A stretch of 64,000 nucleotides of DNA, taken from assembly GCA_964425745.1 (NCBI GenBank), contig CAYRNW010000006.1, forward strand, positions 1,499 through 65,498. Reading direction: 5' to 3'. How positions within the stretch are numbered: the stretch's first letter is position 1; the number at the start of each line of letters is the position of its first letter. Shown in pieces: positions 1 to 64,000 of this stretch. A model generated the notes under the pieces. It worked only from the letters and a program-made list of their open reading frames with translations. It searched no databases and was not told where the DNA came from. The position numbers and the translations under genes were made by a program. The stretch comes from an uncultured Eubacteriales bacterium (GTDB taxonomy: Bacteria; Bacillota; JAAYKD01).

Positions 1-1137
1 TTAAACCATGTCCAGCAGAAGCGGGATGGATGAGTGCAACAGACACTTCGATCTTGTTCCATTTCTTGATGCTATCGTTGGAATCCAATTTAACAAAGGA
101 CACACCTAATTTCACTAATCTCTGAGTGATTCGAGATAGATCATGCTTGAACCAATAAGCGACCAGCACCGGATTCCCTCCAGCGGCCTCGATCATATCC
201 TCTAAGGCATCCAACTTACGCTCATGGATAGGGGAGACTTGGCCATCATCGCTATAGATCGCACCATTAGCCATCTGGCAAAGCTTCCCGGTGAGCGCTG
301 CAGCGTTTGCTGCTGTAATGTCACAACTCGGTAGTTTCAAAATCAAATCGTTCTTAAGCTCCTCATATCGCTGTTTCTCACTTTCTGAAAGATAAACCGC
401 ATATTCGCTGCTTACGAGTTCCGGCATTTTGAGATGGTTCGAAGATTTCATGGAGATGGTGATATCGGCTATCTTGTTATAGATTCTTTCCTCAGCTCCA
501 GGTAGAGGCTTGTAGTTGAAAATAACGTGGCCATTTCGTTTATCTGGCTGAAAGTAATCCAGTCGGTAGTGACCGATGAATCGTCCAAGTCGCTGACCCA
601 TATCTAATAATCGAAACTCAGCCCATAAGTCCATGAGACCATTGGTCGATGGTGTTCCTGTTAAGCCAATGACGCGTTTTACTCTTGGCCTAACTTTCAT
701 CAGTGCTCGAAAGCGTTTTGATTGATAATTCTTAAAAGAGGAGAGCTCATCGACGACGAGAGTGTCAAAGTTGAAAGGGAGTTTGCTTTCTTCGATCAGC
801 CACTGAACATTCTCGCGATTGATGATATATATATCGGCTTGTTGAATCAAAGCGCTACGGCGTTCTGTTTCAGTGCCTACTGCAACGGAGCAGATGAGGT
901 TCTGAAGGTGATTCCACTTATCTGCTTCAGCGGGCCATGTGTCCCGAGCCACTCTCAACGGTGCAATCACCAAAACACGATGCACCTCGAATCGGTCAAA
1001 AAGCAGGTTATTCAGAGCCGTCAATGTTATTACGCTCTTACTCAACCGAGGCCCATATCTAGGAGTATGGCAGATACTTGATGGTCTTCGATATAGTTGA
1101 TGGCGTAATTCTGATACTCATGCGGTATGAACTTCAT
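1..1137 (-). CDS. SNF2-family DEAD/DEAH-box helicase (phage replication). The N-terminal 31 codons end in a TGA inside the Walker-A (DMGLG|KS), and the rest continues in another frame past the window edge, so this is a possible pseudogene or sequencing error.
   Basis: Strong SD AAGGAGGTGA 6 nt before ATG at 1137. Translation gives MKFIPHEYQNYAINYIEDHQVSAILLDMGLG*. The second frame reads ..KSVITLTALNNLLFDRFEVHRVLVIAPLRVARDTWPAEADKW.. and is SNF2 N-terminal-like. It lies next to VRR-NUC, as in many phages. Confidence 0.55.
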
Positions 1138-1151
1138 TTGGCATCACCTCC

Positions 1152-1433
1152 TTAGATCTTATTGATTTCATCAAGAACCCCTCCAATCTGCTTCTCGTCA
1201 TCTAGGACAAACACTTGGAATCCAAGTCGCAGGAGCAACTTATGCCTTGCTAGCTGCAAGGGGAGAGGCTTTCTACCGGGTGCTTTGACTTCCACAAAGC
1301 CAATATGACCTCCCGGTAAAAGTACGAGTCGGTCAGGCATTCCGTCAAAACCCGGGCACACAAGCTTTGGTGCAATACCTCCCATCGCTTTAACCGACAT
1401 CGTTAGTTTTTGTTCGATTTGTTTTTCTCTCAT
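1152..1433 (-). CDS. VRR-NUC domain nuclease (phage)
   Basis: 93 aa with EVK catalytic-like motif (GFVEVKAPG). GGAGGG SD 6 nt before ATG. Classic partner of the SNF2 helicase in phage replication modules. Confidence 0.8.
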   Translation of the reverse strand: MREKQIEQKLTMSVKAMGGIAPKLVCPGFDGMPDRLVLLPGGHIGFVEVKAPGRKPLPLQLARHKLLLRLGFQVFVLDDEKQIGGVLDEINKI

Positions 1434-1660
1434 CGCTTTCCCTCCACGGACAAGTGGTCCAGATTTTCTCTACGCGCGTATATGCGCTCGGACAGAGCTC
1501 CTTTTTATATAATATTTCTATTTTTTTGTACTATATAGAAATCGTTGTCCATTTGTCCAAATCTGCCATTTTTACCCCTTTTCACAGGGAATTGGCTCTG
1601 GACAGTCTCTAGGACAGGGACAAGCTGTGCGTGTTGTTCTGAGAGGCTGTCCAGAGATGC

Positions 1661-3994
1661 CTAGATACGCTTATACAACCGTTGCCTACCATAGATGGGT
1701 AGTATCTTGCGTTCGTCAACTTTTTGCCAACCTGGGATGCGAAGCATGATGGCTGCTATCGCATAAGAGTCGGAGGGCTTGATGTCCTCTTTCCTTTTAC
1801 CAAAGCATTCACACCAGATCTCCAAATTGCTGACGCTGCTGCGGAGAATCGTACCTTTCGGTTGGGTAGGACTGTCTGGATCACGGATGTATTCCTGCCT
1901 TGTATAAATATCCATCTCATCCCATTTCTCCGGCAGTAGAAGATTGAGGTAGGAGATAACTAGACCTTCACGATCATCCTGTTCCATAGCTTCAGACTGC
2001 TCGATTTGAGATAGTTTTTCCAAATACGGGTCGAGATAGATATCTTCACCGCGCTCTACGAGCACAAGCACTTCAGCCCATATCTGGTTGACATCCTCTT
2101 GGGTGAGTTGCCACGGCTTCATCTTACTTGTACCGGGAGTTTTGACCGTCCAGAATCTGCGATTGCCTGTAATGTCACGGAGGTATCCGTTTTGAGAATT
2201 GGTCGTGCCAAAGAAGATACATTGCCTCGGATGTGGTGTGACTCGGCGACCAAAGGAGGCCCGATACTTATCGTCCTGACGAGAGATGAACGCTTTGACT
2301 TTATCAAGGTCGGCTTTCTTCATACCGGCCAATTCGCCAATCTCGATGATCCAATAACCCTGCAGTTTTTCTGCAGCGGTCTTGTCGTTCATATCTGTGA
2401 GGTTCACACTATCGGAATACCATTCACCACCAAGTTTAGCGATGAGGGTGGATTTACCAATACCCTGATCACCATTGAGCACGAGAATATAGTCGAATTT
2501 GATGCCGGGATGCTGCACTCTTGCCACTGCAGCGCAGAGCGTTTTTCGGGTTACAGCACGAGTATAGGCATTGTCTTCTGCTCCGAGATAATCGATGAGA
2601 AGGCTTTCGACACGCGTGATACCGTCCCAAGGTGGAAGCGAGTTCAGATACTCACGAATAGGATGGTAGGAACGGTCGTCAACTACCTTGGTAACAGCAA
2701 CCTGATAGTTTCGGGCGGAGAAGGACCCATAGTTCGCATCGACATAACAGATGAGTTGTGCATCGTCAGCATCGCGCCAGAACCGTGCTGGATGCTTCCA
2801 TGGCACGGAACCCGTAATCTCCATGCCATCGGCGAGCTGGTTGAAACAGATCGATTTCAGGTTTTCATCGTTATGAAGGATCAGCGTGAGATTATACAGG
2901 TTATTCTTAAGAGTGGTCGATCGAGGTTCATATTGCAGCTTTTTCTGCCACTCGGTATCCCCATCACCAGCTGAGAAATCATGGGTTGCCTGTGCTTGTC
3001 GTTCGGAGATTAATAACAATTTGACGTTTTCATCCTGTAAGGCAAATTCCGTCATGGCCTGATATGACTTTTTCTCATCGTCACCTCCGAATTTATGGAT
3101 GCGAACGAGATCAAAGGCATTAAGCAGTTTTCCGCAAGTAGGGTCTGTCGCATGGTGGCTATAGGCAAACTTATCGTCGTAAATAACGACGCCAGCTGTG
3201 CTTTTTCCAGAGATGTAGTCGTAGCGGCCTTCCATGACTGATGGGGCATAAGTGTCTGAAAGAAACTTTTCGATGGCTACCGTGATGGAATAGGTGCGAC
3301 AGAAGGCTCCAACGACACCGGACTTTGATAGGGGGTCTTCCTGCTGTTTTTGACTTGGTTTATGTACTTTGCTTTCACGCGATGTGGTTGGTAGCAGCGA
3401 GCAGTCTTGCCAATCCGGATGCGCTGCTAGAATCTTATCCGGGTCGAGTAATTCACCATCCACGAATTCGATAAGGTAGTCACCATTGGCTGGACAGGTC
3501 GGCCAATACATCAGTTGGTTGGGGATAAACGAGCACTCATCGAACATATCCATGCCAAGCTCCGCAGCCACATAGCGCGATACTGCTACGAATTCATCTG
3601 CGGAGATATCTCTGGTGAAGGGTGCGACGATACGGAGACGAGGAGCTACCGGTGTATGGCTGTGTGTTGAGTAAACCGCACATTTGAAATGTAGCTTATT
3701 CGGCAGCAATGCAACGAACTCGGGGGTAGCATTATCGAGGTCTGGTGTCCAAAGAGAGCGGCAGGACACATTGCCTGCTTTACGGAGATTGTCACGCAAA
3801 TGACCACCGACGAAGCCACCCTTGTCTTTGATTTCATCGCGCTTAGGCTTAGGCATCTTTGTATACTCCTCTACCGTTTCCGTGGTGCGAATCGGTGTTT
3901 TCAGTCGCTCGCAGATCGCTTCAAAGGTTAGGGTCTTGTTCGACCAGAATTTAGCCTGTCGGGAATTACCGAGGGCAATCTTCAATTCACGCAT
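1661..3994 (-). CDS. Phage/plasmid DNA primase, VirE (virulence-associated E) family with N-terminal primase-polymerase-like region
   Basis: Walker A DYILVLNGDQGIGKST in a VirE-like C-terminal domain. Start refined to ATG at 3994 (MRELKIAL), with GGAGGAG SD 8 nt upstream. The ORF-track start at 4126 lacks an SD. Confidence 0.8.
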   Translation of the reverse strand: MRELKIALGNSRQAKFWSNKTLTFEAICERLKTPIRTTETVEEYTKMPKPKRDEIKDKGGFVGGHLRDNLRKAGNVSCRSLWTPDLDNATPEFVALLPNKLHFKCAVYSTHSHTPVAPRLRIVAPFTRDISADEFVAVSRYVAAELGMDMFDECSFIPNQLMYWPTCPANGDYLIEFVDGELLDPDKILAAHPDWQDCSLLPTTSRESKVHKPSQKQQEDPLSKSGVVGAFCRTYSITVAIEKFLSDTYAPSVMEGRYDYISGKSTAGVVIYDDKFAYSHHATDPTCGKLLNAFDLVRIHKFGGDDEKKSYQAMTEFALQDENVKLLLISERQAQATHDFSAGDGDTEWQKKLQYEPRSTTLKNNLYNLTLILHNDENLKSICFNQLADGMEITGSVPWKHPARFWRDADDAQLICYVDANYGSFSARNYQVAVTKVVDDRSYHPIREYLNSLPPWDGITRVESLLIDYLGAEDNAYTRAVTRKTLCAAVARVQHPGIKFDYILVLNGDQGIGKSTLIAKLGGEWYSDSVNLTDMNDKTAAEKLQGYWIIEIGELAGMKKADLDKVKAFISRQDDKYRASFGRRVTPHPRQCIFFGTTNSQNGYLRDITGNRRFWTVKTPGTSKMKPWQLTQEDVNQIWAEVLVLVERGEDIYLDPYLEKLSQIEQSEAMEQDDREGLVISYLNLLLPEKWDEMDIYTRQEYIRDPDSPTQPKGTILRSSVSNLEIWCECFGKRKEDIKPSDSYAIAAIMLRIPGWQKVDERKILPIYGRQRLYKRI

Positions 3995-4604
3995 AATAAG
4001 TGCTCCTCCATGTTCCTGGCTGTTCGCCGTGTTCAAATCGTGCTTGCCTTGCCAGCTTAAAGGCATGCAAGGTAGCTTGGTCGTCCCGATCAGAGGTGTA
4101 ACTGCTGTCATCACCAAAAAGTTCAAATTGACCTTTCTTGTTGATACCGGGATGGGCTACGAAGTAATCTCCGTCTATGGTCACAAAGTTAAAGGGATAT
4201 ATACTAGCCTTGATTTCTGGAAAACCTCTATAACCCATTTCCTGACAGAAATTATCAATATCATCGATACAATCACCGTCAGGAATCCCAGCAACGACAA
4301 GAATAGGATTCACAATTTCACAAATCTCAAAGTATTTTAGGCCGCTGAATTGAAGTATCTTCTCGGCGTCAGCTTCGGTCATTTTCCCTTTGACTTCAAC
4401 ATACAGATCACTTGGACTCCTCCCAGCACAGCCGTGAAGTAAGAAGTCAGGAAGATATAGTTGACCATTAGGGAGCTTAAAACCCTCAGGCTCGTATTCC
4501 CATTTTACTTCGCACGCGTCGAAGAACACTGCCCATCGTGCCTCAAGCCTTGACCGGAAGCGATAGCCCTTATATTCAGTCGGTATAGCTGTATATGTAT
4601 TCAT
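3987..4604 (-). CDS. PD-(D/E)xK-type nuclease-like phage protein
   Basis: 205 aa with N-terminal YRFRSRLEARWAVFFD followed by D..EVK (LPDFLL..DLYVEVKGK), a PD-(D/E)xK signature. GGAGG SD. Overlaps neighbours by 4-8 nt. Confidence 0.55.
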   Translation of the reverse strand: MNTYTAIPTEYKGYRFRSRLEARWAVFFDACEVKWEYEPEGFKLPNGQLYLPDFLLHGCAGRSPSDLYVEVKGKMTEADAEKILQFSGLKYFEICEIVNPILVVAGIPDGDCIDDIDNFCQEMGYRGFPEIKASIYPFNFVTIDGDYFVAHPGINKKGQFELFGDDSSYTSDRDDQATLHAFKLARQARFEHGEQPGTWRSTYYA

Positions 4605-5026
4605 TTCTGTACCTCCTCGCAGTTTTCAGTGAAGTAGCGCAAAGGAAAATGCTTCCATTTAGCCCGTTTGATCTCTTCTTGCATTCCATGAGAAATGGTG
4701 CTACCAAACACCCAGACTTCTGCACATTTTGTCATGAGCGCATTGGCGAAGAATAGGCCAAGCTGTCGCTCATTGGGATTGTCATCGTCAAGAAACTGGG
4801 GAAAGAGTAGGTGGGGTGCAAGGGGGATATATCCTTGATCCACAGCAAAGCGACAGTAACCTTGGGTCGCTATTACGTTTTTCTCTACATTTCCGGAATA
4901 CGGTGAACAGATATAGATGATGGGACGAAATGATCGGATTGCCCGTTCTCGTTTCTCGATTTCTGTTAATGCTTCATAGGGAGTGGGATCATAGTATCCT
5001 TCTTTGTTGTATTTATCGATGTTCAT
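4601..5026 (-). CDS. DUF4406-like protein (nucleoside 2-deoxyribosyltransferase-like fold), phage replication module
   Basis: 141 aa with IYICSPYSG motif. GGAGG SD. Confidence 0.5.
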   Translation of the reverse strand: MNIDKYNKEGYYDPTPYEALTEIEKRERAIRSFRPIIYICSPYSGNVEKNVIATQGYCRFAVDQGYIPLAPHLLFPQFLDDDNPNERQLGLFFANALMTKCAEVWVFGSTISHGMQEEIKRAKWKHFPLRYFTENCEEVQK

Positions 5027-5055
5027 GAAACCTCCAATCTGGGCAGTATACAGCC

Positions 5056-5096
5056 CTTACTATGTAATGGAGTTAAGGTTGTGAATTGAACGAAAA
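5056..5096. repeat. Copy 1 of conserved ~41-nt intergenic motif CTTACTAnnnAATGGAG(G/T)T(G/A)A-N9-TTGAACGAAAA
   Basis: See the finding. Located between polA and DUF4406. Confidence 0.6.
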
Positions 5097-5099
5097 GAC

Positions 5100-7040
5100 T
5101 CAGTCTTTTTTATAAAAGTTTGTCTCATAACCATCTGCTCTTAAGACGAGACCGGCTGCCCAGGTGGGGGTCTGGCTCATCCGCTCACAGATATCTTGTA
5201 GAGAGGTTTGTGGCTTAGCTTCAATGACAATTTCATCATGGACATGCATCACAATGGGAAATTGACTTAGATTCTGCATGGCATAGCATAATAGATCTCG
5301 GGCTGTGGCTTGAACGATGTTTTCTACGAATTTCGGGCCGTAGGAGTTTAGCCGCTCCCATTTTTTTGTACCACCAACGCCTTCGTAGGTTATGCACTGA
5401 CCACCGAACTGGTTTTCTCCGATACGGGGTTTCACATAAGCGAGTTGTCTACCGGATGGGAGCACAATGAACAGCATGGCGCTTTGATAGTAGAACTTGA
5501 TTCCGTGCGTGATACGGCTGCTTTTCTCCCGAACAGCCTCCATAGCAGCGCGATCTACATCCCACCAAAACTGGACGATATTGGGATTGGATTGCCTCCA
5601 CGATGTGACCAAAGGCTGTAGCTCCTCTTCGGTCAAGCCCATATCCAGAGCACCCATTGCCTTTAAGGCACCAAATGAGCCGCCATAACCAAGCGCCAGT
5701 TCGGCTATTTTCCCTTTTTGTCGAAGGTGACTGTTAATGCCATGCTTCTCGACTGGCACGTTGAACATCTGCGATGCGGAGGCACAGTAGATATCTTCAC
5801 CTTTCGCAAACACCTCTTGTCGCCATTTTTCCCTGGCAAGCCAGGCGATGACACGGGCCTCGATTGCACTGAAGTCGGCCACGATGAACTTTGAATTGGA
5901 TTTAGGAACGAAGGCTGTTCGTATGACCTGAGAGAGGGTATCGGGAACATCTTCGTAGAGCATTTCTAGCGCTTCATAATCGCCACAGCGAACGAGTGAG
6001 CGAGCTTCAACCAAATCCGGAAGATGGTTCTGGGGCAGGTTTTGTAATTGTATAAGTCGTCCTGCCCAGCGACCGGTTCGGTTTGCACCATAGAATTGAA
6101 ACATCCCACGTGCACGACCGTCTTCACAAACACAATTTTGCATGGCTTGATACTTCTTTATCGAGGATTTTGCGAGTTGTTGCCGAAGGGATAGAACTCT
6201 GGATAATTCGGGTGGTGCTGTCTTAAGCAAATCAGCAACGACCTTTTTACCAAGAGTGTCTGTCTCAAGTCCATTCTCTGAAAGCCATTCTTTCATCTGC
6301 AGCACAGAGTTTGGATTCTCAATATCGGTTAAGGTTTGCACGGCATTCATTAGCTCTGAACGTGAGCGATTATCTAGCTGGACAGCTGATGCAACAAAGG
6401 CCAAGTCCAGAGCCACACCTCTGTCGTTAATCTCTTCGGAAAGATGGTATTCGGACCAGAAACTGTCTGGCACAGGAAATCTAGTCAGCTTTTCCTGAAT
6501 GGACATCTCCACTTCAACATCTCTAGCATTGTAACTTTTAAAAGCTGCCCATTTATCTGGTGCATGCGTTGGAGTATTTCTGGTTCTTTGGCCGTTTGTT
6601 TGAGTCGGCGAACAGGGAAGACAGAAGTAACGGATGAGTTCTTTCCCTTCCGATAGTTTCTGTTTTTCTAGGTTAAGAACTGAGCCGACTCCCTCTAGTG
6701 ATAGCGGTAATCCCAAGGATGCTGCCCATACCATGGAGCATTTCCAGGAAGAAGGACTTAAGTATTGACCTTGTGGTAACCCTAGAAAACGCGAAAGGCA
6801 TATACGTTCAAAGTTGGCATTGTAAGCCCATTTCTTAACAGATTCATCTTTGAGTGCAGCGATGATTTCGCTTGGCAACTTCTCACCGCAGATGAGATCT
6901 ACAATCTGTACCGGCTCATTATCCTTGCTATAACCAAACAACAGAATCTCAAAATCAGGAGATTCCACATACCGATAAACTCCTGATTTGACAAGATTGA
7001 CACTGGAGAACGTTTCGATATCTATGCTAAGTGTTTTCAT
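5100..7040 (-). CDS. Family A DNA polymerase (PolA-like, with 3'-5' exonuclease domain), phage-encoded
   Basis: DIETFS exo motif at N-terminus. Motif B RQKGKIAELALGYGGS and motif C VMHVHDEIV are present. GTGAGGT SD 8 nt before ATG at 7040. Confidence 0.9.
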   Translation of the reverse strand: MKTLSIDIETFSSVNLVKSGVYRYVESPDFEILLFGYSKDNEPVQIVDLICGEKLPSEIIAALKDESVKKWAYNANFERICLSRFLGLPQGQYLSPSSWKCSMVWAASLGLPLSLEGVGSVLNLEKQKLSEGKELIRYFCLPCSPTQTNGQRTRNTPTHAPDKWAAFKSYNARDVEVEMSIQEKLTRFPVPDSFWSEYHLSEEINDRGVALDLAFVASAVQLDNRSRSELMNAVQTLTDIENPNSVLQMKEWLSENGLETDTLGKKVVADLLKTAPPELSRVLSLRQQLAKSSIKKYQAMQNCVCEDGRARGMFQFYGANRTGRWAGRLIQLQNLPQNHLPDLVEARSLVRCGDYEALEMLYEDVPDTLSQVIRTAFVPKSNSKFIVADFSAIEARVIAWLAREKWRQEVFAKGEDIYCASASQMFNVPVEKHGINSHLRQKGKIAELALGYGGSFGALKAMGALDMGLTEEELQPLVTSWRQSNPNIVQFWWDVDRAAMEAVREKSSRITHGIKFYYQSAMLFIVLPSGRQLAYVKPRIGENQFGGQCITYEGVGGTKKWERLNSYGPKFVENIVQATARDLLCYAMQNLSQFPIVMHVHDEIVIEAKPQTSLQDICERMSQTPTWAAGLVLRADGYETNFYKKD

Positions 7041-7104
7041 ATATAGTTACCTCACACATAAGGTAGGGTGGCAGAGAAATCCGCCACCCTTTTTGCCGTA
7101 CCTA

Positions 7105-7677
7105 TTACACCAAGAAATCATCATCTTCTTCAGTGGTGAAATCTGATTCGGCGCTTGCTTTGCCACCTAAGGGTTCACCATCTCGGATTTTTTGCAGATT
7201 GTTAAGACCGCAGGCTATTCCGCGATTCCCATTGCTATTAAAGGAAAATAGGGTAATGCTGGCTCTGCCAAACACCCCTGAGTAAATCTCCGAGCGAATA
7301 AGGATAGGATTGCGATCAGCATCGACGATTCCCGGAGCAGTAGCAGAATTGGCATTAATAAAATAGGAGTTCGCATAGGCAGGATCATCTGGTCGCTCCA
7401 AGTCACCATCTCGAAGAGGGGTTTTTAAGGTGGCTAGGGGAGGAGTAGATTTACCGTTCCCTTTGAGCTTGGCTTCGCCTTCGTGATATGCTGCTTCTAT
7501 GGCTGATTTGATTTTGGCGACGGTCTTGGTATCGCTTTTAGGAATGATGAGGGAGACAGAGTATTTCGGGGTTCCACCATTGATGCTTTTTGGTTCCCAG
7601 ACATTGGCATAGCTCCATCGGGTGTTTGGCCCTGTGATAACTTTCATCGATTGATTGGCGTTGTTATTCATTTTCAT
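7105..7677 (-). CDS. DUF2815 family phage ssDNA-binding-like protein
   Basis: Acidic SSB-like C-terminal tail EEDDDFLV. Sits next to PolA as in DUF2800/DUF2815/PolA phage cassettes. Start placed at the ATG after the GGAGG SD (MKMNNNAN). Confidence 0.6.
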   Translation of the reverse strand: MKMNNNANQSMKVITGPNTRWSYANVWEPKSINGGTPKYSVSLIIPKSDTKTVAKIKSAIEAAYHEGEAKLKGNGKSTPPLATLKTPLRDGDLERPDDPAYANSYFINANSATAPGIVDADRNPILIRSEIYSGVFGRASITLFSFNSNGNRGIACGLNNLQKIRDGEPLGGKASAESDFTTEEDDDFLV

Positions 7678-8803
7678 ATACCTCCATAAAATCATTTTTG
7701 ACTGTATTCATAACCGGACGCTTATCGCTTTCCGGAACAAGAGTGGGTTTGCCTAAGGGTTTTTCAATATAAGCCGAGAGTAATTCATCGAAGCGAGTTT
7801 TGCCTAGCAGCTTCTGCATCGCGGTAACACCGAGGACCTTATGTTCGAAAGGATCGAAACCTGCTTCCTGGACGGTGCCTGCAACTGCATTCTCATTCGT
7901 ATAACGTCGATTGGAACGACCCTCGACCAGCTTCCATCCGTGCCAATCTTTACCACGTAGTGCTTGTTGAAGTGCATATTCCTTGATATCTGATGCCCAA
8001 GTGATAAAGTCATCTAAGCGAGAAAGGATTTCTTCGATTTCTTCGTCTGTGAGCAGGGGAGGAAGTTCAAATTCGGTTCGAGCCAGTTCAAGATTCGCTT
8101 CTGCTCGAGCTCGGCAAGTGTTCTTGACTTTGCAAAAGGTGCACCAGCTTCCGCTTTTGAATTCACCCGCACCTGCATATGCTAGAGTTGCTGTGGGTTT
8201 GAGAACTTCAATTGCCCACTGATAGAGGTCCTCTTTGGAAACTTCAGAAACGCTGATGTTGTTTAATCTTGGCTGGTAAATACCCACGCGAACCGTCTCA
8301 ATATCAAAGATGCCATCGAAGAGCTCTAATGCGCCTAGTGCATAGCACTTCAACTGGGGATTATCTTCTGCTGAGATCTCAATGCCTCTACCATATTTGA
8401 GATCGTAGATTTGCAATAACCCATTTGACACAAGGATGCAATCAGCCGTCCCATAGCCCGATTCAACCCACTTGGAGAAATCGACACGTTGTTCAATCAG
8501 GACAATAGGGGTTGAATCCGTCTGTTTTGTGACTTCTAGTTGCTCGAGGATGAAGGAAACATACTCGGCGGCATAATCGTTCATCTCTTCGTTATACCAA
8601 TTAAGATGTTCTGTTGGGTCACTGGTCTCCATGCCTAAGGCTTCTTGCAATCTGTGCTCGAAGAGCATATGGGCATCTGTGCCTTCAGCTGCATAGTCGC
8701 TGGTTACTTCAACTTGATTATCATTAAGTCGTGCTGAGGGTGGACAAGACAACCAACGTTCTGAACTCGATGCTGATAGTAAGGCATGTCCTTTAGGTGG
8801 CAT
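7664..8803 (-). CDS. DUF2800 family PD-(D/E)xK (Cas4/RecB-like) nuclease with C-terminal Cys cluster
   Basis: N-terminal SASSSERWLSCP, DLKYG..E..K core, and C-terminal CTFCKVKNTCRAR. GGAGGAA SD before ATG 8803. Confidence 0.7.
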   Translation of the reverse strand: MPPKGHALLSASSSERWLSCPPSARLNDNQVEVTSDYAAEGTDAHMLFEHRLQEALGMETSDPTEHLNWYNEEMNDYAAEYVSFILEQLEVTKQTDSTPIVLIEQRVDFSKWVESGYGTADCILVSNGLLQIYDLKYGRGIEISAEDNPQLKCYALGALELFDGIFDIETVRVGIYQPRLNNISVSEVSKEDLYQWAIEVLKPTATLAYAGAGEFKSGSWCTFCKVKNTCRARAEANLELARTEFELPPLLTDEEIEEILSRLDDFITWASDIKEYALQQALRGKDWHGWKLVEGRSNRRYTNENAVAGTVQEAGFDPFEHKVLGVTAMQKLLGKTRFDELLSAYIEKPLGKPTLVPESDKRPVMNTVKNDFMEVYENE

Positions 8804-9095
8804 GGGTTAGTTCCTCCGCATCGGCAAGAAGCGCTTTGTAATTGGCTGGATCAACACCAGATAACCGATCCGAACCATACTTCTGAAGCAAAGCTCGTAT
8901 TTGAGAAGTAAATCCGGCTCGAGACTTGTTAGCAAGGATTCCTCTTACTTCCTCTAGTGTGAGAGTGGGCTCAACTACCTTTGTGTTTTCCATTGTTGAA
9001 TGAGAACCAAACTGCTCTTCTATGGTGTTCGCGATTTGGTTAATTGTCATAGCGACGCTGCGTAAATTTTCGACGATTGTGGCTAATTCGCTCAT
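8793..9095 (-). CDS. Hypothetical phage protein
   Basis: 100 aa ORF with GGAAGGAGTGA SD 6 nt before ATG. Overlaps the downstream gene by 11 nt. Confidence 0.5.
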   Translation of the reverse strand: MSELATIVENLRSVAMTINQIANTIEEQFGSHSTMENTKVVEPTLTLEEVRGILANKSRAGFTSQIRALLQKYGSDRLSGVDPANYKALLADAEELTHAT

Positions 9096-9280
9096 CTTTT
9101 TTCACTCCTTCCAAGGATTGTCGTTGTCTAGTTAATAGCGTCAACTTTCTTGCTAAACGCATGGAGACCACACTAATTGCAGTGAGAACATCCAAAAGCT
9201 CATCTTCAGTTGTGCGATCTCGTGGGTGGTATTTGTTCAAGGGCTTCACCTCCTTGGAAGGAGAATATTGTTTATCCCTT

Positions 9281-9320
9281 CCACTACTCAATGGAGGTGA
9301 GTGAATGGATTGAACGAAAA
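9281..9320. repeat. Copy 3 of conserved ~41-nt intergenic motif
   Basis: Sequence ccactactcaatggaggtgagtgaatggattgaacgaaaac, downstream of the sigma-like gene. Confidence 0.6.
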
Positions 9321-9339
9321 CGTTGAAAAAATATTTTGC

Positions 9340-9867
9340 TTAAACCCAATCTTTCAGGATTTCCTTTAATTGGGATAAGGCTTGTCTCCGTTGATAATTC
9401 AGCGTGCTTTGTGATTTGATTCCGAGCGCTTTCGCGATATCTCTTTCAGATGACCCATTGGCCCAAAGCCAACAGATCTTTGCATAATGTGGATTGATTT
9501 GTTCTAGAGCATCGAAAAGACGATTCAAAAGTTCTTGATCTTCAATAATAGACTCTACAGTGGGAGATAAGTCAGAGAGAAAATCTTGGTGTTCAACTTC
9601 ATTTCCTTCGCCGTCGTCAAAGGTGTCATTAAGAGAAGACGTGTCTCCAGATGTTAGATAGGAACATGTCCAGCAATCCATGTTGCAGAGATATCGTTTG
9701 CTTGCTGGGCATTCACAACGGCCATGTTTTTGTTGCCTACGGCGGTAAGTGTTGATTTCGCGGTAGTAGTTGTCATAGAATTCTTTGGTTACTGGTACCC
9801 ACTCGTGAAGTTCTCTGATGTAGATTTTTCGTTCATCGGTTTGACCATGGTTGTCTTGGTTTAACAT
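9340..9867 (-). CDS. Sigma-70 region-4-like phage transcription regulator with Cys-rich zinc-finger-like insert
   Basis: C-terminal HTH ERDIAKALGIKSQSTLNYQRRQALSQLKE is sigma-70 region 4 type. CECPASKRYLCNMDCWTC forms a cysteine cluster. Start refined to ATG 9867 (GGAAAGGA SD), whereas the ORF-track start is at 9981. Confidence 0.6.
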   Translation of the reverse strand: MLNQDNHGQTDERKIYIRELHEWVPVTKEFYDNYYREINTYRRRQQKHGRCECPASKRYLCNMDCWTCSYLTSGDTSSLNDTFDDGEGNEVEHQDFLSDLSPTVESIIEDQELLNRLFDALEQINPHYAKICWLWANGSSERDIAKALGIKSQSTLNYQRRQALSQLKEILKDWV

Positions 9868-10119
9868 AAAATGTCCTTTCCGCCTGTGTGAATTGAGCGG
9901 CAAGGACACATAATGAAGCTGCTTCGATGAAGAGCTACCGAGAATGCCTAAAACGGGCATAGCAAGGCACGGTGGGTACATCTGAGGCTCCGAACACGGT
10001 TTTTACCGTGCTTGGAACTTCCTATGTATCCCGCCGCCTTAATGCGCATCTCAGGCTTTGAGAATTATTTATTGATGTTGAGAACGTCTACACGAATCGC
10101 TTTAAGTGGTTTAATAACT

Positions 10120-10200
10120 TTTTTACACATTTTTGTGTAAATGCATTGATTTTTGACTTGTTTTGCAGTACAATAAAAATGTTATATTTTACCTTAGGGC
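10120..10200. promoter_or_regulatory. Divergent intergenic region with a palindromic operator-like site TTTACACA-ttttt-TGTGTAAA and TTGACT -35-like box
   Basis: 8-bp inverted repeat around 10125-10145. TTGACT at about 10157. Lies between divergently transcribed sigma-like gene and the Nbr1-FW gene. Confidence 0.3.
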
Positions 10201-10311
10201 AATTTTGATATCCGTTCCCTCCATCTGAGATAAGGATATCAAGACACGAAGGTACAAGAAATTACTCTGGGACGGTACATCTGGTACAAAATCCGGTACA
10301 ACAAAAGCGAG

Positions 10312-11157
10312 GTGATTCGTATAAACGCATCTGAGTTCTTTAAGAAGGTATATCCCTACTTAAACAATCAAAAAAATCAAGGCGTGTTTGTTACGAATTG
10401 CTTCATTGCAGCTGGTAGCACAGTGTTTACGCTACCAAAGCTCAAGACAAAGCAAACAAGCGACAACCTTGAATATCAACGAATGATTTATAAAGGCAAA
10501 CGGCAAATAACAGCCGACATGAAGGCGAGCTTTCCGGACCCGTTTCCGTTGGACTCTTTATCAAAGTTCTTTGCTGACAATATAAAAGAGGATAGAATTC
10601 GCGATGTCATGACAGCTTTTTCAATGCCCCCTTCTGCGGAACCGGAAAAGTTCTTGCTATCAAAATCACTGGCGTTGCAGTTTCAGCTACTTATTCAGAG
10701 CGAAAGCAATGATGTTGATGATATTGTCGCAACCAAATACCAACAACTGCTGTTAGAACCTGCCACGCAGCCAGTAAAGAGGTTATCTCCGCTCTATCCG
10801 GGAGATAGCGCTTGGGTTCTTGAATGTAAGCCGCAACGCTCATATTCGGTTCATTGTTACGATAAATTCCAACATACGTGGGTAATTCGAAATAACGGAA
10901 GTCAGACATGGCGTGGTCGCAAACTGGTTTTTATAAACAGCAATGAAGTGCGACCAAGAGCAGATGCAAACAACATTGAAATACCGGATACGCCACCAGG
11001 TAAGGATATAAAAATAACCACAGGCTTTGACGCCCGTGGTTTTGAGGGGAAGTATGAGTGTATATGGCAAATGCAGGATAGCAGTGGTAATGATTGCTTT
11101 CCCAATAATGAAAAACAGTTTTGCATATTATTTGATATAAAATTCCAATCAAAATAG
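10312..11157 (+). CDS. Hypothetical protein with C-terminal Nbr1-FW (four-tryptophan) domain
   Basis: C-terminus HTWVIRNNGSQTWRGRKLVFINSNEV..GKYECIWQMQDSSGNDCF matches the Nbr1 FW pattern W..N.G...W...W. The first in-frame start is GTG 10312, embedded in AGCGAGG, so the start is uncertain. Confidence 0.5.
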   Translation: MIRINASEFFKKVYPYLNNQKNQGVFVTNCFIAAGSTVFTLPKLKTKQTSDNLEYQRMIYKGKRQITADMKASFPDPFPLDSLSKFFADNIKEDRIRDVMTAFSMPPSAEPEKFLLSKSLALQFQLLIQSESNDVDDIVATKYQQLLLEPATQPVKRLSPLYPGDSAWVLECKPQRSYSVHCYDKFQHTWVIRNNGSQTWRGRKLVFINSNEVRPRADANNIEIPDTPPGKDIKITTGFDARGFEGKYECIWQMQDSSGNDCFPNNEKQFCILFDIKFQSK

Positions 11158-11182
11158 TGCTGGATATTTGGAGGATATAAAC

Positions 11183-11383
11183 GTGAGCGATAAAAGCATT
11201 GAAAAATGGTCTACATTAAAAGAAGTACAAGAATATCTCGGTGTCGGCCGCGAGACCATTCTGCAATGGATCGCAAAAAGAAATATGCCCGCCTATAAGG
11301 TAGGCAGGCTCTGGAAATTCAAACTGTCCGAGGTTGACGACTGGATTCGTTCGGGCGGCGCTGACGACAGGAATGCAGAATAA
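11183..11383 (+). CDS. Excisionase/AlpA-like MerR-type HTH DNA-binding protein
   Basis: 66 aa with LKEVQEYLGVGRETILQWIAKRNMPAYKVGRLWKF. GGAGGA SD 7 nt before GTG 11183 (the ORF-track TTG at 11168 lies in the SD). Confidence 0.6.
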   Translation: MSDKSIEKWSTLKEVQEYLGVGRETILQWIAKRNMPAYKVGRLWKFKLSEVDDWIRSGGADDRNAE

Positions 11384-11478
11384 GTCCGTTTTATGGGACA
11401 GGCCAAAATTTAGAATTAGCGTGTGGCATTATAGCCAAAATCGCAAATATAAAAGCGAAAAGGATAGGGTGAAATACT

Positions 11479-13488
11479 ATGGACAATCAAGTGCACAATT
11501 CAATAGTTAGCTTTATATGGGGTATTGCAGACGACTGCCTCCGTGATATATATGTACGCGGCAAATACCGCGATGTTATTCTGCCAATGACGGTTATCCG
11601 CCGTCTTGACGCAATGCTTGAGGATACCAAGCAAGCGGTGCTGGATATGAAAAAAACATTGGATGCCGCCGGTATTACCAACCAATGGCCCGCGCTTTGC
11701 AACGCTGCGGGACAGGCATTCTGCAATGCTTCGCCATTCCGTCTGCGCGACCTCACCAGCCGCGCGAAGAAGCAGACTTTGAAGACCGATTTTGAGGCCT
11801 ATCTCGACGGTTTTTCGCCAAACGTGCAGGAAATCCTCGAAAAATTCAAGTTCCGCAATCAGATTGATACTATGATCGACGCCGACATTCTCGGCGCGGT
11901 TATTGAAAAGTTTATTTCTCCAACCATTAACTTGAGTCCGAAGCCGGTTTACAAGGACGATACCAAAGAGGAAATCCGCCTGCCTGCGCTGGATAACCAT
12001 GGCATGGGTACTGTCTTTGAGGAGCTTATCCGCAAGTTCAACGAGGAAAACAACGAGGAAGCCGGAGAACACTGGACTCCTCGTGATGTTGTCGAGCTTA
12101 TGGCCGACCTTGTTTTTGCGCCGATTGCCGACAAGATAATGGACGCCACCTATTCCTGTTATGATGGTGCTTGTGGTACCGGCGGCATGCTGACTGTTGC
12201 ACAGGAACGGCTGATGACGCTTGCAGAACAGTCCGGCAAACAAGTATCAATTCACCTTTTCGGGCAGGAGATCAACCCCGAAACTTACGCAATCGCAAAG
12301 GCGGATATGCTGCTGAAAGGCGACGGGGATCAAGCCGAGCATATCGGCTTTGGCTCCACGCTATCAAATGACCACAACGCAACCCGCCAATTTGACTTCA
12401 TGCTTTCCAATCCGCCTTACGGGAAGAGCTGGAAAACCGACGCCGAGAAGATGGGCGGTAAAAAAGATATACTGGATACAAGGTTTAACATATACCTCGA
12501 AAACGGCGAGCAGCTCGCCATGATTCCGCGCACAAGCGACGGCCAGCTCCTGTTTCTGCTGAACAATGCGGCAAAGATGAAAAAAGACACGCCGCTCGGC
12601 AGCCGTATTGCCGAGGTACATAACGGTTCCTCGCTCTTTACGGGCGATGCGGGGAGCGGTGAGAGCAATGCGCGCAGATATCTTATTGAAAGCGACCTTG
12701 TCGAGGCGATCATCGCCTTGCCGGAAAATATGTTTTACAACACAGGCATCGGTACATATATTTGGGTTTTGTCCAACAAAAAAGAAGACCGCCGCAAGGG
12801 GAAAATTCAATTGATCGATGCCACGGCCATGAAATCCCCGCTTCGCAAAAACATGGGTAAAAAGAACTGCGAATTTACGGAGGAAATCCGCGCGGAGATT
12901 CTGCGCATTTTCATGGAGATGGAAGAGAGCGAAGTAAGCCGCATCTTCAATAACGAGGAGTTTGGCTACTGGGCTATTACAGTGGAAAGGCCGCTTCGCT
13001 TGAGAGTATTCCCGGAAAGGCATATTCCTGATTCTGTTTTCAAGAATGCGGATGAACGCGCCGATTACGAACGGGCTATTAGTAGATTGCCGAAAAATAC
13101 TCCTTTGGATAATTGGGAGGCGTTTGCCAAAGCGGCAAAATTGAAGGCGGCGCTGCTTAAAAAGGTGCGCCCCTATATCACCGAAAAAGACCCGTCCGCG
13201 CAGCCGGTTGAGGGAGAGTCCGATACCGACCTTCGCGACACGGAAATTGTTCCGTTTGCCTATGACGGCGGCATCGAAGCCTTCATGAAAAACGAAGTGC
13301 TTCCGTATGCGCCAGACGCGTGGGTGGATGAGAAAAAAACACAGATTGGCTATGAGATCAGCTTTACGAAATATTTCTACAAGCCGGTTGAGCTGCGTTC
13401 TTTAAAGGATATTCTTTCTGACCTCAAAACTCTTGAAAAAGAGACGGACGGCATGATGGCGGAAATCATCGGGGGGCTTGAGGAATGA
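11479..13488 (+). CDS. hsdM: Type I restriction-modification system, DNA methyltransferase subunit M
   Basis: N6-adenine MTase motif LSNPPYG and HsdM N-terminal domain. GC-rich relative to surroundings. Confidence 0.95.
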   Translation: MDNQVHNSIVSFIWGIADDCLRDIYVRGKYRDVILPMTVIRRLDAMLEDTKQAVLDMKKTLDAAGITNQWPALCNAAGQAFCNASPFRLRDLTSRAKKQTLKTDFEAYLDGFSPNVQEILEKFKFRNQIDTMIDADILGAVIEKFISPTINLSPKPVYKDDTKEEIRLPALDNHGMGTVFEELIRKFNEENNEEAGEHWTPRDVVELMADLVFAPIADKIMDATYSCYDGACGTGGMLTVAQERLMTLAEQSGKQVSIHLFGQEINPETYAIAKADMLLKGDGDQAEHIGFGSTLSNDHNATRQFDFMLSNPPYGKSWKTDAEKMGGKKDILDTRFNIYLENGEQLAMIPRTSDGQLLFLLNNAAKMKKDTPLGSRIAEVHNGSSLFTGDAGSGESNARRYLIESDLVEAIIALPENMFYNTGIGTYIWVLSNKKEDRRKGKIQLIDATAMKSPLRKNMGKKNCEFTEEIRAEILRIFMEMEESEVSRIFNNEEFGYWAITVERPLRLRVFPERHIPDSVFKNADERADYERAISRLPKNTPLDNWEAFAKAAKLKAALLKKVRPYITEKDPSAQPVEGESDTDLRDTEIVPFAYDGGIEAFMKNEVLPYAPDAWVDEKKTQIGYEISFTKYFYKPVELRSLKDILSDLKTLEKETDGMMAEIIGGLEE

Positions 13489-14834
13489 GAGCATATAGTG
13501 AATATTGCCGTGTTGATGCTGAGTGGCTTGGCTCTCTCCCTTCACATTGGGATTGCAAAAAGATTGGAGCTTTGTTTTCACAACGAAAAGAAAAAGTCTC
13601 CGATAAAGACTTTGCACCACTTTCTGTTACGAAAAATGGTATTTTGCCACAACTATCAAATGCGGCAAAATCAAATGATGGAGACAACCGAAAACTTGTA
13701 CGCGCGGGAGATTTTGTAATTAACAGTCGCTCCGACCGAAAAGGTTCTTGTGGAGTGTCGTTTCTTGATGGCTCTGTTTCTCTCATAAACATTGTGCTGA
13801 CACCACGACAAGATTGGAATAGCAGGTATGTACATTATCTTCTTCGTAGTCATCTTTTTTCCGAAGAATACTATCATTACGGGAGAGGCATAGTTGCTGA
13901 TCTTTGGACAACAAGATACAGCGAAATGAAAAACATATATCTTCCCGTACCACCATGTGCCGAACAAGACCAGATTGTACGCTATTTGGATTGGCAGGTT
14001 TCAAAAATAAACAAGCTTATAAAAGCAAAGAAAAAGCAAATTACTTTACTTGATGATCTGAAGCGCTCGGTTGTGAACGATGCTATTACTCATGGCCTTA
14101 ATCCGAATGTAGAAATGAAGTCTAGTGGTGTTGTATGGCTTGGAGATATTCCTGCCCACTGGACAACCATAAAACTTAGACAAATACTAACACCTGTAAG
14201 TATTAAGAACCACCCAGAACTACCTCTTTTATCTGTTGTCCGTGAGAAAGGTGTGATTATTAGGGATGTTGAGGATAAAGACAGCAACCATAATTACATA
14301 CCAGATGACTTGAGTGGCTACAAAATGGTAAAAAAAGACCAATTTGCTATGAATAAAATGAAGGCATGGCAAGGGTCATATGGTATATCTAATTATACAG
14401 GTATTGTAAGTCCAGCATATTACATCTTCAACGTAGCTTTTGATAATCTTAAGTATTTCCATTATGCTATCAGAAGCAAAGTTTATGTAAATTTCTTTGC
14501 ACAGGCATCCGATGGTATTCGAGTAGGTCAGTGGGATTTATCTATTCCCAAAATGAAGGAAATTCCATTCATCGTTCCACCAGAGGATGAACAGAAAGCT
14601 ATTGTCGAGTATATACCTAAAGCTTGCGCTAAATATGATGCAGGAATAACGCGATTGACAGAGGAAGTTGCACTTTTGGAAGAATATAGAGCAAAGCTTA
14701 TTTCCGATGTTGTCACCGGTCAGATTGATGTTCGTGGCATTGAAATCCCGGAATATGAGTATGTAGAAGAATCCGATGAAGAGTCCGACGAGATGGACGG
14801 TGCGGACGAAGAAGCGGAAGAACAGGAGGAATGA
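13485..14834 (+). CDS. hsdS: Type I restriction-modification specificity subunit S (two target-recognition domains), unusual acidic C-terminal tail
   Basis: ATGA overlap with hsdM. Two TRD/conserved-repeat architecture. Tail EESDEESDEMDGADEEAEEQEE. Confidence 0.9.
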   Translation: MRAYSEYCRVDAEWLGSLPSHWDCKKIGALFSQRKEKVSDKDFAPLSVTKNGILPQLSNAAKSNDGDNRKLVRAGDFVINSRSDRKGSCGVSFLDGSVSLINIVLTPRQDWNSRYVHYLLRSHLFSEEYYHYGRGIVADLWTTRYSEMKNIYLPVPPCAEQDQIVRYLDWQVSKINKLIKAKKKQITLLDDLKRSVVNDAITHGLNPNVEMKSSGVVWLGDIPAHWTTIKLRQILTPVSIKNHPELPLLSVVREKGVIIRDVEDKDSNHNYIPDDLSGYKMVKKDQFAMNKMKAWQGSYGISNYTGIVSPAYYIFNVAFDNLKYFHYAIRSKVYVNFFAQASDGIRVGQWDLSIPKMKEIPFIVPPEDEQKAIVEYIPKACAKYDAGITRLTEEVALLEEYRAKLISDVVTGQIDVRGIEIPEYEYVEESDEESDEMDGADEEAEEQEE

Positions 14835-14837
14835 GTA

Positions 14838-17804
14838 ATGGCTTTTACCAACACAAAGGAAAGCGGTCTTGAGGCCTTAATTGTTGATTGGCTTGTTAAT
14901 CATAACGGCTACGAGCAGGGCACAAATACGGATTTTAACCGTGAATATGCGATTGATGAAATGCGCCTGTTTCGCTTCCTGCAGGACACGCAGCCGGACG
15001 CCATGGAAAAGCTGGGTGTATTTAAGGCTGACCTTAAAAAGAAGCAGTTTTTGAACCGACTGCAGGGCGAGCTTGCCAAGCGCGGCATTATTGACGTGCT
15101 GCGCAACGGTATCAAGATATACCCGGTTGACCTCATCATGTTCTATCTGACGCCGACGGAAAATAACGCCAAGGCCAGACTGATGCATGAGAAGAACATA
15201 TTCAGCGTTACCAGACAATTGCAGTATTCTATGGACGCAACGCGGCTGGCGCTGGATTTGTGCGTCTTTATCAACGGCTTGCCGGTTATCACCTTTGAAC
15301 TAAAGAACCAGCTGACAAAGCAGACGGTGGACGACGCAGTAGAGCAATATAAAAACGACCGCGACCCGCGCGAGCTGCTGTTCCAGTTCAAGCGCTGCAT
15401 GGTTCATTTTGCCGTGGACGATGCCCGCGTGAAATTTTGCACAAAACTGGACGGAAAAAGCAGCTGGTTCCTGCCTTTTGACAAAGGCTATAACGACGGA
15501 GCGGGCAACCCGCCTAACCACGATGGCATTATGACTGACTATTTGTGGAAGGATATCCTCTCAAAAAAGAAGCTCTGCCGTATAATTGAAAACTATGCTC
15601 AGGTGGTTGAAGAGATAGATCCGGAAACAAAGAAAAAATCCGTAAAACAGATATTCCCACGCTACCATCAGCTTGATGTGGTTGAAAGCCTTTTTGCCGA
15701 CGTAAAACGCAATGGCATCGGTAAACGCTATCTTATCCAGCACAGCGCGGGCAGCGGCAAGTCCAATTCCATCGCATGGTTGGCGCATCAGTTGATTGGG
15801 CTTGAAAAAGATGGCCATCCGATGCTCGATTCCGTTCTTGTAGTTACAGACCGCCGCATTCTGGATAAGCAGATCCGCGACACCATTAAGCAGTTTATGC
15901 AGGTACAGAACACAGTGGCATGGGCTGAACGTTCTGGGGATCTCCGTAAAGCTATACAGGATGGCAAACGAATCATAGTTACTACTATTGAGAAGTTTCC
16001 ATATATTGTTTCTGATATTGGTACTGAACATAAAGACAGGCGTTTTGCTGTTATTATTGATGAAGCCCATTCCGGACAAAGCGGACGAAACTCCGCGCAG
16101 ATGAACCTTGCTCTCTCTGGCCTTGCCTCAGACGATGAGATGGACAATGAAGATAAAATCAATGCGATGATGGAAGGCCGCAAGCTGCTGCAGAATGCCA
16201 GTTATTTTGCCTTTACTGCTACGCCGAAGAATAAGACGCTTGAGACATTCGGTATCCCATATCAAGATGGGGATAAAATTAAACATCGGCCGTTCCATGT
16301 ATATACTATGAAGCAGGCAATTCAGGAAGGCTTTATCCTTGATGTTCTTAAATATTACACACCGATCGACAGTTATTACCGACTGATGAAAACTGTCGAG
16401 GATGACCCGATGTTTGATAAAAAGCGTGCTCAAAAGAAGCTACGTTCGTTTGTCGAGAGTGATAGCTATACCATTTCGCAGAAAGCACAAATGATGGTTG
16501 ACCATTTCCACGAACAGGTTATTGCCAAAGGCAAAATCGGCGGACAAGCCCGTGCCATGGTGGTTACAGCCAGTATTCCGCGCTGCATTGAATACTATTA
16601 TGCGATTAACAAGTGCTTAGCTGCGCGCCACAGCCCATACAAGTCGATTATTGCATTCTCCGGGGAACATAAGTATCAAAACCAGGAACCTGCGCTGACT
16701 TCAGCGGCGATGAATGGTTTCCCGGATGCCTCAATTCCGAAGACATTCAAAAAAGACCCGTATCGCCTTCTGATTGTGGCGGATATGTTCCAGACCGGTT
16801 TTGACGAGCCGTTGCTCCATACGATGTATGTGGACAAGATGCTTTATGATATAAAGGCGGTGCAGACCCTTTCACGGCTCAACCGTGCTTGCCCTAAAAA
16901 ATACGATACTTTTGTATTGGACTTTGCGAACAAAACATCAATCATTGAAGAAGCGTTTTCACGCTACTACCGTACGACCATTCTATCCGGCGAGACCGAT
17001 CCCAATAAGCTGTATGACATTATTGCGCTTATGGAGGGATATCAGGTTTATTCTGCGGAACACGTTGAAAAGCTGGTTGATTTGTATTTGAGCGGAGCCG
17101 AGCGTGACAGGATCGACCCGATTCTGGACGCTTGCGCTGCGGTTTATAAGGAACTCCAAACAGACGATCAGATCAAGTTCAAGAGCGCTGCAAAATCCTT
17201 TGTGCGTACATATGGATTCCTTGGAGCCATTTTGCCATACGGCAATGCCGATTGGGAGAAGCTGTCTATCTTCTTGAATCTGCTGATTCCGAAGCTGCCC
17301 GCGCCGCGAGAAGACGATCTTTCACAGGGTATTCTTGATGCCATCGATTTGGATAGTTACCGCCTGGAAGCGCGTGAGGTGATGTCAATCAAGTTGGAGG
17401 ACGAGGACGCAGAGGTTGCCCCGGTTCCTACCGGTAAAATCGGACATATTGTCGACCCCGAGATGGATTTGCTTTCCTCTATACTTTCGGCTTTCAACGA
17501 TATGTTCGGGAACATTGACTGGAAGGACGCCGACAACGTCCGAAGACAGATTCTCGAAATACCTGCAATGGTATCCAAGGACAAGAGATATCAGAACGCC
17601 ATGAAGAACTCCGACAAACAGGAAGCGCGCACTGAGAGTGAGCGGGCGCTACAGCAGGTTATTTTCTCAATTATGTCCGATAATATGGAGCTTTTCAAAC
17701 AGTTCCAAGACAACCCATCGTTCAAGAAATGGCTCTCTGATATGGTATTTAACCTTACTTACAATCCGGATGGGAAACCGTATCAGATGCTAAAAAAAGA
17801 GTAG
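14838..17804 (+). CDS. hsdR: Type I restriction enzyme, R subunit (helicase/endonuclease)
   Basis: Walker A QHSAGSGKSNS. DEAH box VIIDEAHSGQ. About 990 aa, immediately after hsdS. Confidence 0.95.
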   Translation: MAFTNTKESGLEALIVDWLVNHNGYEQGTNTDFNREYAIDEMRLFRFLQDTQPDAMEKLGVFKADLKKKQFLNRLQGELAKRGIIDVLRNGIKIYPVDLIMFYLTPTENNAKARLMHEKNIFSVTRQLQYSMDATRLALDLCVFINGLPVITFELKNQLTKQTVDDAVEQYKNDRDPRELLFQFKRCMVHFAVDDARVKFCTKLDGKSSWFLPFDKGYNDGAGNPPNHDGIMTDYLWKDILSKKKLCRIIENYAQVVEEIDPETKKKSVKQIFPRYHQLDVVESLFADVKRNGIGKRYLIQHSAGSGKSNSIAWLAHQLIGLEKDGHPMLDSVLVVTDRRILDKQIRDTIKQFMQVQNTVAWAERSGDLRKAIQDGKRIIVTTIEKFPYIVSDIGTEHKDRRFAVIIDEAHSGQSGRNSAQMNLALSGLASDDEMDNEDKINAMMEGRKLLQNASYFAFTATPKNKTLETFGIPYQDGDKIKHRPFHVYTMKQAIQEGFILDVLKYYTPIDSYYRLMKTVEDDPMFDKKRAQKKLRSFVESDSYTISQKAQMMVDHFHEQVIAKGKIGGQARAMVVTASIPRCIEYYYAINKCLAARHSPYKSIIAFSGEHKYQNQEPALTSAAMNGFPDASIPKTFKKDPYRLLIVADMFQTGFDEPLLHTMYVDKMLYDIKAVQTLSRLNRACPKKYDTFVLDFANKTSIIEEAFSRYYRTTILSGETDPNKLYDIIALMEGYQVYSAEHVEKLVDLYLSGAERDRIDPILDACAAVYKELQTDDQIKFKSAAKSFVRTYGFLGAILPYGNADWEKLSIFLNLLIPKLPAPREDDLSQGILDAIDLDSYRLEAREVMSIKLEDEDAEVAPVPTGKIGHIVDPEMDLLSSILSAFNDMFGNIDWKDADNVRRQILEIPAMVSKDKRYQNAMKNSDKQEARTESERALQQVIFSIMSDNMELFKQFQDNPSFKKWLSDMVFNLTYNPDGKPYQMLKKE

Positions 17805-17826
17805 CGACTTGTACGGGAGGAAAAAC

Positions 17827-18753
17827 ATGAGTGGAGTGTTGGCTAAAACATTAAAAAAGAAAAGCACAGACGGCATTTTTGTTGAGGTTCATCATACCGA
17901 GAGCCTTGGCTTGTGCATGCCTGAACAACTGCGCCTTTTCCATTTGGCCCTGCGCAACAACAGGTTTTATTCCGGCGATTTAGAAACCATGCTGTATCGT
18001 AATATTGGTCGCTACGTCTTTTCCCGTGCAAAACTTGAAGATTTTAAGCTTGAAGACGACCTCGATTCCGTCACTGCACAAGCCTTGAGGATTATGCGCG
18101 AAAACGGAGCCGCAGATACAAAGGGCTGTGGCAACGAACTCGGCGAAATGCTTGTTTATACTTTCTTGGAGGACATGCTCGGTGCCCCAAAACTAATGAG
18201 TAGAGTGGAATTATCGACTGAATTATCACAGTTCGGCAGCGAATGTGAAAGCATTCATCTATTTACTCCGGGTTTAGAGCAGCGTTGCCAGATGGTGTTC
18301 GGCGCGTCCAATGTCGTCGGTGAAATTAAGGATGCTATTGACCGTTCATTTGAAACTATTCTCCGTATTGAAAAGCATGAAGCTCGCGAGATCAAAATGG
18401 TCGAGAAAACAATTCTTGACCGCGCATTTGACCCGGGTGAAATCGAACTTATCAAAGATATTATTTTGCCGTCTCCAGGAAAAACTCCAAGCTATAACAC
18501 TGCGTATGGCGTTTTCCTTGGATACTCTATCGGTCTGTCTTCCGAGGGACGCACATCAGAAGAATACGAGAACTTAGTAATGCAAAAAATGGCATACGAT
18601 ATAAAGCAGCACGCTAAGTACATAGCCGAGAAGATTCACGCGAACCACCTTGACTCACACTCGTTTTATTTTTACATCCTGCCCTTTGACGATGCAGAAG
18701 CCGAGAAAAAGGCCATTATGGAGAATGTAATGAAGGGGGATGTTATGTTATGA
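17827..18753 (+). CDS. hamA: Hachiman-like HamA (DUF1837-like) protein
   Basis: About 308 aa with no other recognisable domain. Its stop overlaps (ATGA) the start of a large DExH helicase, the canonical HamA-HamB arrangement. GGGAGG SD before ATG 17827. Confidence 0.55.
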   Translation: MSGVLAKTLKKKSTDGIFVEVHHTESLGLCMPEQLRLFHLALRNNRFYSGDLETMLYRNIGRYVFSRAKLEDFKLEDDLDSVTAQALRIMRENGAADTKGCGNELGEMLVYTFLEDMLGAPKLMSRVELSTELSQFGSECESIHLFTPGLEQRCQMVFGASNVVGEIKDAIDRSFETILRIEKHEAREIKMVEKTILDRAFDPGEIELIKDIILPSPGKTPSYNTAYGVFLGYSIGLSSEGRTSEEYENLVMQKMAYDIKQHAKYIAEKIHANHLDSHSFYFYILPFDDAEAEKKAIMENVMKGDVML

Positions 18754-21413
18754 GTGCTTCAGCAAAGATAAATCTTGGTGATGCCATCTTTAATGGTATT
18801 GAGGAGAATCCATTTCTGAATGAACTCTATGATAACATACTCTATAATTATGCGCTGAAAAAATTCGAACTGACATCCAGCAGGCAGTCCAGAGAGGTTG
18901 ATATTGCTTCAGCCCTTAGGTTTGCCGATTTGCTTTCTAAATCAACGTGTCCCCAAAATAAAGACAAACACAAAATGTGGGCGCAGGAAATAGTAGTACT
19001 CTTGCATGAGCTTTACCCGGAAAATGAAGACGTGAGTATGGTTGCCGGATCTGTCCTTTCATACACCGGGAATTATCAAGGACAAAAAATTATCAAGAGC
19101 AACTATCAAGCCCCTTCTGCACTTGAAAGAGTATTTACAGAATTTCAGAGTCATTATCTTACAATACCCGCTGAACCGGACTTGCGTTTTTTTGGCGCGC
19201 AGAAGAATGTATATGATCACTTGGACGACCCCTATTTCAGCTATTCTGGTCCGACTTCTATGGGTAAATCTTTTATTATGCGGATGTTCATGAAGGAGCA
19301 GGTCAAGCAAGGCGCAACTAAAAACTTTGCATTGATTGTTCCTACAAAAGCGTTGATAAATGAAAATAGAAGCCAAATTATTAATGATTTGAAAGAATAC
19401 CTGCAGCAGCGTAATTATCGTGTGATTACTGCTGCTGGCGATTTGGCTCTTGAGGGGCGACACAACTTTATTCTTGTGCTTACACCGGAAAGATTGTTGT
19501 ATCTTCTTATCAGCAAGCCGGATTTGCAGATCGATTATGTATTTATCGATGAAGCGCATAAACTATCCGGTAAAAACAGCAGAGGTCCTTTCTACTATAA
19601 AGTTGTTGATATGCTGATTAAGCGACAACATAAGCCGCATATTATTTTTGCATCACCTAATATTCCTAATCCTGAGGTGTATCTGAGGCTTCTTTCAGAA
19701 AAGACAAATGCTAATAATAGGTTGCGGTCGACATTTTCACCGGTTGCGCAAATCAAGTTTTTAATTGACCTAAATACCCATACTATCAGCGCATACAACG
19801 ATTACGCCGAGGAACTGATGCACCTTGCAACCATTCAGAAATCAGATGCTACGCTGATTGATTTTCTCAGAATGTTCGAAGTGGTTAATATAAAGCAAAT
19901 ACCGGAAAATCGCCAGCAGACTATTGTGTACTGTAATGGAAAAAGCAAAGCAATTGAATTGGCGCGTGAGTTTTCAAAATTTCTTCCAGAAAGCGGAGAT
20001 AAAGAGCTTGATGATTTATCACGGGATATCCGCAACGAGGTTCACGGGGAGTACTATTTAACAGAAGTAATAAAAAAGGGTGTTGCCTACCACATAGGGT
20101 ATTTACCTTCAGCTATTCGTATGCGAATCGAGGACATGTTCCGCAAGGGCAAGATAACCATCATGTTTTGTACAAGCACCCTTTTAGAAGGCGTTAACCT
20201 TCCTGCAGATAATCTATTCATCACCGATTTCAAGATAAATCGGTCAATCATGACGCCCGTTGACTTCAGAAATCTGATCGGCCGTGTTGGACGCATACGG
20301 TTCAACTTATATGGAAATGTGTTCTTTGTTGCTCAAGGCGACAAAATTACAGAGAAGGATTATGTTGAACTGTTGCAGGCTCCAATCCCGGATCAAAAGC
20401 TGTCAATTGAATCCGGAAAAACGGGCCTGCAGGAAGCCGAGAAAAAATACATAGTATCCAAGCTGCTTGCCGGTGATATTGAAATTGAAAAGCGTAATAC
20501 CAGCCAATCGGAAGAAGCACATACAATGATGCGGAAATTTGCGCTTATATTACTTCGTGATATTTTAGAAAACAGAAACAGCTTGGTAAGACGTGAATTT
20601 TCTGCTTTATTAACTACAGCGGATGAGAATAAAATTAGAGAGAATTTCCAAGAATCCGCTTCCCTGCTCGATGATGATATAAATATATCTGTGGACCAGG
20701 CACAAAACCTGTCCGCGGCTATTGAATTCGGTCTTAAGTACCCGGAACGTGTGGACGGGCATTTCGTTTATGATGATGTGCTTGCCTTCCTTGAGAAGCT
20801 GTGCAGAATTTTTAAATGGAAAAAGTATGAGTATACGTCTCTTGGAAAAGTTAGTGAAAATGGCCAGTTTGCATTGCTTCGCTGGTATGCAGTAATCCTT
20901 ATTCAGTGGATGGAAGGTACCGGTTTGAGCAGTATCATGAAAAAGGCCATTGAATACCGAGAGACACATCCTGATAATTTCTGGATCAACAAGTACCAGA
21001 AAACCCGATATAACGGTACAACAGAACATAAGAATATCGTCTTTGCAGATACCTTGGAGGTAATTGAGAATACGATCCTTTTTAGTATTTCCAATTATTT
21101 CCTTCGCTTTTCAAATGAGTATAAGCGTATACACCAACTCACGGAGTTTGAAAACAATTGGTACGAATTTGTTGAGTATGGCACGACAAACCCGCTAACA
21201 ATCCTGCTGCAACGAAACGGTTTTTCTCGCGAGGTTTCAACTTATATTAAGTCACATCAGGCTGATTTTGTCGTAACCATACCATCCGGTGAATTACGGC
21301 TAAGCCGAGCATTGCTATCATGCAGTAATATCAATGCCTGTAATGAGGCACGGGATATACAATATAATATGCCCGAATTATTTGTCGCAGATGGCTGCGA
21401 TATAGAAATATAG
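18750..21413 (+). CDS. hamB: Hachiman-like HamB DExH-box helicase
   Basis: Helicase motifs GPTSMGKSF (I), FIDEAHKL (II), and GRVGRIR (VI), with a long C-terminal extension. Translationally coupled to the upstream DUF1837-like gene. Confidence 0.65.
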   Translation: MSASAKINLGDAIFNGIEENPFLNELYDNILYNYALKKFELTSSRQSREVDIASALRFADLLSKSTCPQNKDKHKMWAQEIVVLLHELYPENEDVSMVAGSVLSYTGNYQGQKIIKSNYQAPSALERVFTEFQSHYLTIPAEPDLRFFGAQKNVYDHLDDPYFSYSGPTSMGKSFIMRMFMKEQVKQGATKNFALIVPTKALINENRSQIINDLKEYLQQRNYRVITAAGDLALEGRHNFILVLTPERLLYLLISKPDLQIDYVFIDEAHKLSGKNSRGPFYYKVVDMLIKRQHKPHIIFASPNIPNPEVYLRLLSEKTNANNRLRSTFSPVAQIKFLIDLNTHTISAYNDYAEELMHLATIQKSDATLIDFLRMFEVVNIKQIPENRQQTIVYCNGKSKAIELAREFSKFLPESGDKELDDLSRDIRNEVHGEYYLTEVIKKGVAYHIGYLPSAIRMRIEDMFRKGKITIMFCTSTLLEGVNLPADNLFITDFKINRSIMTPVDFRNLIGRVGRIRFNLYGNVFFVAQGDKITEKDYVELLQAPIPDQKLSIESGKTGLQEAEKKYIVSKLLAGDIEIEKRNTSQSEEAHTMMRKFALILLRDILENRNSLVRREFSALLTTADENKIRENFQESASLLDDDINISVDQAQNLSAAIEFGLKYPERVDGHFVYDDVLAFLEKLCRIFKWKKYEYTSLGKVSENGQFALLRWYAVILIQWMEGTGLSSIMKKAIEYRETHPDNFWINKYQKTRYNGTTEHKNIVFADTLEVIENTILFSISNYFLRFSNEYKRIHQLTEFENNWYEFVEYGTTNPLTILLQRNGFSREVSTYIKSHQADFVVTIPSGELRLSRALLSCSNINACNEARDIQYNMPELFVADGCDIEI

Positions 21414-21430
21414 CAGGAGGATAAACTAAA

Positions 21431-24013
21431 ATGGATAAAGCATATCAATGGGTGCCATTTTATGAGGCACTCGCCGATAAATTGCTTACATACAGCGATA
21501 AACGGGATGAACTCTTTGCTTTAATGAAAAAGCTTTCATCGGAGCAGCCGCTGATGAAATATCTCCACTTCGAGCGTGAAGACTGGTGGGAACCCCGCCA
21601 TCATCAAATCGATCCGTTTTCTGTGATTGGAGTTATGAATCGCGGAACAACAGATGCAAACCGTATTGTCTTAGCCAAGGTACTCGCAAACGCATTTGAC
21701 ATACAGATTCCTTCGCCTACGCAGTTTGCGGGTATACCTGTACTCAATAACATGAACTCATTTTTTAATGGAACAAATGAATTATGGGAGCTGTTTTGCC
21801 TTGCAATAAAATCCGCTGAAACCGGTGAGTTTTCAGACAAATTTAAAAAAGCATTCGATGACGCCATTGCAGTATCTGGAAATGGACTGGCTTATATTAC
21901 GATGGGCTTGTATTGGATTCGGCCACATGTTTTTATGCCTCTTGATGGCAATTCGCGTGCTTATATTTCTACACATTTCGGTGTATCTGCACCAAGCGGA
22001 AACTGTAGTGGTGAAGAATACGTAACTTTTTTGAATACACTCAAAACGAAAATCCATGAGCAGGCGCCTGACCTGACATTACCTGAAATTTCGTATACTG
22101 CTTGGACGAAGAAGGATGCCAATTCGCTCGACGGTACAAGCACAACTACCGCAGTCGTTGATGAGAAACGGCAGCGGGCGGCATTTATACAATGGTATAC
22201 GAATAATGTTGGTTCGTCTAATTCTGCTAATACCATCGCGGTTGCTATCGGTAAAGCACGGCTTAAAAGCGGACGAGCAGTGTTTGCTATTGCTGATTTT
22301 AATGAACTTGATTCTGCGATCAAGAGCAGCGGCCTTGAAGGGTATTTTCAAGCCAGCGGTGGCGATTACTCAAAGATGGATATAGTTTTTGACATTGATC
22401 CAACTACCCAACGTGATGACTTGAAAAGTGGAATCAAGCACTATCTCAGTTTTCTTAAAAGCATAGGAGAATTAAGTTCATCAAGCGGAACAATTGTCCC
22501 GCCGAATATAGCATCACGGCAGACTGGCGGGGCAAAAATGGCAAAAAACATAATTCTCTATGGTACTCCTGGAACAGGAAAAACCTATAGTACAGTGCAG
22601 TATGCTGTTGCCATTATTGAGGAGAAGTCGATCGCGGAGGTAAAATCTGAAGATTACGGAGAAGTATTCAATCGTTACTTAAAATATAAAGATGACGGAC
22701 TGGTCGCTTTTACCACATTTCACCAATCGTTTGGCTACGAAGAATTTATTGAGGGTATACGCCCGGTCGTGTCTTCGGAGGAAAAAGCAGAATCGGTACG
22801 CGAAATTGAATACGAAGTACATGATGGAATTTTCAAGGCATTTTGCGATAAAGCTGGAACACCTATTGGCGGCGGAACAAGTGTAGACTTAGGAATTGGT
22901 AAAAGCCCTACCGTCTGGAAGGTTTCACTTGAAGGTACAGGTGACAATCCTACAAGAGCCGAATGTATGGAGAATAATCATATCCGCATCGGATGGGACA
23001 GCTATGGCGAAACCATATCTGATGCTACAGATTACAGCAAGGATGGAGGCAGAACCGTTCTCAACGCATTTTACAACAGGATGCAAATCGGCGATATTGT
23101 TATGTCTTGTTATTCCAGCAAAACAATAGACGCGATTGGTGTTATTACTGGCGAACCAGAATGGCACGATGAGTATCAGAACTACAAACGGTTGCGTAAT
23201 GTGAAATGGCTTGTAAAGGGTATTAACGAAGATATCGTCGATTTCAATGCCGGAAAAGCTATGACGCTTTCATCTGTATACAAGTTATCAGTTTCAGTGT
23301 CAGATGCATTGCAAATACTTAGGAAAGTGAAGCCAAGCCTATTCACACAAAAGGTAAAAATTCCAAACCGTGTATTTATCATTGATGAGATCAATCGAGG
23401 GAATATCTCAAAAATATTTGGTGAATTAATTACCCTAATCGAGCCGTCAAAGCGCATAGGAGCAAGCGAACAGCTACGCGCTCTTTTGCCATACTCGGGC
23501 CAAAATTTTGGTGTGCCCGATAACGTCTACATCATTGGCACCATGAACACCGCCGACCGCTCTATCGCGATGATAGACACCGCGTTGCGCCGTAGATTTG
23601 AATTTATCGAGATGCAACCTGATTCTGCTACGCTTAAAGATGTTCTTGTTGACGGTATAGATATTGCTGAGATGCTCGACACCATCAACAAGCGTATAAC
23701 CGTATTGCTCGACCGTGAGCACACCATAGGACATTCCTATTTACTGCCGCTTAAAACAGACCCGACGATTGAAAATCTTGCGGCGATTTTTGAAAACAGA
23801 ATAATCCCGCTTTTGCAAGAGTACTTCTACGACGATTACGAGAAGATTCAGCTTGTATTGGGTGACAATCAGAAGCCGGATGATAGCACTCGCTTTATCG
23901 TGAAAAAGACAGATGCTGTTAAGCTGTTTGGAAACGCGGACGTTGATTTCCCGGAGTATTATGAGGTTAACAGCGAAGCTTTCATGAGGATTGATGCCTA
24001 TGCGTTCCTGTAA
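21431..24013 (+). CDS. mcrB: McrB-family GTPase (type IV restriction) with long N-terminal extension including a PUA/EVE-like modified-base reader domain
   Basis: AAA+/GTPase motifs NIILYGTPGTGKTY, VFIIDEINRGNISKIFGE and IIGTMNTADRSIAMIDTALRRRFEF. The upstream segment VWKVSL..IRIGW..FYNRMQIGDIVMSCYS..IDAIGVITGEP is EVE-like. Confidence 0.85.
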   Translation: MDKAYQWVPFYEALADKLLTYSDKRDELFALMKKLSSEQPLMKYLHFEREDWWEPRHHQIDPFSVIGVMNRGTTDANRIVLAKVLANAFDIQIPSPTQFAGIPVLNNMNSFFNGTNELWELFCLAIKSAETGEFSDKFKKAFDDAIAVSGNGLAYITMGLYWIRPHVFMPLDGNSRAYISTHFGVSAPSGNCSGEEYVTFLNTLKTKIHEQAPDLTLPEISYTAWTKKDANSLDGTSTTTAVVDEKRQRAAFIQWYTNNVGSSNSANTIAVAIGKARLKSGRAVFAIADFNELDSAIKSSGLEGYFQASGGDYSKMDIVFDIDPTTQRDDLKSGIKHYLSFLKSIGELSSSSGTIVPPNIASRQTGGAKMAKNIILYGTPGTGKTYSTVQYAVAIIEEKSIAEVKSEDYGEVFNRYLKYKDDGLVAFTTFHQSFGYEEFIEGIRPVVSSEEKAESVREIEYEVHDGIFKAFCDKAGTPIGGGTSVDLGIGKSPTVWKVSLEGTGDNPTRAECMENNHIRIGWDSYGETISDATDYSKDGGRTVLNAFYNRMQIGDIVMSCYSSKTIDAIGVITGEPEWHDEYQNYKRLRNVKWLVKGINEDIVDFNAGKAMTLSSVYKLSVSVSDALQILRKVKPSLFTQKVKIPNRVFIIDEINRGNISKIFGELITLIEPSKRIGASEQLRALLPYSGQNFGVPDNVYIIGTMNTADRSIAMIDTALRRRFEFIEMQPDSATLKDVLVDGIDIAEMLDTINKRITVLLDREHTIGHSYLLPLKTDPTIENLAAIFENRIIPLLQEYFYDDYEKIQLVLGDNQKPDDSTRFIVKKTDAVKLFGNADVDFPEYYEVNSEAFMRIDAYAFL

Positions 24014-25277
24014 TAAAACCTTCACTATAACAGAATACGGTGGGTTTACGCGCGGCATAGCGTCTTACGGTTATCAGGCATTGCCGGAAAAAACATTTGA
24101 TGCGCTTGAAGCTTTTATCCTCGCCAACAATACTGATACGGGAACCGAGGCAGTCGAGCTGCTGTCTCTTTCTGTTCGCCGAGGCATTGGCAAGATTATC
24201 ACCGCCAGAAATTACGTCGGGCTGATAACGATGGCTGACGGTACTGTCATAGAGATTCTCCCTAAAGTTATGGGCGGCGATATTACCGAGGAAGAGACGA
24301 AGCGAATTTTTCTCGAGATGCTAAAAACGCTAAAGGACGTGACATTTAAAGACTTCAATGTTTCAAATCTTCATGCTGACAACCTGAGCCTTCTCGATAT
24401 TTTTATAAAAATGTTTCTCGACGAGGTCACTATTCTAACAAAGCAAGGAATAAAAGCGGCATATACACCCGTCGAAGCAAATGAACGGTTCTATAAAGGG
24501 AAGCTGCTGGCTTCACAGAATATTAAATATAATCTGGTTAACAAGGAACGATTTTTTGTTCGCTACGACGATTTCAATATAAACAGACCGGAGAACCGTC
24601 TGATCAAGTCCACACTACGTTTCCTGCGCAATACTTCAAATGACGGGCGTAACCGACAGAACGCAACCCGATTAATAAATTTCTTTGATGGTGTGGAATA
24701 TTCCAAAAACTATGATTTGGACTTTTCAAAGTGTATTGTCGACCGCAGCATGAGCCACTACGACAAGGCTCTTTCGTGGTGTCGCGTTTTCTTGCGAGGA
24801 AATAGCTTCACCGCCTTTGCAGGAAGCGAGGTTGCTCTTGCTCTTCTTTTTCCAATGGAAAAGGTGTTCGAGAGTTTTGTTGCTGCGAAGTTTCGCAAGC
24901 ACATTGGTAGTGGTGTTACCTTGCGGACACAGGATGCCAGATACAGTCTGTTTGATAGTCCGGCCCGAGCTTTTTCCCTTCGTCCTGACATTGTGTTAGA
25001 ATTTGACGGCCGTACAGTAGTTCTGGATACCAAATGGAAGCTGCTCTCAGACAATGCCAGAAACAGCGGTATTTCACAAACTGATATGTACCAGATGTAT
25101 GCTTACGGCAAAAAGTATGAAGCAGACAAAATTGTCTTGCTGTATCCCTATTCCGATGCTGTGCGCAAAACTGATATCAGGTATGCCTCAGATGACAATG
25201 TAAAGGTCGATGTTACCTTCATTGACCTTAAGAATGCGGATAACAGTATTTCGAAACTATTAGGGGAGGTGTGCTAA
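24000..25277 (+). CDS. mcrC: McrC-family nuclease subunit (PD-(D/E)xK)
   Basis: RPDIVLEFDGRTVVLDTKWK catalytic motif. Overlaps the mcrB 3' end. Start chosen at the ATG 9 nt after GAGGA (alternatives 23991 and 23994). Confidence 0.8.
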   Translation: MRSCNKTFTITEYGGFTRGIASYGYQALPEKTFDALEAFILANNTDTGTEAVELLSLSVRRGIGKIITARNYVGLITMADGTVIEILPKVMGGDITEEETKRIFLEMLKTLKDVTFKDFNVSNLHADNLSLLDIFIKMFLDEVTILTKQGIKAAYTPVEANERFYKGKLLASQNIKYNLVNKERFFVRYDDFNINRPENRLIKSTLRFLRNTSNDGRNRQNATRLINFFDGVEYSKNYDLDFSKCIVDRSMSHYDKALSWCRVFLRGNSFTAFAGSEVALALLFPMEKVFESFVAAKFRKHIGSGVTLRTQDARYSLFDSPARAFSLRPDIVLEFDGRTVVLDTKWKLLSDNARNSGISQTDMYQMYAYGKKYEADKIVLLYPYSDAVRKTDIRYASDDNVKVDVTFIDLKNADNSISKLLGEVC

Positions 25278-26308
25278 TGCCATTTACCATCGTCCGTCAG
25301 GACATAACAAAAATGAAAGTTGACGCTATAGTCAACGCTGCCAACACCGACCTGCAAATGGGCGGTGGGGTTTGTGGAGCTATCTTCAAAGCGGCGGGAG
25401 CGGCACAGCTTCAAGCTGCCTGTGATAAACTCTCCCCGATTAAAACGGGTGAGGCGGTTATTACATCAGGATTCGACCTGCCCGCTAAGTTTGTTATTCA
25501 CGCGGCAGGCCCCGTTTATAGATATCAGAATACCGAGCAGAGTGAAAAACTACTACGTTCCGCATACATGGAGTCGCTCCGGCTTGCCATCGAAAACAAC
25601 TGTGAAAGTATTGCGTTCCCATTGATTTCAAGCGGGATTTACGGATACCCAAAAGACGAAGCCCTTCAAGTGGCTACTGCTGCAATTCAAGATTTTCTCA
25701 TCAACAACGATATTGATATAACACTTGTAGTGTTTGATAAATCGGCATTTACTGTAAGCCGCGAGCTGCTCGGTGAAGTCGAAAGCTACATAGATGAGCA
25801 TTACGTTGATATACACCAAATAAAGCGTCGGAAGCTGCTTGATGTAGAACGCCAAGCCATATCCGAAGCTGATGAGCGTGCTAGTATACTCAACGAGCCT
25901 ATTCTTGAAGATATGCTCGCTCCTATTGGCGCTCCTGCCCCGCTTGATGATTTAGTTGGCAATCTTGATGAGCCATTCTCTCAGATGCTCCTGCGTCTGA
26001 TTGATGCCAAAGGAATGACGGATGTTGAAGTATACAAACGTGCCAACCTTGACCGAAAATTATTCTCTAAGATCAGAAGCAACAAAGGATATATGCCAAG
26101 CAAGCGCACAGCTATTGCTCTTGCTGTAGCGCTGAAGTTATCTCTCGACGAAACCGACGACCTCTTGGAACGAGCGGGCTATGCACTATCTCACGCCGTC
26201 AAATTCGATGTTATTGTGGAGTACTTCATCGCAAACGGTAAGTACGATGTTTTTGCGATCAATGAAGTGCTGTTTGAATACGACCAGCCGCTGTTGGGAG
26301 GGTGCTGA
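25277..26308 (+). CDS. Macro-domain (ADP-ribose binding/processing) protein fused to C-terminal XRE-like HTH domain
   Basis: Macro signature AIVNAANTDLQMGGGVCGAIF and ISSGIYGYP. C-terminal MTDVEVYKRANLDRKLFSKIRSN..SKRTAIALAVALKLSLDETDDLLERAGYAL is HTH_XRE-like. TAATG overlap with the mcrC stop. Confidence 0.75.
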   Translation: MPFTIVRQDITKMKVDAIVNAANTDLQMGGGVCGAIFKAAGAAQLQAACDKLSPIKTGEAVITSGFDLPAKFVIHAAGPVYRYQNTEQSEKLLRSAYMESLRLAIENNCESIAFPLISSGIYGYPKDEALQVATAAIQDFLINNDIDITLVVFDKSAFTVSRELLGEVESYIDEHYVDIHQIKRRKLLDVERQAISEADERASILNEPILEDMLAPIGAPAPLDDLVGNLDEPFSQMLLRLIDAKGMTDVEVYKRANLDRKLFSKIRSNKGYMPSKRTAIALAVALKLSLDETDDLLERAGYALSHAVKFDVIVEYFIANGKYDVFAINEVLFEYDQPLLGGC

Positions 26309-26310
26309 TT

Positions 26311-26766
26311 ATGGATTATGTTTATGAAATAGATTCACTAATTCAAAAAGCTACATTAGCAATTGGTAAACCAATTTTTAAGGACAAGTATGAAATCGTT
26401 GATAGAGGTTTACCGCATATTCCACCTACTCGATTGCCTGATGGGAAGATGGCAATCTACATGTTTTTGCTCGGTGACGAATTTCTAAAAATCGGAAAAG
26501 CTAATTATAGAAGTAATGCAAGATTCTGCAGTCAACATTATGGTTTGAATGCACCATCAACACTTGCAAAATCACTGCTTTCGGATAGTGAGATGCGCAG
26601 CTTAAACATTACTTCTTCAAATATAAAAAATTGGATTAAAACGAATTGCCGACGAATCGACATAATTATTGATGCAGACTTAGGTGTTTTTGCTTTGGAA
26701 TTGATTGAGGGGATAATGCATTATAAATATGAACCCAGATATGAGGGTTTTGCATCTCAAAGGTAA
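26311..26766 (+). CDS. Small GIY-YIG superfamily (T5orf172/MUG113-like) protein
   Basis: AIYMF-(10)-LKIGKA-NYRSNARF..QHYG resembles GIY..YIG..R of the T5orf172 domain. GGGAGGG SD 8 nt before ATG 26311. Begins 3 nt after the macro-HTH stop. Confidence 0.5.
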   Translation: MDYVYEIDSLIQKATLAIGKPIFKDKYEIVDRGLPHIPPTRLPDGKMAIYMFLLGDEFLKIGKANYRSNARFCSQHYGLNAPSTLAKSLLSDSEMRSLNITSSNIKNWIKTNCRRIDIIIDADLGVFALELIEGIMHYKYEPRYEGFASQR

Positions 26767-26769
26767 TTT

Positions 26770-26786
26770 GTCGCTTCTGAAGCGAC
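26770..26786 (+). promoter_or_regulatory. Perfect hairpin GTCGCTTC-t-GAAGCGAC between GIY-YIG gene and vWA gene (weak terminator/processing site, no U-tract)
   Basis: 8-bp inverted repeat read directly. No T-run follows. Confidence 0.3.
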
Positions 26787-26845
26787 CGCCGGTCTCAAGT
26801 AAAGTAGTATTCTAAGATTACAATAAATCTTAGGAGGCTACCAAA

Positions 26846-27499
26846 ATGAAAAAGGGATTAACTGAACTGGTATTCATACTCGACAAAAGTGGCTCAATGA
26901 GCGGACTGGAAGCTGACACTATTGGTGGTTACAATTCAATGCTCGCAAAGCAGAAGGCAGTAGATGGTGAGTGCTACATTACAACGGTGTTGTTTGATAA
27001 CAACTATGAGCTACTCCATGACCGTATTGACATTAAAGCAGTCAGCCCGATTACTGACAAAGAATATCAGGTTGGCGGATCGACAGCACTTCTTGATGCA
27101 ATCGGCAGAACGATTCACAAAATTGGTAACGCTCAAAAGCACACTGCCGAAGATTACCGCGCCGAAAAGGTAATGTTTGTAATTATCACAGATGGCGAGG
27201 AAAACTCTAGTCGTGAATATACTGCCGAAAAGATCAAAGCACAGATTGAGCGGCAAAAAGAAAAGTATGGTTGGGAGTTTATCTTCCTTGGGGCTAATAT
27301 CGATGCGGTTCAGACCGCCGGGAGGTATGGAATTGCTCCTGACAGGGCAATTGACTATCTAGCTGATAGCGAAGGTACGGAACTGAACTTTAAGGTAATG
27401 GCAAGTGCTGTGGCGACATTTCGCGAGTCGGGAACGGTTGACGAGACTTGCTTTGAGGAAATCCGCAAGGATGTGAAGCGTCGAGGAGGTCGTAAATAA
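26846..27499 (+). CDS. von Willebrand factor type A (vWA) domain protein
   Basis: MIDAS motif VFILDKSGSMSG at the N-terminus. 217 aa. TAGGAGG SD. Confidence 0.8.
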   Translation: MKKGLTELVFILDKSGSMSGLEADTIGGYNSMLAKQKAVDGECYITTVLFDNNYELLHDRIDIKAVSPITDKEYQVGGSTALLDAIGRTIHKIGNAQKHTAEDYRAEKVMFVIITDGEENSSREYTAEKIKAQIERQKEKYGWEFIFLGANIDAVQTAGRYGIAPDRAIDYLADSEGTELNFKVMASAVATFRESGTVDETCFEEIRKDVKRRGGRK

Positions 27500-28350
27500 T
27501 GCTCGGAGCGATTATAGGAGATATCGTAGGCTCGGTCTACGAATGGCATAACATTAAAACAAAAGACTTCCCGCTGTTCCGCGACGACTGCTTTTTCACG
27601 GATGACACCGTGATGACCATTGCTACAGCAGACGCTCTAATGAGCGGCGTTAAAGCCGACGATTTCATTAATGCCTATAAAAAGTGGGGGCGATTCTACC
27701 CAGATGCCGGGTACGGTGGTCGCTTCGGCAGTTGGATACATTCTAATGACCGTAAACCCTACAACTCTTGGGGTAATGGTTCGGCGATGAGAGTATCACC
27801 TTGCGCTTGGGTGATGAATTGCGGATTCTATGGGCGTACAGGTTGTTGGCCATCAAACGGTTGGGAATGTGTAACAAAATCTGCTGAGGTGACGCATAAC
27901 CACCCTGAAGGAGTCAAAGGCGCACAAGCTACCGCAGTAGCGATATTTTTGAGCCGGTTCTACGCCGGAGGTCACGCCTTCGATTATTGCCAGCCGTGGT
28001 CGGTTGAAGAATTGAAAGATGAAATAAAAAAACTGATAGAATCTAATTTTGGATATGATCTATCCCGGACGCTTGACGAAATTCGTCCAATTTACCGCTT
28101 CAATGAAAGCTGTCAGGATACGGTACCACAGGCGATTATTGCTTTCCTTGAAAGTATGGACTTTGAGGATGCAATCCGAAATGCTATCTCCCTCGGAGGT
28201 GACAGCGACACGCTTGCTGCTATTACCGGTAGCATTGCAGAAGCCGCCTATGGTGTGCCAGATTGGATAAGGGACAAGGCTTTGAGTTATCTGGACGCAC
28301 CGTTGAGAGATGTCTATAATCGGTGGACATCATACATAGAGAACAATTAA
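27499..28350 (+). CDS. ADP-ribosylglycohydrolase (ARH/DraG family)
   Basis: N-terminal GAIIGDIVGSVYEW, GNGSAMRVSP, and C-terminal GGDSDTLAAITGSIAEAAYG, all ARH family hallmarks. TAATG overlap with the vWA gene. Confidence 0.85.
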   Translation: MLGAIIGDIVGSVYEWHNIKTKDFPLFRDDCFFTDDTVMTIATADALMSGVKADDFINAYKKWGRFYPDAGYGGRFGSWIHSNDRKPYNSWGNGSAMRVSPCAWVMNCGFYGRTGCWPSNGWECVTKSAEVTHNHPEGVKGAQATAVAIFLSRFYAGGHAFDYCQPWSVEELKDEIKKLIESNFGYDLSRTLDEIRPIYRFNESCQDTVPQAIIAFLESMDFEDAIRNAISLGGDSDTLAAITGSIAEAAYGVPDWIRDKALSYLDAPLRDVYNRWTSYIENN

Positions 28351-28420
28351 AATTATGGGAGTGAAATAGGGAGCAATTTATAGCGATTTTCTTTGACGTT
28401 TAAGAGCTAAAACAATAATG

Positions 28421-28514
28421 TTGACATATTCCCGCGAACGAGCAAAAAACGTTGACCTGTTTCCGCGAACAGATAATACCCATAAAAACCATGCTCGACC
28501 TATTCCCGCGAACG
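28421..28514. repeat. Three direct repeats of a 20-bp unit TTGAC(A/C)TNTTYCCGCGAAC(G/A)
   Basis: Copies at 28421-28440, 28452-28471 and 28495-28514, spaced 31 and 43 bp. Confidence 0.7.
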
Positions 28515-28722
28515 TGCAAAATGAAAAATACAGACCAGACATCGGGATGAGCCTATCGTTCCATGTTGAGACGGTAGTCTGGATGTCAAGGGTGGTGAAG
28601 TAGAGCAAAAAGGTGCTGATAATCGCTGAAAAAGAACCATTTTGAGTGGAAATTCATGAAAAATATTGCATGGTTTCCGAGTAAGTGGGAACACATCCAA
28701 TTTAGTGATTTTTGTTTGACAG

Positions 28723-28820
28723 ATCAAGATAGATGTTTTGCATTTTTGAGGGTTCACGAGTAGTCAAGTTAGATATTTAATGGTTTTTAGCGGGCGCGAG
28801 AGGTCAAGTTAGATGTGAAC
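28723..28820. repeat. Three direct repeats (RTCAAGWTAGATRT ... TTTTTG) with about 40-bp periodicity, iteron-like
   Basis: Copies beginning 28723, 28764 and 28803. Each is followed by a T-run 8-12 nt downstream. Confidence 0.7.
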
Positions 28821-28873
28821 CGTTTTTGTGAGAAGAATGTTATACAAAAAAGGTCTGATTGAGGGGTTATAGC

Positions 28874-29944
28874 ATGATTGATGAACAGAATATCCTTTTT
28901 AGCAAAGAAAACACGATTGAAAAACTAATGTCGAACAATCGCAAGGGGAATGAGGACTTTAATGAAACGATGTTATCCACACTACTTCTAATGGGGTGGG
29001 TGCTAATTTTACTGCCGTTGTTGGCGGTTCCCTTTAGCAACACGAAGGAGGGTGTTATCCCTGCATATCTGCTAGCATTCGCAGCATTTCTTGCTTTGTT
29101 TCTATTATATAAAGTTCCAAGCATGAAAAAGTATACTCTAGTGGGATTGTATCTCGGCTTCTCGGTTTTGTTCCTTTTAGGGATTTACCTTAGCGTTATT
29201 CACTCACCCAATATGCGTGCGACCGTTTTACTTGGTGGTTTCATTCTCATGCCACTTAGTTTTATTGACCGACTACATCGGAAAATACTGTTTCTAGCTC
29301 TCTGGTTAGGGGTTCATACCTTATTGGCTTACTATCTGAAACCATTATTGGTACTTGATGATACGATTAATTGCCTTATGGCAGCTATTCTAGGATGTTT
29401 TCTCGGCAACACATTGATGCGGGTGCGGTTGGAAAGCCTTGAGGCAAGACGCTTACTCATTATAGAAAAAGGAACCGATGAGTTAACAGGGTTACCTAAT
29501 CGACGCAAACTATATGAGACTCTGACGATGTTGGAGGGTTCTGATGTTGAAAAGCCTACTGGAATCATGATGCTCGATATTGATCACTTTAAAGACTTCA
29601 ACGATCAATACGGACATGTTCCTGGTGATAGATACTTGAGGTTCTTTGCCGAAGTATTAACCAATTTCACAAAGGTTTTTCGTTGGCATTTTTATCGTTT
29701 TGGCGGTGAGGAATTCGTCGCAATAGCTTATGGTTATGATAAAGATGAGTTATACTCCATAGCTGAAAGTCTTCGTGTGGCTGTTCAAAGAGCAGACATG
29801 GAAGGGTATAGCACTACCGTTAGTATCGGTGTTGCATACTGCGGCGAAGAGCAAGTTGCAAATTACGAAAAGGTAATAGAGCGAGCGGACAATGCCGCGT
29901 ATACAGCAAAACGCTCGGGGCGGAACATTGTGTGCATGGAGTAA
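28874..29944 (+). CDS. Membrane-anchored GGDEF-domain diguanylate cyclase
   Basis: 5-6 N-terminal TM helices. GGEEF active site (RFGGEEFV). GAGGGG SD 7 nt before ATG 28874. Confidence 0.85.
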   Translation: MIDEQNILFSKENTIEKLMSNNRKGNEDFNETMLSTLLLMGWVLILLPLLAVPFSNTKEGVIPAYLLAFAAFLALFLLYKVPSMKKYTLVGLYLGFSVLFLLGIYLSVIHSPNMRATVLLGGFILMPLSFIDRLHRKILFLALWLGVHTLLAYYLKPLLVLDDTINCLMAAILGCFLGNTLMRVRLESLEARRLLIIEKGTDELTGLPNRRKLYETLTMLEGSDVEKPTGIMMLDIDHFKDFNDQYGHVPGDRYLRFFAEVLTNFTKVFRWHFYRFGGEEFVAIAYGYDKDELYSIAESLRVAVQRADMEGYSTTVSIGVAYCGEEQVANYEKVIERADNAAYTAKRSGRNIVCME

Positions 29945-30036
29945 ATTCGATAGGAGATAAGGAAGCGAAAATCGTCTTCCAACATATTCACAATGTTGAT
30001 TATTTGTATTAAAAGAGGTATAGAAAGAGGTAAAAT

Positions 30037-30696
30037 ATGTCAATTGTTACTGTAGATTTCGATGGAACTTTATATAAGCATAATTCTGTAAAGGCGATGC
30101 TTAAAGCCGGAAAGAAAGTATTTACTTTAAAGCAATGGAGTTTAATAGCCATAAATTTTCTTTCCGGTTGTGTAAATAGAGATAAAGGAGATAAAATAGA
30201 CCTTCGAGTTATTTTACTAAAATCGTTTTTTTACCAAATGAAAGGAAAAAGCGTTGAAGAAATGCATGCGTTTTTTGGGGCCATACTCAATACGGATCGT
30301 CAGAATATTAATTATAACTTGGTGTTAAGAATAAAGAATCATTTGGAAATGGGAGATCGCGTGATCATTTTATCGGGAGCCTTGCAACCTTTTCTTGAAG
30401 AAGTTATACGGCAGCTGGGAATTCGGGCAGATGCAATTGGGACCTCTTTACTTTATGATGAGAGTGGAATCTGTACAGGTGAAATCGGTAGAATAAACCG
30501 TGGAACTGATAAAGTAGAAAAATTGAAGCTTTGGATAGAGGAAAATGATGCCAGCGGAGAACCGCTTTGGGCATATGCAGATAGCGAATCAGATATTCCT
30601 CTACTGGAATTTGCAGATAAGGCAGTTGTTGTTAACCCGACAGAAACAATGAAAAAAATTGCTGAATCAAAGGGATGGGAAATTTTTATTAACTAG
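30037..30696 (+). CDS. HAD-superfamily hydrolase (HAD-IB/phosphoserine phosphatase-like)
   Basis: Motif I VDFDGTL at the N-terminus. 219 aa. Confidence 0.7.
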   Translation: MSIVTVDFDGTLYKHNSVKAMLKAGKKVFTLKQWSLIAINFLSGCVNRDKGDKIDLRVILLKSFFYQMKGKSVEEMHAFFGAILNTDRQNINYNLVLRIKNHLEMGDRVIILSGALQPFLEEVIRQLGIRADAIGTSLLYDESGICTGEIGRINRGTDKVEKLKLWIEENDASGEPLWAYADSESDIPLLEFADKAVVVNPTETMKKIAESKGWEIFIN

Positions 30697-30728
30697 GCAC
30701 AAAACTCTTGACAGACCCGACAGACTCT

Positions 30729-32420
30729 TTATGCTCGTTTTGATCTAAAAGTCGCAATAATCAATGCCACTAAAGTAATTGCTGCCAGGACTAGGCTGAT
30801 GCTTAGTGTTATGCTTCCGACAGTTATAAAATCAGTTTTTTCCAGACCAGTTAAACTCAATCCAACGAATGTTCCTGCAATTACAATACTTAAAGATAGT
30901 AAAATTAGGCTGATTGTTAACCGCGTAAAAGCCCTGTCAAATTTCAGCACATACCGTTCTGCCTCTTCCATTTTAAATTGTAATGTAAAGTTATCCTGTT
31001 CTATCTTCCCAAGAAAATTTAGCAAAACAGACGGGAGCTTTCTAACTAGATTACCATAATCCATTGCCCCACTCAAGATTTCCTTGCTGATTTTCTCGGG
31101 GGAAATTAAATTGAAAATTAATTTACCTGCGATTGGTTCAGCAATTTCCAGAATATTTAGATCTGGATCAAGTTTCTCAACTAACCCTTCCAAAGTAATA
31201 AGGGATTTAGCAAGCATAGTAAATTCCCCTGGGATTTTAATATTGTAAGTATATGCTAAATCGAAGATATCGTTGAAAATTTCACCGATATTTATTTCAC
31301 TCAATGGGAGAGACAAGACTTGATCTCTTAATCGGTCAATATCTTTTTCTAGTTTCCTCATATTGATACTTTCTGATGTTGCATCAAGTTCAATAATTGC
31401 TTGTATGATTAGTTTACTATTTTTTAAAGTTATTCCGACCAGCATTTTCAGGAATTGGTTTTTTCCATGAGGGCTTAATTGCCCTACCATACCTAAATCT
31501 AAAAAAGCTATGGTATTATTCTCAAGCACCATTATATTACCGGGATGAGGGTCCCCGTGAAAGAAACCATCTCTCAATATCTGATATAAAATAGAGTTAG
31601 CTAAGTTTTTTGCTATTATTGTCCTATTTAACCCTAATTGATCTAACGCTTCAAAATTCTTTAACGAGGTTCCTTTGATTTCTTCCATTGTTAGAACACG
31701 ACTCGTAGTATGAATCCAGCTAATGTTCGGAACAATTACATTAGCATCATCCTTAAAATTCACTTTAAACTTCTCAGCATTTTCTCCTTCCAATCTGAAG
31801 TCTAATTCATTTGTTATGGTGGTCTCAAACTCTTCCGCCATTTTGCTGAAGCTATATAGTTTTCCAAACCTAGTTCGATTATCGACAAAATCAGCTAAAT
31901 CTTTTAGTATCCCCAAATCAAGTTCGATATTTTTCTCTATATTTGGCCTTTGAACTTTTACTACCACATCTTTCCCCGATAATAATTTAGCACGATGAAC
32001 TTGCCCAATTGAAGCTGCAGCTATAGGCTCCGCAATAAATTCTCTAAATATGTTTTCAAGTTTATCTCCCAATTCATATTCTATTACTTTCTTTACATCA
32101 CTAATTGGAAATGGGGCGACCGCATCTTGTAGTTTTTCCATCTCGTGTACAATTTCGCGAGGTAATAAATCCGGTCTAGTGCTCATAATTTGTCCGATTT
32201 TTATAAATGTCGGTCCCAACTCTTCGAAGGATAATCTAAGTCTTTCACCTACTGATGATTTTATAAGTTCCCTTTCATTATATTCTTTGGGTTCCTCCTC
32301 AATTTTAAGATGTTTTAAGATACCCAATTTATCCATTAAAGCGCTAAATCCATGGTTTGCAAAAGTCCTAACAATCTGCTTCGACCTCTTAAGCTTTCTA
32401 TATCTGCTAACCGCCATCAT
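30729..32420 (-). CDS. ABC1/UbiB family atypical protein kinase with C-terminal TM helices
   Basis: AASIGQVHRAKL and FFHGDPHPGNIMV kinase-like motifs. 563 aa. Confidence 0.85.
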   Translation of the reverse strand: MMAVSRYRKLKRSKQIVRTFANHGFSALMDKLGILKHLKIEEEPKEYNERELIKSSVGERLRLSFEELGPTFIKIGQIMSTRPDLLPREIVHEMEKLQDAVAPFPISDVKKVIEYELGDKLENIFREFIAEPIAAASIGQVHRAKLLSGKDVVVKVQRPNIEKNIELDLGILKDLADFVDNRTRFGKLYSFSKMAEEFETTITNELDFRLEGENAEKFKVNFKDDANVIVPNISWIHTTSRVLTMEEIKGTSLKNFEALDQLGLNRTIIAKNLANSILYQILRDGFFHGDPHPGNIMVLENNTIAFLDLGMVGQLSPHGKNQFLKMLVGITLKNSKLIIQAIIELDATSESINMRKLEKDIDRLRDQVLSLPLSEINIGEIFNDIFDLAYTYNIKIPGEFTMLAKSLITLEGLVEKLDPDLNILEIAEPIAGKLIFNLISPEKISKEILSGAMDYGNLVRKLPSVLLNFLGKIEQDNFTLQFKMEEAERYVLKFDRAFTRLTISLILLSLSIVIAGTFVGLSLTGLEKTDFITVGSITLSISLVLAAITLVALIIATFRSKRA

Positions 32421-32453
32421 TAATCACCACACAATCTAATCTCATTCTCTGTT

Positions 32454-32500
32454 AAAAAAAGCAGATATAGATTGATAGAAGATCTTTCATCTATATCTGC
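32454..32500 (-). terminator. Rho-independent terminator downstream of degV (12-bp stem GCAGATATAGAT/ATCTATATCTGC followed by U7 on minus strand)
   Basis: Inverted repeat 32461-32472 / 32489-32500, with A7 at 32454-32460 on the plus strand. Confidence 0.7.
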
Positions 32501-32557
32501 TTCAGCGTTTTAAAGCTAAATAATCCTATTGAAATTTCAGTGAACCAGACAGCAGAG

Positions 32558-33424
32558 TTACCTTTCTTTTCCTAGAAAAAACAAACCCACTAGTCCCGGC
32601 CCGGTATGGGTTCCAATAATTGGCCCCAGAATATTTATAACTACGTCATGGGGTGTTGTCTCGCTTAGAATCAGTGATTTTAGATACTCCGCATCTTCTA
32701 GGCAATCTCCATGGGCAATAAATATCCGCTGTTCTTCTGGGTTAACTGCCCGAGTTTTATATTCATCAAATAAAGCTCTAATTGACTTCTTTCTACCTCT
32801 GATTTTTTTTGCAACGATTAGACTCCCATCATTAGAAACAATTAAAACCGGTTTAACTTCTAACAACCCCCCTATAGCTGCGCTGGCTGTTGAAATGCGC
32901 CCCCCTCTCTTTAGATGCTCCAGGTTATCTATAGTAAACCAATGATTTACTTTTAGTTTGTTAAACTCAATCCAGTCTACGATTTCTTGTTTAGATTTTC
33001 CTTGTTTTAACATTTCGCATGCATAAGATACCAATAAGCCCTGACCAATCGAAGCGCTTTTCGAATCGATTACAGTTATATCCGCTTCTGGATTCATTTC
33101 CATAAGCTCATTTCTAGCCAGAACCGAACCATTAAAGGTTTCACTTAGAGCAGATGAAAAACCTATATAGATAATTGAATCTCCTTTTGAAACAAACCTA
33201 CTAAATTCATTAACAAAGGTAAAAGCAGTAATTTGTGCAGTTACCGGCATACCGCCCTTTCGAATTTTATCGTAAAAATCTTTATGGCTTAAGGATTTTC
33301 CAAAATCATCTGTGTAGTTAATCCCATTTAGTTCAAAGGTAAATGGGATAATATGTATATTGTTTTGGTAGATATATTCGACGGGTAAATCACAATTCGA
33401 ATCAGTAACTATAACTATTCCCAT
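32558..33424 (-). CDS. DegV family fatty-acid-binding protein
   Basis: N-terminal GIVIVTDSNCDLP, a DegV hallmark. AGGAG SD 8 nt before ATG 33424. Confidence 0.85.
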   Translation of the reverse strand: MGIVIVTDSNCDLPVEYIYQNNIHIIPFTFELNGINYTDDFGKSLSHKDFYDKIRKGGMPVTAQITAFTFVNEFSRFVSKGDSIIYIGFSSALSETFNGSVLARNELMEMNPEADITVIDSKSASIGQGLLVSYACEMLKQGKSKQEIVDWIEFNKLKVNHWFTIDNLEHLKRGGRISTASAAIGGLLEVKPVLIVSNDGSLIVAKKIRGRKKSIRALFDEYKTRAVNPEEQRIFIAHGDCLEDAEYLKSLILSETTPHDVVINILGPIIGTHTGPGLVGLFFLGKER

Positions 33425-33470
33425 TTCAACCACTCCTAAAATAAGGGATTTTAACTAACCAATCAAATGT

Positions 33471-33821
33471 CTATTTTCTGAGCTCACTAATATCCTTTTT
33501 TGTCGCTATTTCTTTCTCTTTTAAAACATCGGTTAAAACTTCTCTTATAATCCTTTTTAAGTCCTCTTTCTCTATAATATCCTCTTTGCGAGCAATATCT
33601 TTTGCTTCCAGTGCTTCTAAAATTTCATCCTTGACCATTTTCTTAAAATCTTCTTGTTGCTCTTCGCCTTTTTTGACTAAGTCATTAACCAGGTCTTTAG
33701 CGTCTTTCCTAGCGACTTCCCCTTTATTCACCAATTCGTCAACTATATCTTCGATTTTTTCTCTTGAGTAAGAGAATAACCCTAACCCTAAATTGAGCGA
33801 CTTTTCGATTAATCCGGACAT
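33471..33821 (-). CDS. Phasin-like protein (PHA granule-associated family)
   Basis: GLIEKSLNLGLGLFSYSREKIEDIVDELVNKGE matches the phasin family pattern. GTGAGGT SD before ATG 33821. Confidence 0.5.
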   Translation of the reverse strand: MSGLIEKSLNLGLGLFSYSREKIEDIVDELVNKGEVARKDAKDLVNDLVKKGEEQQEDFKKMVKDEILEALEAKDIARKEDIIEKEDLKRIIREVLTDVLKEKEIATKKDISELRK

Positions 33822-33846
33822 AATAAAATACCTCACTTTCATATAT

Positions 33847-34422
33847 TTAATCAAATAGAATTAGCATAGCGTTTAAAGCTTCTGGTAATTTTTTATCTTG
33901 GTCAAGTAAAACCTGAATACCCGTTCCAAACATCGACCCCAAAATCAAACGAGACAAATCCTTAGTAGCATAGCCTTTTAATTCCTTTAATTGAAGGTCA
34001 TTAAAAATATACGTTTCAATCATGTTCGATAAATCTTTAAACAATTCACTCAGTAGACTACTGAATACTGGAGACCAAATGGCTAAACCAGTAAAATCAT
34101 AGAGCAATCTGAAAAGCTCTGGATTATTCTGCAGCATGTTTTCGAAGTAATTAATCAAGCCAATTACTCTTTTTCTAGGCGAGATTTCCTGCTTTAATGA
34201 CGCTTCAATCTCTTTTAAATATCTTGATGTCATCATCCCTACAACCTCTTTAAACAAACCCTCCTTATTTTTAAAATAATAATTCAATTGACTTAAAACT
34301 ACTCCTGCCTCATCGGCAATATCTCTCATTGAAACATTTGCATAACCTCTAGTTGATATACAGGCATAAGCTGCTAGTAATATTTTCTCTGATTGAGTTC
34401 TTACATTTGTTCCAATAATCAC
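33847..34422 (-). CDS. TetR/AcrR family transcriptional regulator
   Basis: N-terminal HTH ILLAAYACISTRGYANVSMRDIADEAGVVLSQLNYYF. GTG start with GAGGTGA SD. Confidence 0.85.
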   Translation of the reverse strand: MIIGTNVRTQSEKILLAAYACISTRGYANVSMRDIADEAGVVLSQLNYYFKNKEGLFKEVVGMMTSRYLKEIEASLKQEISPRKRVIGLINYFENMLQNNPELFRLLYDFTGLAIWSPVFSSLLSELFKDLSNMIETYIFNDLQLKELKGYATKDLSRLILGSMFGTGIQVLLDQDKKLPEALNAMLILFD

Positions 34423-34696
34423 TATAACTTCACCTCACAATTCGGTCATTCGTCCGATTTAATTTTATTGTATTTTGATGATTTTGTCAATAACAAAAAT
34501 TATGATTTCTAGTTCAGATTGCTGTAATCGTATCACCTATTATAATTGTCAGCGAAAGCGAATATTGGCGCCGTTGTAGTTGCAAATATCAGTTCAGTTG
34601 TGAACTTGATACTGGTATTTTTTAGTGTAGCATAATCTCGCGTTTCAGACTCTACTTTTAAGGAGCACTCCAAGATTGCTGTTCTAGTTGAGCCAA

Positions 34697-34733
34697 TAAA
34701 AACCCCTCGAGCAAGAACTCGAGGGGTTTTTAT
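34697..34733. terminator. Bidirectional rho-independent terminator (CCCCTCGAG-loop-CTCGAGGGG flanked by A5/T5)
   Basis: Read directly. Lies immediately 3' of the minus-strand hsp20 gene. Confidence 0.8.
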
Positions 34734-34754
34734 TACCTTATCTAACAATCTACC

Positions 34755-35207
34755 TTATTCAATTTCAATTTTGCGGTTGGAAACAGTTTGGGTTTCTTTG
34801 GGAACCGAGATGAAGAGTACACCTTCTTCCAATTTGGCTTTAATGTCGCTGGTCTTGACATTGGCTAAACGGATACTGCGGCTCATAGAACCATAGCGGC
34901 GTTCGCGGTGGATAAAGTTCTTTTCGTCTTTATTCACTTCTTCGTTCCGGCGGACAACAATGCAGAGGCTGTCGTTTTCCATACCTACTTCAATTTCTTC
35001 TTTTTTCACACCCGGTAACTCTGCCTCAATGCGGTACTCGGAATCGGTCTCTTCAATGTCAATTTTGAAGGTATCACTTACCAAGCTTCGGCCTGACAGC
35101 AGATTATCGCTGAAAAAGTCGTCAAGCATGTTGTAAAAATCATCAAAACTTGAACTTGAGCGTGCGAGACCGGTGTTCCTTCTGTTAAAGGGAATCAGTC
35201 CTGACAT
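34755..35207 (-). CDS. Hsp20/alpha-crystallin family small heat-shock protein
   Basis: Alpha-crystallin domain FKIDIEETDSEYRIEAELPGVKKEEIEV..GVLFISVPK. AAGGAG SD 9 nt before ATG 35207 (the ORF-track start at 35342 has no SD). Confidence 0.85.
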   Translation of the reverse strand: MSGLIPFNRRNTGLARSSSSFDDFYNMLDDFFSDNLLSGRSLVSDTFKIDIEETDSEYRIEAELPGVKKEEIEVGMENDSLCIVVRRNEEVNKDEKNFIHRERRYGSMSRSIRLANVKTSDIKAKLEEGVLFISVPKETQTVSNRKIEIE

Positions 35208-35360
35208 GATCAACAACTCCTTTTTGTGTTTTTTTGTTAGCACTCTCTCTTGACGAGTGCTAACTATTTTATACCACTGGATGGCTTTCTTGTCAAGAGA
35301 GTTCACAAAAACTTCAAAATTTGCCATTCGGCAAAATCTCAACCAATTGGGCCTTCCATT

Positions 35361-36908
35361 TTATTCTATAATCACACCGGACTTGAATTCCACAGTATAT
35401 TTGTCCTCATAAACAATAACCTTCTCAATTAAATGCCGGACGATCCCATCGTCATAGTTAATCAAGAAAGAAGTTTGTTGCTGCATAAAATTACTCATAT
35501 CGGAAATGCGTTTCTTCAAATCTTCTTGCCTCATATTATTTAGCTCTGCCTTTTGCTTTTCTTCCTTCAGCCTTGCAATCTCATCAGCAACATCATCATA
35601 ATCTGCTTTGGAGTTCACCCGTTTCACGAGCTTAGCCTGAAGAATCTCTAATTGATTAGCAACTTCTGTTAGATCGGGGCTTTGCTCTTCTTGTAAGGCT
35701 TTCTGTATATTTTCCTGCAAGATCTTAAGATAGTCATTCTTCTCGCACAACACCTTGTTAATCGCTTTCACTAGAGTCTCCTCAAGATTTGGTTCACTCA
35801 CTGTTCTTGCATCGCAGAATACCCCGGTATTTTCAAGCCGACTTACACATCGCCAGACAACTGACTTTTTGCCATGGTTGTTCCAATGAACGCGTCTAAA
35901 GACCTCGCCACAATTTCCACAAATGATCTTGTTCGCTAAGGTGTGATTGCTGCTGAATTTACGATTCTGGCCATTAGGACTGGTGTGAATGATCCGACGC
36001 CTAATCAATTCCTCTTGTACTCGCATGAAGATTTCACGCGGGATAATGGCTTCATGGCTATTTTCTACATAATACTGAGGAACGATACCGTGGTTTTTCA
36101 CTCTAGTTTTATTTAAAAAATCTGTGGTATAAGTCTTTTGCAAAAGGGCATCACCGATATACTTCTCATTTCTTAAGATCTGATTAATGTTACCTGTATG
36201 CCACTTGGTACGACCCGAACCGTTCTTGATGCCATCCGCCATCAGACCTCGAGCGATTTTAAGAAGACTATTACCTTCGAGGTATTCTCTATAGATGCGC
36301 TTTACGGTTTCTGCTTCTTCTGGAACAATCACTAAGCGCTTGTTCTCATCTTTGGTGTAACCGAGAAACCACTTGCAGTTCACCTGAATCTCACCTTGCT
36401 GGTAGCGATATTGCAAACCCATTTTCACATTCTGACTTAAGGATTGACTTTCTTGCTGGGCCAGGGAAGCCATAATGGTAAGCATGACTTCACCTTTAGA
36501 ATCCATGGAGTTTATGTTCTCTTTCTCAAAGAAAACCGGAATACTTTTTTCTTTCAACTGGCGGATAAACTTTAGACAATCCAATGTGTTTCGGGCAAAT
36601 CGGCTGATTGACTTGGTAATGACCATGTCAATATTCCCAGCCATACACTCGTCAATCATGCGGTTAAACTCTTCACGCTTTTTGGTGTTGGTACCGGAAA
36701 TACCGTCATCAGCGAAGATACCGGCCAATTCCCAATCTGGGTGTCCTGTAATATAAGCTGTATAGTGATCTATTTGGGCTTCATAACTGGTTGCTTGTTC
36801 CTCGCTATCGGTAGAAACTCGGCAATAAGCTGCTACTCTTAGTCTTGGCTTTTCTTCACCTTTGACCTTTCGGGTGTGTTTCCTTGCGGGGATAAGGGTT
36901 ACATTCAT
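35361..36908 (-). CDS. Large serine recombinase (resolvase catalytic domain + recombinase domain + zinc ribbon)
   Basis: [16 protein letters not shown] catalytic Ser region. Recombinase domain. C-terminal C..C...C..C region and coiled coil. AAAGGAAG SD 8 nt before ATG 36908. Confidence 0.85.
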
Positions 36909-36913
36909 TCCCG

Positions 36914-37324
36914 TCACTTCCTTTCGATTAAACTATAAGCATACTCTGCTTGTTGAAATGGGTCGTCAAAATGCTTTAGACCTTCGTTCATTCGGAAGGA
37001 GGTAGGGAAGACGACTTCTTTTTTATTTTTGAGGGACTTAGTTCTACCAAGTTTCAAAGCGCGCCGTTCTCGTTCTTCCTGAACTTTCATGAACAATTCC
37101 TCATCAATAATCGGTGGGTAGAAATCATCACCCAGATATCGTTTGTTCTGAAGAAACAAGCCAACTGCAGAATGAGTTGCATTCATTTCCGCTTTTTTCG
37201 CAGCTGAAGATAAGGAGTCTCCAGATAAGTAGCAAATAAAAAGCATCCGAACCTGTGCGGCAGTGCTCTCTTCAATTACCGCTCTCGCATTCTCAATCTT
37301 ATACCCATAAGGAATGTAACTCAT
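36914..37324 (-). CDS. Recombinase-domain-only fragment or partner (serine recombinase middle domain, lacks catalytic N-terminal domain)
   Basis: [55 protein letters not shown] matches the Recombinase (PF07508-like) domain. TAATG overlap with the upstream recombinase. Confidence 0.55.
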
Positions 37325-38895
37325 TACTCCACCAACCTTTCTCTCAGAGTCAGACCGCACTTTAACTCAAATCCGATTTCGAACCTAGAGTAAACATGAA
37401 TCTTAGCTACGAATTGTTCGAAAAGGTCAGCATCAAAACGCTCTAACATGGATGCTTTAACCGTATATTTGATTAAGGCCAGCAAAGCATTGATGCTTTT
37501 GTGCTCGCTGTTCAGATAGTAAGCGGTTGATTCTTTCTGACGTTCTAATCGGCTGGCTTCCTGTAACAGCTCATTATTGCCTTTATTGAAGGCTGCAGTT
37601 TCTAGATAACCCTTACTTGTAAGAGCAAGCAATGTTTCACGCTGCTTCTTATTTTCATCCAGCTTTTTCTCAAGATCTCGTAAGCTAGCCTTCTCATCTT
37701 TGGAGTTCATACCTCGAAGGCTCAATAGAAGCGGTTTCAGAACAGATGTATAGCCGAAGATGAGCTTATTCATCATGACAATGAAGGTATATTCAATGTG
37801 TGTTTCCGGGATGAATTTTATAGAACATAGATTGGCATTTGTGATGTGCGTAGAACAGCACCAAGCAATCATACCTTCGCCCTTGGTATGAATTCGTCGC
37901 TTGAATTTTGCTCCGCATTCAGCACAGAGGATTTTTCCGGAAAAGGCATATCGATTCGAATATTTGGCCGACTTCATCTCGGAATTTTTCTCTAAACGGT
38001 GCTGGTTTATCAATGATTGTACAGCATCGAAGTCTTCCTGACTGATAATTGCCGGATGATGATCCTCAATCAAAAAGAAATCTCGTTCACCATAGTTGAT
38101 ATGCCGTTTAAAGCGGTCATCGGTATAGGTCTTTTGTAATAACGCTTTTCCCGTATATCGTTCGTTCTTCAGAATTCCTAGAACGGCGGATGCCATCCAT
38201 TCTCCACCTTTTTTACTGGGTATTTCTAGCCGATTAAGCTCTTTCACGATCTTACCCGCTCCCAGTCCAGACAAGCTTTTTGAGAAGATGAAACGCACAA
38301 TTTCTGCTTGGATTTCGTTGATCATCAGCTGGCCATCAACCGAATCGTAGCCCAGAGGTGGACTCGATATTTTATAGGTTCCATTCCGGAATCTGCTCTT
38401 AACCGACCATTTGCTATTTTCAGCGATCGAGACCGACTCGCTTTCGGCCAAACCGGAAAGAATAGATAGCATCAATTCACTATCCAGGGAACCTGTATGA
38501 ATGTTTTCTTTCTCGAAGAGAATATAAACCCCAAGCCCAATGAGCTTTCTCACCAATTCCAAGCAATCCGTGGTATTTCTGGAGAAACGGCTGATAGACT
38601 TTGTAAGAATCAGATCGATTTGTTTGTTCTCACAATCAGTGATCATTCGTAAAAAATCCGGTCGCTTTTCTTTTTTTGTTCCTGTGATCCCTCGATCATA
38701 ATAGATACCAGCGAAAGTCCAATTAGGATTCTGTTGTATGGTTGACTCATAGTGCTTCATCTGAGCATCTAGGCTTTCAAGTTGATCATCTTCATCGGTC
38801 GAAACCCGACAATATGCAGCGACTCTTAGTTTTGTAGGTTCGGTGAGGTTCTCAGCACTCGGTTCGAGCTTAGTTACTTTTCTCAATCTTTTCAC
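37324..38895 (-). CDS. Large serine recombinase
   Basis: [16 protein letters not shown]. Recombinase domain. Zinc ribbon CAECGAKF..WCCSTH. Coiled-coil C-terminus. Start uncertain (GTG 38895 or TTG 38886). Confidence 0.85.
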   Translation of the reverse strand: MKRLRKVTKLEPSAENLTEPTKLRVAAYCRVSTDEDDQLESLDAQMKHYESTIQQNPNWTFAGIYYDRGITGTKKEKRPDFLRMITDCENKQIDLILTKSISRFSRNTTDCLELVRKLIGLGVYILFEKENIHTGSLDSELMLSILSGLAESESVSIAENSKWSVKSRFRNGTYKISSPPLGYDSVDGQLMINEIQAEIVRFIFSKSLSGLGAGKIVKELNRLEIPSKKGGEWMASAVLGILKNERYTGKALLQKTYTDDRFKRHINYGERDFFLIEDHHPAIISQEDFDAVQSLINQHRLEKNSEMKSAKYSNRYAFSGKILCAECGAKFKRRIHTKGEGMIAWCCSTHITNANLCSIKFIPETHIEYTFIVMMNKLIFGYTSVLKPLLLSLRGMNSKDEKASLRDLEKKLDENKKQRETLLALTSKGYLETAAFNKGNNELLQEASRLERQKESTAYYLNSEHKSINALLALIKYTVKASMLERFDADLFEQFVAKIHVYSRFEIGFELKCGLTLRERLVE

Positions 38896-38937
38896 CCCCT
38901 TGTTAGTGTGTCATATTACCTCTAATGCAAAGTTATA

Positions 38938-39159
38938 TCAACTTATATTTGGCATAATTTTGGCCAGAAGGGGAGAGAAAGATTCTCGATTTAGCAGGGT
39001 AATTTTCCAGTATTCATCTTTAGTGATGAGGTCGTTTTTCAGTAATGAATCAAGGAGCTGTTGTGCCCGATGGTAATCTACCTCGTTCTGTAATTGTTCA
39101 TGCGTGATTAGACCAGATTCTTGATGATCGATCGTGTTGATGGGTTGTTTATTCTCCAT
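38938..39159 (-). CDS. Small hypothetical protein upstream of the recombinase array (candidate recombination directionality factor or regulator)
   Basis: 73 aa from the ATG preceded by GGAGGG-7 nt. It follows the conserved 41-nt motif copy on the minus strand. Confidence 0.3.
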   Translation of the reverse strand: MENKQPINTIDHQESGLITHEQLQNEVDYHRAQQLLDSLLKNDLITKDEYWKITLLNRESFSPLLAKIMPNIS

Positions 39160-39184
39160 AGCATTTCCCTCCATCGAAATAGTC

Positions 39185-39228
39185 TCTCTTACTAATCAAT
39201 GGAGGTGAAACATCGTTTTGAACGAAAA
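39185..39228. repeat. Copy 2 of conserved ~41-nt intergenic motif
   Basis: Sequence cttactaatcaatggaggtgaaacatcgttttgaacgaaaaa, between endolysin terminator and recombinase array. Confidence 0.6.
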
Positions 39229-39268
39229 AAAGAGACCCATCAAGCAAAAATAATTGCCGGATGGGTTT
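39225..39268 (-). terminator. Rho-independent terminator after endolysin gene
   Basis: Stem ACCCATC/GATGGGT with 18-nt loop, followed on the minus strand by U7 (A7 at 39225-39231 on plus). Confidence 0.6.
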
Positions 39269-39277
39269 CAACATATA

Positions 39278-39970
39278 CTATTCACTTTTTATATAGGCCT
39301 CAGTATAACCGGCTGCTTTTAGCCTAGATAGCATTGTCTCTGCATTCGCTTTATCGCTGAACGCACCCACCTGAACTCGGTATACTTTCTTCGTGTCGGT
39401 AGCATTTACTGCAGAAAGCCTTTTCGAAACATCAGACCGGAATGCATCCATACTCGTACCTTGGATGGCAAACCAATGCTTAGGATCTGCATGATTGCTG
39501 GCTATTCTTTTCATAAAGCCTTCATAGTGACCAAGGATATCCTTTTCAGTTAAGCCATACATCTTGCAAAGATACACACAAAGTTCTAATGCTTCAGTAT
39601 AGATTTTATTGAAATAGTCAGAATCCATCATTCCGTCTTCGCAAATCTCAACCCCGATGTGAGAGTCATTGGCTTTACCACCGGCATGCCAGCCTTTTTG
39701 ATTCCAAGGAAGTGTCTGATAGGTTGCTACACTTCCATTTTTCAGCTTGCCAATGAAAGCATGCGCACAAACTTCTATTCCTCCTGGTTTGGCTTGATTC
39801 CAGTGATTACCATAAAGATTCTGTCCTAGCAAGCCGTCATCCGGAGCGATGTAGCGATTCAAACATGGATTATTTGCTCCGGTCGAATGGATCATAATGC
39901 CCTTCACGGTAATCTTCTGACCAGCCTTATAACAATCATTCTCTGTCAAAAAGTACTGCTTGAGGTTCAT
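39278..39970 (-). CDS. Endolysin: N-acetylmuramoyl-L-alanine amidase (Amidase_2/PGRP) with C-terminal SPOR domain
   Basis: Amidase_2 region HSTGANNP..HAGG.. and a C-terminal SPOR-like KVYRVQVGAFSDKANAETMLSRLKAAGY. Confidence 0.85.
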   Translation of the reverse strand: MNLKQYFLTENDCYKAGQKITVKGIMIHSTGANNPCLNRYIAPDDGLLGQNLYGNHWNQAKPGGIEVCAHAFIGKLKNGSVATYQTLPWNQKGWHAGGKANDSHIGVEICEDGMMDSDYFNKIYTEALELCVYLCKMYGLTEKDILGHYEGFMKRIASNHADPKHWFAIQGTSMDAFRSDVSKRLSAVNATDTKKVYRVQVGAFSDKANAETMLSRLKAAGYTEAYIKSE

Positions 39971-40206
39971 ACTTTATCCACCTTTGTTATAGTGGATTCG
40001 TTTCCGGCAGAAGCACGAGCCGCGTCCACCATCCCTTCTCCAATGATATAAGCAATTAGGACTGACAAGGCAGATACTAATCCTATAATCTGCTCAATCG
40101 TTAAATTGTCCACCTCAAAAATGGTAAGGAGAGCTGTCAGAAAGCCTGTTACAGCTGCCCAGAATTTACGGGATGAAAGCTTTGTTACCCAATCAATTTT
40201 ATCCAT
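39967..40206 (-). CDS. Phage holin
   Basis: 79 aa with two TM segments (FWAAVTGFLTALLTIF; IIGLVSALSVLIAYII), directly upstream of the amidase with an ATGA overlap. Confidence 0.75.
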   Translation of the reverse strand: MDKIDWVTKLSSRKFWAAVTGFLTALLTIFEVDNLTIEQIIGLVSALSVLIAYIIGEGMVDAARASAGNESTITKVDKV

Positions 40207-40408
40207 CTTGAGACTCCTTTCGTACTTTAGCCTTTTTTATCGTAGCCAACAGCCAGAGCTCCCCAGTGGTAAAAGCAAACCAGCAACCGATTAAGGTTAC
40301 TGGTTCGGAGGATGTCTTATAGAAAATCACCAATACAGAAGCTGAGAATAAGATATTGATGCACACCACTAAAGCTACAATCGCTTTTGAGAAAAGTCCC
40401 TTACTCAC
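40199..40408 (-). CDS. Small membrane protein of lysis cassette
   Basis: Two hydrophobic helices. Start placed at the GTG after GAAGGTGA SD. The ORF-track TTG at 40453 would overlap the upstream gene by 50 nt. Confidence 0.35.
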   Translation of the reverse strand: MSKGLFSKAIVALVVCINILFSASVLVIFYKTSSEPVTLIGCWFAFTTGELWLLATIKKAKVRKESQDG

Positions 40409-40718
40409 TGAATTCACCTTCTCTGTTGGAACGATTCTTCTCCAGAGTGTCAATCCTTGTATGCGCTTGCTTTGCTATTTCTTCAATGCGGATGATCTTC
40501 TCTCGGTCCTCTTTAATATCTGCTTTCACCCCGGACATCTCTGCTTTAATCTCATTGATACCCGCACTGATGTGCTCGAGCTTCACTATCACGGTCGTTA
40601 GCTGAGATGCAGCATTACGGTCATCCGCACTTTGGTTTCTCCGCATATTGGCTAGTCCAGAGTAGACCGCAAATGCTAATCCCAAAGCAGATATGAGAAG
40701 TGTTACTTCAATGGTCAT
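40401..40718 (-). CDS. Membrane-anchored coiled-coil protein (XhlA-like lysis accessory?)
   Basis: N-terminal TM (TLLISALGLAFAVYSGL), then a coiled coil. Start at the ATG after the GAGG SD (MTIEV). Confidence 0.4.
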   Translation of the reverse strand: MTIEVTLLISALGLAFAVYSGLANMRRNQSADDRNAASQLTTVIVKLEHISAGINEIKAEMSGVKADIKEDREKIIRIEEIAKQAHTRIDTLEKNRSNREGEFSE

Positions 40719-40734
40719 ATTCCGCCTCGCTTTC

Positions 40735-41649
40735 TTATTGCTTAGAAATCGTGACTGAACCATGACCTGTCCCGATTCCTTCTGTTAATATGATATTTGC
40801 ACCGGTTGCATACGAGCCTCCACCTGCCCCTGCGTATGCAGAGCAGCTTCCACCCGCCCCGTTCGCACCATATGAGTTGTATAAAGCACCACCTGAGTAA
40901 CCTCCACCATGACCGGCTCCCCCCCAGTAAATACCGTCGCCACAGCTACCTCCACCAAAACCTCCCGCACCCGCATCTCCACTTGGAGAATTGCATCCAA
41001 TCAAGCCAGATGGATAGCCACCAGCACCAACACCGTTATATTGACTATTCATACCGTTGCCACTAAACCCACCCGCTCCAGGACACCCTCTTACATCGGG
41101 ATAGTTGGAATATGGCTTAGCATTGATGTTAATAGAAGCATCGCTATTGGCAGTACGATAGTTTTGATTTTGTCTCGCTCCGCCACCTCCACCCGCGATC
41201 ACCAAAGGAGCCCCGTTGCTCACTCGGACTACAAACGTGCCACCTCCACCACCTCCAAAATAAGGTGCGGAGACACCTGCTTGTCCAACCACGAGGATGA
41301 TGAATTCCCCCAGTGTTAGAAGGATATCTGCTTGTGCCTGAACGCCTCTGCCATAATATGAAGGAGGATAAGCAAGACTAGCACCTCCAGCTGCTCCTAG
41401 AACTGTGATGCGGTAAACCCCAGTTTCCGGCACGGTCCATTTCTGGTACCCTTGATACGCTCCTTGACTCAAGAATGCTGTATTCTGTGCCCAAGCAACA
41501 CCAGTATAGGCGGCTTGCATTTGAGCTAAGGTGGGGCCTGTTCTCCCTGACACACCACAATTCGTGAAGACATGACTTGTAAAAGGATACAGCCCTGAGC
41601 TGGGAGGAGTGAAACGTCTCGCTCCATTGAAGCTAGATAGCAAGCTCAT
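40735..41649 (-). CDS. Glycine-rich phage tail-fibre-like protein
   Basis: About 40% Gly in the C-terminal two thirds (GGGGGTF.., GAGGFGGGSCGDGIYWGGAGHGGGYSGG). AAAGGAG SD 7 nt before ATG 41649. Confidence 0.6.
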   Translation of the reverse strand: MSLLSSFNGARRFTPPSSGLYPFTSHVFTNCGVSGRTGPTLAQMQAAYTGVAWAQNTAFLSQGAYQGYQKWTVPETGVYRITVLGAAGGASLAYPPSYYGRGVQAQADILLTLGEFIILVVGQAGVSAPYFGGGGGGTFVVRVSNGAPLVIAGGGGGARQNQNYRTANSDASININAKPYSNYPDVRGCPGAGGFSGNGMNSQYNGVGAGGYPSGLIGCNSPSGDAGAGGFGGGSCGDGIYWGGAGHGGGYSGGALYNSYGANGAGGSCSAYAGAGGGSYATGANIILTEGIGTGHGSVTISKQ

Positions 41650-41663
41650 GTGCTCACTCCTTT

Positions 41664-42116
41664 TTAAGCAAATTTTGTCATCGTACCAAGCACTGTGTAA
41701 GTAGACGCCGCTGTCTTGATAATCGAGAAAGTAAAAATGTTCAATGCGTTTTGGGCTAGGGTTGGAGCCGAACCGCCTGCCCATTTCACCGTTTGAGACA
41801 CTCCATTGATTCGAAAAGCAGCAAAGTTATAGGGAGAGGCACCTAGAGTAATGATAGCGGTAATCGTCTTGATTTCACCGATCGCTAATAGATCATCGAT
41901 AGGTCCATACACCATATTAGGGGAGATATCGAAATGAGCATTCGCGGCTGCTGTTTTGTAATAGACCGTTCCTGCTCCCGTATCACAGGGGATTACGATG
42001 TTGGATGAAAAGGCCGAGGAATCAATGTTGATTTTTTCATTGACCGCTGACAAAGTAAGCATTTGTTCAGCGGTCAATCTTTTACTAATCATTCCAGGAG
42101 ATAGATCTTTTGGCAT
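41664..42116 (-). CDS. Hypothetical phage tail protein
   Basis: GGAGGG SD 5 nt before ATG 42116. Lies between the tail fibre and the glycine-rich protein. Confidence 0.5.
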   Translation of the reverse strand: MPKDLSPGMISKRLTAEQMLTLSAVNEKINIDSSAFSSNIVIPCDTGAGTVYYKTAAANAHFDISPNMVYGPIDDLLAIGEIKTITAIITLGASPYNFAAFRINGVSQTVKWAGGSAPTLAQNALNIFTFSIIKTAASTYTVLGTMTKFA

Positions 42117-42126
42117 GTCATCCCTC

Positions 42127-44340
42127 CTAACCAACAACCGTAATTGTATATTGGTTCGTTGAAGGAGGTGTAGCAAACTTTAGCGTAATCGAGTTTACGG
42201 TATCAAATTCCATATCACACATGACAACAGCATAGGGAGAAGCTGTCTCGCGTAAGGTGACAGTTAAATCCCGCGTGTTTAAGTTATGGGTCAGAACGTA
42301 CGTGCTCATACTCCCATTCCCAAATGCCAAACTATATTTACGGGTATAAGAACCAATATGATCATGTGTGGCTGTTGCAAAGGAAGCAGGACTATAGGAG
42401 CTGTTTTGAAGCAGTTTTCCAGATGTACCGTTAAACAGAGGGATGTTTCCAGAAGTCGAGGAGGCTGGTCCGATGACTGCCCCATCGAGATTGGTTTGAA
42501 CCACAATCCAGTCCGTATCAACCCCACCACTAGCTCGGTCTACTGTGGCGATGAGTAAATCTCCAATCTCACAAACTTTGCCCTTAATGGTTCCATTATT
42601 TGTAACTTTAAAACTCCAACCGGCATTATAGACGACTAGGGAGTTAAAGGCTGCGATTTCGTAGGTTCCACCCGTACCTACGGTTCCTTTGAACACCATA
42701 GCATCCGAAGCACTCAAAAGACCGTCAACATAGGTTTTTACTGCATCTGCTCTGGGAATGGCTGTGCTTGCTCCGCTGAGTGTGGTCTCCACAGAATATC
42801 CTGCAGCTAATGCATCTCCTGTCGTTCCATTCCAAGTCGGAATATTGCCGCTGGTCGAAGACGCGAGCTTTTTCACTTGAGCGTCGTTGGTTACATTGCC
42901 TAAGCCGACATCCCCTTTGACCAGCGTGACTGCTCCGGTTTTCCCGGCAACACTGGTTACTGTGTTTACTTGAGCTCCATCGGCAACGTTTAACAGGGTC
43001 AAGACATCTGCTTTGGATAAGACTTCAGGAACCCCAGTCGCTGCAGTTTTACGGCCTAAAATACTGGCTGTAGCCATATCTGCCATCTTGGCAAGCGTCA
43101 CGGATTTCGCGGCAATCAACGTAGCACCGTCACCGGTAGAAGTTACGTCACCGGTGTGGTTGGGATGGCTATAGTTGTTCGCTCCATCGGCCACGTTGAG
43201 GATAGTGCGGACATTTGCCGCCGTAAGGTCCTCAGGATCGCCTGTGCCGGTCGTGCTTCTACCCTTTAGGGTGTTCACCGCCATATCGGCTAATTTAGCA
43301 TTACTGACGGCATTTTCTGAAATGGCAGTTGCTCCATCTCCTGTAGATGTTACATCACCGGAATGGTTTGGATGGATATAATTGTTTGCGCTGGTGGCTA
43401 TTCCATCTAGCTTGGTTTTATCGGCAGAAGCCATGAAACCATTCACTGATCCTGTAGCCACACCATGAGCGGTTCCGGTTGCGCCTACGTGAGCAATGGG
43501 AGCTGCATCGTTGGCAATCTCCGCATTAACAAATGAGGTAGTTGCAATTGCGCTGGTGTTATTACCCACCGACTTGGTTTCTGCAAGAGTGGGAAACGGA
43601 TTCAGTAAGGCAACGTGAGCAGTGGGGGTTGGGATATAGGCAAAAAGATAAGTTCCAGGACTGGGTGCTTCCCCATTCGCAATCGAAGTATACCCATTGG
43701 AGGAAGTGAGAATGGGATAGTCCATGGAGTTGATTCGTAATGCCGATCCACCCGGAATACCACCCGCTTCGAATTTTACAGCAAAAACTGAACCTGAGTT
43801 TAAGGTAATGGGGTTCACTGCGAAAGAAACCACTTTTGGATTGGTTCCATAGGATGTAGAGCAAATTCCCTCGATAATCCCCAAGCTGGCCATTAATGCG
43901 CCTACACTGGTAACTCCGGTTCCGCCTCTAGCTACGGGTAAAGTCCCTGCATTGATGGCAGAAGCATCATGGTTATGAGTTATGGCAGCATAGAGAGTAT
44001 CAAAGTAAGCTTTCGCTGTAGCCTTTAGGTTGGCCCAGGAAAGCTTTTTGAGTAGATTGGAAGCTGCACTATCCACTAAGGGAATCAGATCCGCATCCAC
44101 TGGGGTAGTCTTGGCATCTGCTCCATTGATGATCGTTCCTAAAGTTGTTGGTGTCTCGCTAGGCGCATCTACCGCATCCATTGCCACCCAAGCTGTGCCA
44201 TTGTAAGCATAAGCACGATTATCTGTGGTATTAAAATACATCTGCCCCTTGACCGGAGTTGCCGGTGCAGCGGTCAATTTCTGCAGAGCAGCATTCTGTA
44301 GTTCGTTTTTATTGAGATCAATATTGGTTTCATATCTCAT
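42127..44340 (-). CDS. Phage tail fibre/receptor-binding protein with internal tandem repeats
   Basis: Two ~69-aa tandem repeats (HPNHSGDVTSTGDGAT..LNVADGA). Start at the ATG (MRYETN), since the first ORF-track codon GTG lies inside the SD. Confidence 0.7.
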   Translation of the reverse strand: MRYETNIDLNKNELQNAALQKLTAAPATPVKGQMYFNTTDNRAYAYNGTAWVAMDAVDAPSETPTTLGTIINGADAKTTPVDADLIPLVDSAASNLLKKLSWANLKATAKAYFDTLYAAITHNHDASAINAGTLPVARGGTGVTSVGALMASLGIIEGICSTSYGTNPKVVSFAVNPITLNSGSVFAVKFEAGGIPGGSALRINSMDYPILTSSNGYTSIANGEAPSPGTYLFAYIPTPTAHVALLNPFPTLAETKSVGNNTSAIATTSFVNAEIANDAAPIAHVGATGTAHGVATGSVNGFMASADKTKLDGIATSANNYIHPNHSGDVTSTGDGATAISENAVSNAKLADMAVNTLKGRSTTGTGDPEDLTAANVRTILNVADGANNYSHPNHTGDVTSTGDGATLIAAKSVTLAKMADMATASILGRKTAATGVPEVLSKADVLTLLNVADGAQVNTVTSVAGKTGAVTLVKGDVGLGNVTNDAQVKKLASSTSGNIPTWNGTTGDALAAGYSVETTLSGASTAIPRADAVKTYVDGLLSASDAMVFKGTVGTGGTYEIAAFNSLVVYNAGWSFKVTNNGTIKGKVCEIGDLLIATVDRASGGVDTDWIVVQTNLDGAVIGPASSTSGNIPLFNGTSGKLLQNSSYSPASFATATHDHIGSYTRKYSLAFGNGSMSTYVLTHNLNTRDLTVTLRETASPYAVVMCDMEFDTVNSITLKFATPPSTNQYTITVVG
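42975..43389 (-). repeat. Intragenic tandem duplication (2 x ~207 nt) within tail fibre gene
   Basis: Near-identical nucleotide blocks, e.g. gttacatcaccggaatggtttggatgg versus gttacgtcaccggtgtggttgggatgg. Confidence 0.7.
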
Positions 44341-44358
44341 GGGTTCACACACTCCCTT

Positions 44359-44757
44359 TTAGCTTAAGTAAGCTTTGCCAGAAAACTCTGCAGCAAAGCG
44401 GAGAATCAGGCTGTTCTTACTGATATACTCAATCTCACCGATGACCAGCGTACCTGCTGAATCTAAGATGGTTACGTTGGGGTATTTATTTAAATTGTGC
44501 ATAACAATCCAAACTGCACTAGAGGATAACTGATCATGCACATAGGACTCAGTAAAATTTAAGAGCGCAGTCTTTTCTTGATTGCTCAAGAAGACGCGCT
44601 CTTCGGATTCCATGATCATAGCAGCAGGATGGGTATCTGGATGAATATAGGTTTCACCCGGTGGACCTTGTGGCCCCCTAGGACCTGTTCCTTGTACTTC
44701 TACTTGGATTTCCAATGTCTTGGACTCAATAATTCCGATAATGTTTACCTCACTCAT
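44359..44757 (-). CDS. Hypothetical phage tail-associated protein with short collagen-like G-P-x stretch
   Basis: GTGPRGPQGPPGETY motif. 132 aa. Overlaps neighbours. Confidence 0.5.
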   Translation of the reverse strand: MSEVNIIGIIESKTLEIQVEVQGTGPRGPQGPPGETYIHPDTHPAAMIMESEERVFLSNQEKTALLNFTESYVHDQLSSSAVWIVMHNLNKYPNVTILDSAGTLVIGEIEYISKNSLILRFAAEFSGKAYLS

Positions 44758-45094
44758 AGGTCACCTCTTTGCTCAAGCTAAAGCGACTGGGAGGGATGAT
44801 GGTTGTCACCGATTGATCCACACCTCGATTGACTTGAATATCATAGACATAATCCCCGGTTGCTAAACCCTTGGTATCGTCATGGAGAAGATAGATTTCA
44901 GCATTCCCATCCACAAATTCTGTTATTACTTTCTGTAAGACTTTCTCAATCGTATCGGTGGATTTCTTAACGGTAAAATAAACAACATCCCCAAGTTGAA
45001 AGGGGATTTGATTACCATCCGGGTCTCTCATTTTAACAATCAAGGAAGCCGTATCTCCGCGTGTCAGGGAGATGTTATAATAATGAATGATCAT
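44750..45094 (-). CDS. Hypothetical phage protein
   Basis: AAGGGGGA SD 6 nt before ATG 45094. Confidence 0.5.
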   Translation of the reverse strand: MIIHYYNISLTRGDTASLIVKMRDPDGNQIPFQLGDVVYFTVKKSTDTIEKVLQKVITEFVDGNAEIYLLHDDTKGLATGDYVYDIQVNRGVDQSVTTIIPPSRFSLSKEVTYE

Positions 45095-45111
45095 GGAATA
45101 TCCCCCTTACA

Positions 45112-46716
45112 CTAAGAATGATACTGGCTGACATGAGCAGCAATGGCATTGGCGATGGCGGTATTCACTTGAGTGGCGTTCAGCATATTGCCGACATTGA
45201 GGATGCTGTTCCCACCTAAATCCATGGTGCTGTCGATATAGACCTTAAAACCGGTACCATAAGCACCGATGGACATATTCGCGCCCGTCGACTCAATTTT
45301 AATCTTTTGACCATTGTTGGTATAGAACTTCAAGTAGCCATTCTCCAATCGTATCGTGCCAACCACGATTCCGGTTGTATCATAGAATTGGATGCGATTA
45401 TAGCTGTCCACTTCAATTCGCTCACCGCTGGATGAAGTGCGCACTAACGCTCCAGTGACGATTCCCCCATTGATTAGTTTACCCGTTATGGTGCTGCCTG
45501 TAAGGTTCTCTGCTGCAACCGAACCCGCTGTGACCTGAAGGGCATTGACATATCCAGTAGTGATCGTGTTACGGGTGATTTGAGTAATGTAGGCATCATC
45601 CGGATAGATCGGTGTGTCGGTTAATTGGTTAAAGGAAATGTTGCCATTGGTGCCACCAATCAGGAGCTGACTTGCTTTAACCGTTCCACCGAAGGTGGAG
45701 TCTCCCGCGATATCTAAGGCTTTGGCAATGATACGGCCATTGGTATCGACATAGAACTGGCGTTCTAATCCCGGCCCGTCGTCGCTGTAGATACTGATAC
45801 CCTCTGTCGCATTCATCACGGTACGAGCTTTGCCATCGCTGCGTTCTACGACAAATCCTTCTGAAGGGCCAATGCGGGTTCCGTTATATACTTTTTCCTT
45901 GGTGACGGTCTGGGTCTCAATCCGATAAAGGTCGTTCTCTAATCTTGCTGCCAAGTTTCCCACTTCTATGGAGAGATTGGCAGGATTGTAAGGATCATAA
46001 CTCAGACTAACAACTCGCAAAATGGATTGAATCTTCAAAGCAGGATAATCTAAATCCACAGCATCCCCTAAGGACAAGCTTGATCCTTGATACACGCCAC
46101 AATCGATGGAAACAAGCGGATTTCCTAAATCATCTCTCTGACGTTTGTCGATGCTTTGAGAAATGACGGTGATGTCTTTACCGACTCTGAGAGTTTTGGG
46201 AGTTGTTGAACCTCGCTGTTTAACAAGGTTGATTTGAAACCCTTGAAAAACCAGTTCGGCTTGCAAATATTCGGCAAACAATCTCAAAGCAGCTCTTCTG
46301 GAACTGGCTTCTTGTAGGGAGAAAGTAACCACAGTGCTAAACTCTACCGATCCAACTGAGAATCCTGTTCCGGTTAAGAGTGCTGTCAGAATGGCTTGTG
46401 GCGTATTTGACATGGTAAAATATTGTAAGTTGAATTCAGGATTGTTTAGTCGATAACTCACCTGTTCACATTCCGCTGAGATTTGCATCCAACCATTGTT
46501 CAACTGCTCCCGACGTAAGAAAACGACATCGAAGTAATCTCCATCTAAAGAGACTACTGTGTTTTCGTTTAGAATTTCAACGGCAGAATCTCTTGCTGGA
46601 CAAACAAAATCTAGGGTGTTTTCTCCATTCAACCGCTCTGTGCGCTTGGCTGAAATCGCTGCTCGTAAGGTGGCTAATGGTGTAAGAGAAGCATCACAAA
46701 AAATCAGTTTACTCAT
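45112..46716 (-). CDS. Phage minor structural/tail protein (anti-receptor N-terminal region; prophage-tail-endopeptidase-like)
   Basis: 534 aa immediately after the tape measure gene (overlap). GGGGGTG SD. Confidence 0.6.
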   Translation of the reverse strand: MSKLIFCDASLTPLATLRAAISAKRTERLNGENTLDFVCPARDSAVEILNENTVVSLDGDYFDVVFLRREQLNNGWMQISAECEQVSYRLNNPEFNLQYFTMSNTPQAILTALLTGTGFSVGSVEFSTVVTFSLQEASSRRAALRLFAEYLQAELVFQGFQINLVKQRGSTTPKTLRVGKDITVISQSIDKRQRDDLGNPLVSIDCGVYQGSSLSLGDAVDLDYPALKIQSILRVVSLSYDPYNPANLSIEVGNLAARLENDLYRIETQTVTKEKVYNGTRIGPSEGFVVERSDGKARTVMNATEGISIYSDDGPGLERQFYVDTNGRIIAKALDIAGDSTFGGTVKASQLLIGGTNGNISFNQLTDTPIYPDDAYITQITRNTITTGYVNALQVTAGSVAAENLTGSTITGKLINGGIVTGALVRTSSSGERIEVDSYNRIQFYDTTGIVVGTIRLENGYLKFYTNNGQKIKIESTGANMSIGAYGTGFKVYIDSTMDLGGNSILNVGNMLNATQVNTAIANAIAAHVSQYHS

Positions 46717-48593
46717 ACTGGTAACACCCCCAAAGCCCTAGCATAGGATTGATTGCGACCAAACTGCACTTTGCCGGTGCTGCTGGTCAGGAGTTTTCCA
46801 TCTAAGGTTAAGGGTACATTGACCATAATCATGGGTTCACTGAGAGTATCTGTTCTTTCCGATTGAGTAGTATTCCAATTCAAGTCTCTGTTGCTTTGTG
46901 GGATGGCATTTTGCAATTGCTTCTTGACTTGCTTCATCTGTTCACTAAACCCTACGCCTAAACCGGATGCCATGTTTTCACCGATTCCGGCAAAGACTTT
47001 GGACGGAGAGCGGATACCTAGGAGACCTTTAATACCACCAACAATCCCCGTAAAGAAATCGTTCATCTTTTCTTTCAGCCAAGCCCCTAATCCTAAAATA
47101 CCTTGCCAAATCCCTCTCACGATTTCTTTGCCAATTTCCTTAAACTCGGGAGCTGCCGCTTTCATGGCTTCCACAATGGCTGTCACTACGGCAGGTAGTT
47201 GCTTTGTAATCTCTGGGATCGCCTGTAAAATACCGCCTATCAGCTTCAATAGAATCTCAGTTCCTGTTTTTAGGATCTCTGGTAAATTCTCAACGATGAA
47301 ACTTACAATGGCTTGAACAATCTCTGGTATGACTTCAGCAGCAACATCGATAATCGTTAAGAGCACCTCTTTGATTTGTGGGAGAACTTCTCGTACGGAA
47401 TCAATCGTTTCAGCTACCCCTGTCTTGATTTTTTCTCTGGCGTTCTCGCCACCGGTCAATAAACCAATTAAGCCTTCGACCACCAAATTGAACCCAGGCA
47501 GCAGGTCTCCCATAATGCTGTTCTTGACTCCTGCAAAAGCAGACTTCAAATCATCCAAGGAATCTCCAAAGACCACAGCGGCACTAACCGCTTCATCGCT
47601 CATCACAAAACCTAAACGACTGGCTCGATCGAGCAGTTGTTGGGTTGCTTCAGCAGTTGTATTTAACAATGGCAGCATTTCTTGGCCGCTTCTACCAAAC
47701 AGGTCATTGGCTAAAGCTGCCCGTTCGGTTTCACTGCTCATATTCTGCAAAGCCCGAATTGACATTTCAAAAATTTCTTCTTGGCTTTTCCCCTGAATAT
47801 CGTTAAGAGAGTAACCCAATCTGGTAAACATCTCCGTAGCGGTTTTACTACCTTTGGAAGCGTCATCCAGGAGATTTGTGAGATTCTTCATTCCGGCTCG
47901 CGTGGAATTGATGTCAATTCCAGATTGCTTCATGGCATAATTCCATTTTTGGTAACCCTCGCGGGATAAGCCTAAGCGCTGGCTCATCTTATCGACTTCA
48001 TCTCCGGCTTGAGTGGTTTCCATGGCCATGTCGAAGATGGCTTTCCCGGCAGCCACCGCTACTGTGGTTATCGCTGTTGAAGTTGCAGCGAGGGTTGCAC
48101 TTACAGCCTTCAAGGTTCCACCTAACTTGTTCCATTTCGAGTCACTATCTGAAGCTGCTTCTGCAACCGATGCGAGGGAGGACTTAAAGCGATTCATGAG
48201 GCTGCTCGTTTCCGAGGTTTGGTTTCCTAGTTCATTTAAGGTAGATTCGTTTTGTTTGACTTCTCGTTCCATGCCATTCAGCACAGCTTGCGCATTGTTC
48301 AGCTTAATGGTCCAGTTCTGGGTGCGGATATCGTTTTCGCCAAAGGAGGTTGCTGAGTTTTGTAGTGCATCTTTAAGTAGCTTCAATCGTTCCTTTTGGG
48401 CATCGATCTCTTTATTGAGGACTTGGTTTCTGGCGGTAAGCGCAGCCATGGACTGATCGTTTTTCTCAAACTGAGATTGGGTCAATTTCATTTCAGAACT
48501 GAGGACTTTGAAATTGGCATCGATTTCCCGCAGAGCAGACTTAAATTCTTTCTCGCCTTCAATACCGATTTTTAGCCCGAATTGATCACTCAT
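46713..48593 (-). CDS. Tail tape measure protein
   Basis: 626 aa, coiled-coil rich with Ala/Gly-rich TM-like core. GGAGGTGAAGGG SD. Sits downstream of the G/GT chaperone frameshift region. Confidence 0.8.
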   Translation of the reverse strand: MSDQFGLKIGIEGEKEFKSALREIDANFKVLSSEMKLTQSQFEKNDQSMAALTARNQVLNKEIDAQKERLKLLKDALQNSATSFGENDIRTQNWTIKLNNAQAVLNGMEREVKQNESTLNELGNQTSETSSLMNRFKSSLASVAEAASDSDSKWNKLGGTLKAVSATLAATSTAITTVAVAAGKAIFDMAMETTQAGDEVDKMSQRLGLSREGYQKWNYAMKQSGIDINSTRAGMKNLTNLLDDASKGSKTATEMFTRLGYSLNDIQGKSQEEIFEMSIRALQNMSSETERAALANDLFGRSGQEMLPLLNTTAEATQQLLDRASRLGFVMSDEAVSAAVVFGDSLDDLKSAFAGVKNSIMGDLLPGFNLVVEGLIGLLTGGENAREKIKTGVAETIDSVREVLPQIKEVLLTIIDVAAEVIPEIVQAIVSFIVENLPEILKTGTEILLKLIGGILQAIPEITKQLPAVVTAIVEAMKAAAPEFKEIGKEIVRGIWQGILGLGAWLKEKMNDFFTGIVGGIKGLLGIRSPSKVFAGIGENMASGLGVGFSEQMKQVKKQLQNAIPQSNRDLNWNTTQSERTDTLSEPMIMVNVPLTLDGKLLTSSTGKVQFGRNQSYARALGVLPV

Positions 48594-48605
48594 CCCTTCA
48601 CCTCC

Positions 48606-48803
48606 TTACAACACGTCATGTAAGATACTATCGATATAGAGTTCCTGTTTTGGTTTCTTCCACCCCTGGAGCTGCTCAAAAATCTCACGCTGATCCAGTA
48701 AATGTCCTAAGGGCATAAGCCATACTCCCTGTTCCGGACGTAGCAATTGAGTTACCCCACAAAAGATGAGCCGAGCAAACGATTCTTGATCGCTTACTCG
48801 GCT
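48606..48803 (-). other. Predicted -1 frameshift extension (gpT-like) of tail assembly chaperone. Open in the -1 frame from slippery site to TAA just before tape-measure RBS.
   Basis: 65 sense codons in the -1 frame with no stop (KKRVSRVSDQESFARLIF....DSILHDVL*). Confidence 0.6.
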
Positions 48804-49177
48804 TACACGTTTTTTGATTCATCTTCACTTTGCACGTGCTGCTTTTGACCCGCTTGTAATGCAGCTAAAATCGCTTCCCGGTAACTGGTGATTTCATATG
48901 GGTCCATCTTTAGTTCCAGTTCGCCTGGGGTTATCAACGGTTTGTTGGCTTTGTTCTCCAAGTTCTCAATGAGGATGCATTGATTAGCCAGGATAGCAAT
49001 CAGCCAGACAATCTCATCGATCATGCCAGCCCAATCCATGCTTTCCAACATCTTGTTTCCCAGCTCTTCCAAGCCTCCATAGCGTGTAGCAATCTCCCTC
49101 GTGGCTTTTAAGGTCAATAACAGGGGGATTCTTTCTTTCCCTAAAACGAGATAGGTGACTCTTGAATCATCCATCAT
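48803..49177 (-). CDS. Tail assembly chaperone (gpG-like)
   Basis: Acidic 124-aa protein between major tail and tape measure genes. Ends ..ESKNV* with AAAAAAC slippery heptamer just before the stop. Confidence 0.7.
   Translation of the reverse strand: MMDDSRVTYLVLGKERIPLLLTLKATREIATRYGGLEELGNKMLESMDWAGMIDEIVWLIAILANQCILIENLENKANKPLITPGELELKMDPYEITSYREAILAALQAGQKQHVQSEDESKNV
48809..48815 (-). other. Slippery heptamer A_AAA_AAC for programmed -1 ribosomal frameshift (G -> G-T)
   Basis: Minus-strand sequence gaatcAAAAAACgtgtaa. The heptamer precedes the stop by one codon. Confidence 0.6.
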
Positions 49178-49178
49178 C

Positions 49179-50057
49179 TTAATCACCCGTCACAGTCACT
49201 TGAGCCACATTGGAAGTTACTTGTCGAACCCCGGCGGTTAACACACAATAGTAGAAATAGTTGCCTGCAATTAGACTGGTTGGAATCGGAAAGCTCGCTT
49301 GGTTTGCTGATGGGATCGCACTTCCTCCCGAATTGCTGTTAGCGGTATTCACATGCCATTGATAGGTCAAGGCTCCAGCAGTACTGGTAGCAGTTACAGA
49401 CAGGCTTCCACTGATAGAACCTTCGATGAGCTCCGTCAATGCTACAGGTTGGTTCGTGATTTGGATGACAGGTGCTGTGGTATAGTCCGGCTCATATACA
49501 GATGCAAACCATTGACTGAAAACAAGACTTGGAATCGCTGGATTATCTTGATCAGCTTGGGCTCGCCAAGGGTGCTTATTTAAACCATCCAGCTTATTGC
49601 GTCGTAAAATGGCCCCCTCAATCGTGGGTGTTTGGAAGTTTATGGCATTGCCCTTAGTTTCGTACGATTCAGCGGGGATTCCAAACAAGACCCGGTAGAG
49701 CCAAAGATAGAGATACTTGCCGCTGGTTTTCTTGGAGCGAAAACCAATTGCTACTGGCTTCGCTTGCTGATCATTCGTGGAAACCAAGACACCATTGGAA
49801 TCCAAAACGGCTCCAGTTAAGTCTGCAGCGATGCTTGGGCCGATGTCTTTAATGCCAAATGTGATCGTGCCATCACTAAACTCTCTCAAGAGGGTGTCTA
49901 GGACATCGTCTGCATAAAGTTTTCCTTCAATGGTGTTAATTTGTAAATTTGCAGTCAAGGCTTTTGCCAAGGTGATTGGGGTTGCATAGGTTTCATTGCC
50001 GTTTATATCTTCGGTGATCTTGGCATAGAAAAGTTGATCTAAGCCGATTGTGGCCAT
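49179..50057 (-). CDS. Major tail protein with C-terminal Ig-like (Big_2-like) domain
   Basis: GGGAGGT SD. C-terminal VTATSTAGALTYQWHVNTANS..YYCVLTAGVRQVTSNVAQVTVTGD Ig-like fold. Confidence 0.75.
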   Translation of the reverse strand: MATIGLDQLFYAKITEDINGNETYATPITLAKALTANLQINTIEGKLYADDVLDTLLREFSDGTITFGIKDIGPSIAADLTGAVLDSNGVLVSTNDQQAKPVAIGFRSKKTSGKYLYLWLYRVLFGIPAESYETKGNAINFQTPTIEGAILRRNKLDGLNKHPWRAQADQDNPAIPSLVFSQWFASVYEPDYTTAPVIQITNQPVALTELIEGSISGSLSVTATSTAGALTYQWHVNTANSNSGGSAIPSANQASFPIPTSLIAGNYFYYCVLTAGVRQVTSNVAQVTVTGD

Positions 50058-50060
50058 TTG

Positions 50061-50399
50061 TTATACCTCCCATGGATAGTCTTTTGCTACATCGATGACG
50101 AAGTGATGATAACCTGTATCTGCCTCGTAACCAAGGTAGCGTCTGTCGGTGATGGTGATTTCTGCTTGAAGCAGAGTTTGGATGATCTGATTTTTGATAG
50201 TGTTATAGTTCCCCTTATCGAAGAGGGATAACCGCACTTCTTGGATTTCGTGTTGCGGATAGTTGTCCGCATAAAGGTGAAAGCTTTCAACTAAAGGAGT
50301 CAGAACCAGATAACGAGCTGGAGGGGTTTCAGAAAAAGTTCCTGTTTCGATGGGTAACAACGGGGATAGCAGGGTGTGGAGTGTTTCCAATAAACTCAT
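50061..50399 (-). CDS. Tail component protein (tail completion/DUF3168-like)
   Basis: 112 aa. ATGA overlap with the upstream gene. Confidence 0.5.
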   Translation of the reverse strand: MSLLETLHTLLSPLLPIETGTFSETPPARYLVLTPLVESFHLYADNYPQHEIQEVRLSLFDKGNYNTIKNQIIQTLLQAEITITDRRYLGYEADTGYHHFVIDVAKDYPWEV

Positions 50400-50827
50400 A
50401 TCTGCTCCAACTCCTTACTGAATTGCTGCTGCATCGCTGCCAGACATTCTTGCTTGCTGTTCGTTTTGGCTGGCTTCAGAAAAGGCTTAGCGGGTTGATT
50501 GCTCCTGCCATACTCTAAGATGTTGGCAATCTTGGCATTACTCGTACCATCTTTGCGAGGCTCTGAAAATCCAATCTTCACGTTGTAGTTGCCATCCCGA
50601 TCGATTCTTGCCGGAGTTGTACCCAAGGACTCCAAGAGCTCACCGGTAGAACGCGATTCCGTTTTGGTTTGATTTCCTAGGACCCCTTGCAAATTACTGC
50701 GAACTTTTCTCTCGACGACTTCTGCTCCGGCAGCTAGAACGTTGGGGAGGATGCTATCCGTTTTACTTCCTAACCGGGAAAGGCGCTTCAAGAACTCTTC
50801 CGGTAATTTGAAATCGACTCTAGCCAC
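50396..50827 (-). CDS. HK97 gp10-family protein (head-tail joining)
   Basis: Start taken at the GTG after AAGGTGGTG SD (VARVDFKLPEEF..). About 143 aa, typical for this family. Confidence 0.6.
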   Translation of the reverse strand: MARVDFKLPEEFLKRLSRLGSKTDSILPNVLAAGAEVVERKVRSNLQGVLGNQTKTESRSTGELLESLGTTPARIDRDGNYNVKIGFSEPRKDGTSNAKIANILEYGRSNQPAKPFLKPAKTNSKQECLAAMQQQFSKELEQI

Positions 50828-51155
50828 TGGAAGGCACCACCTTTTTTGCGAGTACTTCCCAATACATCCCTCGACCACGCACATTTTCTGCAGAAATGAT
50901 TTCATATCGTTCTTGATCACAGAGAATGGTCATCTCTGTGGTAATCTTTATGCCGGGGATGCTGCGGAAACGAAAGAGTTCGGTGGCTTCACTGAAGGTC
51001 GCTCGATTCGCCCACTTTTCACTACCGTGTCTTCCTTCGCGATATGCTTTAATTGTAGCTATGATCTGATCTACCTGCTTAACAAAGCCTTCTATATCTT
51101 TCACATAGGTGCTTTGAACAATCTCGATGGAGGTTTTCATCTTTCCAAGGCTCAT
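50820..51155 (-). CDS. Head-tail adaptor/head closure protein (SPP1 gp16-like)
   Basis: C-terminal TILCDQERYEIISAENVRGRGMYWEVLAKK pattern. GGGAGGTG SD before ATG 51155. Confidence 0.65.
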   Translation of the reverse strand: MSLGKMKTSIEIVQSTYVKDIEGFVKQVDQIIATIKAYREGRHGSEKWANRATFSEATELFRFRSIPGIKITTEMTILCDQERYEIISAENVRGRGMYWEVLAKKVVPSSG

Positions 51156-51156
51156 G

Positions 51157-51468
51157 CTACACCTCCCAATCTCGGTCAAGCCGGAGCAGCAAGTTTACCG
51201 TATTCCACACTTGCTGCCCAGCTTGTACATTGTCTGCAAAGAATCCAGCCGTGCTCCCATCTCTACTTTCATAAAAGTGGCTGGCTAACATAATCACAGC
51301 TTGTTCAGTAGTCGGTGGCATTAGTGCTCCGGCATAGTGCCCCGCTAGCTTGTGCTGATAGCTCTCCGCGTAAGAAACTGCTGCAGAGATATAGCTCTCC
51401 AGTAATGCATCATCCTCAGAGTGTTGCAGTACTAAGTTCGCTTTGACTTTTTCTAACAAGATACTCAC
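51157..51468 (-). CDS. gp6-like head-tail connector protein
   Basis: LLEKVKANLVLQHSEDDALLESYISAAVSYAE, typical connector N-terminus. The ORF-track GTG lies inside the SD, so the start is set at the next GTG. Confidence 0.65.
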   Translation of the reverse strand: MSILLEKVKANLVLQHSEDDALLESYISAAVSYAESYQHKLAGHYAGALMPPTTEQAVIMLASHFYESRDGSTAGFFADNVQAGQQVWNTVNLLLRLDRDWEV

Positions 51469-51490
51469 TATTGCCACCTCCTATCTTGTC

Positions 51491-51853
51491 TTAAGGTTGA
51501 TCTGCTGCCATGAATCCACTCGTTTTCAGCTTGAGCAACAATGCATTGAAATCTGCTACGAGTGCAGCAATCTCTGTAGCTTCGCTATTGGCTTGGTTGG
51601 CCATAACGGGAGCTTCCGGAATACTCGGATAGGTTGGCACATACAAAAGGCCTGTTTCGTCGATCTTGACCGGAACAGTATCGGCTTCAGATTTGCTAGC
51701 TGCAAGGATACCACCTAGAACCGTTTCTGTGGCGACTTGAAGAATAGGAGTAGGGAGCCCCGTAACAGAGGCCCCCTCTTTGATTTCCAAGGCACCACCG
51801 ATTACAGTTTTCTCTCCACCTTGTTCGGTATAGTTTTTGGTGTTATAGCTCAT
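51491..51853 (-). CDS. Hypothetical phage head protein (decoration/scaffold-like)
   Basis: GGGGGTGA SD 6 nt before ATG. Lies between the capsid and connector genes. Confidence 0.5.
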   Translation of the reverse strand: MSYNTKNYTEQGGEKTVIGGALEIKEGASVTGLPTPILQVATETVLGGILAASKSEADTVPVKIDETGLLYVPTYPSIPEAPVMANQANSEATEIAALVADFNALLLKLKTSGFMAADQP

Positions 51854-51866
51854 GAGTATTCACCCC

Positions 51867-53075
51867 CTAAGCTTTCTGTTGTAAGATCTTGACCGCTTCC
51901 GGAAGGATCAGCTTACCATCCACCCGTTGCGTGGCAACAAAGCCAACCTGACCGGTGACAGCGAACAATTCATTGAGTCGCTTGAAGACACGTCCCTGGC
52001 GGTCGGCAACCCAGTAATACCCTAGGTCACCGAAGATGATACTTTTAGCTGCTGAGGCGATGGTCGGCAAATAGGCTGAAGTGTAGATGGGTCGATTCAA
52101 GATGGTATCCGGAGTCCCTGCTTGTAGGGAAGGCTGCCATAAATACTGACCTTGACCGTCTTTCAGCTTGCGAATCGCTTTCACCGTTGAATCGTTCATG
52201 ATGAAAACTGCTTTCTTACGATAGGGTGCTTTCAATGCATAGAACAAGTCGAGGACTTCATCTACGGTAATGGCGGTAGCGCTAGCAGCGGTCACCCCCA
52301 GTTGAGCACCACCGGTGGCTGCCAACAGACCAGTAGGCTTACCGGAACCATCTCCGATAAAGAATGCTTCTTCCTCTTTGTTACCAATACGGCGTCCGAA
52401 TTCTTTCGCGATATAGGCTTCTAAGTTGAAGACACTGTCGTTAAGAAGCTCTTCTGAGACTTTGATCATGGTGGCGAGTTTGTAAGCCCCAATGGAAACT
52501 TGGTTAAAGGCATCATCCGTATCAGTGATGGTTCCTTCCTCGTCAATCCAAGCGGCGGTACCTTTAGAAGCCACCACAGGGATTTTGCGATCTCCGGAAG
52601 AGGTCGTGATGACTTTGGCTAGACTGCGGAAGATGTTTTCTTCCGTCAATGCTTCAATCAAGGTCCGTTCGAACTCATCCGGCACTAAGTAACCACCTTC
52701 GGTATCCGTTCCGACTTGCAGTGCATTACGAATGGTCGGATCTAGCCCTTCACCGGCGCGGGTGCGCATGGCATTCCAGAAAGCACTTTTATATTCGTTG
52801 GATGCACGTCCGGTTTTATTTTCGGCTCCTTGAGTAAAAGGTCGATTGGTCAGGGGAGTATTGAGCGGTTTGGCTAATTCCCGGTCCATGGTTTCCTGCT
52901 TTTCTAATCGCTCGATTTCTTTGCCCAGCGCAACCACTTCGTTTTCCATCTTTTCGTAGGTTGCAACATCTTCGGCAAGCAGCAAGCCATCTGTGCCGCG
53001 TTTCCCTTCCAAAAATGCTTTCGCAGCTTCCCAGGTCTTGGTGCGTTTTTCGCGTAACGTCAAAATTTGATTCAT
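51867..53075 (-). CDS. Major capsid protein, HK97 family
   Basis: N-terminal coiled-coil delta domain, then HK97-fold region. GGAGGG SD. Follows the ClpP protease. Confidence 0.85.
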   Translation of the reverse strand: MNQILTLREKRTKTWEAAKAFLEGKRGTDGLLLAEDVATYEKMENEVVALGKEIERLEKQETMDRELAKPLNTPLTNRPFTQGAENKTGRASNEYKSAFWNAMRTRAGEGLDPTIRNALQVGTDTEGGYLVPDEFERTLIEALTEENIFRSLAKVITTSSGDRKIPVVASKGTAAWIDEEGTITDTDDAFNQVSIGAYKLATMIKVSEELLNDSVFNLEAYIAKEFGRRIGNKEEEAFFIGDGSGKPTGLLAATGGAQLGVTAASATAITVDEVLDLFYALKAPYRKKAVFIMNDSTVKAIRKLKDGQGQYLWQPSLQAGTPDTILNRPIYTSAYLPTIASAAKSIIFGDLGYYWVADRQGRVFKRLNELFAVTGQVGFVATQRVDGKLILPEAVKILQQKA

Positions 53076-53095
53076 GTTTTTGTCCCTCCAAATAT

Positions 53096-53782
53096 TTAGT
53101 GTGGCAATAAAAAAAGCCGCTTCTCAAGCGACTCAGTTGGGATACTATTATGTTTTGGTTTCAGTTTCATATAGAGTGAGTTGGTGACAGCTCTACGACT
53201 AAAGGCATACGTAAAATCTTCAAGGTTGACTCGTTTTTTCTCGTCTTCCATGATCTGATCTGCAAAACCCAATTCAATGGCCTTATTAGCATTTAACCAG
53301 GTTTCAGCATCCATCATATGGGAGAGTTTGGTTCGGGATTGACCGGTCTTGATTTCATAGGCATTGATGATACTTTCTTTGACTTCGGATAACATAGAGA
53401 TGGCTTTCTGCATTTCTTCACTGTCCCCAATGGCTACGGTTAAAGGGTTGTGAATCATCATTAAGGCGGTCGGAGCCATTTGCACATTCGTTCCGGCCAT
53501 GGCGATAACCGATGCGGCCGAAGCTGCGATGCCATCAATCTTGACGGTGATCTTACCTTTGTAGTCCATGAGCATAGCATAGATCTGACTGGCTGCAATA
53601 CAATCCCCTCCCGGTGAGTTTAACCAGATGGTGATGTCTCCTTCTCCCGAGTGTAACTCGGCTTTGAAAGCGCGTGGAGTGATATCATCATCGAACCAGG
53701 ATTCTTCTGCGATGACTCCATCCAAATATAGGGTTCTTTCTTGAGTATTCTCATTTTTGATCCAGTTCCAGAATTTCTTCAT
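53096..53782 (-). CDS. ClpP-family prohead protease
   Basis: ClpP catalytic region LNSPGGDCIAASQIYAML..IDGIAASAASVIAMAG..MIHNP. GGAGGAAAA SD. Confidence 0.85.
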   Translation of the reverse strand: MKKFWNWIKNENTQERTLYLDGVIAEESWFDDDITPRAFKAELHSGEGDITIWLNSPGGDCIAASQIYAMLMDYKGKITVKIDGIAASAASVIAMAGTNVQMAPTALMMIHNPLTVAIGDSEEMQKAISMLSEVKESIINAYEIKTGQSRTKLSHMMDAETWLNANKAIELGFADQIMEDEKKRVNLEDFTYAFSRRAVTNSLYMKLKPKHNSIPTESLEKRLFLLPH

Positions 53783-55035
53783 TTGTTTTCCTCCGTTTCA
53801 TTTGGTTTAGCAAAAGCACCGGCATCTTGTAGCTTGGTCATGGCTCCGTTGATCAGGTATAAATCTCCTCCAAGTTCGGCCGGGATGCGATCGAGGTTTT
53901 CTAATTCACGAATATCATTAGCACTCATCCAGCCATTTTGTCGAGCTGTTGCATATCCACTCATACGACTGACGTAGTCCCCTCGAAGCAGTCCGTCTAC
54001 GTTGAATTTAATGAAAATCTTTGACTTTTCACTTTCCGATAATAGAGATCGGCACATGGCTTGTTCCCAGCGAACTACCCAAGGGTCTAGAGTGTATTTC
54101 ACAAACTCCAAGGACTGCTGCTCGATGTTGGAAAAAGAGGACTTCTCCAAATCGGCAAGCATGTGGGGCGGCACTCGGAAGATGCGTGCAATTTCATTGA
54201 TCTGGAATTTCCTCGTTTCTAGAAACTGAGCTTGTTCCGGTGAGATACCGATGGGCTGGTATTTCATCCCTTCTTCCAAGACAGCTACCTTGTGGGAATT
54301 CCCGCTTCCCTGATAGACCGTATTCCAACTGTCTTTGACCTTCTGTGGATCTTTGATCACTCCTGGATGCTCCAGTACACCACCCGGTGCTGCACCATTG
54401 GCAAAGAACTTGGCTCCGTATTCTTCTGTAGCAATGGCTAACCCCACTGCATTCTTCGCCATAGCAATGGGGGAGTAGCCAACTAGACCATCAAAGCCTA
54501 ACCCAGGGATGTGCAAAACATCTGAGGGTTGGAGATAGACTTCACTTTGGTTTCTTTTGGACGAAAAGTCCTCTGGGTTTCTGCAATACAAATAGAAAAG
54601 TCGACCGCTTGAATCGCGATCAACTGTCATTTTGTTAGGCATTAATGGGTAGAGAGCAATGACTTCGCCTCTGGCATTTCGGATGATTTGTGCATAGGCA
54701 TTACCCCAGAGTAGAAGATGGCTCATGAGGGTTTCTCGAAAAGCAAAAGAAGTCATTTCTGAGTTAGGCTCATCATGGAGGAGTCGGTAGAGGGAATGCT
54801 GCCAGTATTTTTCTTTTCCGCCGTTATCGGTATAACGATAAACATGTAACGGAAGACCGGCTACGGTTTCTGCAAGGATTCTAACACAGGAATAGACAGC
54901 GGTCATTTGCATGGCGGATTGCTCATTGACGGGTTTTCCAGAGCTGGTATTGCCATAAAAGAAGCTGTATCTGCTACCACCTAGGGCATTTTGAGGTTTA
55001 TCTCTTGAACGAAATAGGTCTTGCAAGATTCCCAT
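53779..55035 (-). CDS. Portal protein (HK97 family)
   Basis: About 420 aa portal-like protein upstream of the protease. Start at the ATG 9 nt after AAGGAG (ORF-track GTG 55044 abuts the SD). Confidence 0.8.
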   Translation of the reverse strand: MGILQDLFRSRDKPQNALGGSRYSFFYGNTSSGKPVNEQSAMQMTAVYSCVRILAETVAGLPLHVYRYTDNGGKEKYWQHSLYRLLHDEPNSEMTSFAFRETLMSHLLLWGNAYAQIIRNARGEVIALYPLMPNKMTVDRDSSGRLFYLYCRNPEDFSSKRNQSEVYLQPSDVLHIPGLGFDGLVGYSPIAMAKNAVGLAIATEEYGAKFFANGAAPGGVLEHPGVIKDPQKVKDSWNTVYQGSGNSHKVAVLEEGMKYQPIGISPEQAQFLETRKFQINEIARIFRVPPHMLADLEKSSFSNIEQQSLEFVKYTLDPWVVRWEQAMCRSLLSESEKSKIFIKFNVDGLLRGDYVSRMSGYATARQNGWMSANDIRELENLDRIPAELGGDLYLINGAMTKLQDAGAFAKPNETEENK

Positions 55036-55153
55036 GGGCATCACTCCTTGTTATAACTGAAGAAAAGTAGCGGAGCAAGATCGTTGAACAAACAGTTCAA
55101 ATAAGTGGATAGTTTAGGAGTTTATAAATAGAATTTGTATCTACTATTGCATT

Positions 55154-55205
55154 CCAATATTCGTTGATGTATCATCTACAATAGTTGACACATCAACGAA
55201 TATTG
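55154..55205. promoter_or_regulatory. Perfect 17-bp inverted repeat CCAATATTCGTTGATGT-N18-ACATCAACGAATATTGG overlapping promoter/RBS of marR-like gene (candidate MarR operator)
   Basis: Arms at 55154-55170 and 55189-55205. The spacer contains TTGACA. Confidence 0.65.
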
Positions 55206-55216
55206 GAGGGAACACT

Positions 55217-55690
55217 TTGGACATTACTCAAAGGAAAATCACAAAGATTGCTCGAGAAGTTAGTAAGTTTACTACACGGACTTTGAGGGCGGAAGGAATT
55301 GGGACTTCTGAATTCGACTTTATCCATGCTGTTCGTAAGAATCCAGGCATTACTCAAGCAGAAATCTGCAAAAAACTCGGAATCGATAAAAGTGCAGTGG
55401 CACGTCAAACAGCGAGCCTCGAAGCAAAAGGGTATCTCATCAGAAAGATCAATCCGGCCGATGGTCGGAGCCAACTCTTATATGCTACGCTGAAATCCGA
55501 AAGTCTAAAAACATCAAAAGCACATGTTGAAGCTCAATTTTATGAATGGCTGTTAGCTGGATTAGGCCGGAATGAACAAGAGGAATTTGTAAAGTTACTT
55601 GATATTCTATATCAACGGTGTAAAAGTGAGAGCAAAGCAGATTTTGTGACGATTAGCGCGCTTGTGATGGAGGCGAATCAAAATGAATAA
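55217..55690 (+). CDS. MarR family transcriptional regulator
   Basis: Winged HTH ITQAEICKKLGIDKSAVARQTASLEAKGYLIRKINPADGR. TTG start 6 nt after GGAGGG. Confidence 0.8.
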   Translation: MDITQRKITKIAREVSKFTTRTLRAEGIGTSEFDFIHAVRKNPGITQAEICKKLGIDKSAVARQTASLEAKGYLIRKINPADGRSQLLYATLKSESLKTSKAHVEAQFYEWLLAGLGRNEQEEFVKLLDILYQRCKSESKADFVTISALVMEANQNE

Positions 55691-56930
55691 TACCAAGAAT
55701 AGGCCAAGGCTTTCACAAGCGATGATGTTTATTATCTTGTTTGGTATCGTTAGTCTTTTTTCTGATATGACACATGAAGGTGCTTCAAGCATTCGGGGTT
55801 CCTATCTATCACTACTAGGGGCTTCCGCTGGAACCATCGGCTTCATTTCAGGGCTTGGTGAGCTGATAGGGTATTCTATGCGATATGTTTTCGGTAGAAT
55901 CACCGATAAGACAAAGAAATACTGGCCTATGACGATTGCGGGCTACTTATTAGATATCCTCGCTGTTCCGGCACTTGCACTTGTAGGTGAAAACGGATGG
56001 GTAATGGCAGCGATGCTTCTTGTAATTCAGCGAATGGGAAAAGCAATTAAAAAGCCGGCAAAAGATACCATCATGTCCTTTGCTGCTTCACAAGAAGGCG
56101 TAGGGAAAAGCTTCGGAATACAAGAAATGCTGGACCAAATTGGTGCTTTCCTCGGACCGGTTCTACTCTACATTGTAATGTTATTCAAAACCGAAGGAAC
56201 CACCTTTCAGATTTACTCTACTTGCTTTGCCTTCCTAGCAATTCCAGGAGCTATAACGATTATTCTTTTGTTTGTCACGAAACACAAATTCCCTAATCCG
56301 GAACATTTTGAGCCTGAGCCAAAAGAATACATTCCATTCAAATTGAAGAAAGAATTTGTTCTCTATATTTCGGGGATAAGCTTGTTTGCTTTTGGTTTCA
56401 TAGATTATTCTCTTATAATTATGCATATTGCCAGAACATTTACTGGAATTGCTTCCGGATTGGCCGAAACATCTTCAATCGTTAATAGTGGTACTCTTCC
56501 GCTTCTCTATGCAGGGGCCATGCTTATCGATGCCGTGTCGGCACTCTACTTTGGCTATATGTATGACAGAAAAGGGGTCAAAGCACTTGTGCTTTCTACA
56601 CTCATATCTGCACCATTTGCCTTTTTCATTTTTTCTTCTAATTCATTACCGATGGTTCTTTTTGGAATCGGCTTATGGGGCATTGGGATGGGGGCCCAGG
56701 AATCAATTTTGAAAGCAGCTGTTTCGACAATGGTTCCTAAAATGAGCCGAGCTACGGGATATGGAATTTTTGAATTCGCATTCGGTATCTTTTGGTTCCT
56801 TGGAAGTTGGCTCCTTGGTGTATTATATGATTTTAGCTTGACTACGATGATCATTGTTTCCGTTGGTACGCAATTAGCCGCAATTCCTCTATATTTCTAT
56901 TCAAACAAACTACACAATGCACATGGATAG
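55683..56930 (+). CDS. MFS transporter
   Basis: 415 aa with about 12 predicted TM helices. Overlaps the marR stop. Confidence 0.8.
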   Translation: MNNTKNRPRLSQAMMFIILFGIVSLFSDMTHEGASSIRGSYLSLLGASAGTIGFISGLGELIGYSMRYVFGRITDKTKKYWPMTIAGYLLDILAVPALALVGENGWVMAAMLLVIQRMGKAIKKPAKDTIMSFAASQEGVGKSFGIQEMLDQIGAFLGPVLLYIVMLFKTEGTTFQIYSTCFAFLAIPGAITIILLFVTKHKFPNPEHFEPEPKEYIPFKLKKEFVLYISGISLFAFGFIDYSLIIMHIARTFTGIASGLAETSSIVNSGTLPLLYAGAMLIDAVSALYFGYMYDRKGVKALVLSTLISAPFAFFIFSSNSLPMVLFGIGLWGIGMGAQESILKAAVSTMVPKMSRATGYGIFEFAFGIFWFLGSWLLGVLYDFSLTTMIIVSVGTQLAAIPLYFYSNKLHNAHG

Positions 56931-57031
56931 AGTTGGTTTGCAATCGAAATGTCGATGGCTTTTGGTTTTAAGAAGTGTGATGGATTGCGCAAAATATCAT
57001 ATGCCCTAGGTAGCTGTTGCCGCTCCGATTA

Positions 57032-58642
57032 CTAAAGTAGCAATAATCCCCTTGTGTCATATACACTTCTATATAGGGAATTATCACACCGTATCGCTCT
57101 ATCCAAAGCCATAATGGTAGCTACAGCTCCATCGATCTTCTCAGAAGATTTCTCCTTATCCGCTTTTATGTTGCCTGCGGGATCTGTTCGAACGAAGATG
57201 TTATCCATCATCCAACGTAGAATCGGGTGACCACCATGCGCAATCTTCTGCTCATATGTCAGCTTCATTAGCTCCTTTGTGGGGGGAGACATATCTTTAA
57301 AACCTTGACCGAACGGAACTACCGTGAAGCCAAGGTTTTCTAAGTTTTGGGTCATCTGCACCGCTCCCCAACGGTCGAAAGCAATCTCCCGAATGTTATA
57401 CTTTGTCCCTAACTCTTCAATAAAGGCTTCTATAAAGCCGTAGTGAACAACATTTCCTTCGGTGGTCAAAAGATAGCCTTGCTTCTTCCAAACATCATAG
57501 TTCACATGATCCCGCTTAACACGTAGATCAATGTTATCTTCCGGCATCCAAAAGTATGGCAAGATATGATATTTATCCCCCTCATCTATGGGAGGAAACA
57601 CCAAAACAAATGCGGTGATATCTGTGCTACTTGAGAGGTCCAATCCTCCATAGCAAACCCTGCCTTGCAATGCATCTGAATCGACGGTAAATGCACAAGC
57701 ATCCCATTTCTCCATAGGCATCCAACGCACTGCTTGCTTAACCCATTGATTCAATCTCAGCTGTCTGAAACTATTCTCCTCAGCTGGGTTCTGCCTGGCC
57801 GATTCAAATGCTGCTTTCACCTTGTCGATTGTCACTGTAATCCCAAGAGAAGGGTTTGCTTTCTTCCATACCTTCTGGTCGGTCCAATCATCCTCCATGG
57901 CAGCGCCATAGATTACCGGATAGAAGGTAGGGTCACTCTTTCTACCATTGATAATGTCCACTGCCTTTTGGTGAACTTCCCAACAAATGCTGTTTTGGTT
58001 ATCTCCCGCGGTAGTAATCAAAAAATACAAAGGTTGCATTCGTGCATCCCCGGAACCTTTGGTCATCACATCAAAGAGCTTTCGATTAGGTTGAGTATGA
58101 AGTTCGTCAAAAACTACACCATGTGTATTGAAACCATGCTTGTTACTGACATCGGCTGATAGCACCTGATAGATACTCCCTGTTGGCTGATAGATCAATC
58201 GCTTCATAGAGTCGAGAATTTTCACTCGTTTAGAAAGAGCAGGAGACATGCGTACCATGTCTGCAGCCACGTTGAACACGATGGAAGCTTGGTTGCGGTC
58301 CGCTGCACATCCATAGACCTCGGCCCGTTCTTCGTTGTCCCCACAGGTGAGCAGCAAAGCTACTGCTGCGGCTAGCTCAGACTTACCCATTTTTTTTGGA
58401 ATTTCCACATAGGCTGTATTGAATTGACGGTAACCATTCGGCTTTAAGGTTCCAAACACATCTCGAATGATCTGCTCCTGCCAATCGATCAGCTCAAATG
58501 GCTTTCCGGCCCAGGTTCCCTTGGTGTGCGACAATGCTTGAACAAAGGAGACAGCATAATCTGCAGCAGACTTATTATAGACTGAGTCCGCTGCTTTAAA
58601 GCGGGTCGGCTTATATCTTTTCAGCTTACGTATTGCCGTCAA
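57032..58642 (-). CDS. Terminase large subunit
   Basis: Terminase_1-like ATPase region (..VEIPKKMGKSELAAAVALLL..) and nuclease domain. TTG start abuts AAAGGAG. Confidence 0.85.
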   Translation of the reverse strand: MTAIRKLKRYKPTRFKAADSVYNKSAADYAVSFVQALSHTKGTWAGKPFELIDWQEQIIRDVFGTLKPNGYRQFNTAYVEIPKKMGKSELAAAVALLLTCGDNEERAEVYGCAADRNQASIVFNVAADMVRMSPALSKRVKILDSMKRLIYQPTGSIYQVLSADVSNKHGFNTHGVVFDELHTQPNRKLFDVMTKGSGDARMQPLYFLITTAGDNQNSICWEVHQKAVDIINGRKSDPTFYPVIYGAAMEDDWTDQKVWKKANPSLGITVTIDKVKAAFESARQNPAEENSFRQLRLNQWVKQAVRWMPMEKWDACAFTVDSDALQGRVCYGGLDLSSSTDITAFVLVFPPIDEGDKYHILPYFWMPEDNIDLRVKRDHVNYDVWKKQGYLLTTEGNVVHYGFIEAFIEELGTKYNIREIAFDRWGAVQMTQNLENLGFTVVPFGQGFKDMSPPTKELMKLTYEQKIAHGGHPILRWMMDNIFVRTDPAGNIKADKEKSSEKIDGAVATIMALDRAIRCDNSLYRSVYDTRGLLLL

Positions 58643-58770
58643 CTCCTTTCAAGCCGAGAGAACCAATCATATTAATGTGAAATTCAGAGTTTATGTTGTT
58701 TTATTTTCTCATGACTCAAGCAGGAAATATTTTACATCTATCGAAATAAACTTAAAAAAGGAGGTGTATT

Positions 58771-59622
58771 ATGCAGATTGCAACATTTGTCGGACATGAT
58801 AGTCTTACTTCACAAGTTGAAGTTTTGACAGATTCAATAATTCGAAGTGGATTGAATTGTACTTTAACTGTCTTAACACCAAAAGATTGCAGCTTTGAAA
58901 TTGAAATTCCATCCGTTATAATTGAAAAAATACCAATCCTCGTTGAGCATCGATTATTTCCATTTTATGATAAATTACAAGCTGCAGCATTTTTTGAACG
59001 AACAAGAAAGGCTCCCTTTCTTTGGGTTGACATCGATAGCCTTTTTCTTGAACAAGTCGATTTCACACAAAAAGATATCGGGTTAAGGGTCAATCCGGTG
59101 GATCATCGTAATGTTGGAGTACCTGTTGGATATGAGCTCACCCCGATGTGGTATAGGCTTATGGAGTTAACCGATTTATGCGAAGAGAATTATAAACGTT
59201 ATACGGTCTACACATCAGTTTCGGAAGAAAAGATCTATGCATATTTCAATATGGGTATGGTATATGTGAATACCGAAAGGAAACTATTTCAAAAAGCTAC
59301 TGATTACATGACCAAGGTGTTGAATGATGTAGAGATTCAAAAACACCTGAGCCAAGCCTATGTAAACCGCATATTTTTGCATCAAATGATATTTAGCATT
59401 TGTGTGTGTCAGATCTTTACAGAGCAAGAACGTTCTATATTACCACAAGGATGCAACTTGCCTTTGCATCTTTTAGCGGGACATGTTGAAGAAAAAAAGC
59501 TGATGCATGCAAAGAGTATTCGCTATGATAATTTTTTTGCTAAAAATAAAGTACCTGAGTTTATGAAAGAATGGTTGGGAGAAGAACGGCCCGACTTAGC
59601 TTTGAGGTGGTTTTATGAATAA
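58771..59622 (+). CDS. Hypothetical protein (moron, partner of flavin reductase)
   Basis: 283 aa with no recognisable motif. Coupled (8-nt overlap) to the downstream flavin reductase-like gene. Confidence 0.5.
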   Translation: MQIATFVGHDSLTSQVEVLTDSIIRSGLNCTLTVLTPKDCSFEIEIPSVIIEKIPILVEHRLFPFYDKLQAAAFFERTRKAPFLWVDIDSLFLEQVDFTQKDIGLRVNPVDHRNVGVPVGYELTPMWYRLMELTDLCEENYKRYTVYTSVSEEKIYAYFNMGMVYVNTERKLFQKATDYMTKVLNDVEIQKHLSQAYVNRIFLHQMIFSICVCQIFTEQERSILPQGCNLPLHLLAGHVEEKKLMHAKSIRYDNFFAKNKVPEFMKEWLGEERPDLALRWFYE

Positions 59623-60157
59623 TACTCGTCCGCTCATTCACCCGGTTCCCATTGTTGTTGTTGGAGTTCTAGATGGTATAGAAGGTTCAAGGGTTAATTT
59701 TACAACGATTGGTGATATAGCAATTGCTGGTTTAAATCCTCCATTACTAATGTTAAGTTTGCACGAAAGACATTTATCTAGGCAAATAATCGATGATAAG
59801 AAAAAGCTTACAGTACATATTCCAGAAGTTAAATGGTTAGATCAAATTGATTACTGCGGAGTTCATTCGGGGCATGATATGGATAAATCGAGTGTATTCC
59901 CCTTTCGGGTGTACCGAGGTTTTGTTGTCATTGACGATTTCCCTATCAACTTGCTTTGCAGGGTGAGAGAGAGAATTCAAGTTGACAAACGAGTAATATT
60001 TGTTGTGGAAGTGGATGAGATGCTGTTGAGATCAGATGTCACTATAGAAAATCTTGGTTCGTTAAACACGATACTTTATGGATTAAACAATCGGTATTAT
60101 TCTAGCGGAAAAGAAATAGGGGAAGGCTACTATACAGCAAAAAAAGGAAGCAAATAG
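59615..60157 (+). CDS. Flavin reductase-like FMN-binding domain protein
   Basis: PVPIVVVGVLDGIEGSRVNFTTIGDIAIAGLNPPLLMLSL matches the flavin reductase domain pattern. Confidence 0.6.
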   Translation: MNNTRPLIHPVPIVVVGVLDGIEGSRVNFTTIGDIAIAGLNPPLLMLSLHERHLSRQIIDDKKKLTVHIPEVKWLDQIDYCGVHSGHDMDKSSVFPFRVYRGFVVIDDFPINLLCRVRERIQVDKRVIFVVEVDEMLLRSDVTIENLGSLNTILYGLNNRYYSSGKEIGEGYYTAKKGSK

Positions 60158-60202
60158 ACCCTGCTTATCTAGACTTTTAGGAGCCCAGTAACAGCATATA
60201 AT

Positions 60203-60246
60203 TTTTTAAACGGACTGCACCACCTTGGTTGCAGTCCGTTTTTTTG
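60203..60246. terminator. Strong bidirectional rho-independent terminator (AAACGGACTGCA-loop-TGCAGTCCGTTT flanked by T6/T6)
   Basis: 12-bp perfect stem read directly, between convergent genes. Confidence 0.85.
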
Positions 60247-60257
60247 ATGTTAAGCAT

Positions 60258-60440
60258 TCATAGCTTCTTACTACCAACGAGAATAAATCGAACATAAGCA
60301 TTGGGGTCATGATCGAGGTAGTTTAGTAGCTCATAAAATCCTTTGCGAAGTGCAATCTCCCGAACTCTTGTTAAGTCGAACATGTTGGTTTCACCTGTGT
60401 CGCGAATAGCTAAGATTTGCTCCTTCACTTTATTTTCCAT
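60258..60440 (-). CDS. Small hypothetical phage protein
   Basis: 60 aa. Immediately follows the upstream ORF. Confidence 0.4.
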   Translation of the reverse strand: MENKVKEQILAIRDTGETNMFDLTRVREIALRKGFYELLNYLDHDPNAYVRFILVGSKKL

Positions 60441-60668
60441 TCAAGCTCCAACCTTTCTGCATAAATCCTCTCCATAGACAACATTCAAGGAACTCCCACA
60501 ATCCCACTTCACTAAAATGCTACCAATGTCATCGACTCCCACTACGTTTCCAAGGGAACCTATCGGTGGAGCTTGTACGTCGCCCATTTTCAGAAGCTCC
60601 ACTCTGGTGCCGGGCGGATAGCTCTTTTTCAGATGTTCAACTACTTCTCTTGATGGGAATCTATTCAT
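60441..60668 (-). CDS. Small phage protein (DUF4314-like)
   Basis: VVGVDDIGSILVKWDCGSSLNVVYGEDL motif. 75 aa. Confidence 0.45.
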   Translation of the reverse strand: MNRFPSREVVEHLKKSYPPGTRVELLKMGDVQAPPIGSLGNVVGVDDIGSILVKWDCGSSLNVVYGEDLCRKVGA

Positions 60669-61434
60669 CTTCCTCTACCTCCTGAGATTTATTCTTAAAA
60701 GCTGAATTTCCTGACAATCGTGAAAGCAGAAGCTTTCGTTCTGCTTTGAACTCGTTACCAATGAACCCTAAACGAAGAAGGAAGCAACGAAATGCATATT
60801 TTTTATTTTCTACTGTCTTTTCATTGGCTTTCACCCACTTTTGTGTTTTCGCAAGTTTGCAAAGTCCGAAAATAAAATGGCTATACGCATTGGTAGAAAC
60901 AGCTTCATTTCCAGATTCAAGAGTGAACCAAGGAAAGCTCAAAGTGCTTTCTTTTTGTTCAATGGGTAACTCACTTGTTCCAAGAGCTTTCTTGATAAGT
61001 TGCTCTTTGCTCGAAACTAGCTTTTTGAGGTTGAATAATGACTCGTCGGTAAAACCCTCACTCGGAATTTCAATCGTCAATCGGGTCGGAGTAAGATAGG
61101 CAGGTGGTTCCTTGTAATCGCAATAAGGACTAACCCTACCGCCAAGTTCTGCTTCAAAGGGAATAGAAATATCTTCTGATTTCTGATCGGCTATAATCGC
61201 CGGATCGTCGTATGAAATAGCGATTGCTTCAAAGTCGTGTATTCCACAGAGGTCAGCTACGAGTCCAGGGTTATCTGGTCCCGCAAGAGTACCGTCTTTG
61301 TCAATCCGATACGCACCGATTTCGTAAGCGAAGGAGGGAGCACCTAGATACTTTGGGGTTTGGTTTAATTCAAAACCGATGGATGTAACAAGTGCTTTGC
61401 GTTTAGCGCCAGTTAGATGGTAATCAATCTTCAT
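60661..61434 (-). CDS. Hypothetical phage protein
   Basis: About 257 aa from the ATG after AAAGGTG SD (MKIDYHLTG..). Confidence 0.5.
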   Translation of the reverse strand: MKIDYHLTGAKRKALVTSIGFELNQTPKYLGAPSFAYEIGAYRIDKDGTLAGPDNPGLVADLCGIHDFEAIAISYDDPAIIADQKSEDISIPFEAELGGRVSPYCDYKEPPAYLTPTRLTIEIPSEGFTDESLFNLKKLVSSKEQLIKKALGTSELPIEQKESTLSFPWFTLESGNEAVSTNAYSHFIFGLCKLAKTQKWVKANEKTVENKKYAFRCFLLRLGFIGNEFKAERKLLLSRLSGNSAFKNKSQEVEEDE

Positions 61435-61502
61435 GTTCTTCACACCTTTCATTTTTGATTACTACATCTATCACTCTAAACGCTGTAAATAGCAAGTCCT
61501 AA

Positions 61503-62747
61503 TTACATGATTTCAGCATCCGTTTTCATCATATCGTTGTAACTGTATTCAACGTCATCTCTTCGAAGAAACACATCTACAGAACCTCCCGCTTGCTCGA
61601 TGTATCGCTTGACGATGACGTCACAGTATTTTTCATCCAGCTCTATGGTATAACAGATGCGACCAGTCTGCTCACTGGCAATCAAGGTAGAGCCGCTACC
61701 ACCGAAGGGGTCGAGGACGATACAGTTGGATAAGCTGCTGTTCAGGATAGGGTGAGCAATTAAAGCCACCGGTTTCATGGTGGGGTGATCGATATTCTTC
61801 TTGGGTTTCTCGAACTCCCAGATGGTGGTTTGTTTTCGGTCAGCATACCAGTTGTGCTTTCCGCTTTTCTTCCAACCGAAGAGCACCGGTTCATGTTGCC
61901 ATTGATAGGGAGACCGACCAAGCACTAAGGATTGTTTCTTCCATATGCAGGTTCCGGAAAGGTAGAAACCAGCATCCGAGAACGCTTTTCTAAAATTCAA
62001 TCCTTCGGTATCAGAGTGGAATACATAGATAGAGGCATCCTTTGTCATTACTGATTCCATGTTCTGAAACGATTCCAAAAGAAACTGATAGAAGGCAACG
62101 TTTCCCATGTTGTCATTTTTGATTTTTCCAGCTGTGCCTTCATAGTTGACATTGTAAGGTGGATCGGTTACTACGAGGTTCGCTTGTTTTCCCTCCATCA
62201 GCTTAGTGAACGTTTCTTGTTTCGTGGAATCACCGCATACCAACCGGTGTGGTCCTAGTTTCCAAAGGTCACCCAGTTTCGTGATGGGCGGCTTCTGCAA
62301 CTCTGCATCGACATCAAAGTCGTCATCATGAATGCCGTCTTTAAGGGAGTCTTTGAATAAGTCATCTAACTCGGCTGCATCGAAACCGGTGAGGGTGACA
62401 TCAAAATCGGCTCCTTGCAGCTTGGTTATTAATAATGTCAGTTTCTCTTTATCCCAATCACCATTAATCTTGTTGAGTGCGATGTTGAGTGCTTTTTCTT
62501 TCTCCTCATCCATTTCGATGATTACACATTCGATTTCTTGGAAACCCAAATCGAGTAGGATTTTTAATCTTTGGTGACCCCCCACGATATGAGAGGTGGT
62601 CTTATTCCAGATTATGGGTTCTACATATCCAAATTCATGGATGGATCGTTTTAACTTTTCGTATTCGGCATCTCCCGGCTTTAAGTCTTTTCTGGGATTG
62701 TAATCAGCTGGAATCAGTTGTGTAATTTTGAGTTTCTCAATTAACAT
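61503..62747 (-). CDS. ParB-like nuclease domain fused to DNA methyltransferase (N6-adenine/N4-cytosine, DPPY motif)
   Basis: N-terminal ParB-like IPADYNPRKD..IVGGHQRLKIL. MTase motif IV VVTDPPYNV and SAM-binding LDPFGGSGST. Confidence 0.85.
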   Translation of the reverse strand: MLIEKLKITQLIPADYNPRKDLKPGDAEYEKLKRSIHEFGYVEPIIWNKTTSHIVGGHQRLKILLDLGFQEIECVIIEMDEEKEKALNIALNKINGDWDKEKLTLLITKLQGADFDVTLTGFDAAELDDLFKDSLKDGIHDDDFDVDAELQKPPITKLGDLWKLGPHRLVCGDSTKQETFTKLMEGKQANLVVTDPPYNVNYEGTAGKIKNDNMGNVAFYQFLLESFQNMESVMTKDASIYVFHSDTEGLNFRKAFSDAGFYLSGTCIWKKQSLVLGRSPYQWQHEPVLFGWKKSGKHNWYADRKQTTIWEFEKPKKNIDHPTMKPVALIAHPILNSSLSNCIVLDPFGGSGSTLIASEQTGRICYTIELDEKYCDVIVKRYIEQAGGSVDVFLRRDDVEYSYNDMMKTDAEIM

Positions 62748-63900
62748 AGTTCTTTGCCGCCTTTCTCAACTCGACTTGCATATCGACTTGCTCCCAGGGA
62801 AACAAGATGGAGTTGAAATGACCATAGGTTGCGGTATCCGCATAGAAGGGTGTTCTCAATCGTAGCTTTTCTATCATGGCAGCCGGACGCAGGTTGAACA
62901 CCTCTTTGACAATCTCTGCAAGCTGTTCGTCCGTGAGCATACTCGTCCCAAAAGAAGTTACGTTAACTGCCACCGGGCTGGCTTTACCGATGGCATAAGA
63001 AAGAGCGACCTCGCAACGTTCTGCCAGATCGCTCCCGACGATGTTTTTCGCTATGTATCGAGCCATATAAGCTCCGGATCGGTCAACCTTGGTAGGGTCT
63101 TTGCCGCAGAGTGCTCCTCCCCCATGGGATGCCAAGCCGCCGTAAGTATCTACCATGATCTTTCTACCGGTGAGTCCCGTATCTGCAGCGGGTCCACCCT
63201 CAACGAATCTTCCAGCGGGGTTGATGAAAACTTCTGTATTGTCGTCAAGGGGGAAGTCCTCAAAGCACTGCCACAACACCTGCGTCAAGATATCTGATTT
63301 CAATTCGGGTAGAGTTTTATCTTTATCGTGCTGAATCGAAATGACGATCGTCTTAACTCGCTTTGGTTTGTCATCTTCATATTCAATCGTGACTTGCGAC
63401 TTTCCATCTGGTTGGATTCCCTTGATCAGCTTCCCCTTACGGCAACTGTCGATTCTCTTAACAATCCGATGAGCTAAGACGATTGGGAGAGGTAGATACT
63501 CCTGGGTTTCTTTGCAAGCATAGCCATACACAGTTCCTTGGTCCCCGGCACCCAAAGAGCTATAGGGTTCACTGATACCTTGCCTTACTTCCAATGCTTG
63601 ATTGACTCCAGCAGAGATATCTGCACTTTGCTGATGTATGAAAATTAGAATGTCATATTCACTTGGGTTATTTCCAACATCACGTAAAACGCTTCTCGTA
63701 ATGGATCGGATATCCACTTTTGTGCTACAGGTGATTTCACCCGCTACGATAATTTTACCTTTGGTCGCAAGCACTTCGCATGCCACGCGAGAAGCTCTGT
63801 CTTCGCGTAAACAGGCATCCAGAATACTGTCTGCGACGAAGTCACAAAGTTTATCGGGATGACCCATGCACACACACTCTGCTGTTTTATAAGTTAGCAT
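62737..63900 (-). CDS. metK: S-adenosylmethionine synthetase (MetK), phage-encoded
   Basis: GHPDKLCDFVADSILDACL N-terminus and GGGALCGKDPTKVDRSGAYMAR MetK signatures. Start at the ATG 5 nt after GGAGG (63900). 11-nt overlap with the MTase gene. Confidence 0.9.
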   Translation of the reverse strand: MLTYKTAECVCMGHPDKLCDFVADSILDACLREDRASRVACEVLATKGKIIVAGEITCSTKVDIRSITRSVLRDVGNNPSEYDILIFIHQQSADISAGVNQALEVRQGISEPYSSLGAGDQGTVYGYACKETQEYLPLPIVLAHRIVKRIDSCRKGKLIKGIQPDGKSQVTIEYEDDKPKRVKTIVISIQHDKDKTLPELKSDILTQVLWQCFEDFPLDDNTEVFINPAGRFVEGGPAADTGLTGRKIMVDTYGGLASHGGGALCGKDPTKVDRSGAYMARYIAKNIVGSDLAERCEVALSYAIGKASPVAVNVTSFGTSMLTDEQLAEIVKEVFNLRPAAMIEKLRLRTPFYADTATYGHFNSILFPWEQVDMQVELRKAAKNYVN

Positions 63901-64000
63901 AATTACCTCCATATTGCATAATCTATCCACTTCGAGTATAATATAACTGAGTCAAGGTCTCCTCCTCATTGACTCACCAGACCCAAAGGGCCCGAAAAGG

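Follow-up and report, generated by a model that had tools for sequence, protein, structure and literature searches.

Genomic Context of the Motif

The window, by which we mean the whole 64-kb stretch of DNA analyzed here, carries a short motif in three copies, designated sites (a), (b), and (c), each lying between blocks of minus-strand phage genes at a junction that carries the motif in relatives too. The features surrounding the copies are listed below, with the gene calls of the window (locus L105) used for the downstream blocks.

4601..5026, minus strand: DUF7768/nucleoside 2-deoxyribosyltransferase-like gene, the first downstream of site (b); followed by endonuclease, primase-helicase, VRR-NUC and SNF2 genes
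5053..5096, minus strand: site (b), prophage 1, TTTTCGTTCAATTCACAACCTTAACTCCATTACATAGTAAGGGC, 34.2 bits; between polA and the DUF7768/endonuclease/primase block
9040..9240, minus strand: 66-aa ORF, the first gene downstream of site (a), with a TTG start and the Shine-Dalgarno (SD) sequence AAGGAGGTG; followed by phrog_408, DUF2800 exonuclease, SSB and polA genes (5100-9095)
9277..9320, minus strand: site (a), prophage 1, TTTTCGTTCAATCCATTCACTCACCTCCATTGAGTAGTGGAAGG, 51.7 bits; between the sigma-like gene and the small-ORF/DUF2800/SSB/polA block
9340..9867, minus strand: sigma-like gene, prophage 1, 175 aa; proposed reader of the 5' box
9865..9915, minus strand: stem-loop sequestering the ribosome-binding site (RBS) and start codon of the sigma-like gene, -19.7 kcal/mol
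10312..21413, plus strand: cargo in the left arm of prophage 1, running divergently from the sigma-like gene
35361..39174, minus strand: block downstream of site (c), with a SHOCT protein gene (38938-39174) and then serine recombinase genes (37324-38895, 36914-37360, 35361-36917)
39185..39228, minus strand: site (c), prophage 2, TTTTCGTTCAAAACGATGTTTCACCTCCATTGATTAGTAAGAGA, 46.9 bits; between the endolysin terminator and the SHOCT gene plus serine recombinases
39232..39269, minus strand: intrinsic terminator after the endolysin gene, -19.2 kcal/mol, z -5.0, followed by U7

Two related prophages adjoin within the window. Just past its right end, the source contig has a second replication module, 80-85% identical, so that site (c) is to be assigned to prophage 2 and the other two sites to prophage 1; the earlier suggestion of a single phage, with the motif as the link between its left replication module and its right recombinase/late module, therefore does not hold. 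The corresponding site (b) of prophage 2 is degenerate (L114). The window thus needs re-annotation as two neighboring prophages, with the defense island as cargo of one of them.

All nine marker genes of Ca. Heliusvirales (TerL, portal, protease, MCP, exonuclease, SSB, DNA polymerase, endonuclease, and helicase; PMC11283538) are present in the window, divided over the two prophages, and deposited phages with a homologue of the sigma-like protein (27-43% identity) are exclusively Ca. Heliusvirales or other human-gut records of the NatCom series. By marker-gene content and sigma-like homologues, the prophages are assigned to Ca. Heliusvirales, a lineage reported in >90% of people in one cohort (PMC9226167). 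A search of the phage collection gave no near-identical DNA, only ~72% matches to a helicase gene.

Extent and Specificity of the Motif

The plus-strand pattern AATGGAG-N13-TTGAACGAAAA matches without mismatch at 5066-5096, 9290-9320, and 39198-39228, all 18 fixed bases being identical in the three copies, and the threefold occurrence of the motif proposed in the sequence-only reading is thus confirmed. Chance would yield an expected 0.13 matches, and none of 100 shuffles gave three. Elsewhere in the 64 kb there was no further match even with up to three mismatches allowed, and a weight matrix built from relatives, which scores the three sites at 34-52 bits, brought up no additional weak copy above 12 bits across the window.

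Read on the minus, or gene, strand, the conserved unit measures ~44 nt, TTTTCGTTCAA-N13-CTCCATTrnnTAGTrr, and runs from 5096 to 5053, from 9320 to 9277, and from 39228 to 39185. The originally reported length of ~41 nt was too short for the unit, which includes an invariant T-A-n-T and a purine run 3' of CTCCATT. The variable center, described as 9 nt, spans 13 nt between the exact blocks and ~10 nt at the level of the family, and the third copy as originally written, assigned to 39185, starts at 39188. The context had been correctly described: the copies lie 3' of polA, the sigma-like gene, and the endolysin gene, and 5' of the next minus-strand block. The window 44-mers are identical to one another at 29-32 of 44 positions, and the next start codon follows 17-43 nt downstream of the unit.

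We found no sigma-70 hexamers of the TTGACA-N16-18-TATAAT type at any of the three copies and accordingly rejected a promoter for the primary sigma factor; the motif's dyad symmetry is no better than that of shuffles. Literature searches with the motif strings returned only chance matches in unrelated papers.

Conserved Positions in Related Phages

In relatives, the sites recur after the sigma-like gene (a), after the DNA polymerase gene (b), and at the junction of the endolysin gene with the SHOCT-serine recombinase genes (c). The exact pattern occurs in 61 viral stretches, of which 49 have a site at one of the three junctions, 5 have it in recombinase- or capsid-bearing elements, and 7 show no recognizable context. 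In 43 bacterial genome loci retrieved through the protein alone, the motif lies 3' of nearly every sigma-like gene, and a scan with a second 5' box variant, GGCCAA, recovered all three contexts (42, 23, and 18 sites). The complete 56-kb Ca. Heliusvirales genome PV036431.1 contains exactly three sites, at 16013, 20434, and 52609, which together occupy the three junctions, lie on the gene strand, and share one box variant.

Across these relatives, PV036431.1 included, the unit invariably points the same way as the genes that follow it; T38 lies a median of 44 nt from the start codon, and the 10-nt spacer between the boxes is invariant across box classes. The copies therefore have the makeup of a bipartite promoter, with two blocks at fixed spacing, in the direction of the genes and a short distance upstream of them. 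Unrelated matches on large contigs (such as L028, L029, L046, L048, and L055) arise from the pattern GGAGG ... TTG AAC GAA AA; a small opposite-strand ORF of this form was considered as a candidate and rejected, its SD-to-start spacing being ~13 nt and the peptides, of 9-19 aa, unconserved.

Upstream signals differ among the sites. The U-tract of the endolysin terminator continues into the T-run that opens site (c), and a strong terminator hairpin (-24.6 kcal/mol) lies just upstream of site (a) in the relative L062; the hairpins upstream of sites (a) and (b) in the window are weak (-10.4 and -4.2 kcal/mol) and no better than those of shuffles.

A Sigma-Like Protein without Region 2

The protein encoded next to site (a) combines sigma regions 3.2-4 in its C-terminal half with an N-terminal domain that contains four cysteines in the pattern CX9CX3CX2C; residues 1-70 consist of a beta-hairpin, a helix, and this cysteine cluster. 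Pfam Sigma70_r4_2 recognizes the region 4 helix-turn-helix (HTH) in 17 of 48 members of the family, whose profile matches sigma factors in the PDB; a single-sequence PDB search returned nothing significant. A structure model from 8 sequences was weak (pLDDT 71) and was replaced by a 48-sequence model; the best structural matches of the protein are the extracytoplasmic function (ECF) region 4 domains of SigL, SigR, SigD, SigW, and SigE. TIGR02937 aligned only over positions ~66-165 of its profile, with scores of 26-37 bits that lie below the cut-off of 42.9, and neither this profile nor the fold of residues 1-70 revealed a region 2.

Since it lacks region 2, the protein could not carry out canonical -10 melting; rather than a full sigma, it may be part of a split sigma factor, as one of its subunits, or an activator. 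A region-2-like partner was sought among the small ORFs that follow site (a), and these gave no sigma matches. At 50% identity the family comprises at least 633 clusters.

Covariation of the 5' Box with the Recognition Helix

The 5' box exists in four variant classes, GTTCAA, GGCCAA, GTCAAA, and GTACGA, and in 40 of 58 multi-site loci sites (a) and (b) carry one and the same variant, a uniformity seen in all four classes. Among unique pairs of recognition helix and site (a), 93 of 94 could be assigned to four classes with no cross-class exception, an association that may rest on few independent switches given the phylogenetic non-independence of the sequences:

helix QS[T/A]xN, box GTTCAA: 38 pairs
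helix R[N/S]T[F/Y]x, box GGCCAA: 50 pairs
helix RTTFL, box GTCAAA: 2 pairs
helix NWYKSKA, box GTACGA: 3 pairs

The remaining pair, from L094, has a helix and a box unlike all four classes. Sites (a) and (b) of L211 differ in box class, and some phages carry a second box class that is mismatched to their own helix. Most mixed-variant loci contain tandem arrays, in which complete units follow one another at a period of 59-62 bp, each with a different 5' box; in a satellite-like element without a sigma-like gene (L151), six such units form an array ahead of the primase gene.

Proposed Regulatory Model

Taken together, synteny, the concerted 5' box, and its tracking with the recognition helix support the original suggestion of a phage-specific promoter or operator that may be read by the sigma-like factor. 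Of these, we favor a promoter: the motif is probably a bipartite promoter, specific to the phage and read by the sigma-like protein that the phage encodes, and it is from sequence comparison that we infer this identity, the positive sign of control, the transcription start, and the reader of the 3' box.

Each copy would be a complete, asymmetric promoter of a temperate Ca. Heliusvirales phage, ~44-60 bp long, which would open with the T-run, followed by a -35-like 5' box, (C/T)G(T/G)(T/C)CAAAC, and the 10-nt spacer. The nearly invariant 3' box, CCTCCA(T/G)TGGGTAGTG, would cover the -10 region and could be read by the four-cysteine N-terminal domain; initiation is predicted at the purine run, at about motif position 44, which would give a leader of ~10-40 nt. 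The sigma-like protein would be the first product, expressed from the divergent control region, and the SD-sequestering hairpin would gate its translation; among unique leaders of sigma-like genes from relatives, 88 of 90 have a paired SD window, despite their differing sequences. The region 4 HTH of the protein would then bind the 5' box and direct the host RNA polymerase to the three units: unit (a) for exonuclease, SSB, and DNA polymerase; unit (b) for the deoxyribosyltransferase-like protein, the primase-helicase, and the genes onward; and unit (c) for the SHOCT protein and the serine recombinases.

Among the alternatives to a promoter read by the phage's own protein, the least improbable, although still unlikely in our estimate, is that the sigma-like protein binds the motif without the motif being its promoter, so that the copies would be either repressing or insulating operators or activator sites used with the host primary sigma. 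A protein reduced to regions 3.2-4 would fit such a role, and the match between helix and box speaks for recognition rather than for the sign of control. However, the copies lack dyad symmetry and have no sigma-70-like -10 or -35 elements at or just downstream of them, and the repeating element of the tandem arrays is an entire 60-bp unit complete with 3' box and purine run, which fits stacked promoters and not operators. Moreover, site (c) in the window and site (a) of L062 come after a strong terminator, so that transcription must be restarted there. We consider it less likely still that the copies are promoters whose reader is an alternative sigma factor of the host or a different phage protein, with the sigma-like gene a mere linked neighbor. 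The 3' box is nearly invariant over phages of many Clostridia families, as expected if a conserved host component reads it, and S. aureus prophages are known to have a conserved 40-bp region upstream of int that depends on the host sigma-H (PMC2869324). The 5' box, in contrast, varies between phages while being uniform across the sites of most genomes, and its variants sort, with no exception, by the recognition helix of the phage's own protein; phage-dependent box classes are not what a host factor would predict.

An action of the motif as RNA, whether as an anti-SD segment (CACCUCC) that masks the downstream RBS on read-through transcripts or as a leader or antitermination element, appears improbable. 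CACCTCC in the 3' box is indeed complementary to strong SD sequences, within-site complementarity averages 7.44 nt versus 6.90 nt in permuted pairs, and at site (b) in the main clade pairing extends to 12 nt, but the excess is due to that one clade, and the sites in the window pair over only 4-8 nt. The boxes are conserved as sequence, and a class switch in the 5' box brings no compensatory change between them; the clear terminators that precede their copies sit poorly with antitermination; and a search of the whole window against the Rfam 15 families at gathering score gave no match, nor did a tRNA search. We rejected, as the least probable, the other proposal of the sequence-only reading, that the copies at 9.3 and 39.2 kb are att-like recombination sites bounding a 30-kb insertion in a single prophage. 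The copies are direct repeats that flank recombinase genes and a defense island, and the order of sigma-like gene, motif, and recombinase gene fragment in L044 and L074 could have come from recombination between copies. Relatives, the complete 56-kb genome among them, nevertheless keep their copies at these junctions whatever the cargo; the remaining copy lies within the replication module, the two copies in question belong to different prophages, and the supposed insert would contain the sigma-like gene itself. The copies are not confined to the ends of an element, each phage having three internal, syntenic ones, and they lack the dyad symmetry expected of serine-recombinase att sites.

Comparison with Known Regulators

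Phage-encoded sigma factors with a promoter consensus of their own include gp28 and gp33/34 of the B. subtilis phage SPO1 and gp55/gp33 of T4. The likeness lies in an early phage gene product that, as proposed here, redirects the host RNA polymerase, and in a few phage promoters that differ from the host consensus and head later transcription units. Unlike these factors, the present protein has no recognizable region 2 and carries a four-cysteine N-terminal domain; its proposed promoter bears no relation in sequence to theirs, it comes from a temperate phage, and recombinase genes fall within the proposed regulon. The two-subunit sigma factor SigO-RsoA (YvrI-YvrHa) of B. subtilis offers a parallel in that region 4 is kept and a functional region 2 is absent, and for that reason a protein of the SigO type needs a second component for the -10 element. 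In the present case, however, no region-2-like partner is found among the small ORFs after site (a), and the N-terminal domain is a cysteine-cluster fold rather than a truncated region 2.

The protein resembles ECF (group 4) sigma factors in its size of ~175 aa and its top structural matches to ECF region 4 domains, and the site resembles theirs in a 5' box that ends in AAC, as ECF -35 elements do, and in the ~17-18 nt between this box and the downstream conserved block. It differs from them in its TIGR02937 match, which is below cut-off and confined to the C-terminal part, in the missing region 2, in the lack of an evident anti-sigma gene here, and in a downstream box of ~16 nt unlike CGTC-type -10 elements. 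RinA, ArpU, and DUF722 proteins, too, are small phage regulators with a likeness to sigma region 4, and they activate a phage operon, but they are encoded immediately upstream of terS and their targets are the packaging and lysis genes, whereas the present protein heads the replication module. We rejected membership in these families, as the protein has no Pfam match to them and prophage 2 has a separate DUF722 gene before HNH-terS.

Satellite promoters that answer the transcription activator of a helper phage and drive satellite genes are known from P2 Ogr and P4 delta, and the six-unit array of L151 suggests the same logic. This comparison rests on relatives rather than on the window, and differs in that several units of different specificity classes stand in tandem and in that the activator is sigma-like, not a zinc finger of the Ogr type.

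A Possible Helix-Box Code

More tentatively, and with somewhat less than even confidence, we propose that the motif is the cognate promoter of an uncharacterized family of cysteine-cluster, region-2-less sigma-like proteins, that helix and box form a code, and that satellites exploit this code. If so, the family would control early/middle and recombinase genes of Ca. Heliusvirales, and specificity would be set by a simple, re-programmable code between the first recognition-helix residues and four 5' box bases, against a constant 3' box. Co-resident prophages and capsid-encoding satellites would stack two to six units with different 5' boxes, and such stacks ahead of replication or recombinase genes would fire upon induction of any of several helpers.

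The papers searched on the Ca. Heliusvirales lineage do not discuss regulation, and mention neither a sigma factor nor a promoter. Three promoters and one dedicated factor would, if the proposal is correct, constitute the first regulatory map for the lineage and provide a testable rule leading from protein helix to DNA box. They would also provide a sequence signature that finds these phages, separates co-resident prophages, and flags satellite-like elements apparently listening to several helpers.

Left-Arm Cargo of Prophage 1

The left-arm cargo is not a motif-bounded insertion. It contains an Ig-like ORF, an HTH_17 gene, a type I restriction-modification (R-M) system (hsdM/S/R), and Hachiman (HamA plus helicase), as identified with Pfam. 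Four relatives (L068, L181, L031, and L042) share 10.2-19.8 kb, adjoining their sigma-like gene, and R-M cargo also occupies the corresponding slot in prophage 2 and in PV036431.1.

Three Exact Motif Copies Distributed over Two Adjacent Prophages

A pattern scan of the window finds AATGGAG-N13-TTGAACGAAAA with zero mismatches at 5066, 9290 and 39198 and no further copies in the 64 kb, even when three mismatches are allowed; 0.13 matches are expected by chance and none of 100 shuffles contains three. All three copies claimed by the sequence-only reading are present as the sequences it described, except that the third string begins at 39188, three bases later than reported, and that the variable centre measures 13 nt rather than 9. 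The genes around every copy lie on the minus strand, where the unit reads TTTTCGTTCAA-N13-CTCCATT-(r n n)-TAGT-(r r) and is separated by 17–43 nt from the start of the gene that follows. A terminator-like hairpin of the preceding gene is found directly 5′ of each copy, the single strong one being that of the endolysin gene before site (c) (−19.2 kcal/mol, followed by U7, a clear intrinsic terminator); those before sites (a) and (b), at −10.4 and −4.2 kcal/mol, are weak and not better than shuffles.

Motif sites in the window and the corresponding junctions in relatives
Site (a), 9290: next gene 66-aa ORF, start 9240 (−). Junction: sigma-like gene, motif, small ORF, phrog_408, DUF2800 exonuclease, SSB, DNA polymerase
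Site (b), 5066: next gene DUF7768, start 5026 (−). Junction: DNA polymerase, motif, DUF7768, then primase-helicase
Site (c), 39198: next gene SHOCT, start 39174 or 39159 (−). Junction: endolysin, motif, SHOCT, serine recombinases

A 126-kb metagenome contig contains the whole window without a difference, and just past the window's right end lies a second set of DNA polymerase, DUF7768, primase, VRR-NUC, SNF2, DUF722, HNH and terS genes, which is 80–85% identical to the window's left module and leads directly into the genes for SAM synthetase and ParB-methylase with which the window ends on the right. This second phage's upstream portion is viral contig L007, with its own sigma-like gene (60% identical), site (a) and type I R-M cargo. 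The window therefore spans two adjacent related prophages (80–85% nucleotide identity in the replication genes) rather than the single phage to which a shared promoter/operator would have tied the left replication and right recombinase/late modules. Prophage 1 begins with cargo and the sigma-like gene, carries sites (a) and (b), and leaves the window at its left end; prophage 2, to which the second replication module and L007 assign site (c), extends from past the right end to the recombinases at ~35.4 kb. PV036431.1, a complete 56,394-bp genome of the gut phage lineage Ca. Heliusvirales, agrees in linear order: cargo comes first, then the sigma-like gene, the replication and late genes, lysis, site (c) and finally the recombinases. 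It has exactly three sites, at 16013, 20434 and 52609, one for each of junctions (a), (b) and (c), and every one is on the gene strand.

This arrangement does away with the alternative in which the copies at 9.3 and 39.2 kb bound an insertion in a single prophage, as the flanking copies lie in different prophages and the cargo belongs to the left arm of prophage 1. The 10.2–19.8 kb block (Ig-like ORF, HTH_17, type I R-M, Hachiman) is common to relatives, where it adjoins the sigma-like gene, and for this reason is left-arm cargo; at least the portion of the defence island up to 19.8 kb is thus shared. Between ~20 and ~35 kb lie McrBC-like genes, macro-domain genes and, separating the defence island from the prophage 2 recombinases, host-like genes in an AT-rich block, where the att junctions of both prophages should be.

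Cargo and accessory regions
11479–26766 (+): defence island; type I R-M (hsdM, hsdS, hsdR), Hachiman (HamA and helicase), McrB-like 860-aa protein with McrC-like partner, macro-domain protein
28000–35350: AT-rich block, 37–38% GC vs 44–47% elsewhere; GGDEF, HAD, ABC1/UbiB kinase, DegV, TetR, Hsp20
55217–56930 (+), 58771–60157 (+), 62737–63930 (−): accessory genes in the prophage 2 late region

In that late region, a flavin reductase gene pair precedes terL, MarR and MFS transporter genes lie between terL and portal, and a SAM synthetase gene adjoins the ParB-methyltransferase gene. Site (b) of prophage 2 (contig L114, ~1255–1300) keeps its 5′ box (TATTCGTTCAAAT) and has a decayed 3′ box (CGTCCACTAAACAAAAGG), so that site (b) may be dispensable.

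Motif Placement Across Relatives

An exact pattern scan of viral contigs recovered 61 stretches, 49 of them with a site at one of the three junctions and five (L010, L017, L026, L053, L059) within elements bearing recombinase or capsid genes; the other seven have no recognisable context, and at least five of these are coincidental coding matches within large contigs, where the opposite strand has an RBS and then M-L-N-E-K. A motif-independent search of bacterial genomes with the sigma-like protein as query agrees on placement: it returned 43 loci from Clostridia (Oscillospiraceae, Ruminococcus, Intestinimonas, Caproiciproducens and others), nearly all with the motif directly 3′ of the sigma-like gene and repeated after the polymerase gene. 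Deposited phages with a homologue are exclusively Ca. Heliusvirales or other human-gut NatCom-series records. GGG, T35, A36, T38 and the purine run are also conserved, though not fixed by the search pattern.

In assemblies that bear the names of distant taxa (L077–L084 and L091: Streptococcus mitis, Filifactor villosus, Megasphaera, Johnsonella, Parablautia), the sigma-like genes and site (a) regions are nearly identical; either the host range is very broad, or there has been transfer between hosts, or the assemblies are contaminated or mis-binned. Separately, in L044 and L074 the sigma-like gene and motif are directly followed by part of a recombinase gene that shares 81% identity with the 518-aa recombinase of the window, and in L063 a recombinase gene directly follows the sigma-like gene, with no motif found there; these may be remnants of (a) × (c) recombination or small elements of recombinase, cargo and sigma-like gene.

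The 5′ Box Follows the Predicted Recognition Helix

The 5′ box occurs as CGTTCAAAC (the window's class), CGGCCAAAC, TGTTCAAAC, CGTCAAAAC or TGTACGA, with the 3′ box and the 10-nt spacer unchanged across classes. Sites (a) and (b) share a class in most genomes (40 of 58 multi-site loci), PV036431.1 has a single class at all three sites, and a scan for the GGCCAA class recovers all three contexts again (42, 23 and 18 sites). The class goes with the residues that open the predicted recognition helix of the phage's own sigma-like protein. Among 94 unique (helix, box) pairs, 93 sort into four classes, none of them combining the helix of one class with the box of another; the remaining pair (L094) matches no class in either helix or box.

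Recognition helix and 5′ box classes (unique pairs)
QS[T/A]xN with GTTCAA: 38
R[N/S]T[F/Y]x with GGCCAA: 50
RTTFL with GTCAAA: 2
NWYKSKA with GTACGA: 3

Exceptions are L211, in which sites (a) and (b) differ in class, the decayed site (b) of prophage 2, and some phages with a second box class mismatched to their own helix. Linked inheritance alone could produce such a correlation, but it leaves the concerted change at three dispersed sites without an account. The syntenic sites, concerted boxes and helix–box match point to a phage promoter or operator possibly read by the sigma-like factor, the other option initially offered. We consider it rather probable that the motif is a phage-specific bipartite promoter with its 5′ box read by region 4 of the sigma-like protein. 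The 3′ box would span the −10 region, where a conserved component (perhaps the N-domain) would recognise it, with transcription predicted to start near motif position 44, inside the purine run. Several features argue for the promoter reading: box centres ~22 bp apart and a sigma-factor-like arrangement, in which region 4 lies upstream of the N-domain; a strong terminator before site (c) here and before site (a) of the relative L062; short leaders; whole units stacked in tandem in relatives; and, at the three copies, neither dyad symmetry nor a primary-sigma consensus.

The Sigma-Like Protein and Its Control Region

The sigma-like gene (9340–9867, minus strand) encodes 175 aa and belongs to a family of at least 633 clusters at 50% identity (E ≤ 1e-3), which carries no name beyond phrog_13787, "unknown function". 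Pfam gives no match at threshold, and a 48-member profile matches sigma regions 3.2–4 of FliA, SigA, SigB and SigW in the PDB. The general NCBIfam sigma-70/ECF model scores below cut-off and aligns through its C-terminal part only; region 2 is therefore absent, and on this count the protein falls short of sigma-70 membership. Its N-terminal 70 residues, which include four invariant cysteines (CX9CX3CX2C, residues 51–68), are more conserved than its C-terminal half, paralleling the stronger conservation of the 3′ over the 5′ box. The cluster could bind Zn or, as its last three cysteines are spaced like typical Fe-S ligands, an Fe-S cluster. The putative regulator may act as a complete sigma factor, as one of the two parts of a split sigma, or as an activator.

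The system follows the same logic as the phage-encoded sigma factors of SPO1 and T4 and resembles both the split sigma SigO-RsoA and P2/P4 helper-satellite transactivation. It differs from RinA/ArpU/DUF722 in both position and family. The candidate promoter sequence is new. The Ca. Heliusvirales literature searched makes no mention of sigma factors or promoters, and searching published text for the motif strings gave nothing relevant. The lineage is very widespread, and the helix–box rule is directly testable.

At the start of the sigma-like gene (9865–9915, minus strand), a 19-bp stem sequesters the RBS together with the start codon. Among 90 distinct leaders of relatives, unrelated in sequence, 88 likewise have the SD window paired (median −20 kcal/mol over 61 nt, z −3.6). 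Main-clade leaders carry an upstream CCGAAACGGAG that could base-pair with the anti-SD arm; the hairpin looks like an undescribed translational switch. The control region up to the divergent Ig-like ORF (9975–10305) contains about five GGTACA/TGTACC repeats (9975, 10251, 10274, 10279–10301) and a perfect 8-bp inverted repeat, TTTACACA-AAAA-TGTGTAAA, at 10122–10141, which together are operator-like. At main-clade site (b) (for example L062, ~15030–15110), motif positions 18–29 (TTTTGACCTCCA) are exactly complementary to the DUF7768 ribosome-binding region (TGGAGGTCAAAA), pairing that could keep DUF7768 from being translated in read-through transcripts. At site (b) of the window there is no such complementarity to the downstream ribosome-binding region.

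Tandem Arrays and a Satellite-Like Element

Whole units are repeated in 22 loci with a period of 59–62 bp, in arrays of two to six complete units. Within an array, each unit has a 3′ box of its own and differs from the others in its 5′ box. GGCCAA-class phages have arrays of two units at sites (b) and (c), and the longest arrays precede the primase gene of small capsid and recombinase elements without a sigma-like gene.

Loci with tandem arrays
Two units: L127, L140, L144, L149, L150, L153, L175, L191, L193, L198, L233
Further loci: L139, L197, L199, L228, L010, L053
L151, 7100–7470 (−): six units

In L151, an 11.4-kb contig, the six units lie immediately 5′ of a D5-type primase-helicase gene, followed by capsid and serine recombinase genes, with a divergent Cro/C1 gene and no sigma-like gene; from its sequence, the element looks like a satellite that would answer the sigma-like factors of several helper classes.

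Follow-up and report, generated by a model that had tools for sequence, protein, structure and literature searches.

Part of the window (the whole 64,000-nt stretch of contig CAYRNW010000006.1 that was analysed, from an uncultured Eubacteriales bacterium) is occupied by a train of co-directional defence genes with overlapping or very short junctions, and it raises two questions: what kind of element carries so many systems, and whether, as the original prediction had it, they form one transcription unit built by serial insertion. We considered the region 10312-28350 as the accessory ('moron') arm of an integrated Heliusvirales-like temperate phage, stacking four immunity layers, a reading to which we assign a probability of roughly 80%.

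The nine ORFs from hsdM to the GIY-YIG gene were upheld, together with their domain calls, by Pfam and PADLOC, and the eight junctions between them were exactly those predicted (in order, ATGA overlap, 3 nt, 22 nt, ATGA overlap, 17 nt, 14-nt overlap, TAATG and 2 nt). The train had been placed at 11479-26766, for an extent of about 15 kb. The co-directional run is real but these limits are too narrow: it comprises 13 genes (Table 1), with an Ig-domain gene and an HTH_17 gene added on the 5′ side and a vWA-like gene and an ADP-ribosylglycohydrolase (ARG) gene on the 3′ side, and the block kept in other contigs reaches from 9872 to about 28570. Close packing is not peculiar to the arm, since the second prophage of the window has a late operon that is just as compact; what is non-random is the arrangement retained across diverged relatives.

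Table 1. Features of the arm and its borders (window coordinates)
Feature	Position	Strand	Match or basis
Sigma-A-like promoter candidate TTGATT-17-TACAAT	10146-10174	+	9/12 match
281-aa protein, C-terminal N_BRCA1_IG (NBR1-type Ig-like) domain	10312-11157	+	Pfam PF16158, E 5e-11
66-aa HTH_17/excisionase-family DNA-binding protein	11183-11383	+	TIGR01764 E 6.5e-16; PHROG 66
hsdM, Type I methyltransferase, 669 aa	11479-13488	+	Pfam N6_Mtase PF02384 E 4e-53, HsdM_N PF12161
hsdS, specificity subunit, 449 aa	13485-14834	+	PADLOC Specificity_I full length E 1e-147; Pfam Methylase_S
hsdR, restriction/translocase subunit, 988 aa	14838-17804	+	Pfam HSDR_N, SWI2_SNF2, ResIII, T1R_D3-like
hamA (DUF1837), effector nuclease	17827-18753	+	Pfam HamA PF08878 E 5e-36; PADLOC HamA1 E 1e-123
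hamB, SF2 helicase	18750-21413	+	PADLOC HamB1 1200 bits; PDB 9wh1_B E 6.5e-75, HamB 8vx9_B
mcrB-like GTPase, 860 aa	21431-24013	+	Pfam AAA_5; precomputed DUF8425, DUF8426, McrB_lid
mcrC nuclease subunit, PD...D-T-K motif	24000-25277	+	Pfam McrBC PF10117, 309 bits
MacroD-type macro domain + C-terminal XRE-like HTH, 343 aa	25277-26308	+	Pfam Macro E 6e-42
Stand-alone GIY-YIG-fold protein, 151 aa, predicted nuclease effector	26311-26766	+	
Hairpin/palindrome GTCGCT-N5-AGCGAC	26770-26786	+	directly 3′ of upstream stop codon, no U-tract
Predicted hairpin pairing vWA Shine-Dalgarno	26804-26841	+	RNAfold
vWA-like protein, 217 aa	26846-27499	+	PHROG 7371 E 2e-57; MIDAS motif DKSGS
ADP-ribosylglycohydrolase (ARG/ARH family), 283 aa, closing the arm at its 3′ end	27499-28350	+	PF03747 E 1e-34; PHROG 6572 E 6e-54
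Three direct repeats TTGACnTnTTyCCGCGAAC, candidate protein-binding sites	28421-28513	+	
Prophage/host junction CCAT/GTTGAGACGG	28561-28574 (junction 28562-28565)	+	empty-site contig L099

The surroundings of the train indicate that it is prophage cargo, carried in the arm next to the attachment site, and not a chromosomal operon. Within the window, this prophage (prophage A) occupies positions 1 to about 28565, its structural genes lying beyond the window; its replication genes are on the minus strand at 1-9981. Diverging from this early replication operon, the arm stops about 215 nt short of the phage/host junction, which falls within the final codons (HVETV) of a gene for a TRAM/tRNA-U5 RNA methyltransferase. 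The site found empty in L099 has other occupants in L098, L100 and L101, and the same methyltransferase codons form the junction in the other hosts L003, L004 and L010. In the latter three the direct repeats are also conserved, for which 3 matches were found within the terminal 150 bp of prophage A against 0.02 expected.

The train might instead be an ordinary chromosomal defence island with phage neighbours by coincidence, as a fragment of it (15513-25463) does lie between CRISPR-Cas and DISARM genes in the L002 chromosome. Against this, both the entire block and the phage genes are missing from the empty site in L099, the site-specific junction uses the same RNA methyltransferase codons in four host backgrounds, and, in 20 of the 26 IMG/VR loci with an hsdR 77-88% identical to that of the arm, phage PolA and/or DUF2800 come directly upstream. 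We considered the chromosomal island as already contradicted by these observations, and hence as very improbable.

The host phage of the arm is an integrated gut/digester-type temperate phage. Its affinities are suggested by the phage NatCom_9287, which shares synteny including a divergent arm with methyltransferases and a restriction enzyme, and by the Heliusvirales genome PV036460.1, whose corresponding arm encodes a homologue of HamB. The arm genes of both deposits are mostly annotated as hypothetical. Prophage A is probably Ca. Heliusvirales-like, judging from synteny and from a single helicase gene with 71-74% DNA identity; the order itself is defined by a marker-gene set and a TerL phylogeny (PMC11283538).

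Stacked, nucleic-acid-directed immunity in such an arm would shield the lysogen, and hence the prophage, from other phages. The arm opens with the Ig-domain gene, whose counterparts in L011, L013, L017 and 17 IMG/VR loci are placed equivalently (33-63% identity). The 66-aa HTH protein that follows is 76-96% identical among relatives and scores 67.6 bits with NCBIfam MAD1, under the cutoff of 80; it is a candidate arm regulator or phage excisionase, and it may regulate the arm. The first layer, Type I restriction-modification (R-M), would cleave foreign DNA lacking its methylation. HsdM could be assigned by a PADLOC MTase_I score of 831 bits and an NPPY motif at residue 311; HsdS has two target-recognition domains and adjoins hsdM, which it overlaps by ATGA; HsdR combines an N-terminal nuclease with an SF2 translocase (GSGKS at 305, DEAH at 408).

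The second layer is Hachiman, in which HamB, the helicase, frees the HamA nuclease on sensing damaged DNA, for an abortive response (PMC12278908). As in type I (ECOR31), a DUF1837 HamA stands beside an SF2 HamB in overlapping genes (4 nt), with PADLOC HamA1 and HamB1 as top matches; the helicase motifs of HamB are intact (GPTSMGKS and DEAH), candidate D...ExK strings were found in HamA by motif search, and the exact HamB protein is listed in 130 collection blocks. Two differences were seen: the canonical system is a stand-alone pair of genes, whereas here hamA follows hsdR by 15-31 nt across the phage family, and this HamB is only distantly similar to the solved ECOR31 HamB (E 3e-13).

The third layer, a McrBC-type modification-dependent enzyme, would act on phages that evade R-M through modified DNA. 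It pairs an McrB with AAA+ GTPase motifs (GTPGTGKT, DEIN, NTAD) with an McrC carrying a PD-(D/E)xK nuclease. The N-terminal region of this McrB is long, about 200 aa are inserted between its Walker A (residue 378) and Walker B (residue 652) motifs, and the protein aligns with T. gammatolerans McrB (PDB 6ut3) in three stretches (E 8.6e-57). Equivalence to E. coli McrB, with its 5mC-reading N-terminus, was rejected: the NCBIfam equivalog reached 127 bits against a cutoff of 637, over the C-terminal part only, and the N-terminus here is DUF8425/DUF8426.

The four distal genes (macro-HTH, GIY-YIG, vWA and ARG) are a probable ADP-ribose-related module, and this fourth layer would combine sensing or reversal of ADP-ribosylation with a nuclease effector. 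The best PDB matches of the macro domain are of MacroD type (MacroD2, YmdB; DR_2288 was also aligned), and the GGGVDGxIH of MacroD enzymes reads GGGVCGAIF in this protein and is conserved in 12 relatives. Its C-terminal HTH_3 scores 18 bits, below the Pfam cutoff of 23, and the vWA-like protein scores 21.2 bits with Pfam VWA, under the cutoff of 23.8. The 151-aa protein has the alpha/beta fold and the conserved Tyr, Gly, Arg and Glu of GIY-YIG proteins, and its gene fills a slot of varying content that separates macro-HTH from vWA; the arrangement of macro-HTH, variable slot, vWA and ARG is conserved in IMG/VR. DarTG, in which a DarT (DUF4433) ADP-ribosyltransferase adjoins a DarG-type macrodomain, was rejected, as the neighbouring genes gave no ADP-ribosyltransferase family match in Pfam or PADLOC and the macro domain is of MacroD type; no ART or SIR2 domain was found within 10312-30696.

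By their domains, these four genes most resemble the ARG-centric anti-ADP-ribosylation conflict systems predicted by Iyer, Burroughs, Anantharaman and Aravind in 2022 (PMC9503650, section 3.8). The likeness consists of an ARG with no partner ADP-ribosyltransferase or sirtuin, a vWA-like protein, an additional Macro domain, a sensor-HTH fusion and a variable nuclease effector slot, and the relative L072 also has a WYL protein beside a second vWA gene. The arm differs in that its HTH-fused sensor is Macro, not Nudix or WYL (a functional analogy at best), its module has no phosphatase (the HAD hydrolase at 30037-30696 is outside the prophage), its effector is GIY-YIG and not of the restriction-endonuclease fold, and its carriers are Bacillota phages, compared with Actinobacteria, Planctomycetes or Proteobacteria.

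The same genes could serve phage counter-defence or regulation, stripping ADP-ribose marks or degrading ADP-ribose-derived signals of host defences (DarT-like, SIR2/TIR-type) to the advantage of the phage itself, and not host-protecting immunity. The strong vWA and ARG matches are indeed to phage families (PHROG 7371 and 6572), the trio occurs in many viral contigs, often beside integrases or recombinases and not defence genes, and phage macro, NADAR and ARG enzymes are known or proposed counter-defences (PMC11825919, PMC9503650). We nevertheless regard this role as unlikely: here and in L071 and L035/L036 the module lies directly 3′ of McrBC-type genes in a lysogeny-side arm, and the variable nuclease-like slot and the sensor-HTH protein fit the conflict-system template (PMC9503650). 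On the main reading, the four layers would be independent and mutually complementary. Since the arm consists of known anti-phage systems and a probable ADP-ribose module, we considered it as a well-organised case of a known thing and not as a new kind of system.

As to how the arm was assembled, GC content is heterogeneous, as had been predicted (hsdM 49.9%, hsdS 39.6%, hsdR 46.9%, hamB 40.4%, mcrB 43.0%, the 151-aa gene 34.8%; GC3 28-59%), but hsdMSR as a whole is not above 50%, since only hsdM reaches about that value. The proposed serial insertion, or modular assembly, gained support from the suggested comparison with related genomes, in which modules at this locus are swapped, or present or absent, with exchanges at gene boundaries. 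Precisely, hsdS by itself is replaced in L003 and L009 (breakpoints 13488 and 14847); in L008 all three hsdMSR genes are exchanged, and identity begins again at 17828, one base past the A of the start codon (ATG) of hamA; the place 3′ of hamB is taken by McrBC or GmrSD depending on the relative; and the macro/GIY-YIG/vWA/ARG block is present in some relatives and absent from others.

The order Ig gene, HTH, hsdMSR, hamAB and type IV enzyme (McrBC or GmrSD) is repeated in dozens of related phage contigs. In 17 of the 26 IMG/VR loci, the Ig gene, HTH and hsdMSR adjoin PolA/DUF2800, and in 15 hamA comes immediately 3′ of hsdR; where the sequence extends beyond hamB, the next gene is of the GmrSD family in nine, McrBC in one and an AAA_13 ATPase in one. 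In 12 of the 13 junction types, 15-31 nt separate hsdR from hamA, and the pairing of Type I R-M and Hachiman with this junction holds down to 55-62% HamB identity, so their link is no recent accident.

Co-transcription of the train is plausible, judging from the sequence. Two features speak for a single transcription unit: the short junctions, which are conserved and contain little beyond a ribosome-binding site, and the good sigma-A-like promoter candidate, located in the control region of 443 nt from which the phage early operon and the arm diverge. The terminator scan bore out that none of the eight junctions holds a terminator-like site. This absence carries little weight, since such sites were about as frequent as in shuffled controls, with no excess either of terminator-like (22 vs 18.2 +/- 4.4) or of promoter-like sites (44 vs 37.3 +/- 6.2); moreover, a canonical terminator is absent even at the true end of the arm (28351-28565). 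The hairpin at 26770, put forward as the first convincing terminator, exists, but it has no T-run and was missed by the scan. It is kept right after the stop codon of any gene preceding vWA in 8 distinct relatives and, lacking a U-tract and lying inside a conserved module, it is not the end mark of the train. The 79-nt gap 5′ of vWA holds a TACAAT sequence and two conserved hairpins; hairpins pairing the Shine-Dalgarno sequence (SD) were predicted there by RNAfold in 8/8 distinct relatives, with differing partner sequences, and could gate vWA/ARG translation separately.

Because of these two hairpins and of a promoter-like site inside hsdR (17737-17765, 9/12), 62 nt 5′ of hamA, the single unit stays something that we infer. 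R-M, Hachiman, McrBC and macro/ARG could be only neighbours in a compact island, each driven by a promoter of its own within the 3′ part of the gene before it. Besides the hsdR site and the TACAAT and conserved structures before vWA, this is suggested by modules being exchanged whole and by hamAB-mcrBC persisting in L002 and L008 behind different or truncated upstream genes; in L002, a truncated hsdR is kept with hamAB and mcrBC but without the upstream promoter candidate, so that hamAB/mcrBC can evidently persist under other transcription signals. However, in 12 of the 13 types the hsdR-hamA junctions stay short and SD-only despite 45-92% HamA identity, the hsdR site is retained in close relatives and missing from most diverged lineages and coincides with the conserved peptide SDMVFNLTYNP, and promoter-like matches are no commoner than in shuffled sequence. 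We consider separate units a possibility somewhat short of even odds, and give about an even chance that the arm is mainly transcribed from 10146-10174 as one long message in lysogeny.

Three known arrangements can be compared with this prophage arm. In lambda cI-rexAB, defence genes are co-transcribed with lysogeny genes; the defence genes of the arm are likewise on the lysogeny side, divergent from the lytic early operon, but no repressor was found in the arm, and co-transcription is here a prediction from sequence. The 'immigration control region' of E. coli K-12 consists of hsdRMS, mcrBC and mrr and, like the arm, sets Type I R-M beside a modification-dependent McrBC, so that the two complement each other in covering unmodified and modified DNA. 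In contrast to the arm, it is chromosomal, forms no tight co-directional train and is without Hachiman or an ADP-ribose module, and the McrB of the arm has another N-terminal region and stays far under the cutoff of the E. coli McrB equivalog (127 vs 637 bits). In P2/P4-type hotspots and prophage-mediated defence, a fixed site of a temperate phage hosts swappable anti-phage systems. As there, the arm has a fixed place beside the attachment site, outside the lytic operons, and its cargo varies by relative; it differs in belonging to Heliusvirales-like phages of Clostridia, with other flanking genes, and in keeping a Type I R-M and Hachiman core while only the distal slots vary.

The 13 co-directional genes listed in the table form a real and well-organised prophage arm that combines several defence systems. 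The original prediction had placed nine of them, from hsdM to the 151-aa ORF, in one operon of fused defence systems, and its ORF layout and domain content were correct for all nine. Its limits were not, as the train takes in two more genes upstream and two more downstream. The gaps of the full train are, in order, 26, 95, -4, 3, 22, -4, 17, -14, -1, 2, 79 and -1 nt, the third to the tenth being the eight junctions already described, each of which was exact on re-reading. The expected catalytic motifs are intact in HsdM, HsdR, HamB, McrB and McrC. The GC content differs among the genes as claimed, but the value given for hsdMSR (above 50%) did not hold: we obtained 49.9% for hsdM, 39.6% for hsdS, 46.9% for hsdR, 40.4% for hamB, 43.0% for mcrB and 34.8% for the 151-aa gene. 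Tight packing by itself is unremarkable in this window, the phage late operon being equally compact. In McrB the AAA+ GTPase domain is split, with Walker A at residue 378, Walker B (DEIN) at residue 652 and an insert of ~200 aa (precomputed Pfam DUF8426) between them; a long DUF8425 region precedes it at the N-terminus.

Coordinates of the genes and sites of the defence arm and of the flanking phage modules
Feature	Position	Strand	Remarks
Replication module genes	1-9981	-	sigma-like first gene, DUF2800 nuclease, Enc34-type SSB, family A DNA polymerase, primase, SNF2 helicase
Promoter candidate TTGATT-17-TACAAT	10146-10174	+	divergent control region
281-aa N_BRCA1_IG-domain gene	10312-11157	+	upstream extension of train
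66-aa HTH_17/excisionase-family gene	11183-11383	+	upstream extension of train
hsdM	11479-13488	+	NPPY motif present
hsdS	13485-14834	+	ORF and domain content
hsdR	14838-17804	+	GSGKS and DEAH present
hamA	17827-18753	+	ORF and domain content
hamB	18750-21413	+	GPTSMGKS and DEAH present
mcrB-like GTPase gene	21431-24013	+	GTPGTGKT, DEIN and NTAD present
mcrC	24000-25277	+	PD...DTK present
Macro-domain protein gene	25277-26308	+	ORF and domain content
151-aa ORF	26311-26766	+	ORF
vWA-like gene	26846-27499	+	downstream extension, past 79-nt gap
ADP-ribosylglycohydrolase (ARG) gene	27499-28350	+	downstream extension; last gene of train
Three direct repeats TTGACnTnTTyCCGCGAAC, 19 bp	28421-28513		last 150 bp of prophage; 3 found vs 0.02 expected by chance
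Prophage/host junction CCAT/GTTGAGACGG	28561-28574		last codons (HVETV) of TRAM/tRNA-U5-type RNA methyltransferase gene
Prophage B genes	35361-64000		two serine recombinases, lysis, tail and head genes, TerL, ParB-methyltransferase, SAM synthetase

Contigs encoding an identical HamB share the sequence from 9872 to ~28570 and diverge beyond it. In L099, a contig in which the site is empty, pcrA, ligA, murB and the TRAM/tRNA-U5 methyltransferase gene are joined straight to the GGDEF gene at 28874, and the similarity to the window begins at 28562. The junction falls in the same HVETV codons in four host backgrounds, this one and three others (contigs L003, L004 and L010). By the limits of the shared block, the empty site and the junction codons, the train is the attachment-site-proximal cargo arm of the left-hand element, prophage A; the arm ends ~215 nt short of the phage end. 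The 19-bp direct repeats in this last stretch are conserved in relatives; a protein acting in recombination or regulation may bind there. The same site is occupied by other elements with different terminal cargo, e.g. a T5orf172 protein and another McrBC (in contigs L098 and L100, T5orf172 with an McrB carrying an Mrr_N domain, and McrC). At the opposite limit, an imperfect palindrome at 9869-9912 (TGTCCTTTCCGCC...GGCAAGGACA) overlaps with the first early gene's ribosome-binding site, and the similarity with L003, L004 and a further related contig, L009, begins exactly at this palindrome (9872), despite a different first early gene there.

The window contains two prophages that are related and equally oriented, A at 1-28565 and B at 35361-64000, with ~6.8 kb of host DNA between them; the phage replication module of prophage A is on the minus strand of positions 1-9981. 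Phage modules stand at both ends, and we considered whether the window could be one circularly permuted phage genome, but rejected this: there was no self-overlap, and the sequence past 64000 enters a second replication module. Precisely, a contig 100% identical to window 51503-64000 runs on into this module, which shares 80-84% identity with its counterpart at 1-6344, and hence the right-hand element is a separate prophage, B. The packaging/head region of prophage B carries opposite-strand inserts (one pairs MarR with an MFS transporter, another a 283-aa gene with a flavin reductase), and its SAM synthetase adjoins the ParB-methyltransferase; these features lie at positions 55217-56930, 58771-60157 and 62737-63930. 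The host segment has a lower GC content (34-40%), with GGDEF, HAD, UbiB, DegV, TetR and Hsp20 genes, and in several samples its assembly yields just short contigs, presumably due to the flanking phages. No tRNA was found in the window by a tRNA scan, and in Rfam, over 9500-31000 at E <= 1, the sole match was to the S15 leader, below threshold and on the opposite strand. When the train was searched as DNA for near-identity, E. coli genomes and plasmids had no match, and phages only ~72% identity over one helicase gene.

When genomes were scanned with HamB at species level, three showed the order Ig gene, HTH gene, hsdMSR and hamAB. McrBC comes after hamAB in a Clostridia MAG (HamB 90% identical), and in the Merdimonas and Blautia genomes (HamB ~62%, HsdR 87%) the gene overlapping the hamB stop encodes, instead, a type IV enzyme of the GmrSD family. 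The closest relatives with a name are Clostridia MAGs, Merdimonas, Blautia and Acetanaerobacterium. With HsdR as the query, IMG/VR gave 26 loci, which were 77-88% identical. Phage PolA and/or DUF2800 lay upstream on the opposite strand in 20 of them, the Ig and HTH genes were present in 17, and hamA directly followed hsdR in 15. Where the sequence continues, the next gene after hamB was GmrSD-family (n=9), McrBC (n=1) or an AAA_13 ATPase (n=1). In the loci without Hachiman, hsdR is followed by short pAgo and SIR2, by DUF4357 proteins or by GmrSD; in a related phage, at L060:13056-16067 (IMG/VR 3300001688_000658), a Piwi-domain protein (short pAgo) and then a SIR2_2 protein directly follow hsdR, replacing Hachiman.

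The breakpoints between relatives coincide with gene boundaries. In L003 and L009 hsdS alone is exchanged, with breakpoints at 13488 and 14847, and in the related contig L008 the entire hsdMSR is exchanged, identity resuming at 17828. In 12 of 13 junction types, hsdR and hamA are 15-31 nt apart, a spacer that is essentially a ribosome-binding site and nothing else, and in nearly all of these types hamA overlaps hamB. Neither integron-like nor other shared recombination motifs were seen at the module junctions, where there is little beyond ribosome-binding sites. A 9.95-kb fragment of the train (15513-25463, 99.2% identical; with hsdR truncated, hamAB, mcrBC and 186 nt from the start of the macro gene) lies in a chromosomal island of GCA_900198705.1 (FZPS01000029.1), with type I CRISPR-Cas genes on one side and DISARM-like genes (DrmE_C) on the other. 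The exact HamB protein is listed in 130 collection blocks, which come from digester, gut and food metagenomes. A modular build-up of the train, proposed as serial insertion from the GC pattern, is supported in that related loci swap or lack modules at gene boundaries. These sequence comparisons also show the R-M and Hachiman core to be an old, conserved trait of this phage lineage, not a recent insertion.

As regards transcription, the hairpin at 26770, regarded in the original prediction as the first convincing terminator, is a 6-7 bp stem (26770-26786) lacking a U-tract, missed by both consensus and energy-based scans. The same scans did not find a canonical terminator after the last gene of the arm either, and promoter-like and terminator-like matches were no commoner than in shuffled sequence. 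A 9/12 promoter-like site inside hsdR (17737-17765) is retained in the closest relatives; it overlaps a conserved peptide and is missing from most of the diverged lineages. On the conserved short junctions, a largest internal gap of 95 nt and the promoter candidate upstream, it is plausible that the train is co-transcribed as one message. On the minus strand, antisense to the coding sequences of the Ig-domain gene (11016-11041) and the HTH gene (11287-11309), there are two strong hairpins of terminator type, each with a T-run, which might stop antisense transcription into the control region.

Among the distal genes, the macro domain is MacroD-type. Its residues 29-37 read GGGVCGAIF, where MacroD2, YmdB and DR_2288 have GGGVDGxIH; this sequence was conserved in 12 of 12 relatives examined, and throughout the macro-HTH family, down to 57% identity, Cys for Asp and Phe for His are fixed. 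XRE-type HTH families matched the C-terminal domain only below threshold. We considered DarTG for this gene and rejected it, as the neighbours had no ADP-ribosyltransferase family match (Pfam, PADLOC) and the best PDB matches were MacroD-type. The conserved order in IMG/VR is macro-HTH, an optional variable gene, vWA and usually then ARG, the variable slot holding the GIY-YIG gene here. In the 79-nt vWA leader (26767-26845) a first conserved hairpin stands immediately past the upstream stop codon; RNAalifold gave no compensatory pair changes, so that an RNA structure and a DNA palindrome are indistinguishable for it. In 8 of 8 distinct lineages, the vWA Shine-Dalgarno is predicted to be paired within a second hairpin, with differing anti-SD partners, which suggests a translational gating of vWA/ARG.

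The 151-aa protein had no match in any profile library searched. Its model, built from a 46-sequence alignment, was predicted with confidence (pLDDT 93.6); all the best structural matches were GIY-YIG nucleases, and Tyr50, Gly62, Arg71 and Glu133 are invariant, which supports the earlier GIY-YIG assignment of this putative nuclease. Remote homologues have no consistent neighbour, one being beside a TIR_2 protein and another alone among housekeeping genes. On L038, a 149-kb soil-type contig, a distant homologue (~45% identity; region 5463-7576) has a further 151-aa ORF on one side and a protein with a TIR_2 domain on the other.

In its make-up the module resembles the ARG-centric conflict systems predicted by Iyer et al. 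2022 (PMC9503650): its ARG has no partner ADP-ribosyltransferase, and with it come a vWA-like protein, an additional Macro domain, a sensor joined to a putative HTH and a putative nuclease effector. Here, however, the sensor is Macro and not Nudix or WYL, the phosphatase is absent, and the effector is GIY-YIG instead of a restriction-endonuclease fold. By this analogy, macro-HTH, variable effector, vWA and ARG could possibly be a new ADP-ribose-sensing variant of such systems; the distal four genes might instead have a phage counter-defence role. Given the variable slot and the leader hairpins that are conserved, the module is a concrete test candidate for the ARG-centric anti-ADP-ribosylation systems, which are purely predicted.

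The plan of the arm is a fixed R-M and Hachiman core with exchangeable distal slots (McrBC, GmrSD, pAgo-SIR2, AAA_13 ATPase). Unmodified DNA is the target of Type I R-M, and modified DNA that of McrBC and GmrSD. Hachiman answers DNA damage by HamA-mediated DNA degradation (PMC12278908). The linkage of the three could be mechanistic and not mere co-carriage, a circuit on one message that would restrict and then escalate to abortive DNA clearance: cuts by HsdR or McrBC/GmrSD would yield DNA ends and damage, by which HamAB would be licensed. The hsdR-hamA gap, kept at 15-31 nt though HamA diverged to 45% identity, points in this direction, and we give this reading a probability of roughly 0.15. 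The arm is a natural test bed for such cooperation between restriction and Hachiman, and a ready anchor for mining more defence cargo in these phages.

Each system belongs to a known family, and the type of island, a prophage defence hotspot, is already known. What is modestly new is that Heliusvirales-like phages conserve an architecture of R-M, Hachiman and type IV enzyme, together with the site of integration and the macro-HTH/vWA/ARG module with its variable slot. A structured defence arm is thereby shown for a widespread temperate-phage lineage of anaerobic Bacillota. Two deposited relatives were examined, and the arm genes are mostly "hypothetical" in both. NatCom_9287 (Ca. Heliusvirales) has the same gene order as this phage and, as here, an arm divergent from the early genes, in its case of 16 kb and with methyltransferases and a restriction enzyme; in PV036460.1, a deposited Heliusvirales genome, a protein annotated as hypothetical is homologous to HamB (56% identity). 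Current concepts are unchanged by these findings and are extended to a new phage group.

What the first reader, a model, noticed from the sequence alone, without database searches (positions are those of the whole stretch)
21431..26766. McrBC variant translationally fused into a four-gene string with a macro-domain/HTH protein and a GIY-YIG (T5orf172-like) protein
mcrC's stop overlaps the ATG of a macro-domain protein (TAATG). That protein also carries an XRE-type HTH and runs 25277-26308. It is followed 3 nt later by a 151-aa GIY-YIG-superfamily protein with its own strong SD. Canonical McrBC is a two-gene system. A macro-domain (ADP-ribose binding/processing) regulator plus a standalone nuclease module coupled to it is not a described arrangement. 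Possible roles are an ADP-ribose(-derivative) sensing switch for the type IV system, or an independent DarG-like antitoxin/effector pair that has lost or replaced its transferase. The McrB itself has a long N-terminal region (aa 1-480) with a PUA/EVE-like reader and an unassigned first 230 aa.
Basis: partly seen in the sequence, partly recalled or inferred. Interest (0 to 1): 0.8.

Follow-up and report, generated by a model that had tools for sequence, protein, structure and literature searches.

The report
Macro-HTH/vWA/ARH cassette beside McrBC
The genes are real, but the macro-domain regulator and the small nuclease are not McrBC accessories: they belong to a separate, widespread and uncharacterised ADP-ribose-handling cassette of mobile elements in Clostridia that has a swappable cargo slot and happens to sit next to McrBC here.

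Summary
The sequence features are real. mcrC ends in TAATG with the start of a 343-aa protein made of a MacroD-type macro domain plus an XRE-type HTH. Two nt later comes a 151-aa protein with a GIY-YIG fold.

The four-gene unit is not real. The whole hsdM-to-ARH array (11 genes, at least three independent known systems) is packed with gaps of 79 nt or less.

In about 150 related loci only three families recur:
- **Recurring families:** vWA (137 loci), macro-HTH (110) and ARH (52).
- **Linkage:** macro-HTH lies upstream of vWA in 99 of 109 loci, and vWA follows macro-HTH in 18 of 18 independently sampled loci.
- **Slot between them:** empty in 25 of 55 contexts. Otherwise it holds one of at least 15 unrelated cargos, the GIY-YIG gene being one.
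- **McrC as upstream neighbour:** only 6 of 44 neighbour families.

A conserved leader precedes vWA: an invariant palindrome plus a covarying hairpin that sequesters the Shine-Dalgarno sequence.

The best reading is an autonomous ADP-ribose sensing and erasing cassette carried by prophages and ICEs. The closest described concept is the computationally predicted "ARG-centric" systems. The function is inferred, not shown.

The parts
21431..24013 (+). McrB-like GTPase (860 aa). This is a neighbouring, separate type IV restriction system. It has an N-terminal region of about 365 aa and an insertion of about 170 aa (about aa 475-643) inside the AAA+ domain.
   Evidence: AAA_5 3.8e-12 and NCBIfam McrB 7e-37. 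It aligns to T. gammatolerans McrB in three pieces: q373-474, q644-736 and q745-818. A near-identical homologue carries precomputed Pfam DUF8425, DUF8426 and McrB_lid.
24000..25277 (+). McrC (425 aa from ATG 24000; the ORF is open from 23991). It overlaps the mcrB 3' end, and its stop overlaps the macro-HTH ATG.
   Evidence: PF10117 4.1e-92. Sequence read. Gene call in the identical locus L004.
25277..26308 (+). Macro-HTH protein (343 aa). It has a MacroD-type macro domain (aa 1-165), a low-complexity linker, and an XRE-type HTH plus a conserved C-terminal helical extension (aa about 230-343). It is the first conserved gene of the cassette.
26311..26766 (+). 151-aa GIY-YIG-fold protein occupying the variable cargo slot of the cassette.
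26767..26845 (+). Conserved leader of vWA. It has an invariant palindrome/hairpin 1, GTCGC-N7-GCGAC (26770-26786), and hairpin 2 (26804-26841), whose 3' arm sequesters the Shine-Dalgarno sequence GGAGG (26833-26837).
   Evidence: Present whatever gene precedes it. Found in 69 of 89 unique upstream sequences. Folding gives dG -24.3, z -3.7. In hairpin 2, 9 of 15 pairs show compensatory changes; 84% of cells are paired against 38-47% in slid controls; 0 of 500 shuffles reach the covariation score. No Rfam match.
26846..27499 (+). vWA protein (217 aa, YegL/TerY-like, with an intact MIDAS motif DxSGS…T…D). It is the second conserved gene of the cassette.
   Evidence: VWA 3.6e-4 and vWA-TerF-like 6.4e-4, both sub-threshold. 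phrog_7371 2e-57. More than 8000 homologues, many at 85-98% identity across Clostridia. Follows macro-HTH in 18/18 macro-seeded loci.
27499..28350 (+). ADP-ribosylglycohydrolase (283 aa, DraG/ARH family). Its start overlaps the vWA stop (TAATG). It is a frequent third gene of the cassette.
   Evidence: PF03747 1e-34. phrog_6572 6e-54. The motifs GDxxGS, TDDT and GGDSDT can be read in the translation. Present in 52 of 148 loci, almost always 0-5 nt after vWA.
28351..28595 (+). Conserved non-coding 3' element with three direct repeats of about 37 nt (TTGACn-TnTTCCCGCGAAC…). Its role is unknown.
   Evidence: 72-82% nucleotide identity in at least 18 loci, with or without ARH. Alignment A6.

Best explanation
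Two separate things abut here, inside a co-directional defence island carried by a phage-like element.

(1) mcrBC is an ordinary two-gene type IV restriction system with an elaborated McrB.

(2) Starting exactly at the mcrC stop is an autonomous cassette: macro-XRE-HTH, then a cargo slot, then a structured leader, then vWA, then ARH.

Proposed working, all of it inferred:
- The macro-HTH protein is a one-component regulator. Its MacroD-type domain binds or hydrolyses ADP-ribose or ADP-ribosylated substrates. Its XRE HTH binds a conserved palindrome, either GTCGC-N7-GCGAC in front of vWA or the TTCCCGCGAA boxes after ARH.
- vWA and ARH are kept low by the hairpin that sequesters the Shine-Dalgarno sequence.
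- When ADP-ribosylation appears, from an invading phage's ADP-ribosyltransferase or from a toxin, the module is expressed. ARH and the macro domain then strip ADP-ribose from macromolecules, while vWA acts as the MIDAS-dependent substrate-binding partner.
- The slot carries optional effector or repair genes. Here that is a GIY-YIG nuclease. Elsewhere it is GmrSD-like, EEP or DUF4268 nucleases, a Y-family polymerase with YolD, an AlkD-like glycosylase, FMN reductase, or unknowns.
- McrBC is a neighbour brought in by recombination at gene boundaries, not a partner.
For: Shown:
- Domain identities.
- Among 148 related loci only vWA (137), macro-HTH (110) and ARH (52) recur.
- Macro-HTH lies upstream of vWA on the same strand in 99/109 loci. 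vWA lies downstream in 18/18 loci found independently through macro-HTH.
- The slot is empty in 25 of 55 distinct contexts. Otherwise it holds at least 15 different gene sets, nearly all co-oriented.
- Both outer flanks vary: there are 44 upstream families.
- An identical macro-HTH protein sits behind McrBC in some places and behind DUF4357 in others.
- No ADP-ribosyltransferase or sirtuin is found in the cassette.
- The leader is conserved in all contexts, and its Shine-Dalgarno-sequestering hairpin covaries.
- The cassette is carried by mobile elements. The window has a phage replication module, recombinases and structural genes. There are 28 + 25 IMG/VR loci. T4SS/MobL genes or serine recombinases lie nearby in several loci. 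vWA and ARH have PHROG families.

Conceptual precedent: Iyer et al. 2022 (PMC9503650, section 3.8) predicted 'ARG-centric' systems. These combine ARG, a sensor-HTH transcription factor and a chaperone such as vWA, with variable Macro/NADAR and nuclease effectors and no coupled transferase. They are proposed to reverse viral ADP-ribosylation.
Against: - No experiment bears on function. PADLOC has no model for any of the four proteins.
- ARH is present in only about a third to a half of loci, so an ARH-centred logic cannot be the universal core. The invariant core is macro-HTH plus vWA, for which no mechanism is known.
- The cargo set is heterogeneous (FMN reductase, translesion polymerase, DNA glycosylase). 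That fits a recombination hotspot as well as it fits an 'effector slot'.
- Whether the HTH binds either conserved palindrome is untested. Hairpin 1 shows no covariation, so RNA and DNA roles cannot be told apart.
- The direction of benefit (host or prophage defence versus counter-defence by the mobile element) is not resolved.
- McrC is nevertheless the single most frequent upstream neighbour.
Confidence: 0.55

Rival explanations
1. Backbone genes of a mobile element flanking a cargo hotspot, acting in counter-defence. In this reading, macro-HTH, vWA and ARH are conserved accessory genes of Clostridial prophages and ICEs that serve the element itself. They would erase ADP-ribosylation imposed by host defences such as DarT-like enzymes, or degrade ADP-ribose-derived immune signals. 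Their high sequence conservation would simply provide homology anchors between and around which unrelated cargo, including McrBC and the GIY-YIG gene, is swapped. The cargo would have no functional tie to the flanking genes.
For: - Prophage and ICE contexts.
- 85-98% protein identity across different families of Clostridia and even Synergistota.
- Cargo of unrelated function: FMN_red, PolY with YolD, AlkD-like, DUF1643, DUF5131.
- Cargo boundaries fall exactly at the macro-HTH stop and at the leader palindrome.
- Mosaic identity within the block: ARH 72% while the neighbouring genes are 97-100%.
- According to PMC9503650, phage Macro and ARG domains are thought to counter host ADP-ribose signals.
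Against: - The cassette sits in the midst of defence genes on the same strand, not in an early or leading region.
- It also occurs in apparently chromosomal, non-mobile contexts such as R. cellulolyticum H10.
- The dedicated regulator fusion and the conserved translational leader suggest a conditionally expressed system rather than constitutive early counter-defence.
Confidence: 0.25
2. One reading: a four-gene McrBC variant in which macro-HTH acts as an ADP-ribose-sensing regulator and GIY-YIG as an extra nuclease, both functionally coupled to McrBC.
For: - The TAATG overlap is kept in three diverged McrBC alleles: the window and L004/L077, L015, and L097/L158.
- McrC is the commonest upstream neighbour, in 6 distinct contexts with four different slot contents. 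GmrSD-like type IV enzymes account for 3 more.
- A distant GIY-YIG homologue lies two small genes after McrBC in a Chloroflexota MAG.
Against: - 38 of 44 upstream families are not McrC.
- An identical macro-HTH protein follows DUF4357 after Hachiman.
- 16 of 18 macro-seeded viral loci lack McrBC, and all 18 lack GIY-YIG.
- A 35-nt spacer replaces the overlap in other McrBC loci.
- The same degree of packing joins type I R-M, Hachiman and McrBC, which are independent systems.
Confidence: 0.08
3. A DarTG-like toxin-antitoxin pair in which the GIY-YIG nuclease is the toxin and macro-HTH is its antitoxin and autorepressor.
For: - The two genes are only 2 nt apart.
- Macro domains are the antitoxins of DarTG (established knowledge).
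Against: - Macro-HTH occurs without the GIY-YIG gene in most contexts, including 25 with an empty slot.
- The GIY-YIG family occurs alone, for example between the tail chaperone and tape measure genes of Bacillaceae prophages.
- The macro domain is MacroD-type, not DarG/TARG1-type.
- A nuclease toxin gives a macro domain nothing to reverse.
Confidence: 0.06

Closest known systems
'ARG-centric' systems predicted to counter viral ADP-ribosylation (Iyer, Burroughs, Anantharaman, Aravind 2022, Viruses 14:1977, section 3.8; a computational prediction only)
   Same: - An ADP-ribosylglycohydrolase with no coupled transferase.
- A one-component sensor-HTH regulator.
- A vWA 'chaperone'.
- Optional Macro domains and optional nuclease effectors.
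- A conserved core with variable accreted modules.
- Location among defence genes.
   Different: - The sensor is a Macro domain fused to the HTH, not Nudix or WYL.
- No phosphatase partner is present.
- The nuclease here is GIY-YIG, not a REase fold.
- The invariant core is macro-HTH plus vWA, and ARH is dispensable (present in 52 of 137 vWA loci).
- The lineage is Clostridia and their prophages or ICEs, rather than actinobacteria, planctomycetes and proteobacteria.
- There is a conserved structured leader before vWA.
- Homology of this ARH to the ARG clade of that paper was not tested.
DarTG toxin-antitoxin/defence system
   Same: A macro-domain protein encoded in a defence island. ADP-ribose removal is the presumed chemistry.
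   Different: - No DarT (DUF4433) or any other transferase is present.
- The macro domain is MacroD/YmdB-type.
- The C-terminal domain is an XRE HTH, not a DarT-binding domain.
- The constant partner is a vWA protein.
Canonical McrBC (E. coli; T. gammatolerans)
   Same: The McrB AAA+ GTPase signature and the McrC PF10117 domain are present. The two genes overlap in a two-gene operon.
   Different: McrB has a different N-terminal region of about 365 aa and an insertion of about 170 aa within the AAA+ domain. Nothing indicates that the downstream genes belong to it.
Variable defence/cargo hotspots flanked by conserved genes in P2-like prophages and P4-like satellites (Rousset et al. 2022; cited from my own knowledge)
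   Same: Conserved flanking genes of a mobile element bracket a slot. The contents of the slot, often defence genes, differ between otherwise near-identical elements.
   Different: The flanking genes here are themselves an ADP-ribose-related regulator and vWA pair with a dedicated leader. The slot is frequently empty. The host range is Clostridia.
GIY-YIG nuclease superfamily (UvrC N-domain, T4 EndoII, Eco29kI, PD-T4-3; T5orf172/MUG113 branch)
   Different: No Pfam GIY-YIG, T5orf172 or MUG113 profile detects any of 56 family members. The protein has an extra N-terminal helix-strand unit with an invariant PHxPP motif. Nuclease activity is untested.

Membership tests
McrBC type IV restriction system | McrB AAA+ GTPase with the McrB signature motifs, and McrC with the PF10117 / PD-(D/E)xK domain, encoded together | tested here: met
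   NCBIfam McrB 7e-37. PDB T. gammatolerans McrB 9e-57 and E. coli McrB 4e-33. PF10117 4e-92. The genes overlap.
McrBC type IV restriction system | Additional genes (macro-HTH, GIY-YIG) are constant companions of this McrBC subfamily | tested here: not met
   McrC is the upstream neighbour in 6 of 55 distinct contexts and 1 of 44 neighbour families. An identical macro-HTH protein occurs without McrBC. The reverse survey, seeded on McrBC, was not done.
ARG-centric anti-ADP-ribosylation systems (predicted, PMC9503650) | ARG/ARH domain gene without a genomically coupled ART or sirtuin | tested here: met
   PF03747 1e-34. No ART or SIR2 hit in any cassette protein or in the immediate neighbours.
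ARG-centric anti-ADP-ribosylation systems (predicted, PMC9503650) | One-component transcription factor with a Nudix or WYL sensor fused to an HTH | tested here: not met
   A sensor-HTH fusion exists, but the sensor is a MacroD-type macro domain. It is functionally analogous, not the defined domain.
ARG-centric anti-ADP-ribosylation systems (predicted, PMC9503650) | Peptide-binding chaperone gene (vWA, SseB or TY-chaperone) | tested here: met
   vWA with an intact MIDAS motif directly upstream of ARH, with overlapping stop and start.
ARG-centric anti-ADP-ribosylation systems (predicted, PMC9503650) | Coupled phosphatase (rhodanese-phosphatase, calcineurin-like, HD or HAD) in about 55% of systems | tested here: not met
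   None in the cassette. The HAD gene at 30037-30696 is not conserved with the cassette in other loci.
ARG-centric anti-ADP-ribosylation systems (predicted, PMC9503650) | ARG is the conserved centre of the system | tested here: not met
   ARH is present in 52 loci against 137 for vWA and 110 for macro-HTH. Many complete loci lack it.
DarTG | DarT (DUF4433) ADP-ribosyltransferase toxin adjacent to the macro antitoxin | tested here: not met
   No DUF4433 or other ART hit. The 151-aa neighbour has a GIY-YIG fold.
DarTG | DarG/TARG1-type macro domain | tested here: not met
   The best NCBIfam and PDB matches are O-acetyl-ADP-ribose deacetylase, MacroD and YmdB.
GIY-YIG superfamily | The alpha/beta GIY-YIG fold with catalytic Tyr, Arg and Glu | tested here: met
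T5orf172 (PF10544) / MUG113 family | Match to the family profile | tested here: not met
   0 of 56 members match at E<=5. No PHROG hit.
XRE/Cro-C1 HTH transcription regulators | Five-helix Cro/C1-type HTH domain | tested here: met
   The fold is met. Pfam profiles are only sub-threshold, with best E 1e-3. DNA binding was not tested.
Known RNA families (Rfam 15) for the vWA leader | Match to a covariance model | tested here: not met
   No meaningful hit at E<=10 in 25000-28600.

The most novel reading that the evidence does not exclude
The macro-HTH/vWA(/ARH) cassette is an uncharacterised, very widespread immune (or counter-immune) hub of Clostridial mobile elements. A macro-domain transcription factor senses ADP-ribosylation or ADP-ribose-derived signals. 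Through a new cis-regulatory leader it switches on a vWA-ARH eraser pair together with whichever interchangeable effector occupies the slot: a GIY-YIG, GmrSD-like, EEP or DUF4268 nuclease, a membrane protein, or a translesion polymerase. That would make it a modular 'sensor plus plug-in effector' architecture built around ADP-ribose.
Probability: 0.25. Interest if true: 0.8.

Novelty: new variant of a known kind. Interest (0 to 1): 0.55.

Why it matters
ADP-ribosylation is a major currency of phage-host and toxin conflicts, yet host- or prophage-encoded systems that reverse foreign ADP-ribosylation are only predicted, not demonstrated.

This cassette is abundant. It is highly conserved across Clostridia and sits in defence islands of prophages and ICEs.

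It offers three concrete handles for testing such a function:
- a Macro-HTH regulator;
- a covarying leader that sequesters the Shine-Dalgarno sequence;
- a natural series of slot variants.

It also marks a recombination slot where new defence or repair genes can be mined.

For annotation practice, it is a caution that overlapping stop and start codons in densely packed islands do not define systems.

Tried and rejected
- **PDB searches for the HTH domain.** phmmer and profile searches found nothing useful. This was resolved by the structure model.
- **Exact look-up of the window's macro-HTH protein.** It is not on record, so a 97%-identical protein was used instead.
- **First genome scan.** The 56-sequence alignment was too diverse. 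The scan was repeated with 17 sequences.
- **RNAalifold on the leader.** It recovered only hairpin 1. Hairpin 2 had to be supplied by hand and tested by pair counting.
- **Rfam.** No family for the leader.
- **Simple promoter and terminator scans.** No more sites than in shuffled sequence inside 21-29 kb.
- **Other copies of the GTCGC-N7-GCGAC box in the window.** Only the one copy, plus a 1-mismatch chance-level hit at 53116.
- **afdb50 fold library.** Unavailable.
- **Ideas considered and rejected.**
  - The 151-aa protein as a hidden ADP-ribosyltransferase: its fold is GIY-YIG.
  - The leader as a NAD+ riboswitch: no Rfam match.
  - The slot as an integron-like attC cassette: there is no integrase, and the palindrome is present even when the slot is empty.
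- **Not used.** The representative-protein search and a survey seeded on McrBC.

Full report
1. WHAT IS IN THE SEQUENCE

The region lies in a long co-directional array on the + strand:
- hsdM 11479-13488, hsdS 13485-14834 and hsdR 14838-17804;
- Hachiman HamA 17809-18753 and HamB 18750-21413 (PADLOC 1e-123 and E=0);
- McrB 21431-24013 and McrC 24000-25277;
- a 343-aa macro protein 25277-26308;
- a 151-aa ORF 26311-26766;
- a 217-aa vWA protein 26846-27499;
- a 283-aa ADP-ribosylglycohydrolase (ARH) 27499-28350 (Pfam).

Every junction from hsdM to ARH is an overlap or a gap of 79 nt or less.

The vWA/ARH junction is also TAATG. The macro-to-151 gap is 2 nt, and a GGGAGGG Shine-Dalgarno sequence precedes the 151-aa gene. 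Simple scans find no more promoter- or terminator-like sites inside 21-29 kb than in shuffled sequence.

Type I R-M, Hachiman and McrBC are established independent systems, yet they are packed just as tightly. Overlap alone therefore says nothing about functional units here.

2. DOMAIN CHECKS

**McrBC.**
- McrC matches PF10117 at 4e-92.
- McrB matches NCBIfam McrB (7e-37) and the solved T. gammatolerans and E. coli McrB proteins (9e-57 and 4e-33).
- The alignment to T. gammatolerans McrB comes in three pieces: residues 373-474, 644-736 and 745-818.
- The AAA+ domain therefore begins near residue 365. The extra module at about 475-643 is an insertion inside the AAA+ domain, not part of a 480-residue N-terminal region.
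- Its PUA/EVE nature remains unverified. The only support is a PADLOC PDC-S02 similarity at 529-601.
- A near-identical homologue carries precomputed Pfam DUF8425, DUF8426 and McrB_lid.

**Macro-HTH.**
- The Macro domain matches at 5.6e-42.
- It is MacroD/YmdB-type, with an NAAN…GGGV…GIYGYP signature. The best solved relatives are D. radiodurans DR_2288, MACROD2 and YmdB.
- The C-terminal domain gives only sub-threshold HTH_3/19/26/31 hits, both for the window protein and for 8-11 of 15 diverse relatives.
- The XRE HTH is therefore supported at fold level.

**151-aa protein.**
- No library recognises it.
- None of 56 family members hits GIY-YIG, T5orf172 or MUG113 at E<=5.
- The AF2 model is confident (pLDDT 94).
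- The best BFVD hit is a phage GIY-YIG protein.
- Y50, R71 and E133 are invariant. The second Tyr is replaced by K60, in the motif 'LKIGKA'.

**vWA and ARH.**
- vWA keeps a MIDAS motif (DKSGSM…GGST…TDGEEN) that can be read directly in the translation.
- ARH keeps the GDxxGS, TDDT and GGDSDT motifs.
- PADLOC has no model for any of the four cassette proteins.

3. COMPARATIVE EVIDENCE: WHICH GENES BELONG TOGETHER

(a) One protein 97% identical to the window's macro-HTH was found in 10 places.
- Wherever the contig reaches far enough, it is followed by the 151-aa, 217-aa (vWA) and 273-aa (ARH) genes.
- Upstream there is either McrBC (3 places) or a DUF4357 gene behind a different Hachiman (6 places).
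- Downstream of ARH the genes vary too, for example BREX-like genes or IS110.

(b) A genome scan seeded on the 151-aa family gave 45 loci.
- Only homologues of at least 76% identity sit in the macro/vWA block.
- At 58% identity or less the family is found elsewhere. One example is Bacillaceae prophages, between a tail-chaperone-like gene and the tape measure gene (PHROGs).

(c) vWA homologues are extremely numerous and conserved. More than 8000 candidates were found, at 85-98% identity across Ruminiclostridium, Marasmitruncus, Hydrogenoanaerobacterium, Anaerovoracaceae and Dehalobacterium. Their contexts show these arrangements:
- Macro341, FMN_red and vWA in R. cellulolyticum H10;
- Macro343 directly followed by vWA, then LigB and Pirin;
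- Macro, a 439-aa protein, vWA and ARH;
- Macro, a 428-aa protein, DUF4268, vWA and ARH next to T4SS and MobL genes.

(d) Metagenome and viral scans seeded on vWA added 108 loci.
- Of 109 loci with at least 1.6 kb upstream of vWA, 99 have the macro-HTH C-domain upstream on the same strand.
- The distance from the macro-HTH stop to the vWA start ranges from 74 nt to 4.2 kb. At the long end the interval holds 1-4 almost always co-oriented genes.
- Clustering all ORFs of 148 loci shows only three recurrent families: vWA in 137 loci, macro-HTH in 110 and ARH in 52. Next come the GIY-YIG family (23), McrC (13) and McrB (9).
- Collapsing to distinct (upstream, slot, downstream) contexts gives 55.
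- The slot is empty in 25 of them. It holds GIY-YIG in 7, and otherwise one of the following:
  - FMN reductase;
  - a 439-aa membrane protein;
  - a 224-242-aa unknown protein;
  - a 510-aa protein with a Y-family polymerase and YolD;
  - an AlkD-like DNA_alkylation protein;
  - DUF262/GmrSD-like proteins;
  - DUF4268, DUF4238, DUF5131 or DUF1643 proteins;
  - an EEP nuclease;
  - ARH itself.
- The direct upstream neighbour belongs to 44 different families, 40 of them on the same strand, with gaps from -16 to 1133 nt.
- McrC is the most frequent upstream neighbour, in 6 contexts with four different slot contents. Next come a GmrSD-like gene (3 contexts) and DUF4357 (2).

(e) An independent viral scan seeded on macro-HTH was also run. 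All 18 loci with room downstream carry vWA. None carries GIY-YIG, and 2 carry McrBC.

(f) Upstream of the macro-HTH ATG nothing is conserved except the Shine-Dalgarno sequence. The TAATG junction recurs in three diverged McrBC alleles but is replaced by a 35-nt spacer in others.

**Conclusion.** The conserved unit is macro-HTH, then a slot, then vWA, with or without ARH. The GIY-YIG gene is slot cargo. McrBC is one of many upstream neighbours.

4. A CONSERVED LEADER AND A CONSERVED 3' ELEMENT

**Leader of vWA.**
- The 79 nt before vWA (26767-26845) are conserved whatever gene precedes them.
- The leader has an invariant GTCGC-N7-GCGAC palindrome (26770-26786). It is present in 69 of 89 unique upstream sequences, with constant 7-nt spacing.
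- About 17 nt further on lies a hairpin (26804-26841) whose 3' arm contains the Shine-Dalgarno sequence.
- The RNA folds at -24.3 kcal/mol, z -3.7.
- On 40 distinct sequences, hairpin 2 has 9 of 15 pairs with compensatory changes. Overall, 84% of cells are paired, against 38-47% when the partners are slid. No shuffle of 500 reaches the covariation score.
- More distant loci keep an anti-SD/SD pairing with unrelated sequence.
- Hairpin 1 never covaries, so it may equally be a DNA operator.
- There is no Rfam match.

**3' element.**
- The 245 nt after the ARH stop (28351-28595) are 72-82% identical in at least 18 loci, with or without ARH.
- They contain three repeats of about 37 nt. Each has a TTCCCGCGAA quasi-palindrome between -35-like and -10-like boxes.

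Either element could be the HTH target. This was not tested.

5. GENOMIC SETTING

The window layout is as follows (GC content):
- a phage-type replication module at 1-10 kb (VapE-like, PolA, Enc34-type SSB, DUF2800; minus strand);
- the defence island at 11-28 kb;
- four low-GC host-like genes at 28.9-33.4 kb;
- two large serine recombinases at 35.4-38.9 kb;
- phage tail, capsid, portal and terminase genes at 40-59 kb.

Related loci are often IMG/VR contigs. They lie beside a phage head-morphogenesis gene, serine recombinases, or T4SS coupling protein and MobL relaxase genes. vWA and ARH have PHROG families.

The cassette is therefore cargo of prophages and ICEs. It also occurs in seemingly chromosomal contexts.

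6. MECHANISM

**Shown:** gene linkage, domain identities, absence of a transferase, the covarying Shine-Dalgarno-sequestering leader, and the variability of the slot.

**Inferred:**
- Macro-HTH is a one-component regulator whose macro domain senses or hydrolyses ADP-ribose or ADP-ribosylated substrates.
- vWA and ARH are conditionally expressed. Together with the macro domain they remove ADP-ribose from macromolecules modified by an extrinsic transferase.
- The slot genes are optional effector or repair add-ons.

This mirrors the logic proposed for 'ARG-centric' systems in PMC9503650 section 3.8. Those combine ARG without a coupled ART, a sensor-HTH transcription factor and a vWA or other chaperone, with variable Macro/NADAR and nuclease effectors.

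There are clear differences:
- the Macro domain is the sensor fused to the HTH;
- there is no phosphatase;
- ARH is dispensable, while macro-HTH plus vWA is the invariant pair;
- the lineage is different.

I give this reading 0.55.

The main rival (0.25) is that the conserved genes serve the mobile element itself, as counter-defence against ADP-ribose-based host immunity, and merely anchor a recombination hotspot. The heterogeneous cargo and the extreme cross-taxon conservation fit that reading equally well.

The McrBC-accessory model (0.08) and a macro-HTH/GIY-YIG toxin-antitoxin pair (0.06) are disfavoured by the linkage statistics.

7. NOVELTY AND VERDICT

No paper in the library mentions McrBC together with macro domains. 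The only related text treats prophage macro and ARH genes as possible antitoxins or predicts ARG-centric systems.

The finding as written, a four-gene McrBC variant, is not what is there.

What is there is an abundant, uncharacterised cassette. I file it as a new variant of a predicted kind. It has two features I could not find described: a Macro-XRE fusion tightly linked to a YegL-like vWA gene across a variable cargo slot, and a covarying leader.

Interest is 0.55. It is well above ordinary because the replacement is widespread, testable and bears on an open question, namely how cells or their prophages reverse foreign ADP-ribosylation.

**Caveats.**
- Most loci were ascertained through vWA or through near-identical proteins.
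- Many are short metagenomic contigs.
- ORF calling in my scripts was a longest-ORF heuristic.
- No survey seeded on McrBC was run.

Noticed in passing
window 26767-26845: Conserved structured leader in front of vWA. It has an invariant GTCGC-N7-GCGAC palindrome plus a covarying hairpin that sequesters the Shine-Dalgarno sequence. It is present in all slot contexts and has no Rfam family. It is a candidate new cis-regulatory element or operator.
   Followed up: partly
window 28351-28595: Non-coding stretch after ARH, conserved at 72-82% in at least 18 loci even when ARH is absent. It contains three direct repeats of about 37 nt, each with a TTCCCGCGAA quasi-palindrome between -35-like and -10-like boxes. 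In L015 it abuts a serine recombinase gene. It may be an operator/promoter array or the boundary of a mobile element.
   Followed up: partly
window 21431-24013 (McrB aa ~475-643 and aa 1-365): McrB carries an insertion of about 170 aa inside its AAA+ domain, between the FHQS…DGIFK segment and Walker B. It also has an unassigned N-terminal region of about 365 aa (DUF8425 and DUF8426 in newer Pfam). The fold and any modified-base reader function were not determined.
   Followed up: partly
window 1-10000 and 35361-58642: A phage replication module (VapE-like, PolA, Enc34-type SSB, DUF2800), two large serine recombinases and a full set of structural and packaging genes flank the island. The whole window may be one phage or phage-plasmid carrying an 18-kb defence island, or two adjacent prophages.
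   Followed up: partly
L005 7378-9281: The GIY-YIG/vWA/ARH block is inverted relative to macro-HTH. The breakpoints lie 30 nt into the GIY-YIG ORF and at the ARH stop. This is either a real inversion or a metagenome mis-assembly.
   Followed up: partly
L020-L023, L035 (~9300-13200): Homologues of the 151-aa GIY-YIG protein (55-58% identity) sit as single genes between a tail-chaperone-like gene and the tape measure gene of Bacillaceae prophages. This is a classic moron position.
   Followed up: yes
L051 5008-10351: In a Chloroflexota MAG, McrB (865 aa) and McrC (443 aa) are followed by two small ORFs and a 43%-identical GIY-YIG homologue, with no macro or vWA gene. This is an isolated second co-occurrence of this nuclease family with McrBC.
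   Followed up: partly
L001 2916-7023; L002/L003/L005: In sister loci the Hachiman upstream of the cassette is a different allele (about 41-50% identity). In L001 its HamA carries an N-terminal TIR domain. It is followed by a 302-aa DUF4357/RAMA-like gene instead of McrBC.
   Followed up: no
L012 (JAHKLX010000061.1): A cassette with 84-94% protein identity to the window's macro-HTH, GIY-YIG and vWA proteins lies on a contig binned as 'Candidatus Micrarchaeota archaeon'. The likely causes are mis-binning or a recent transfer.
   Followed up: no
L175, L180: In these viral contigs ARH occupies the slot between macro-HTH and vWA instead of following vWA. A second macro-HTH paralogue lies a few genes downstream.
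   Followed up: no
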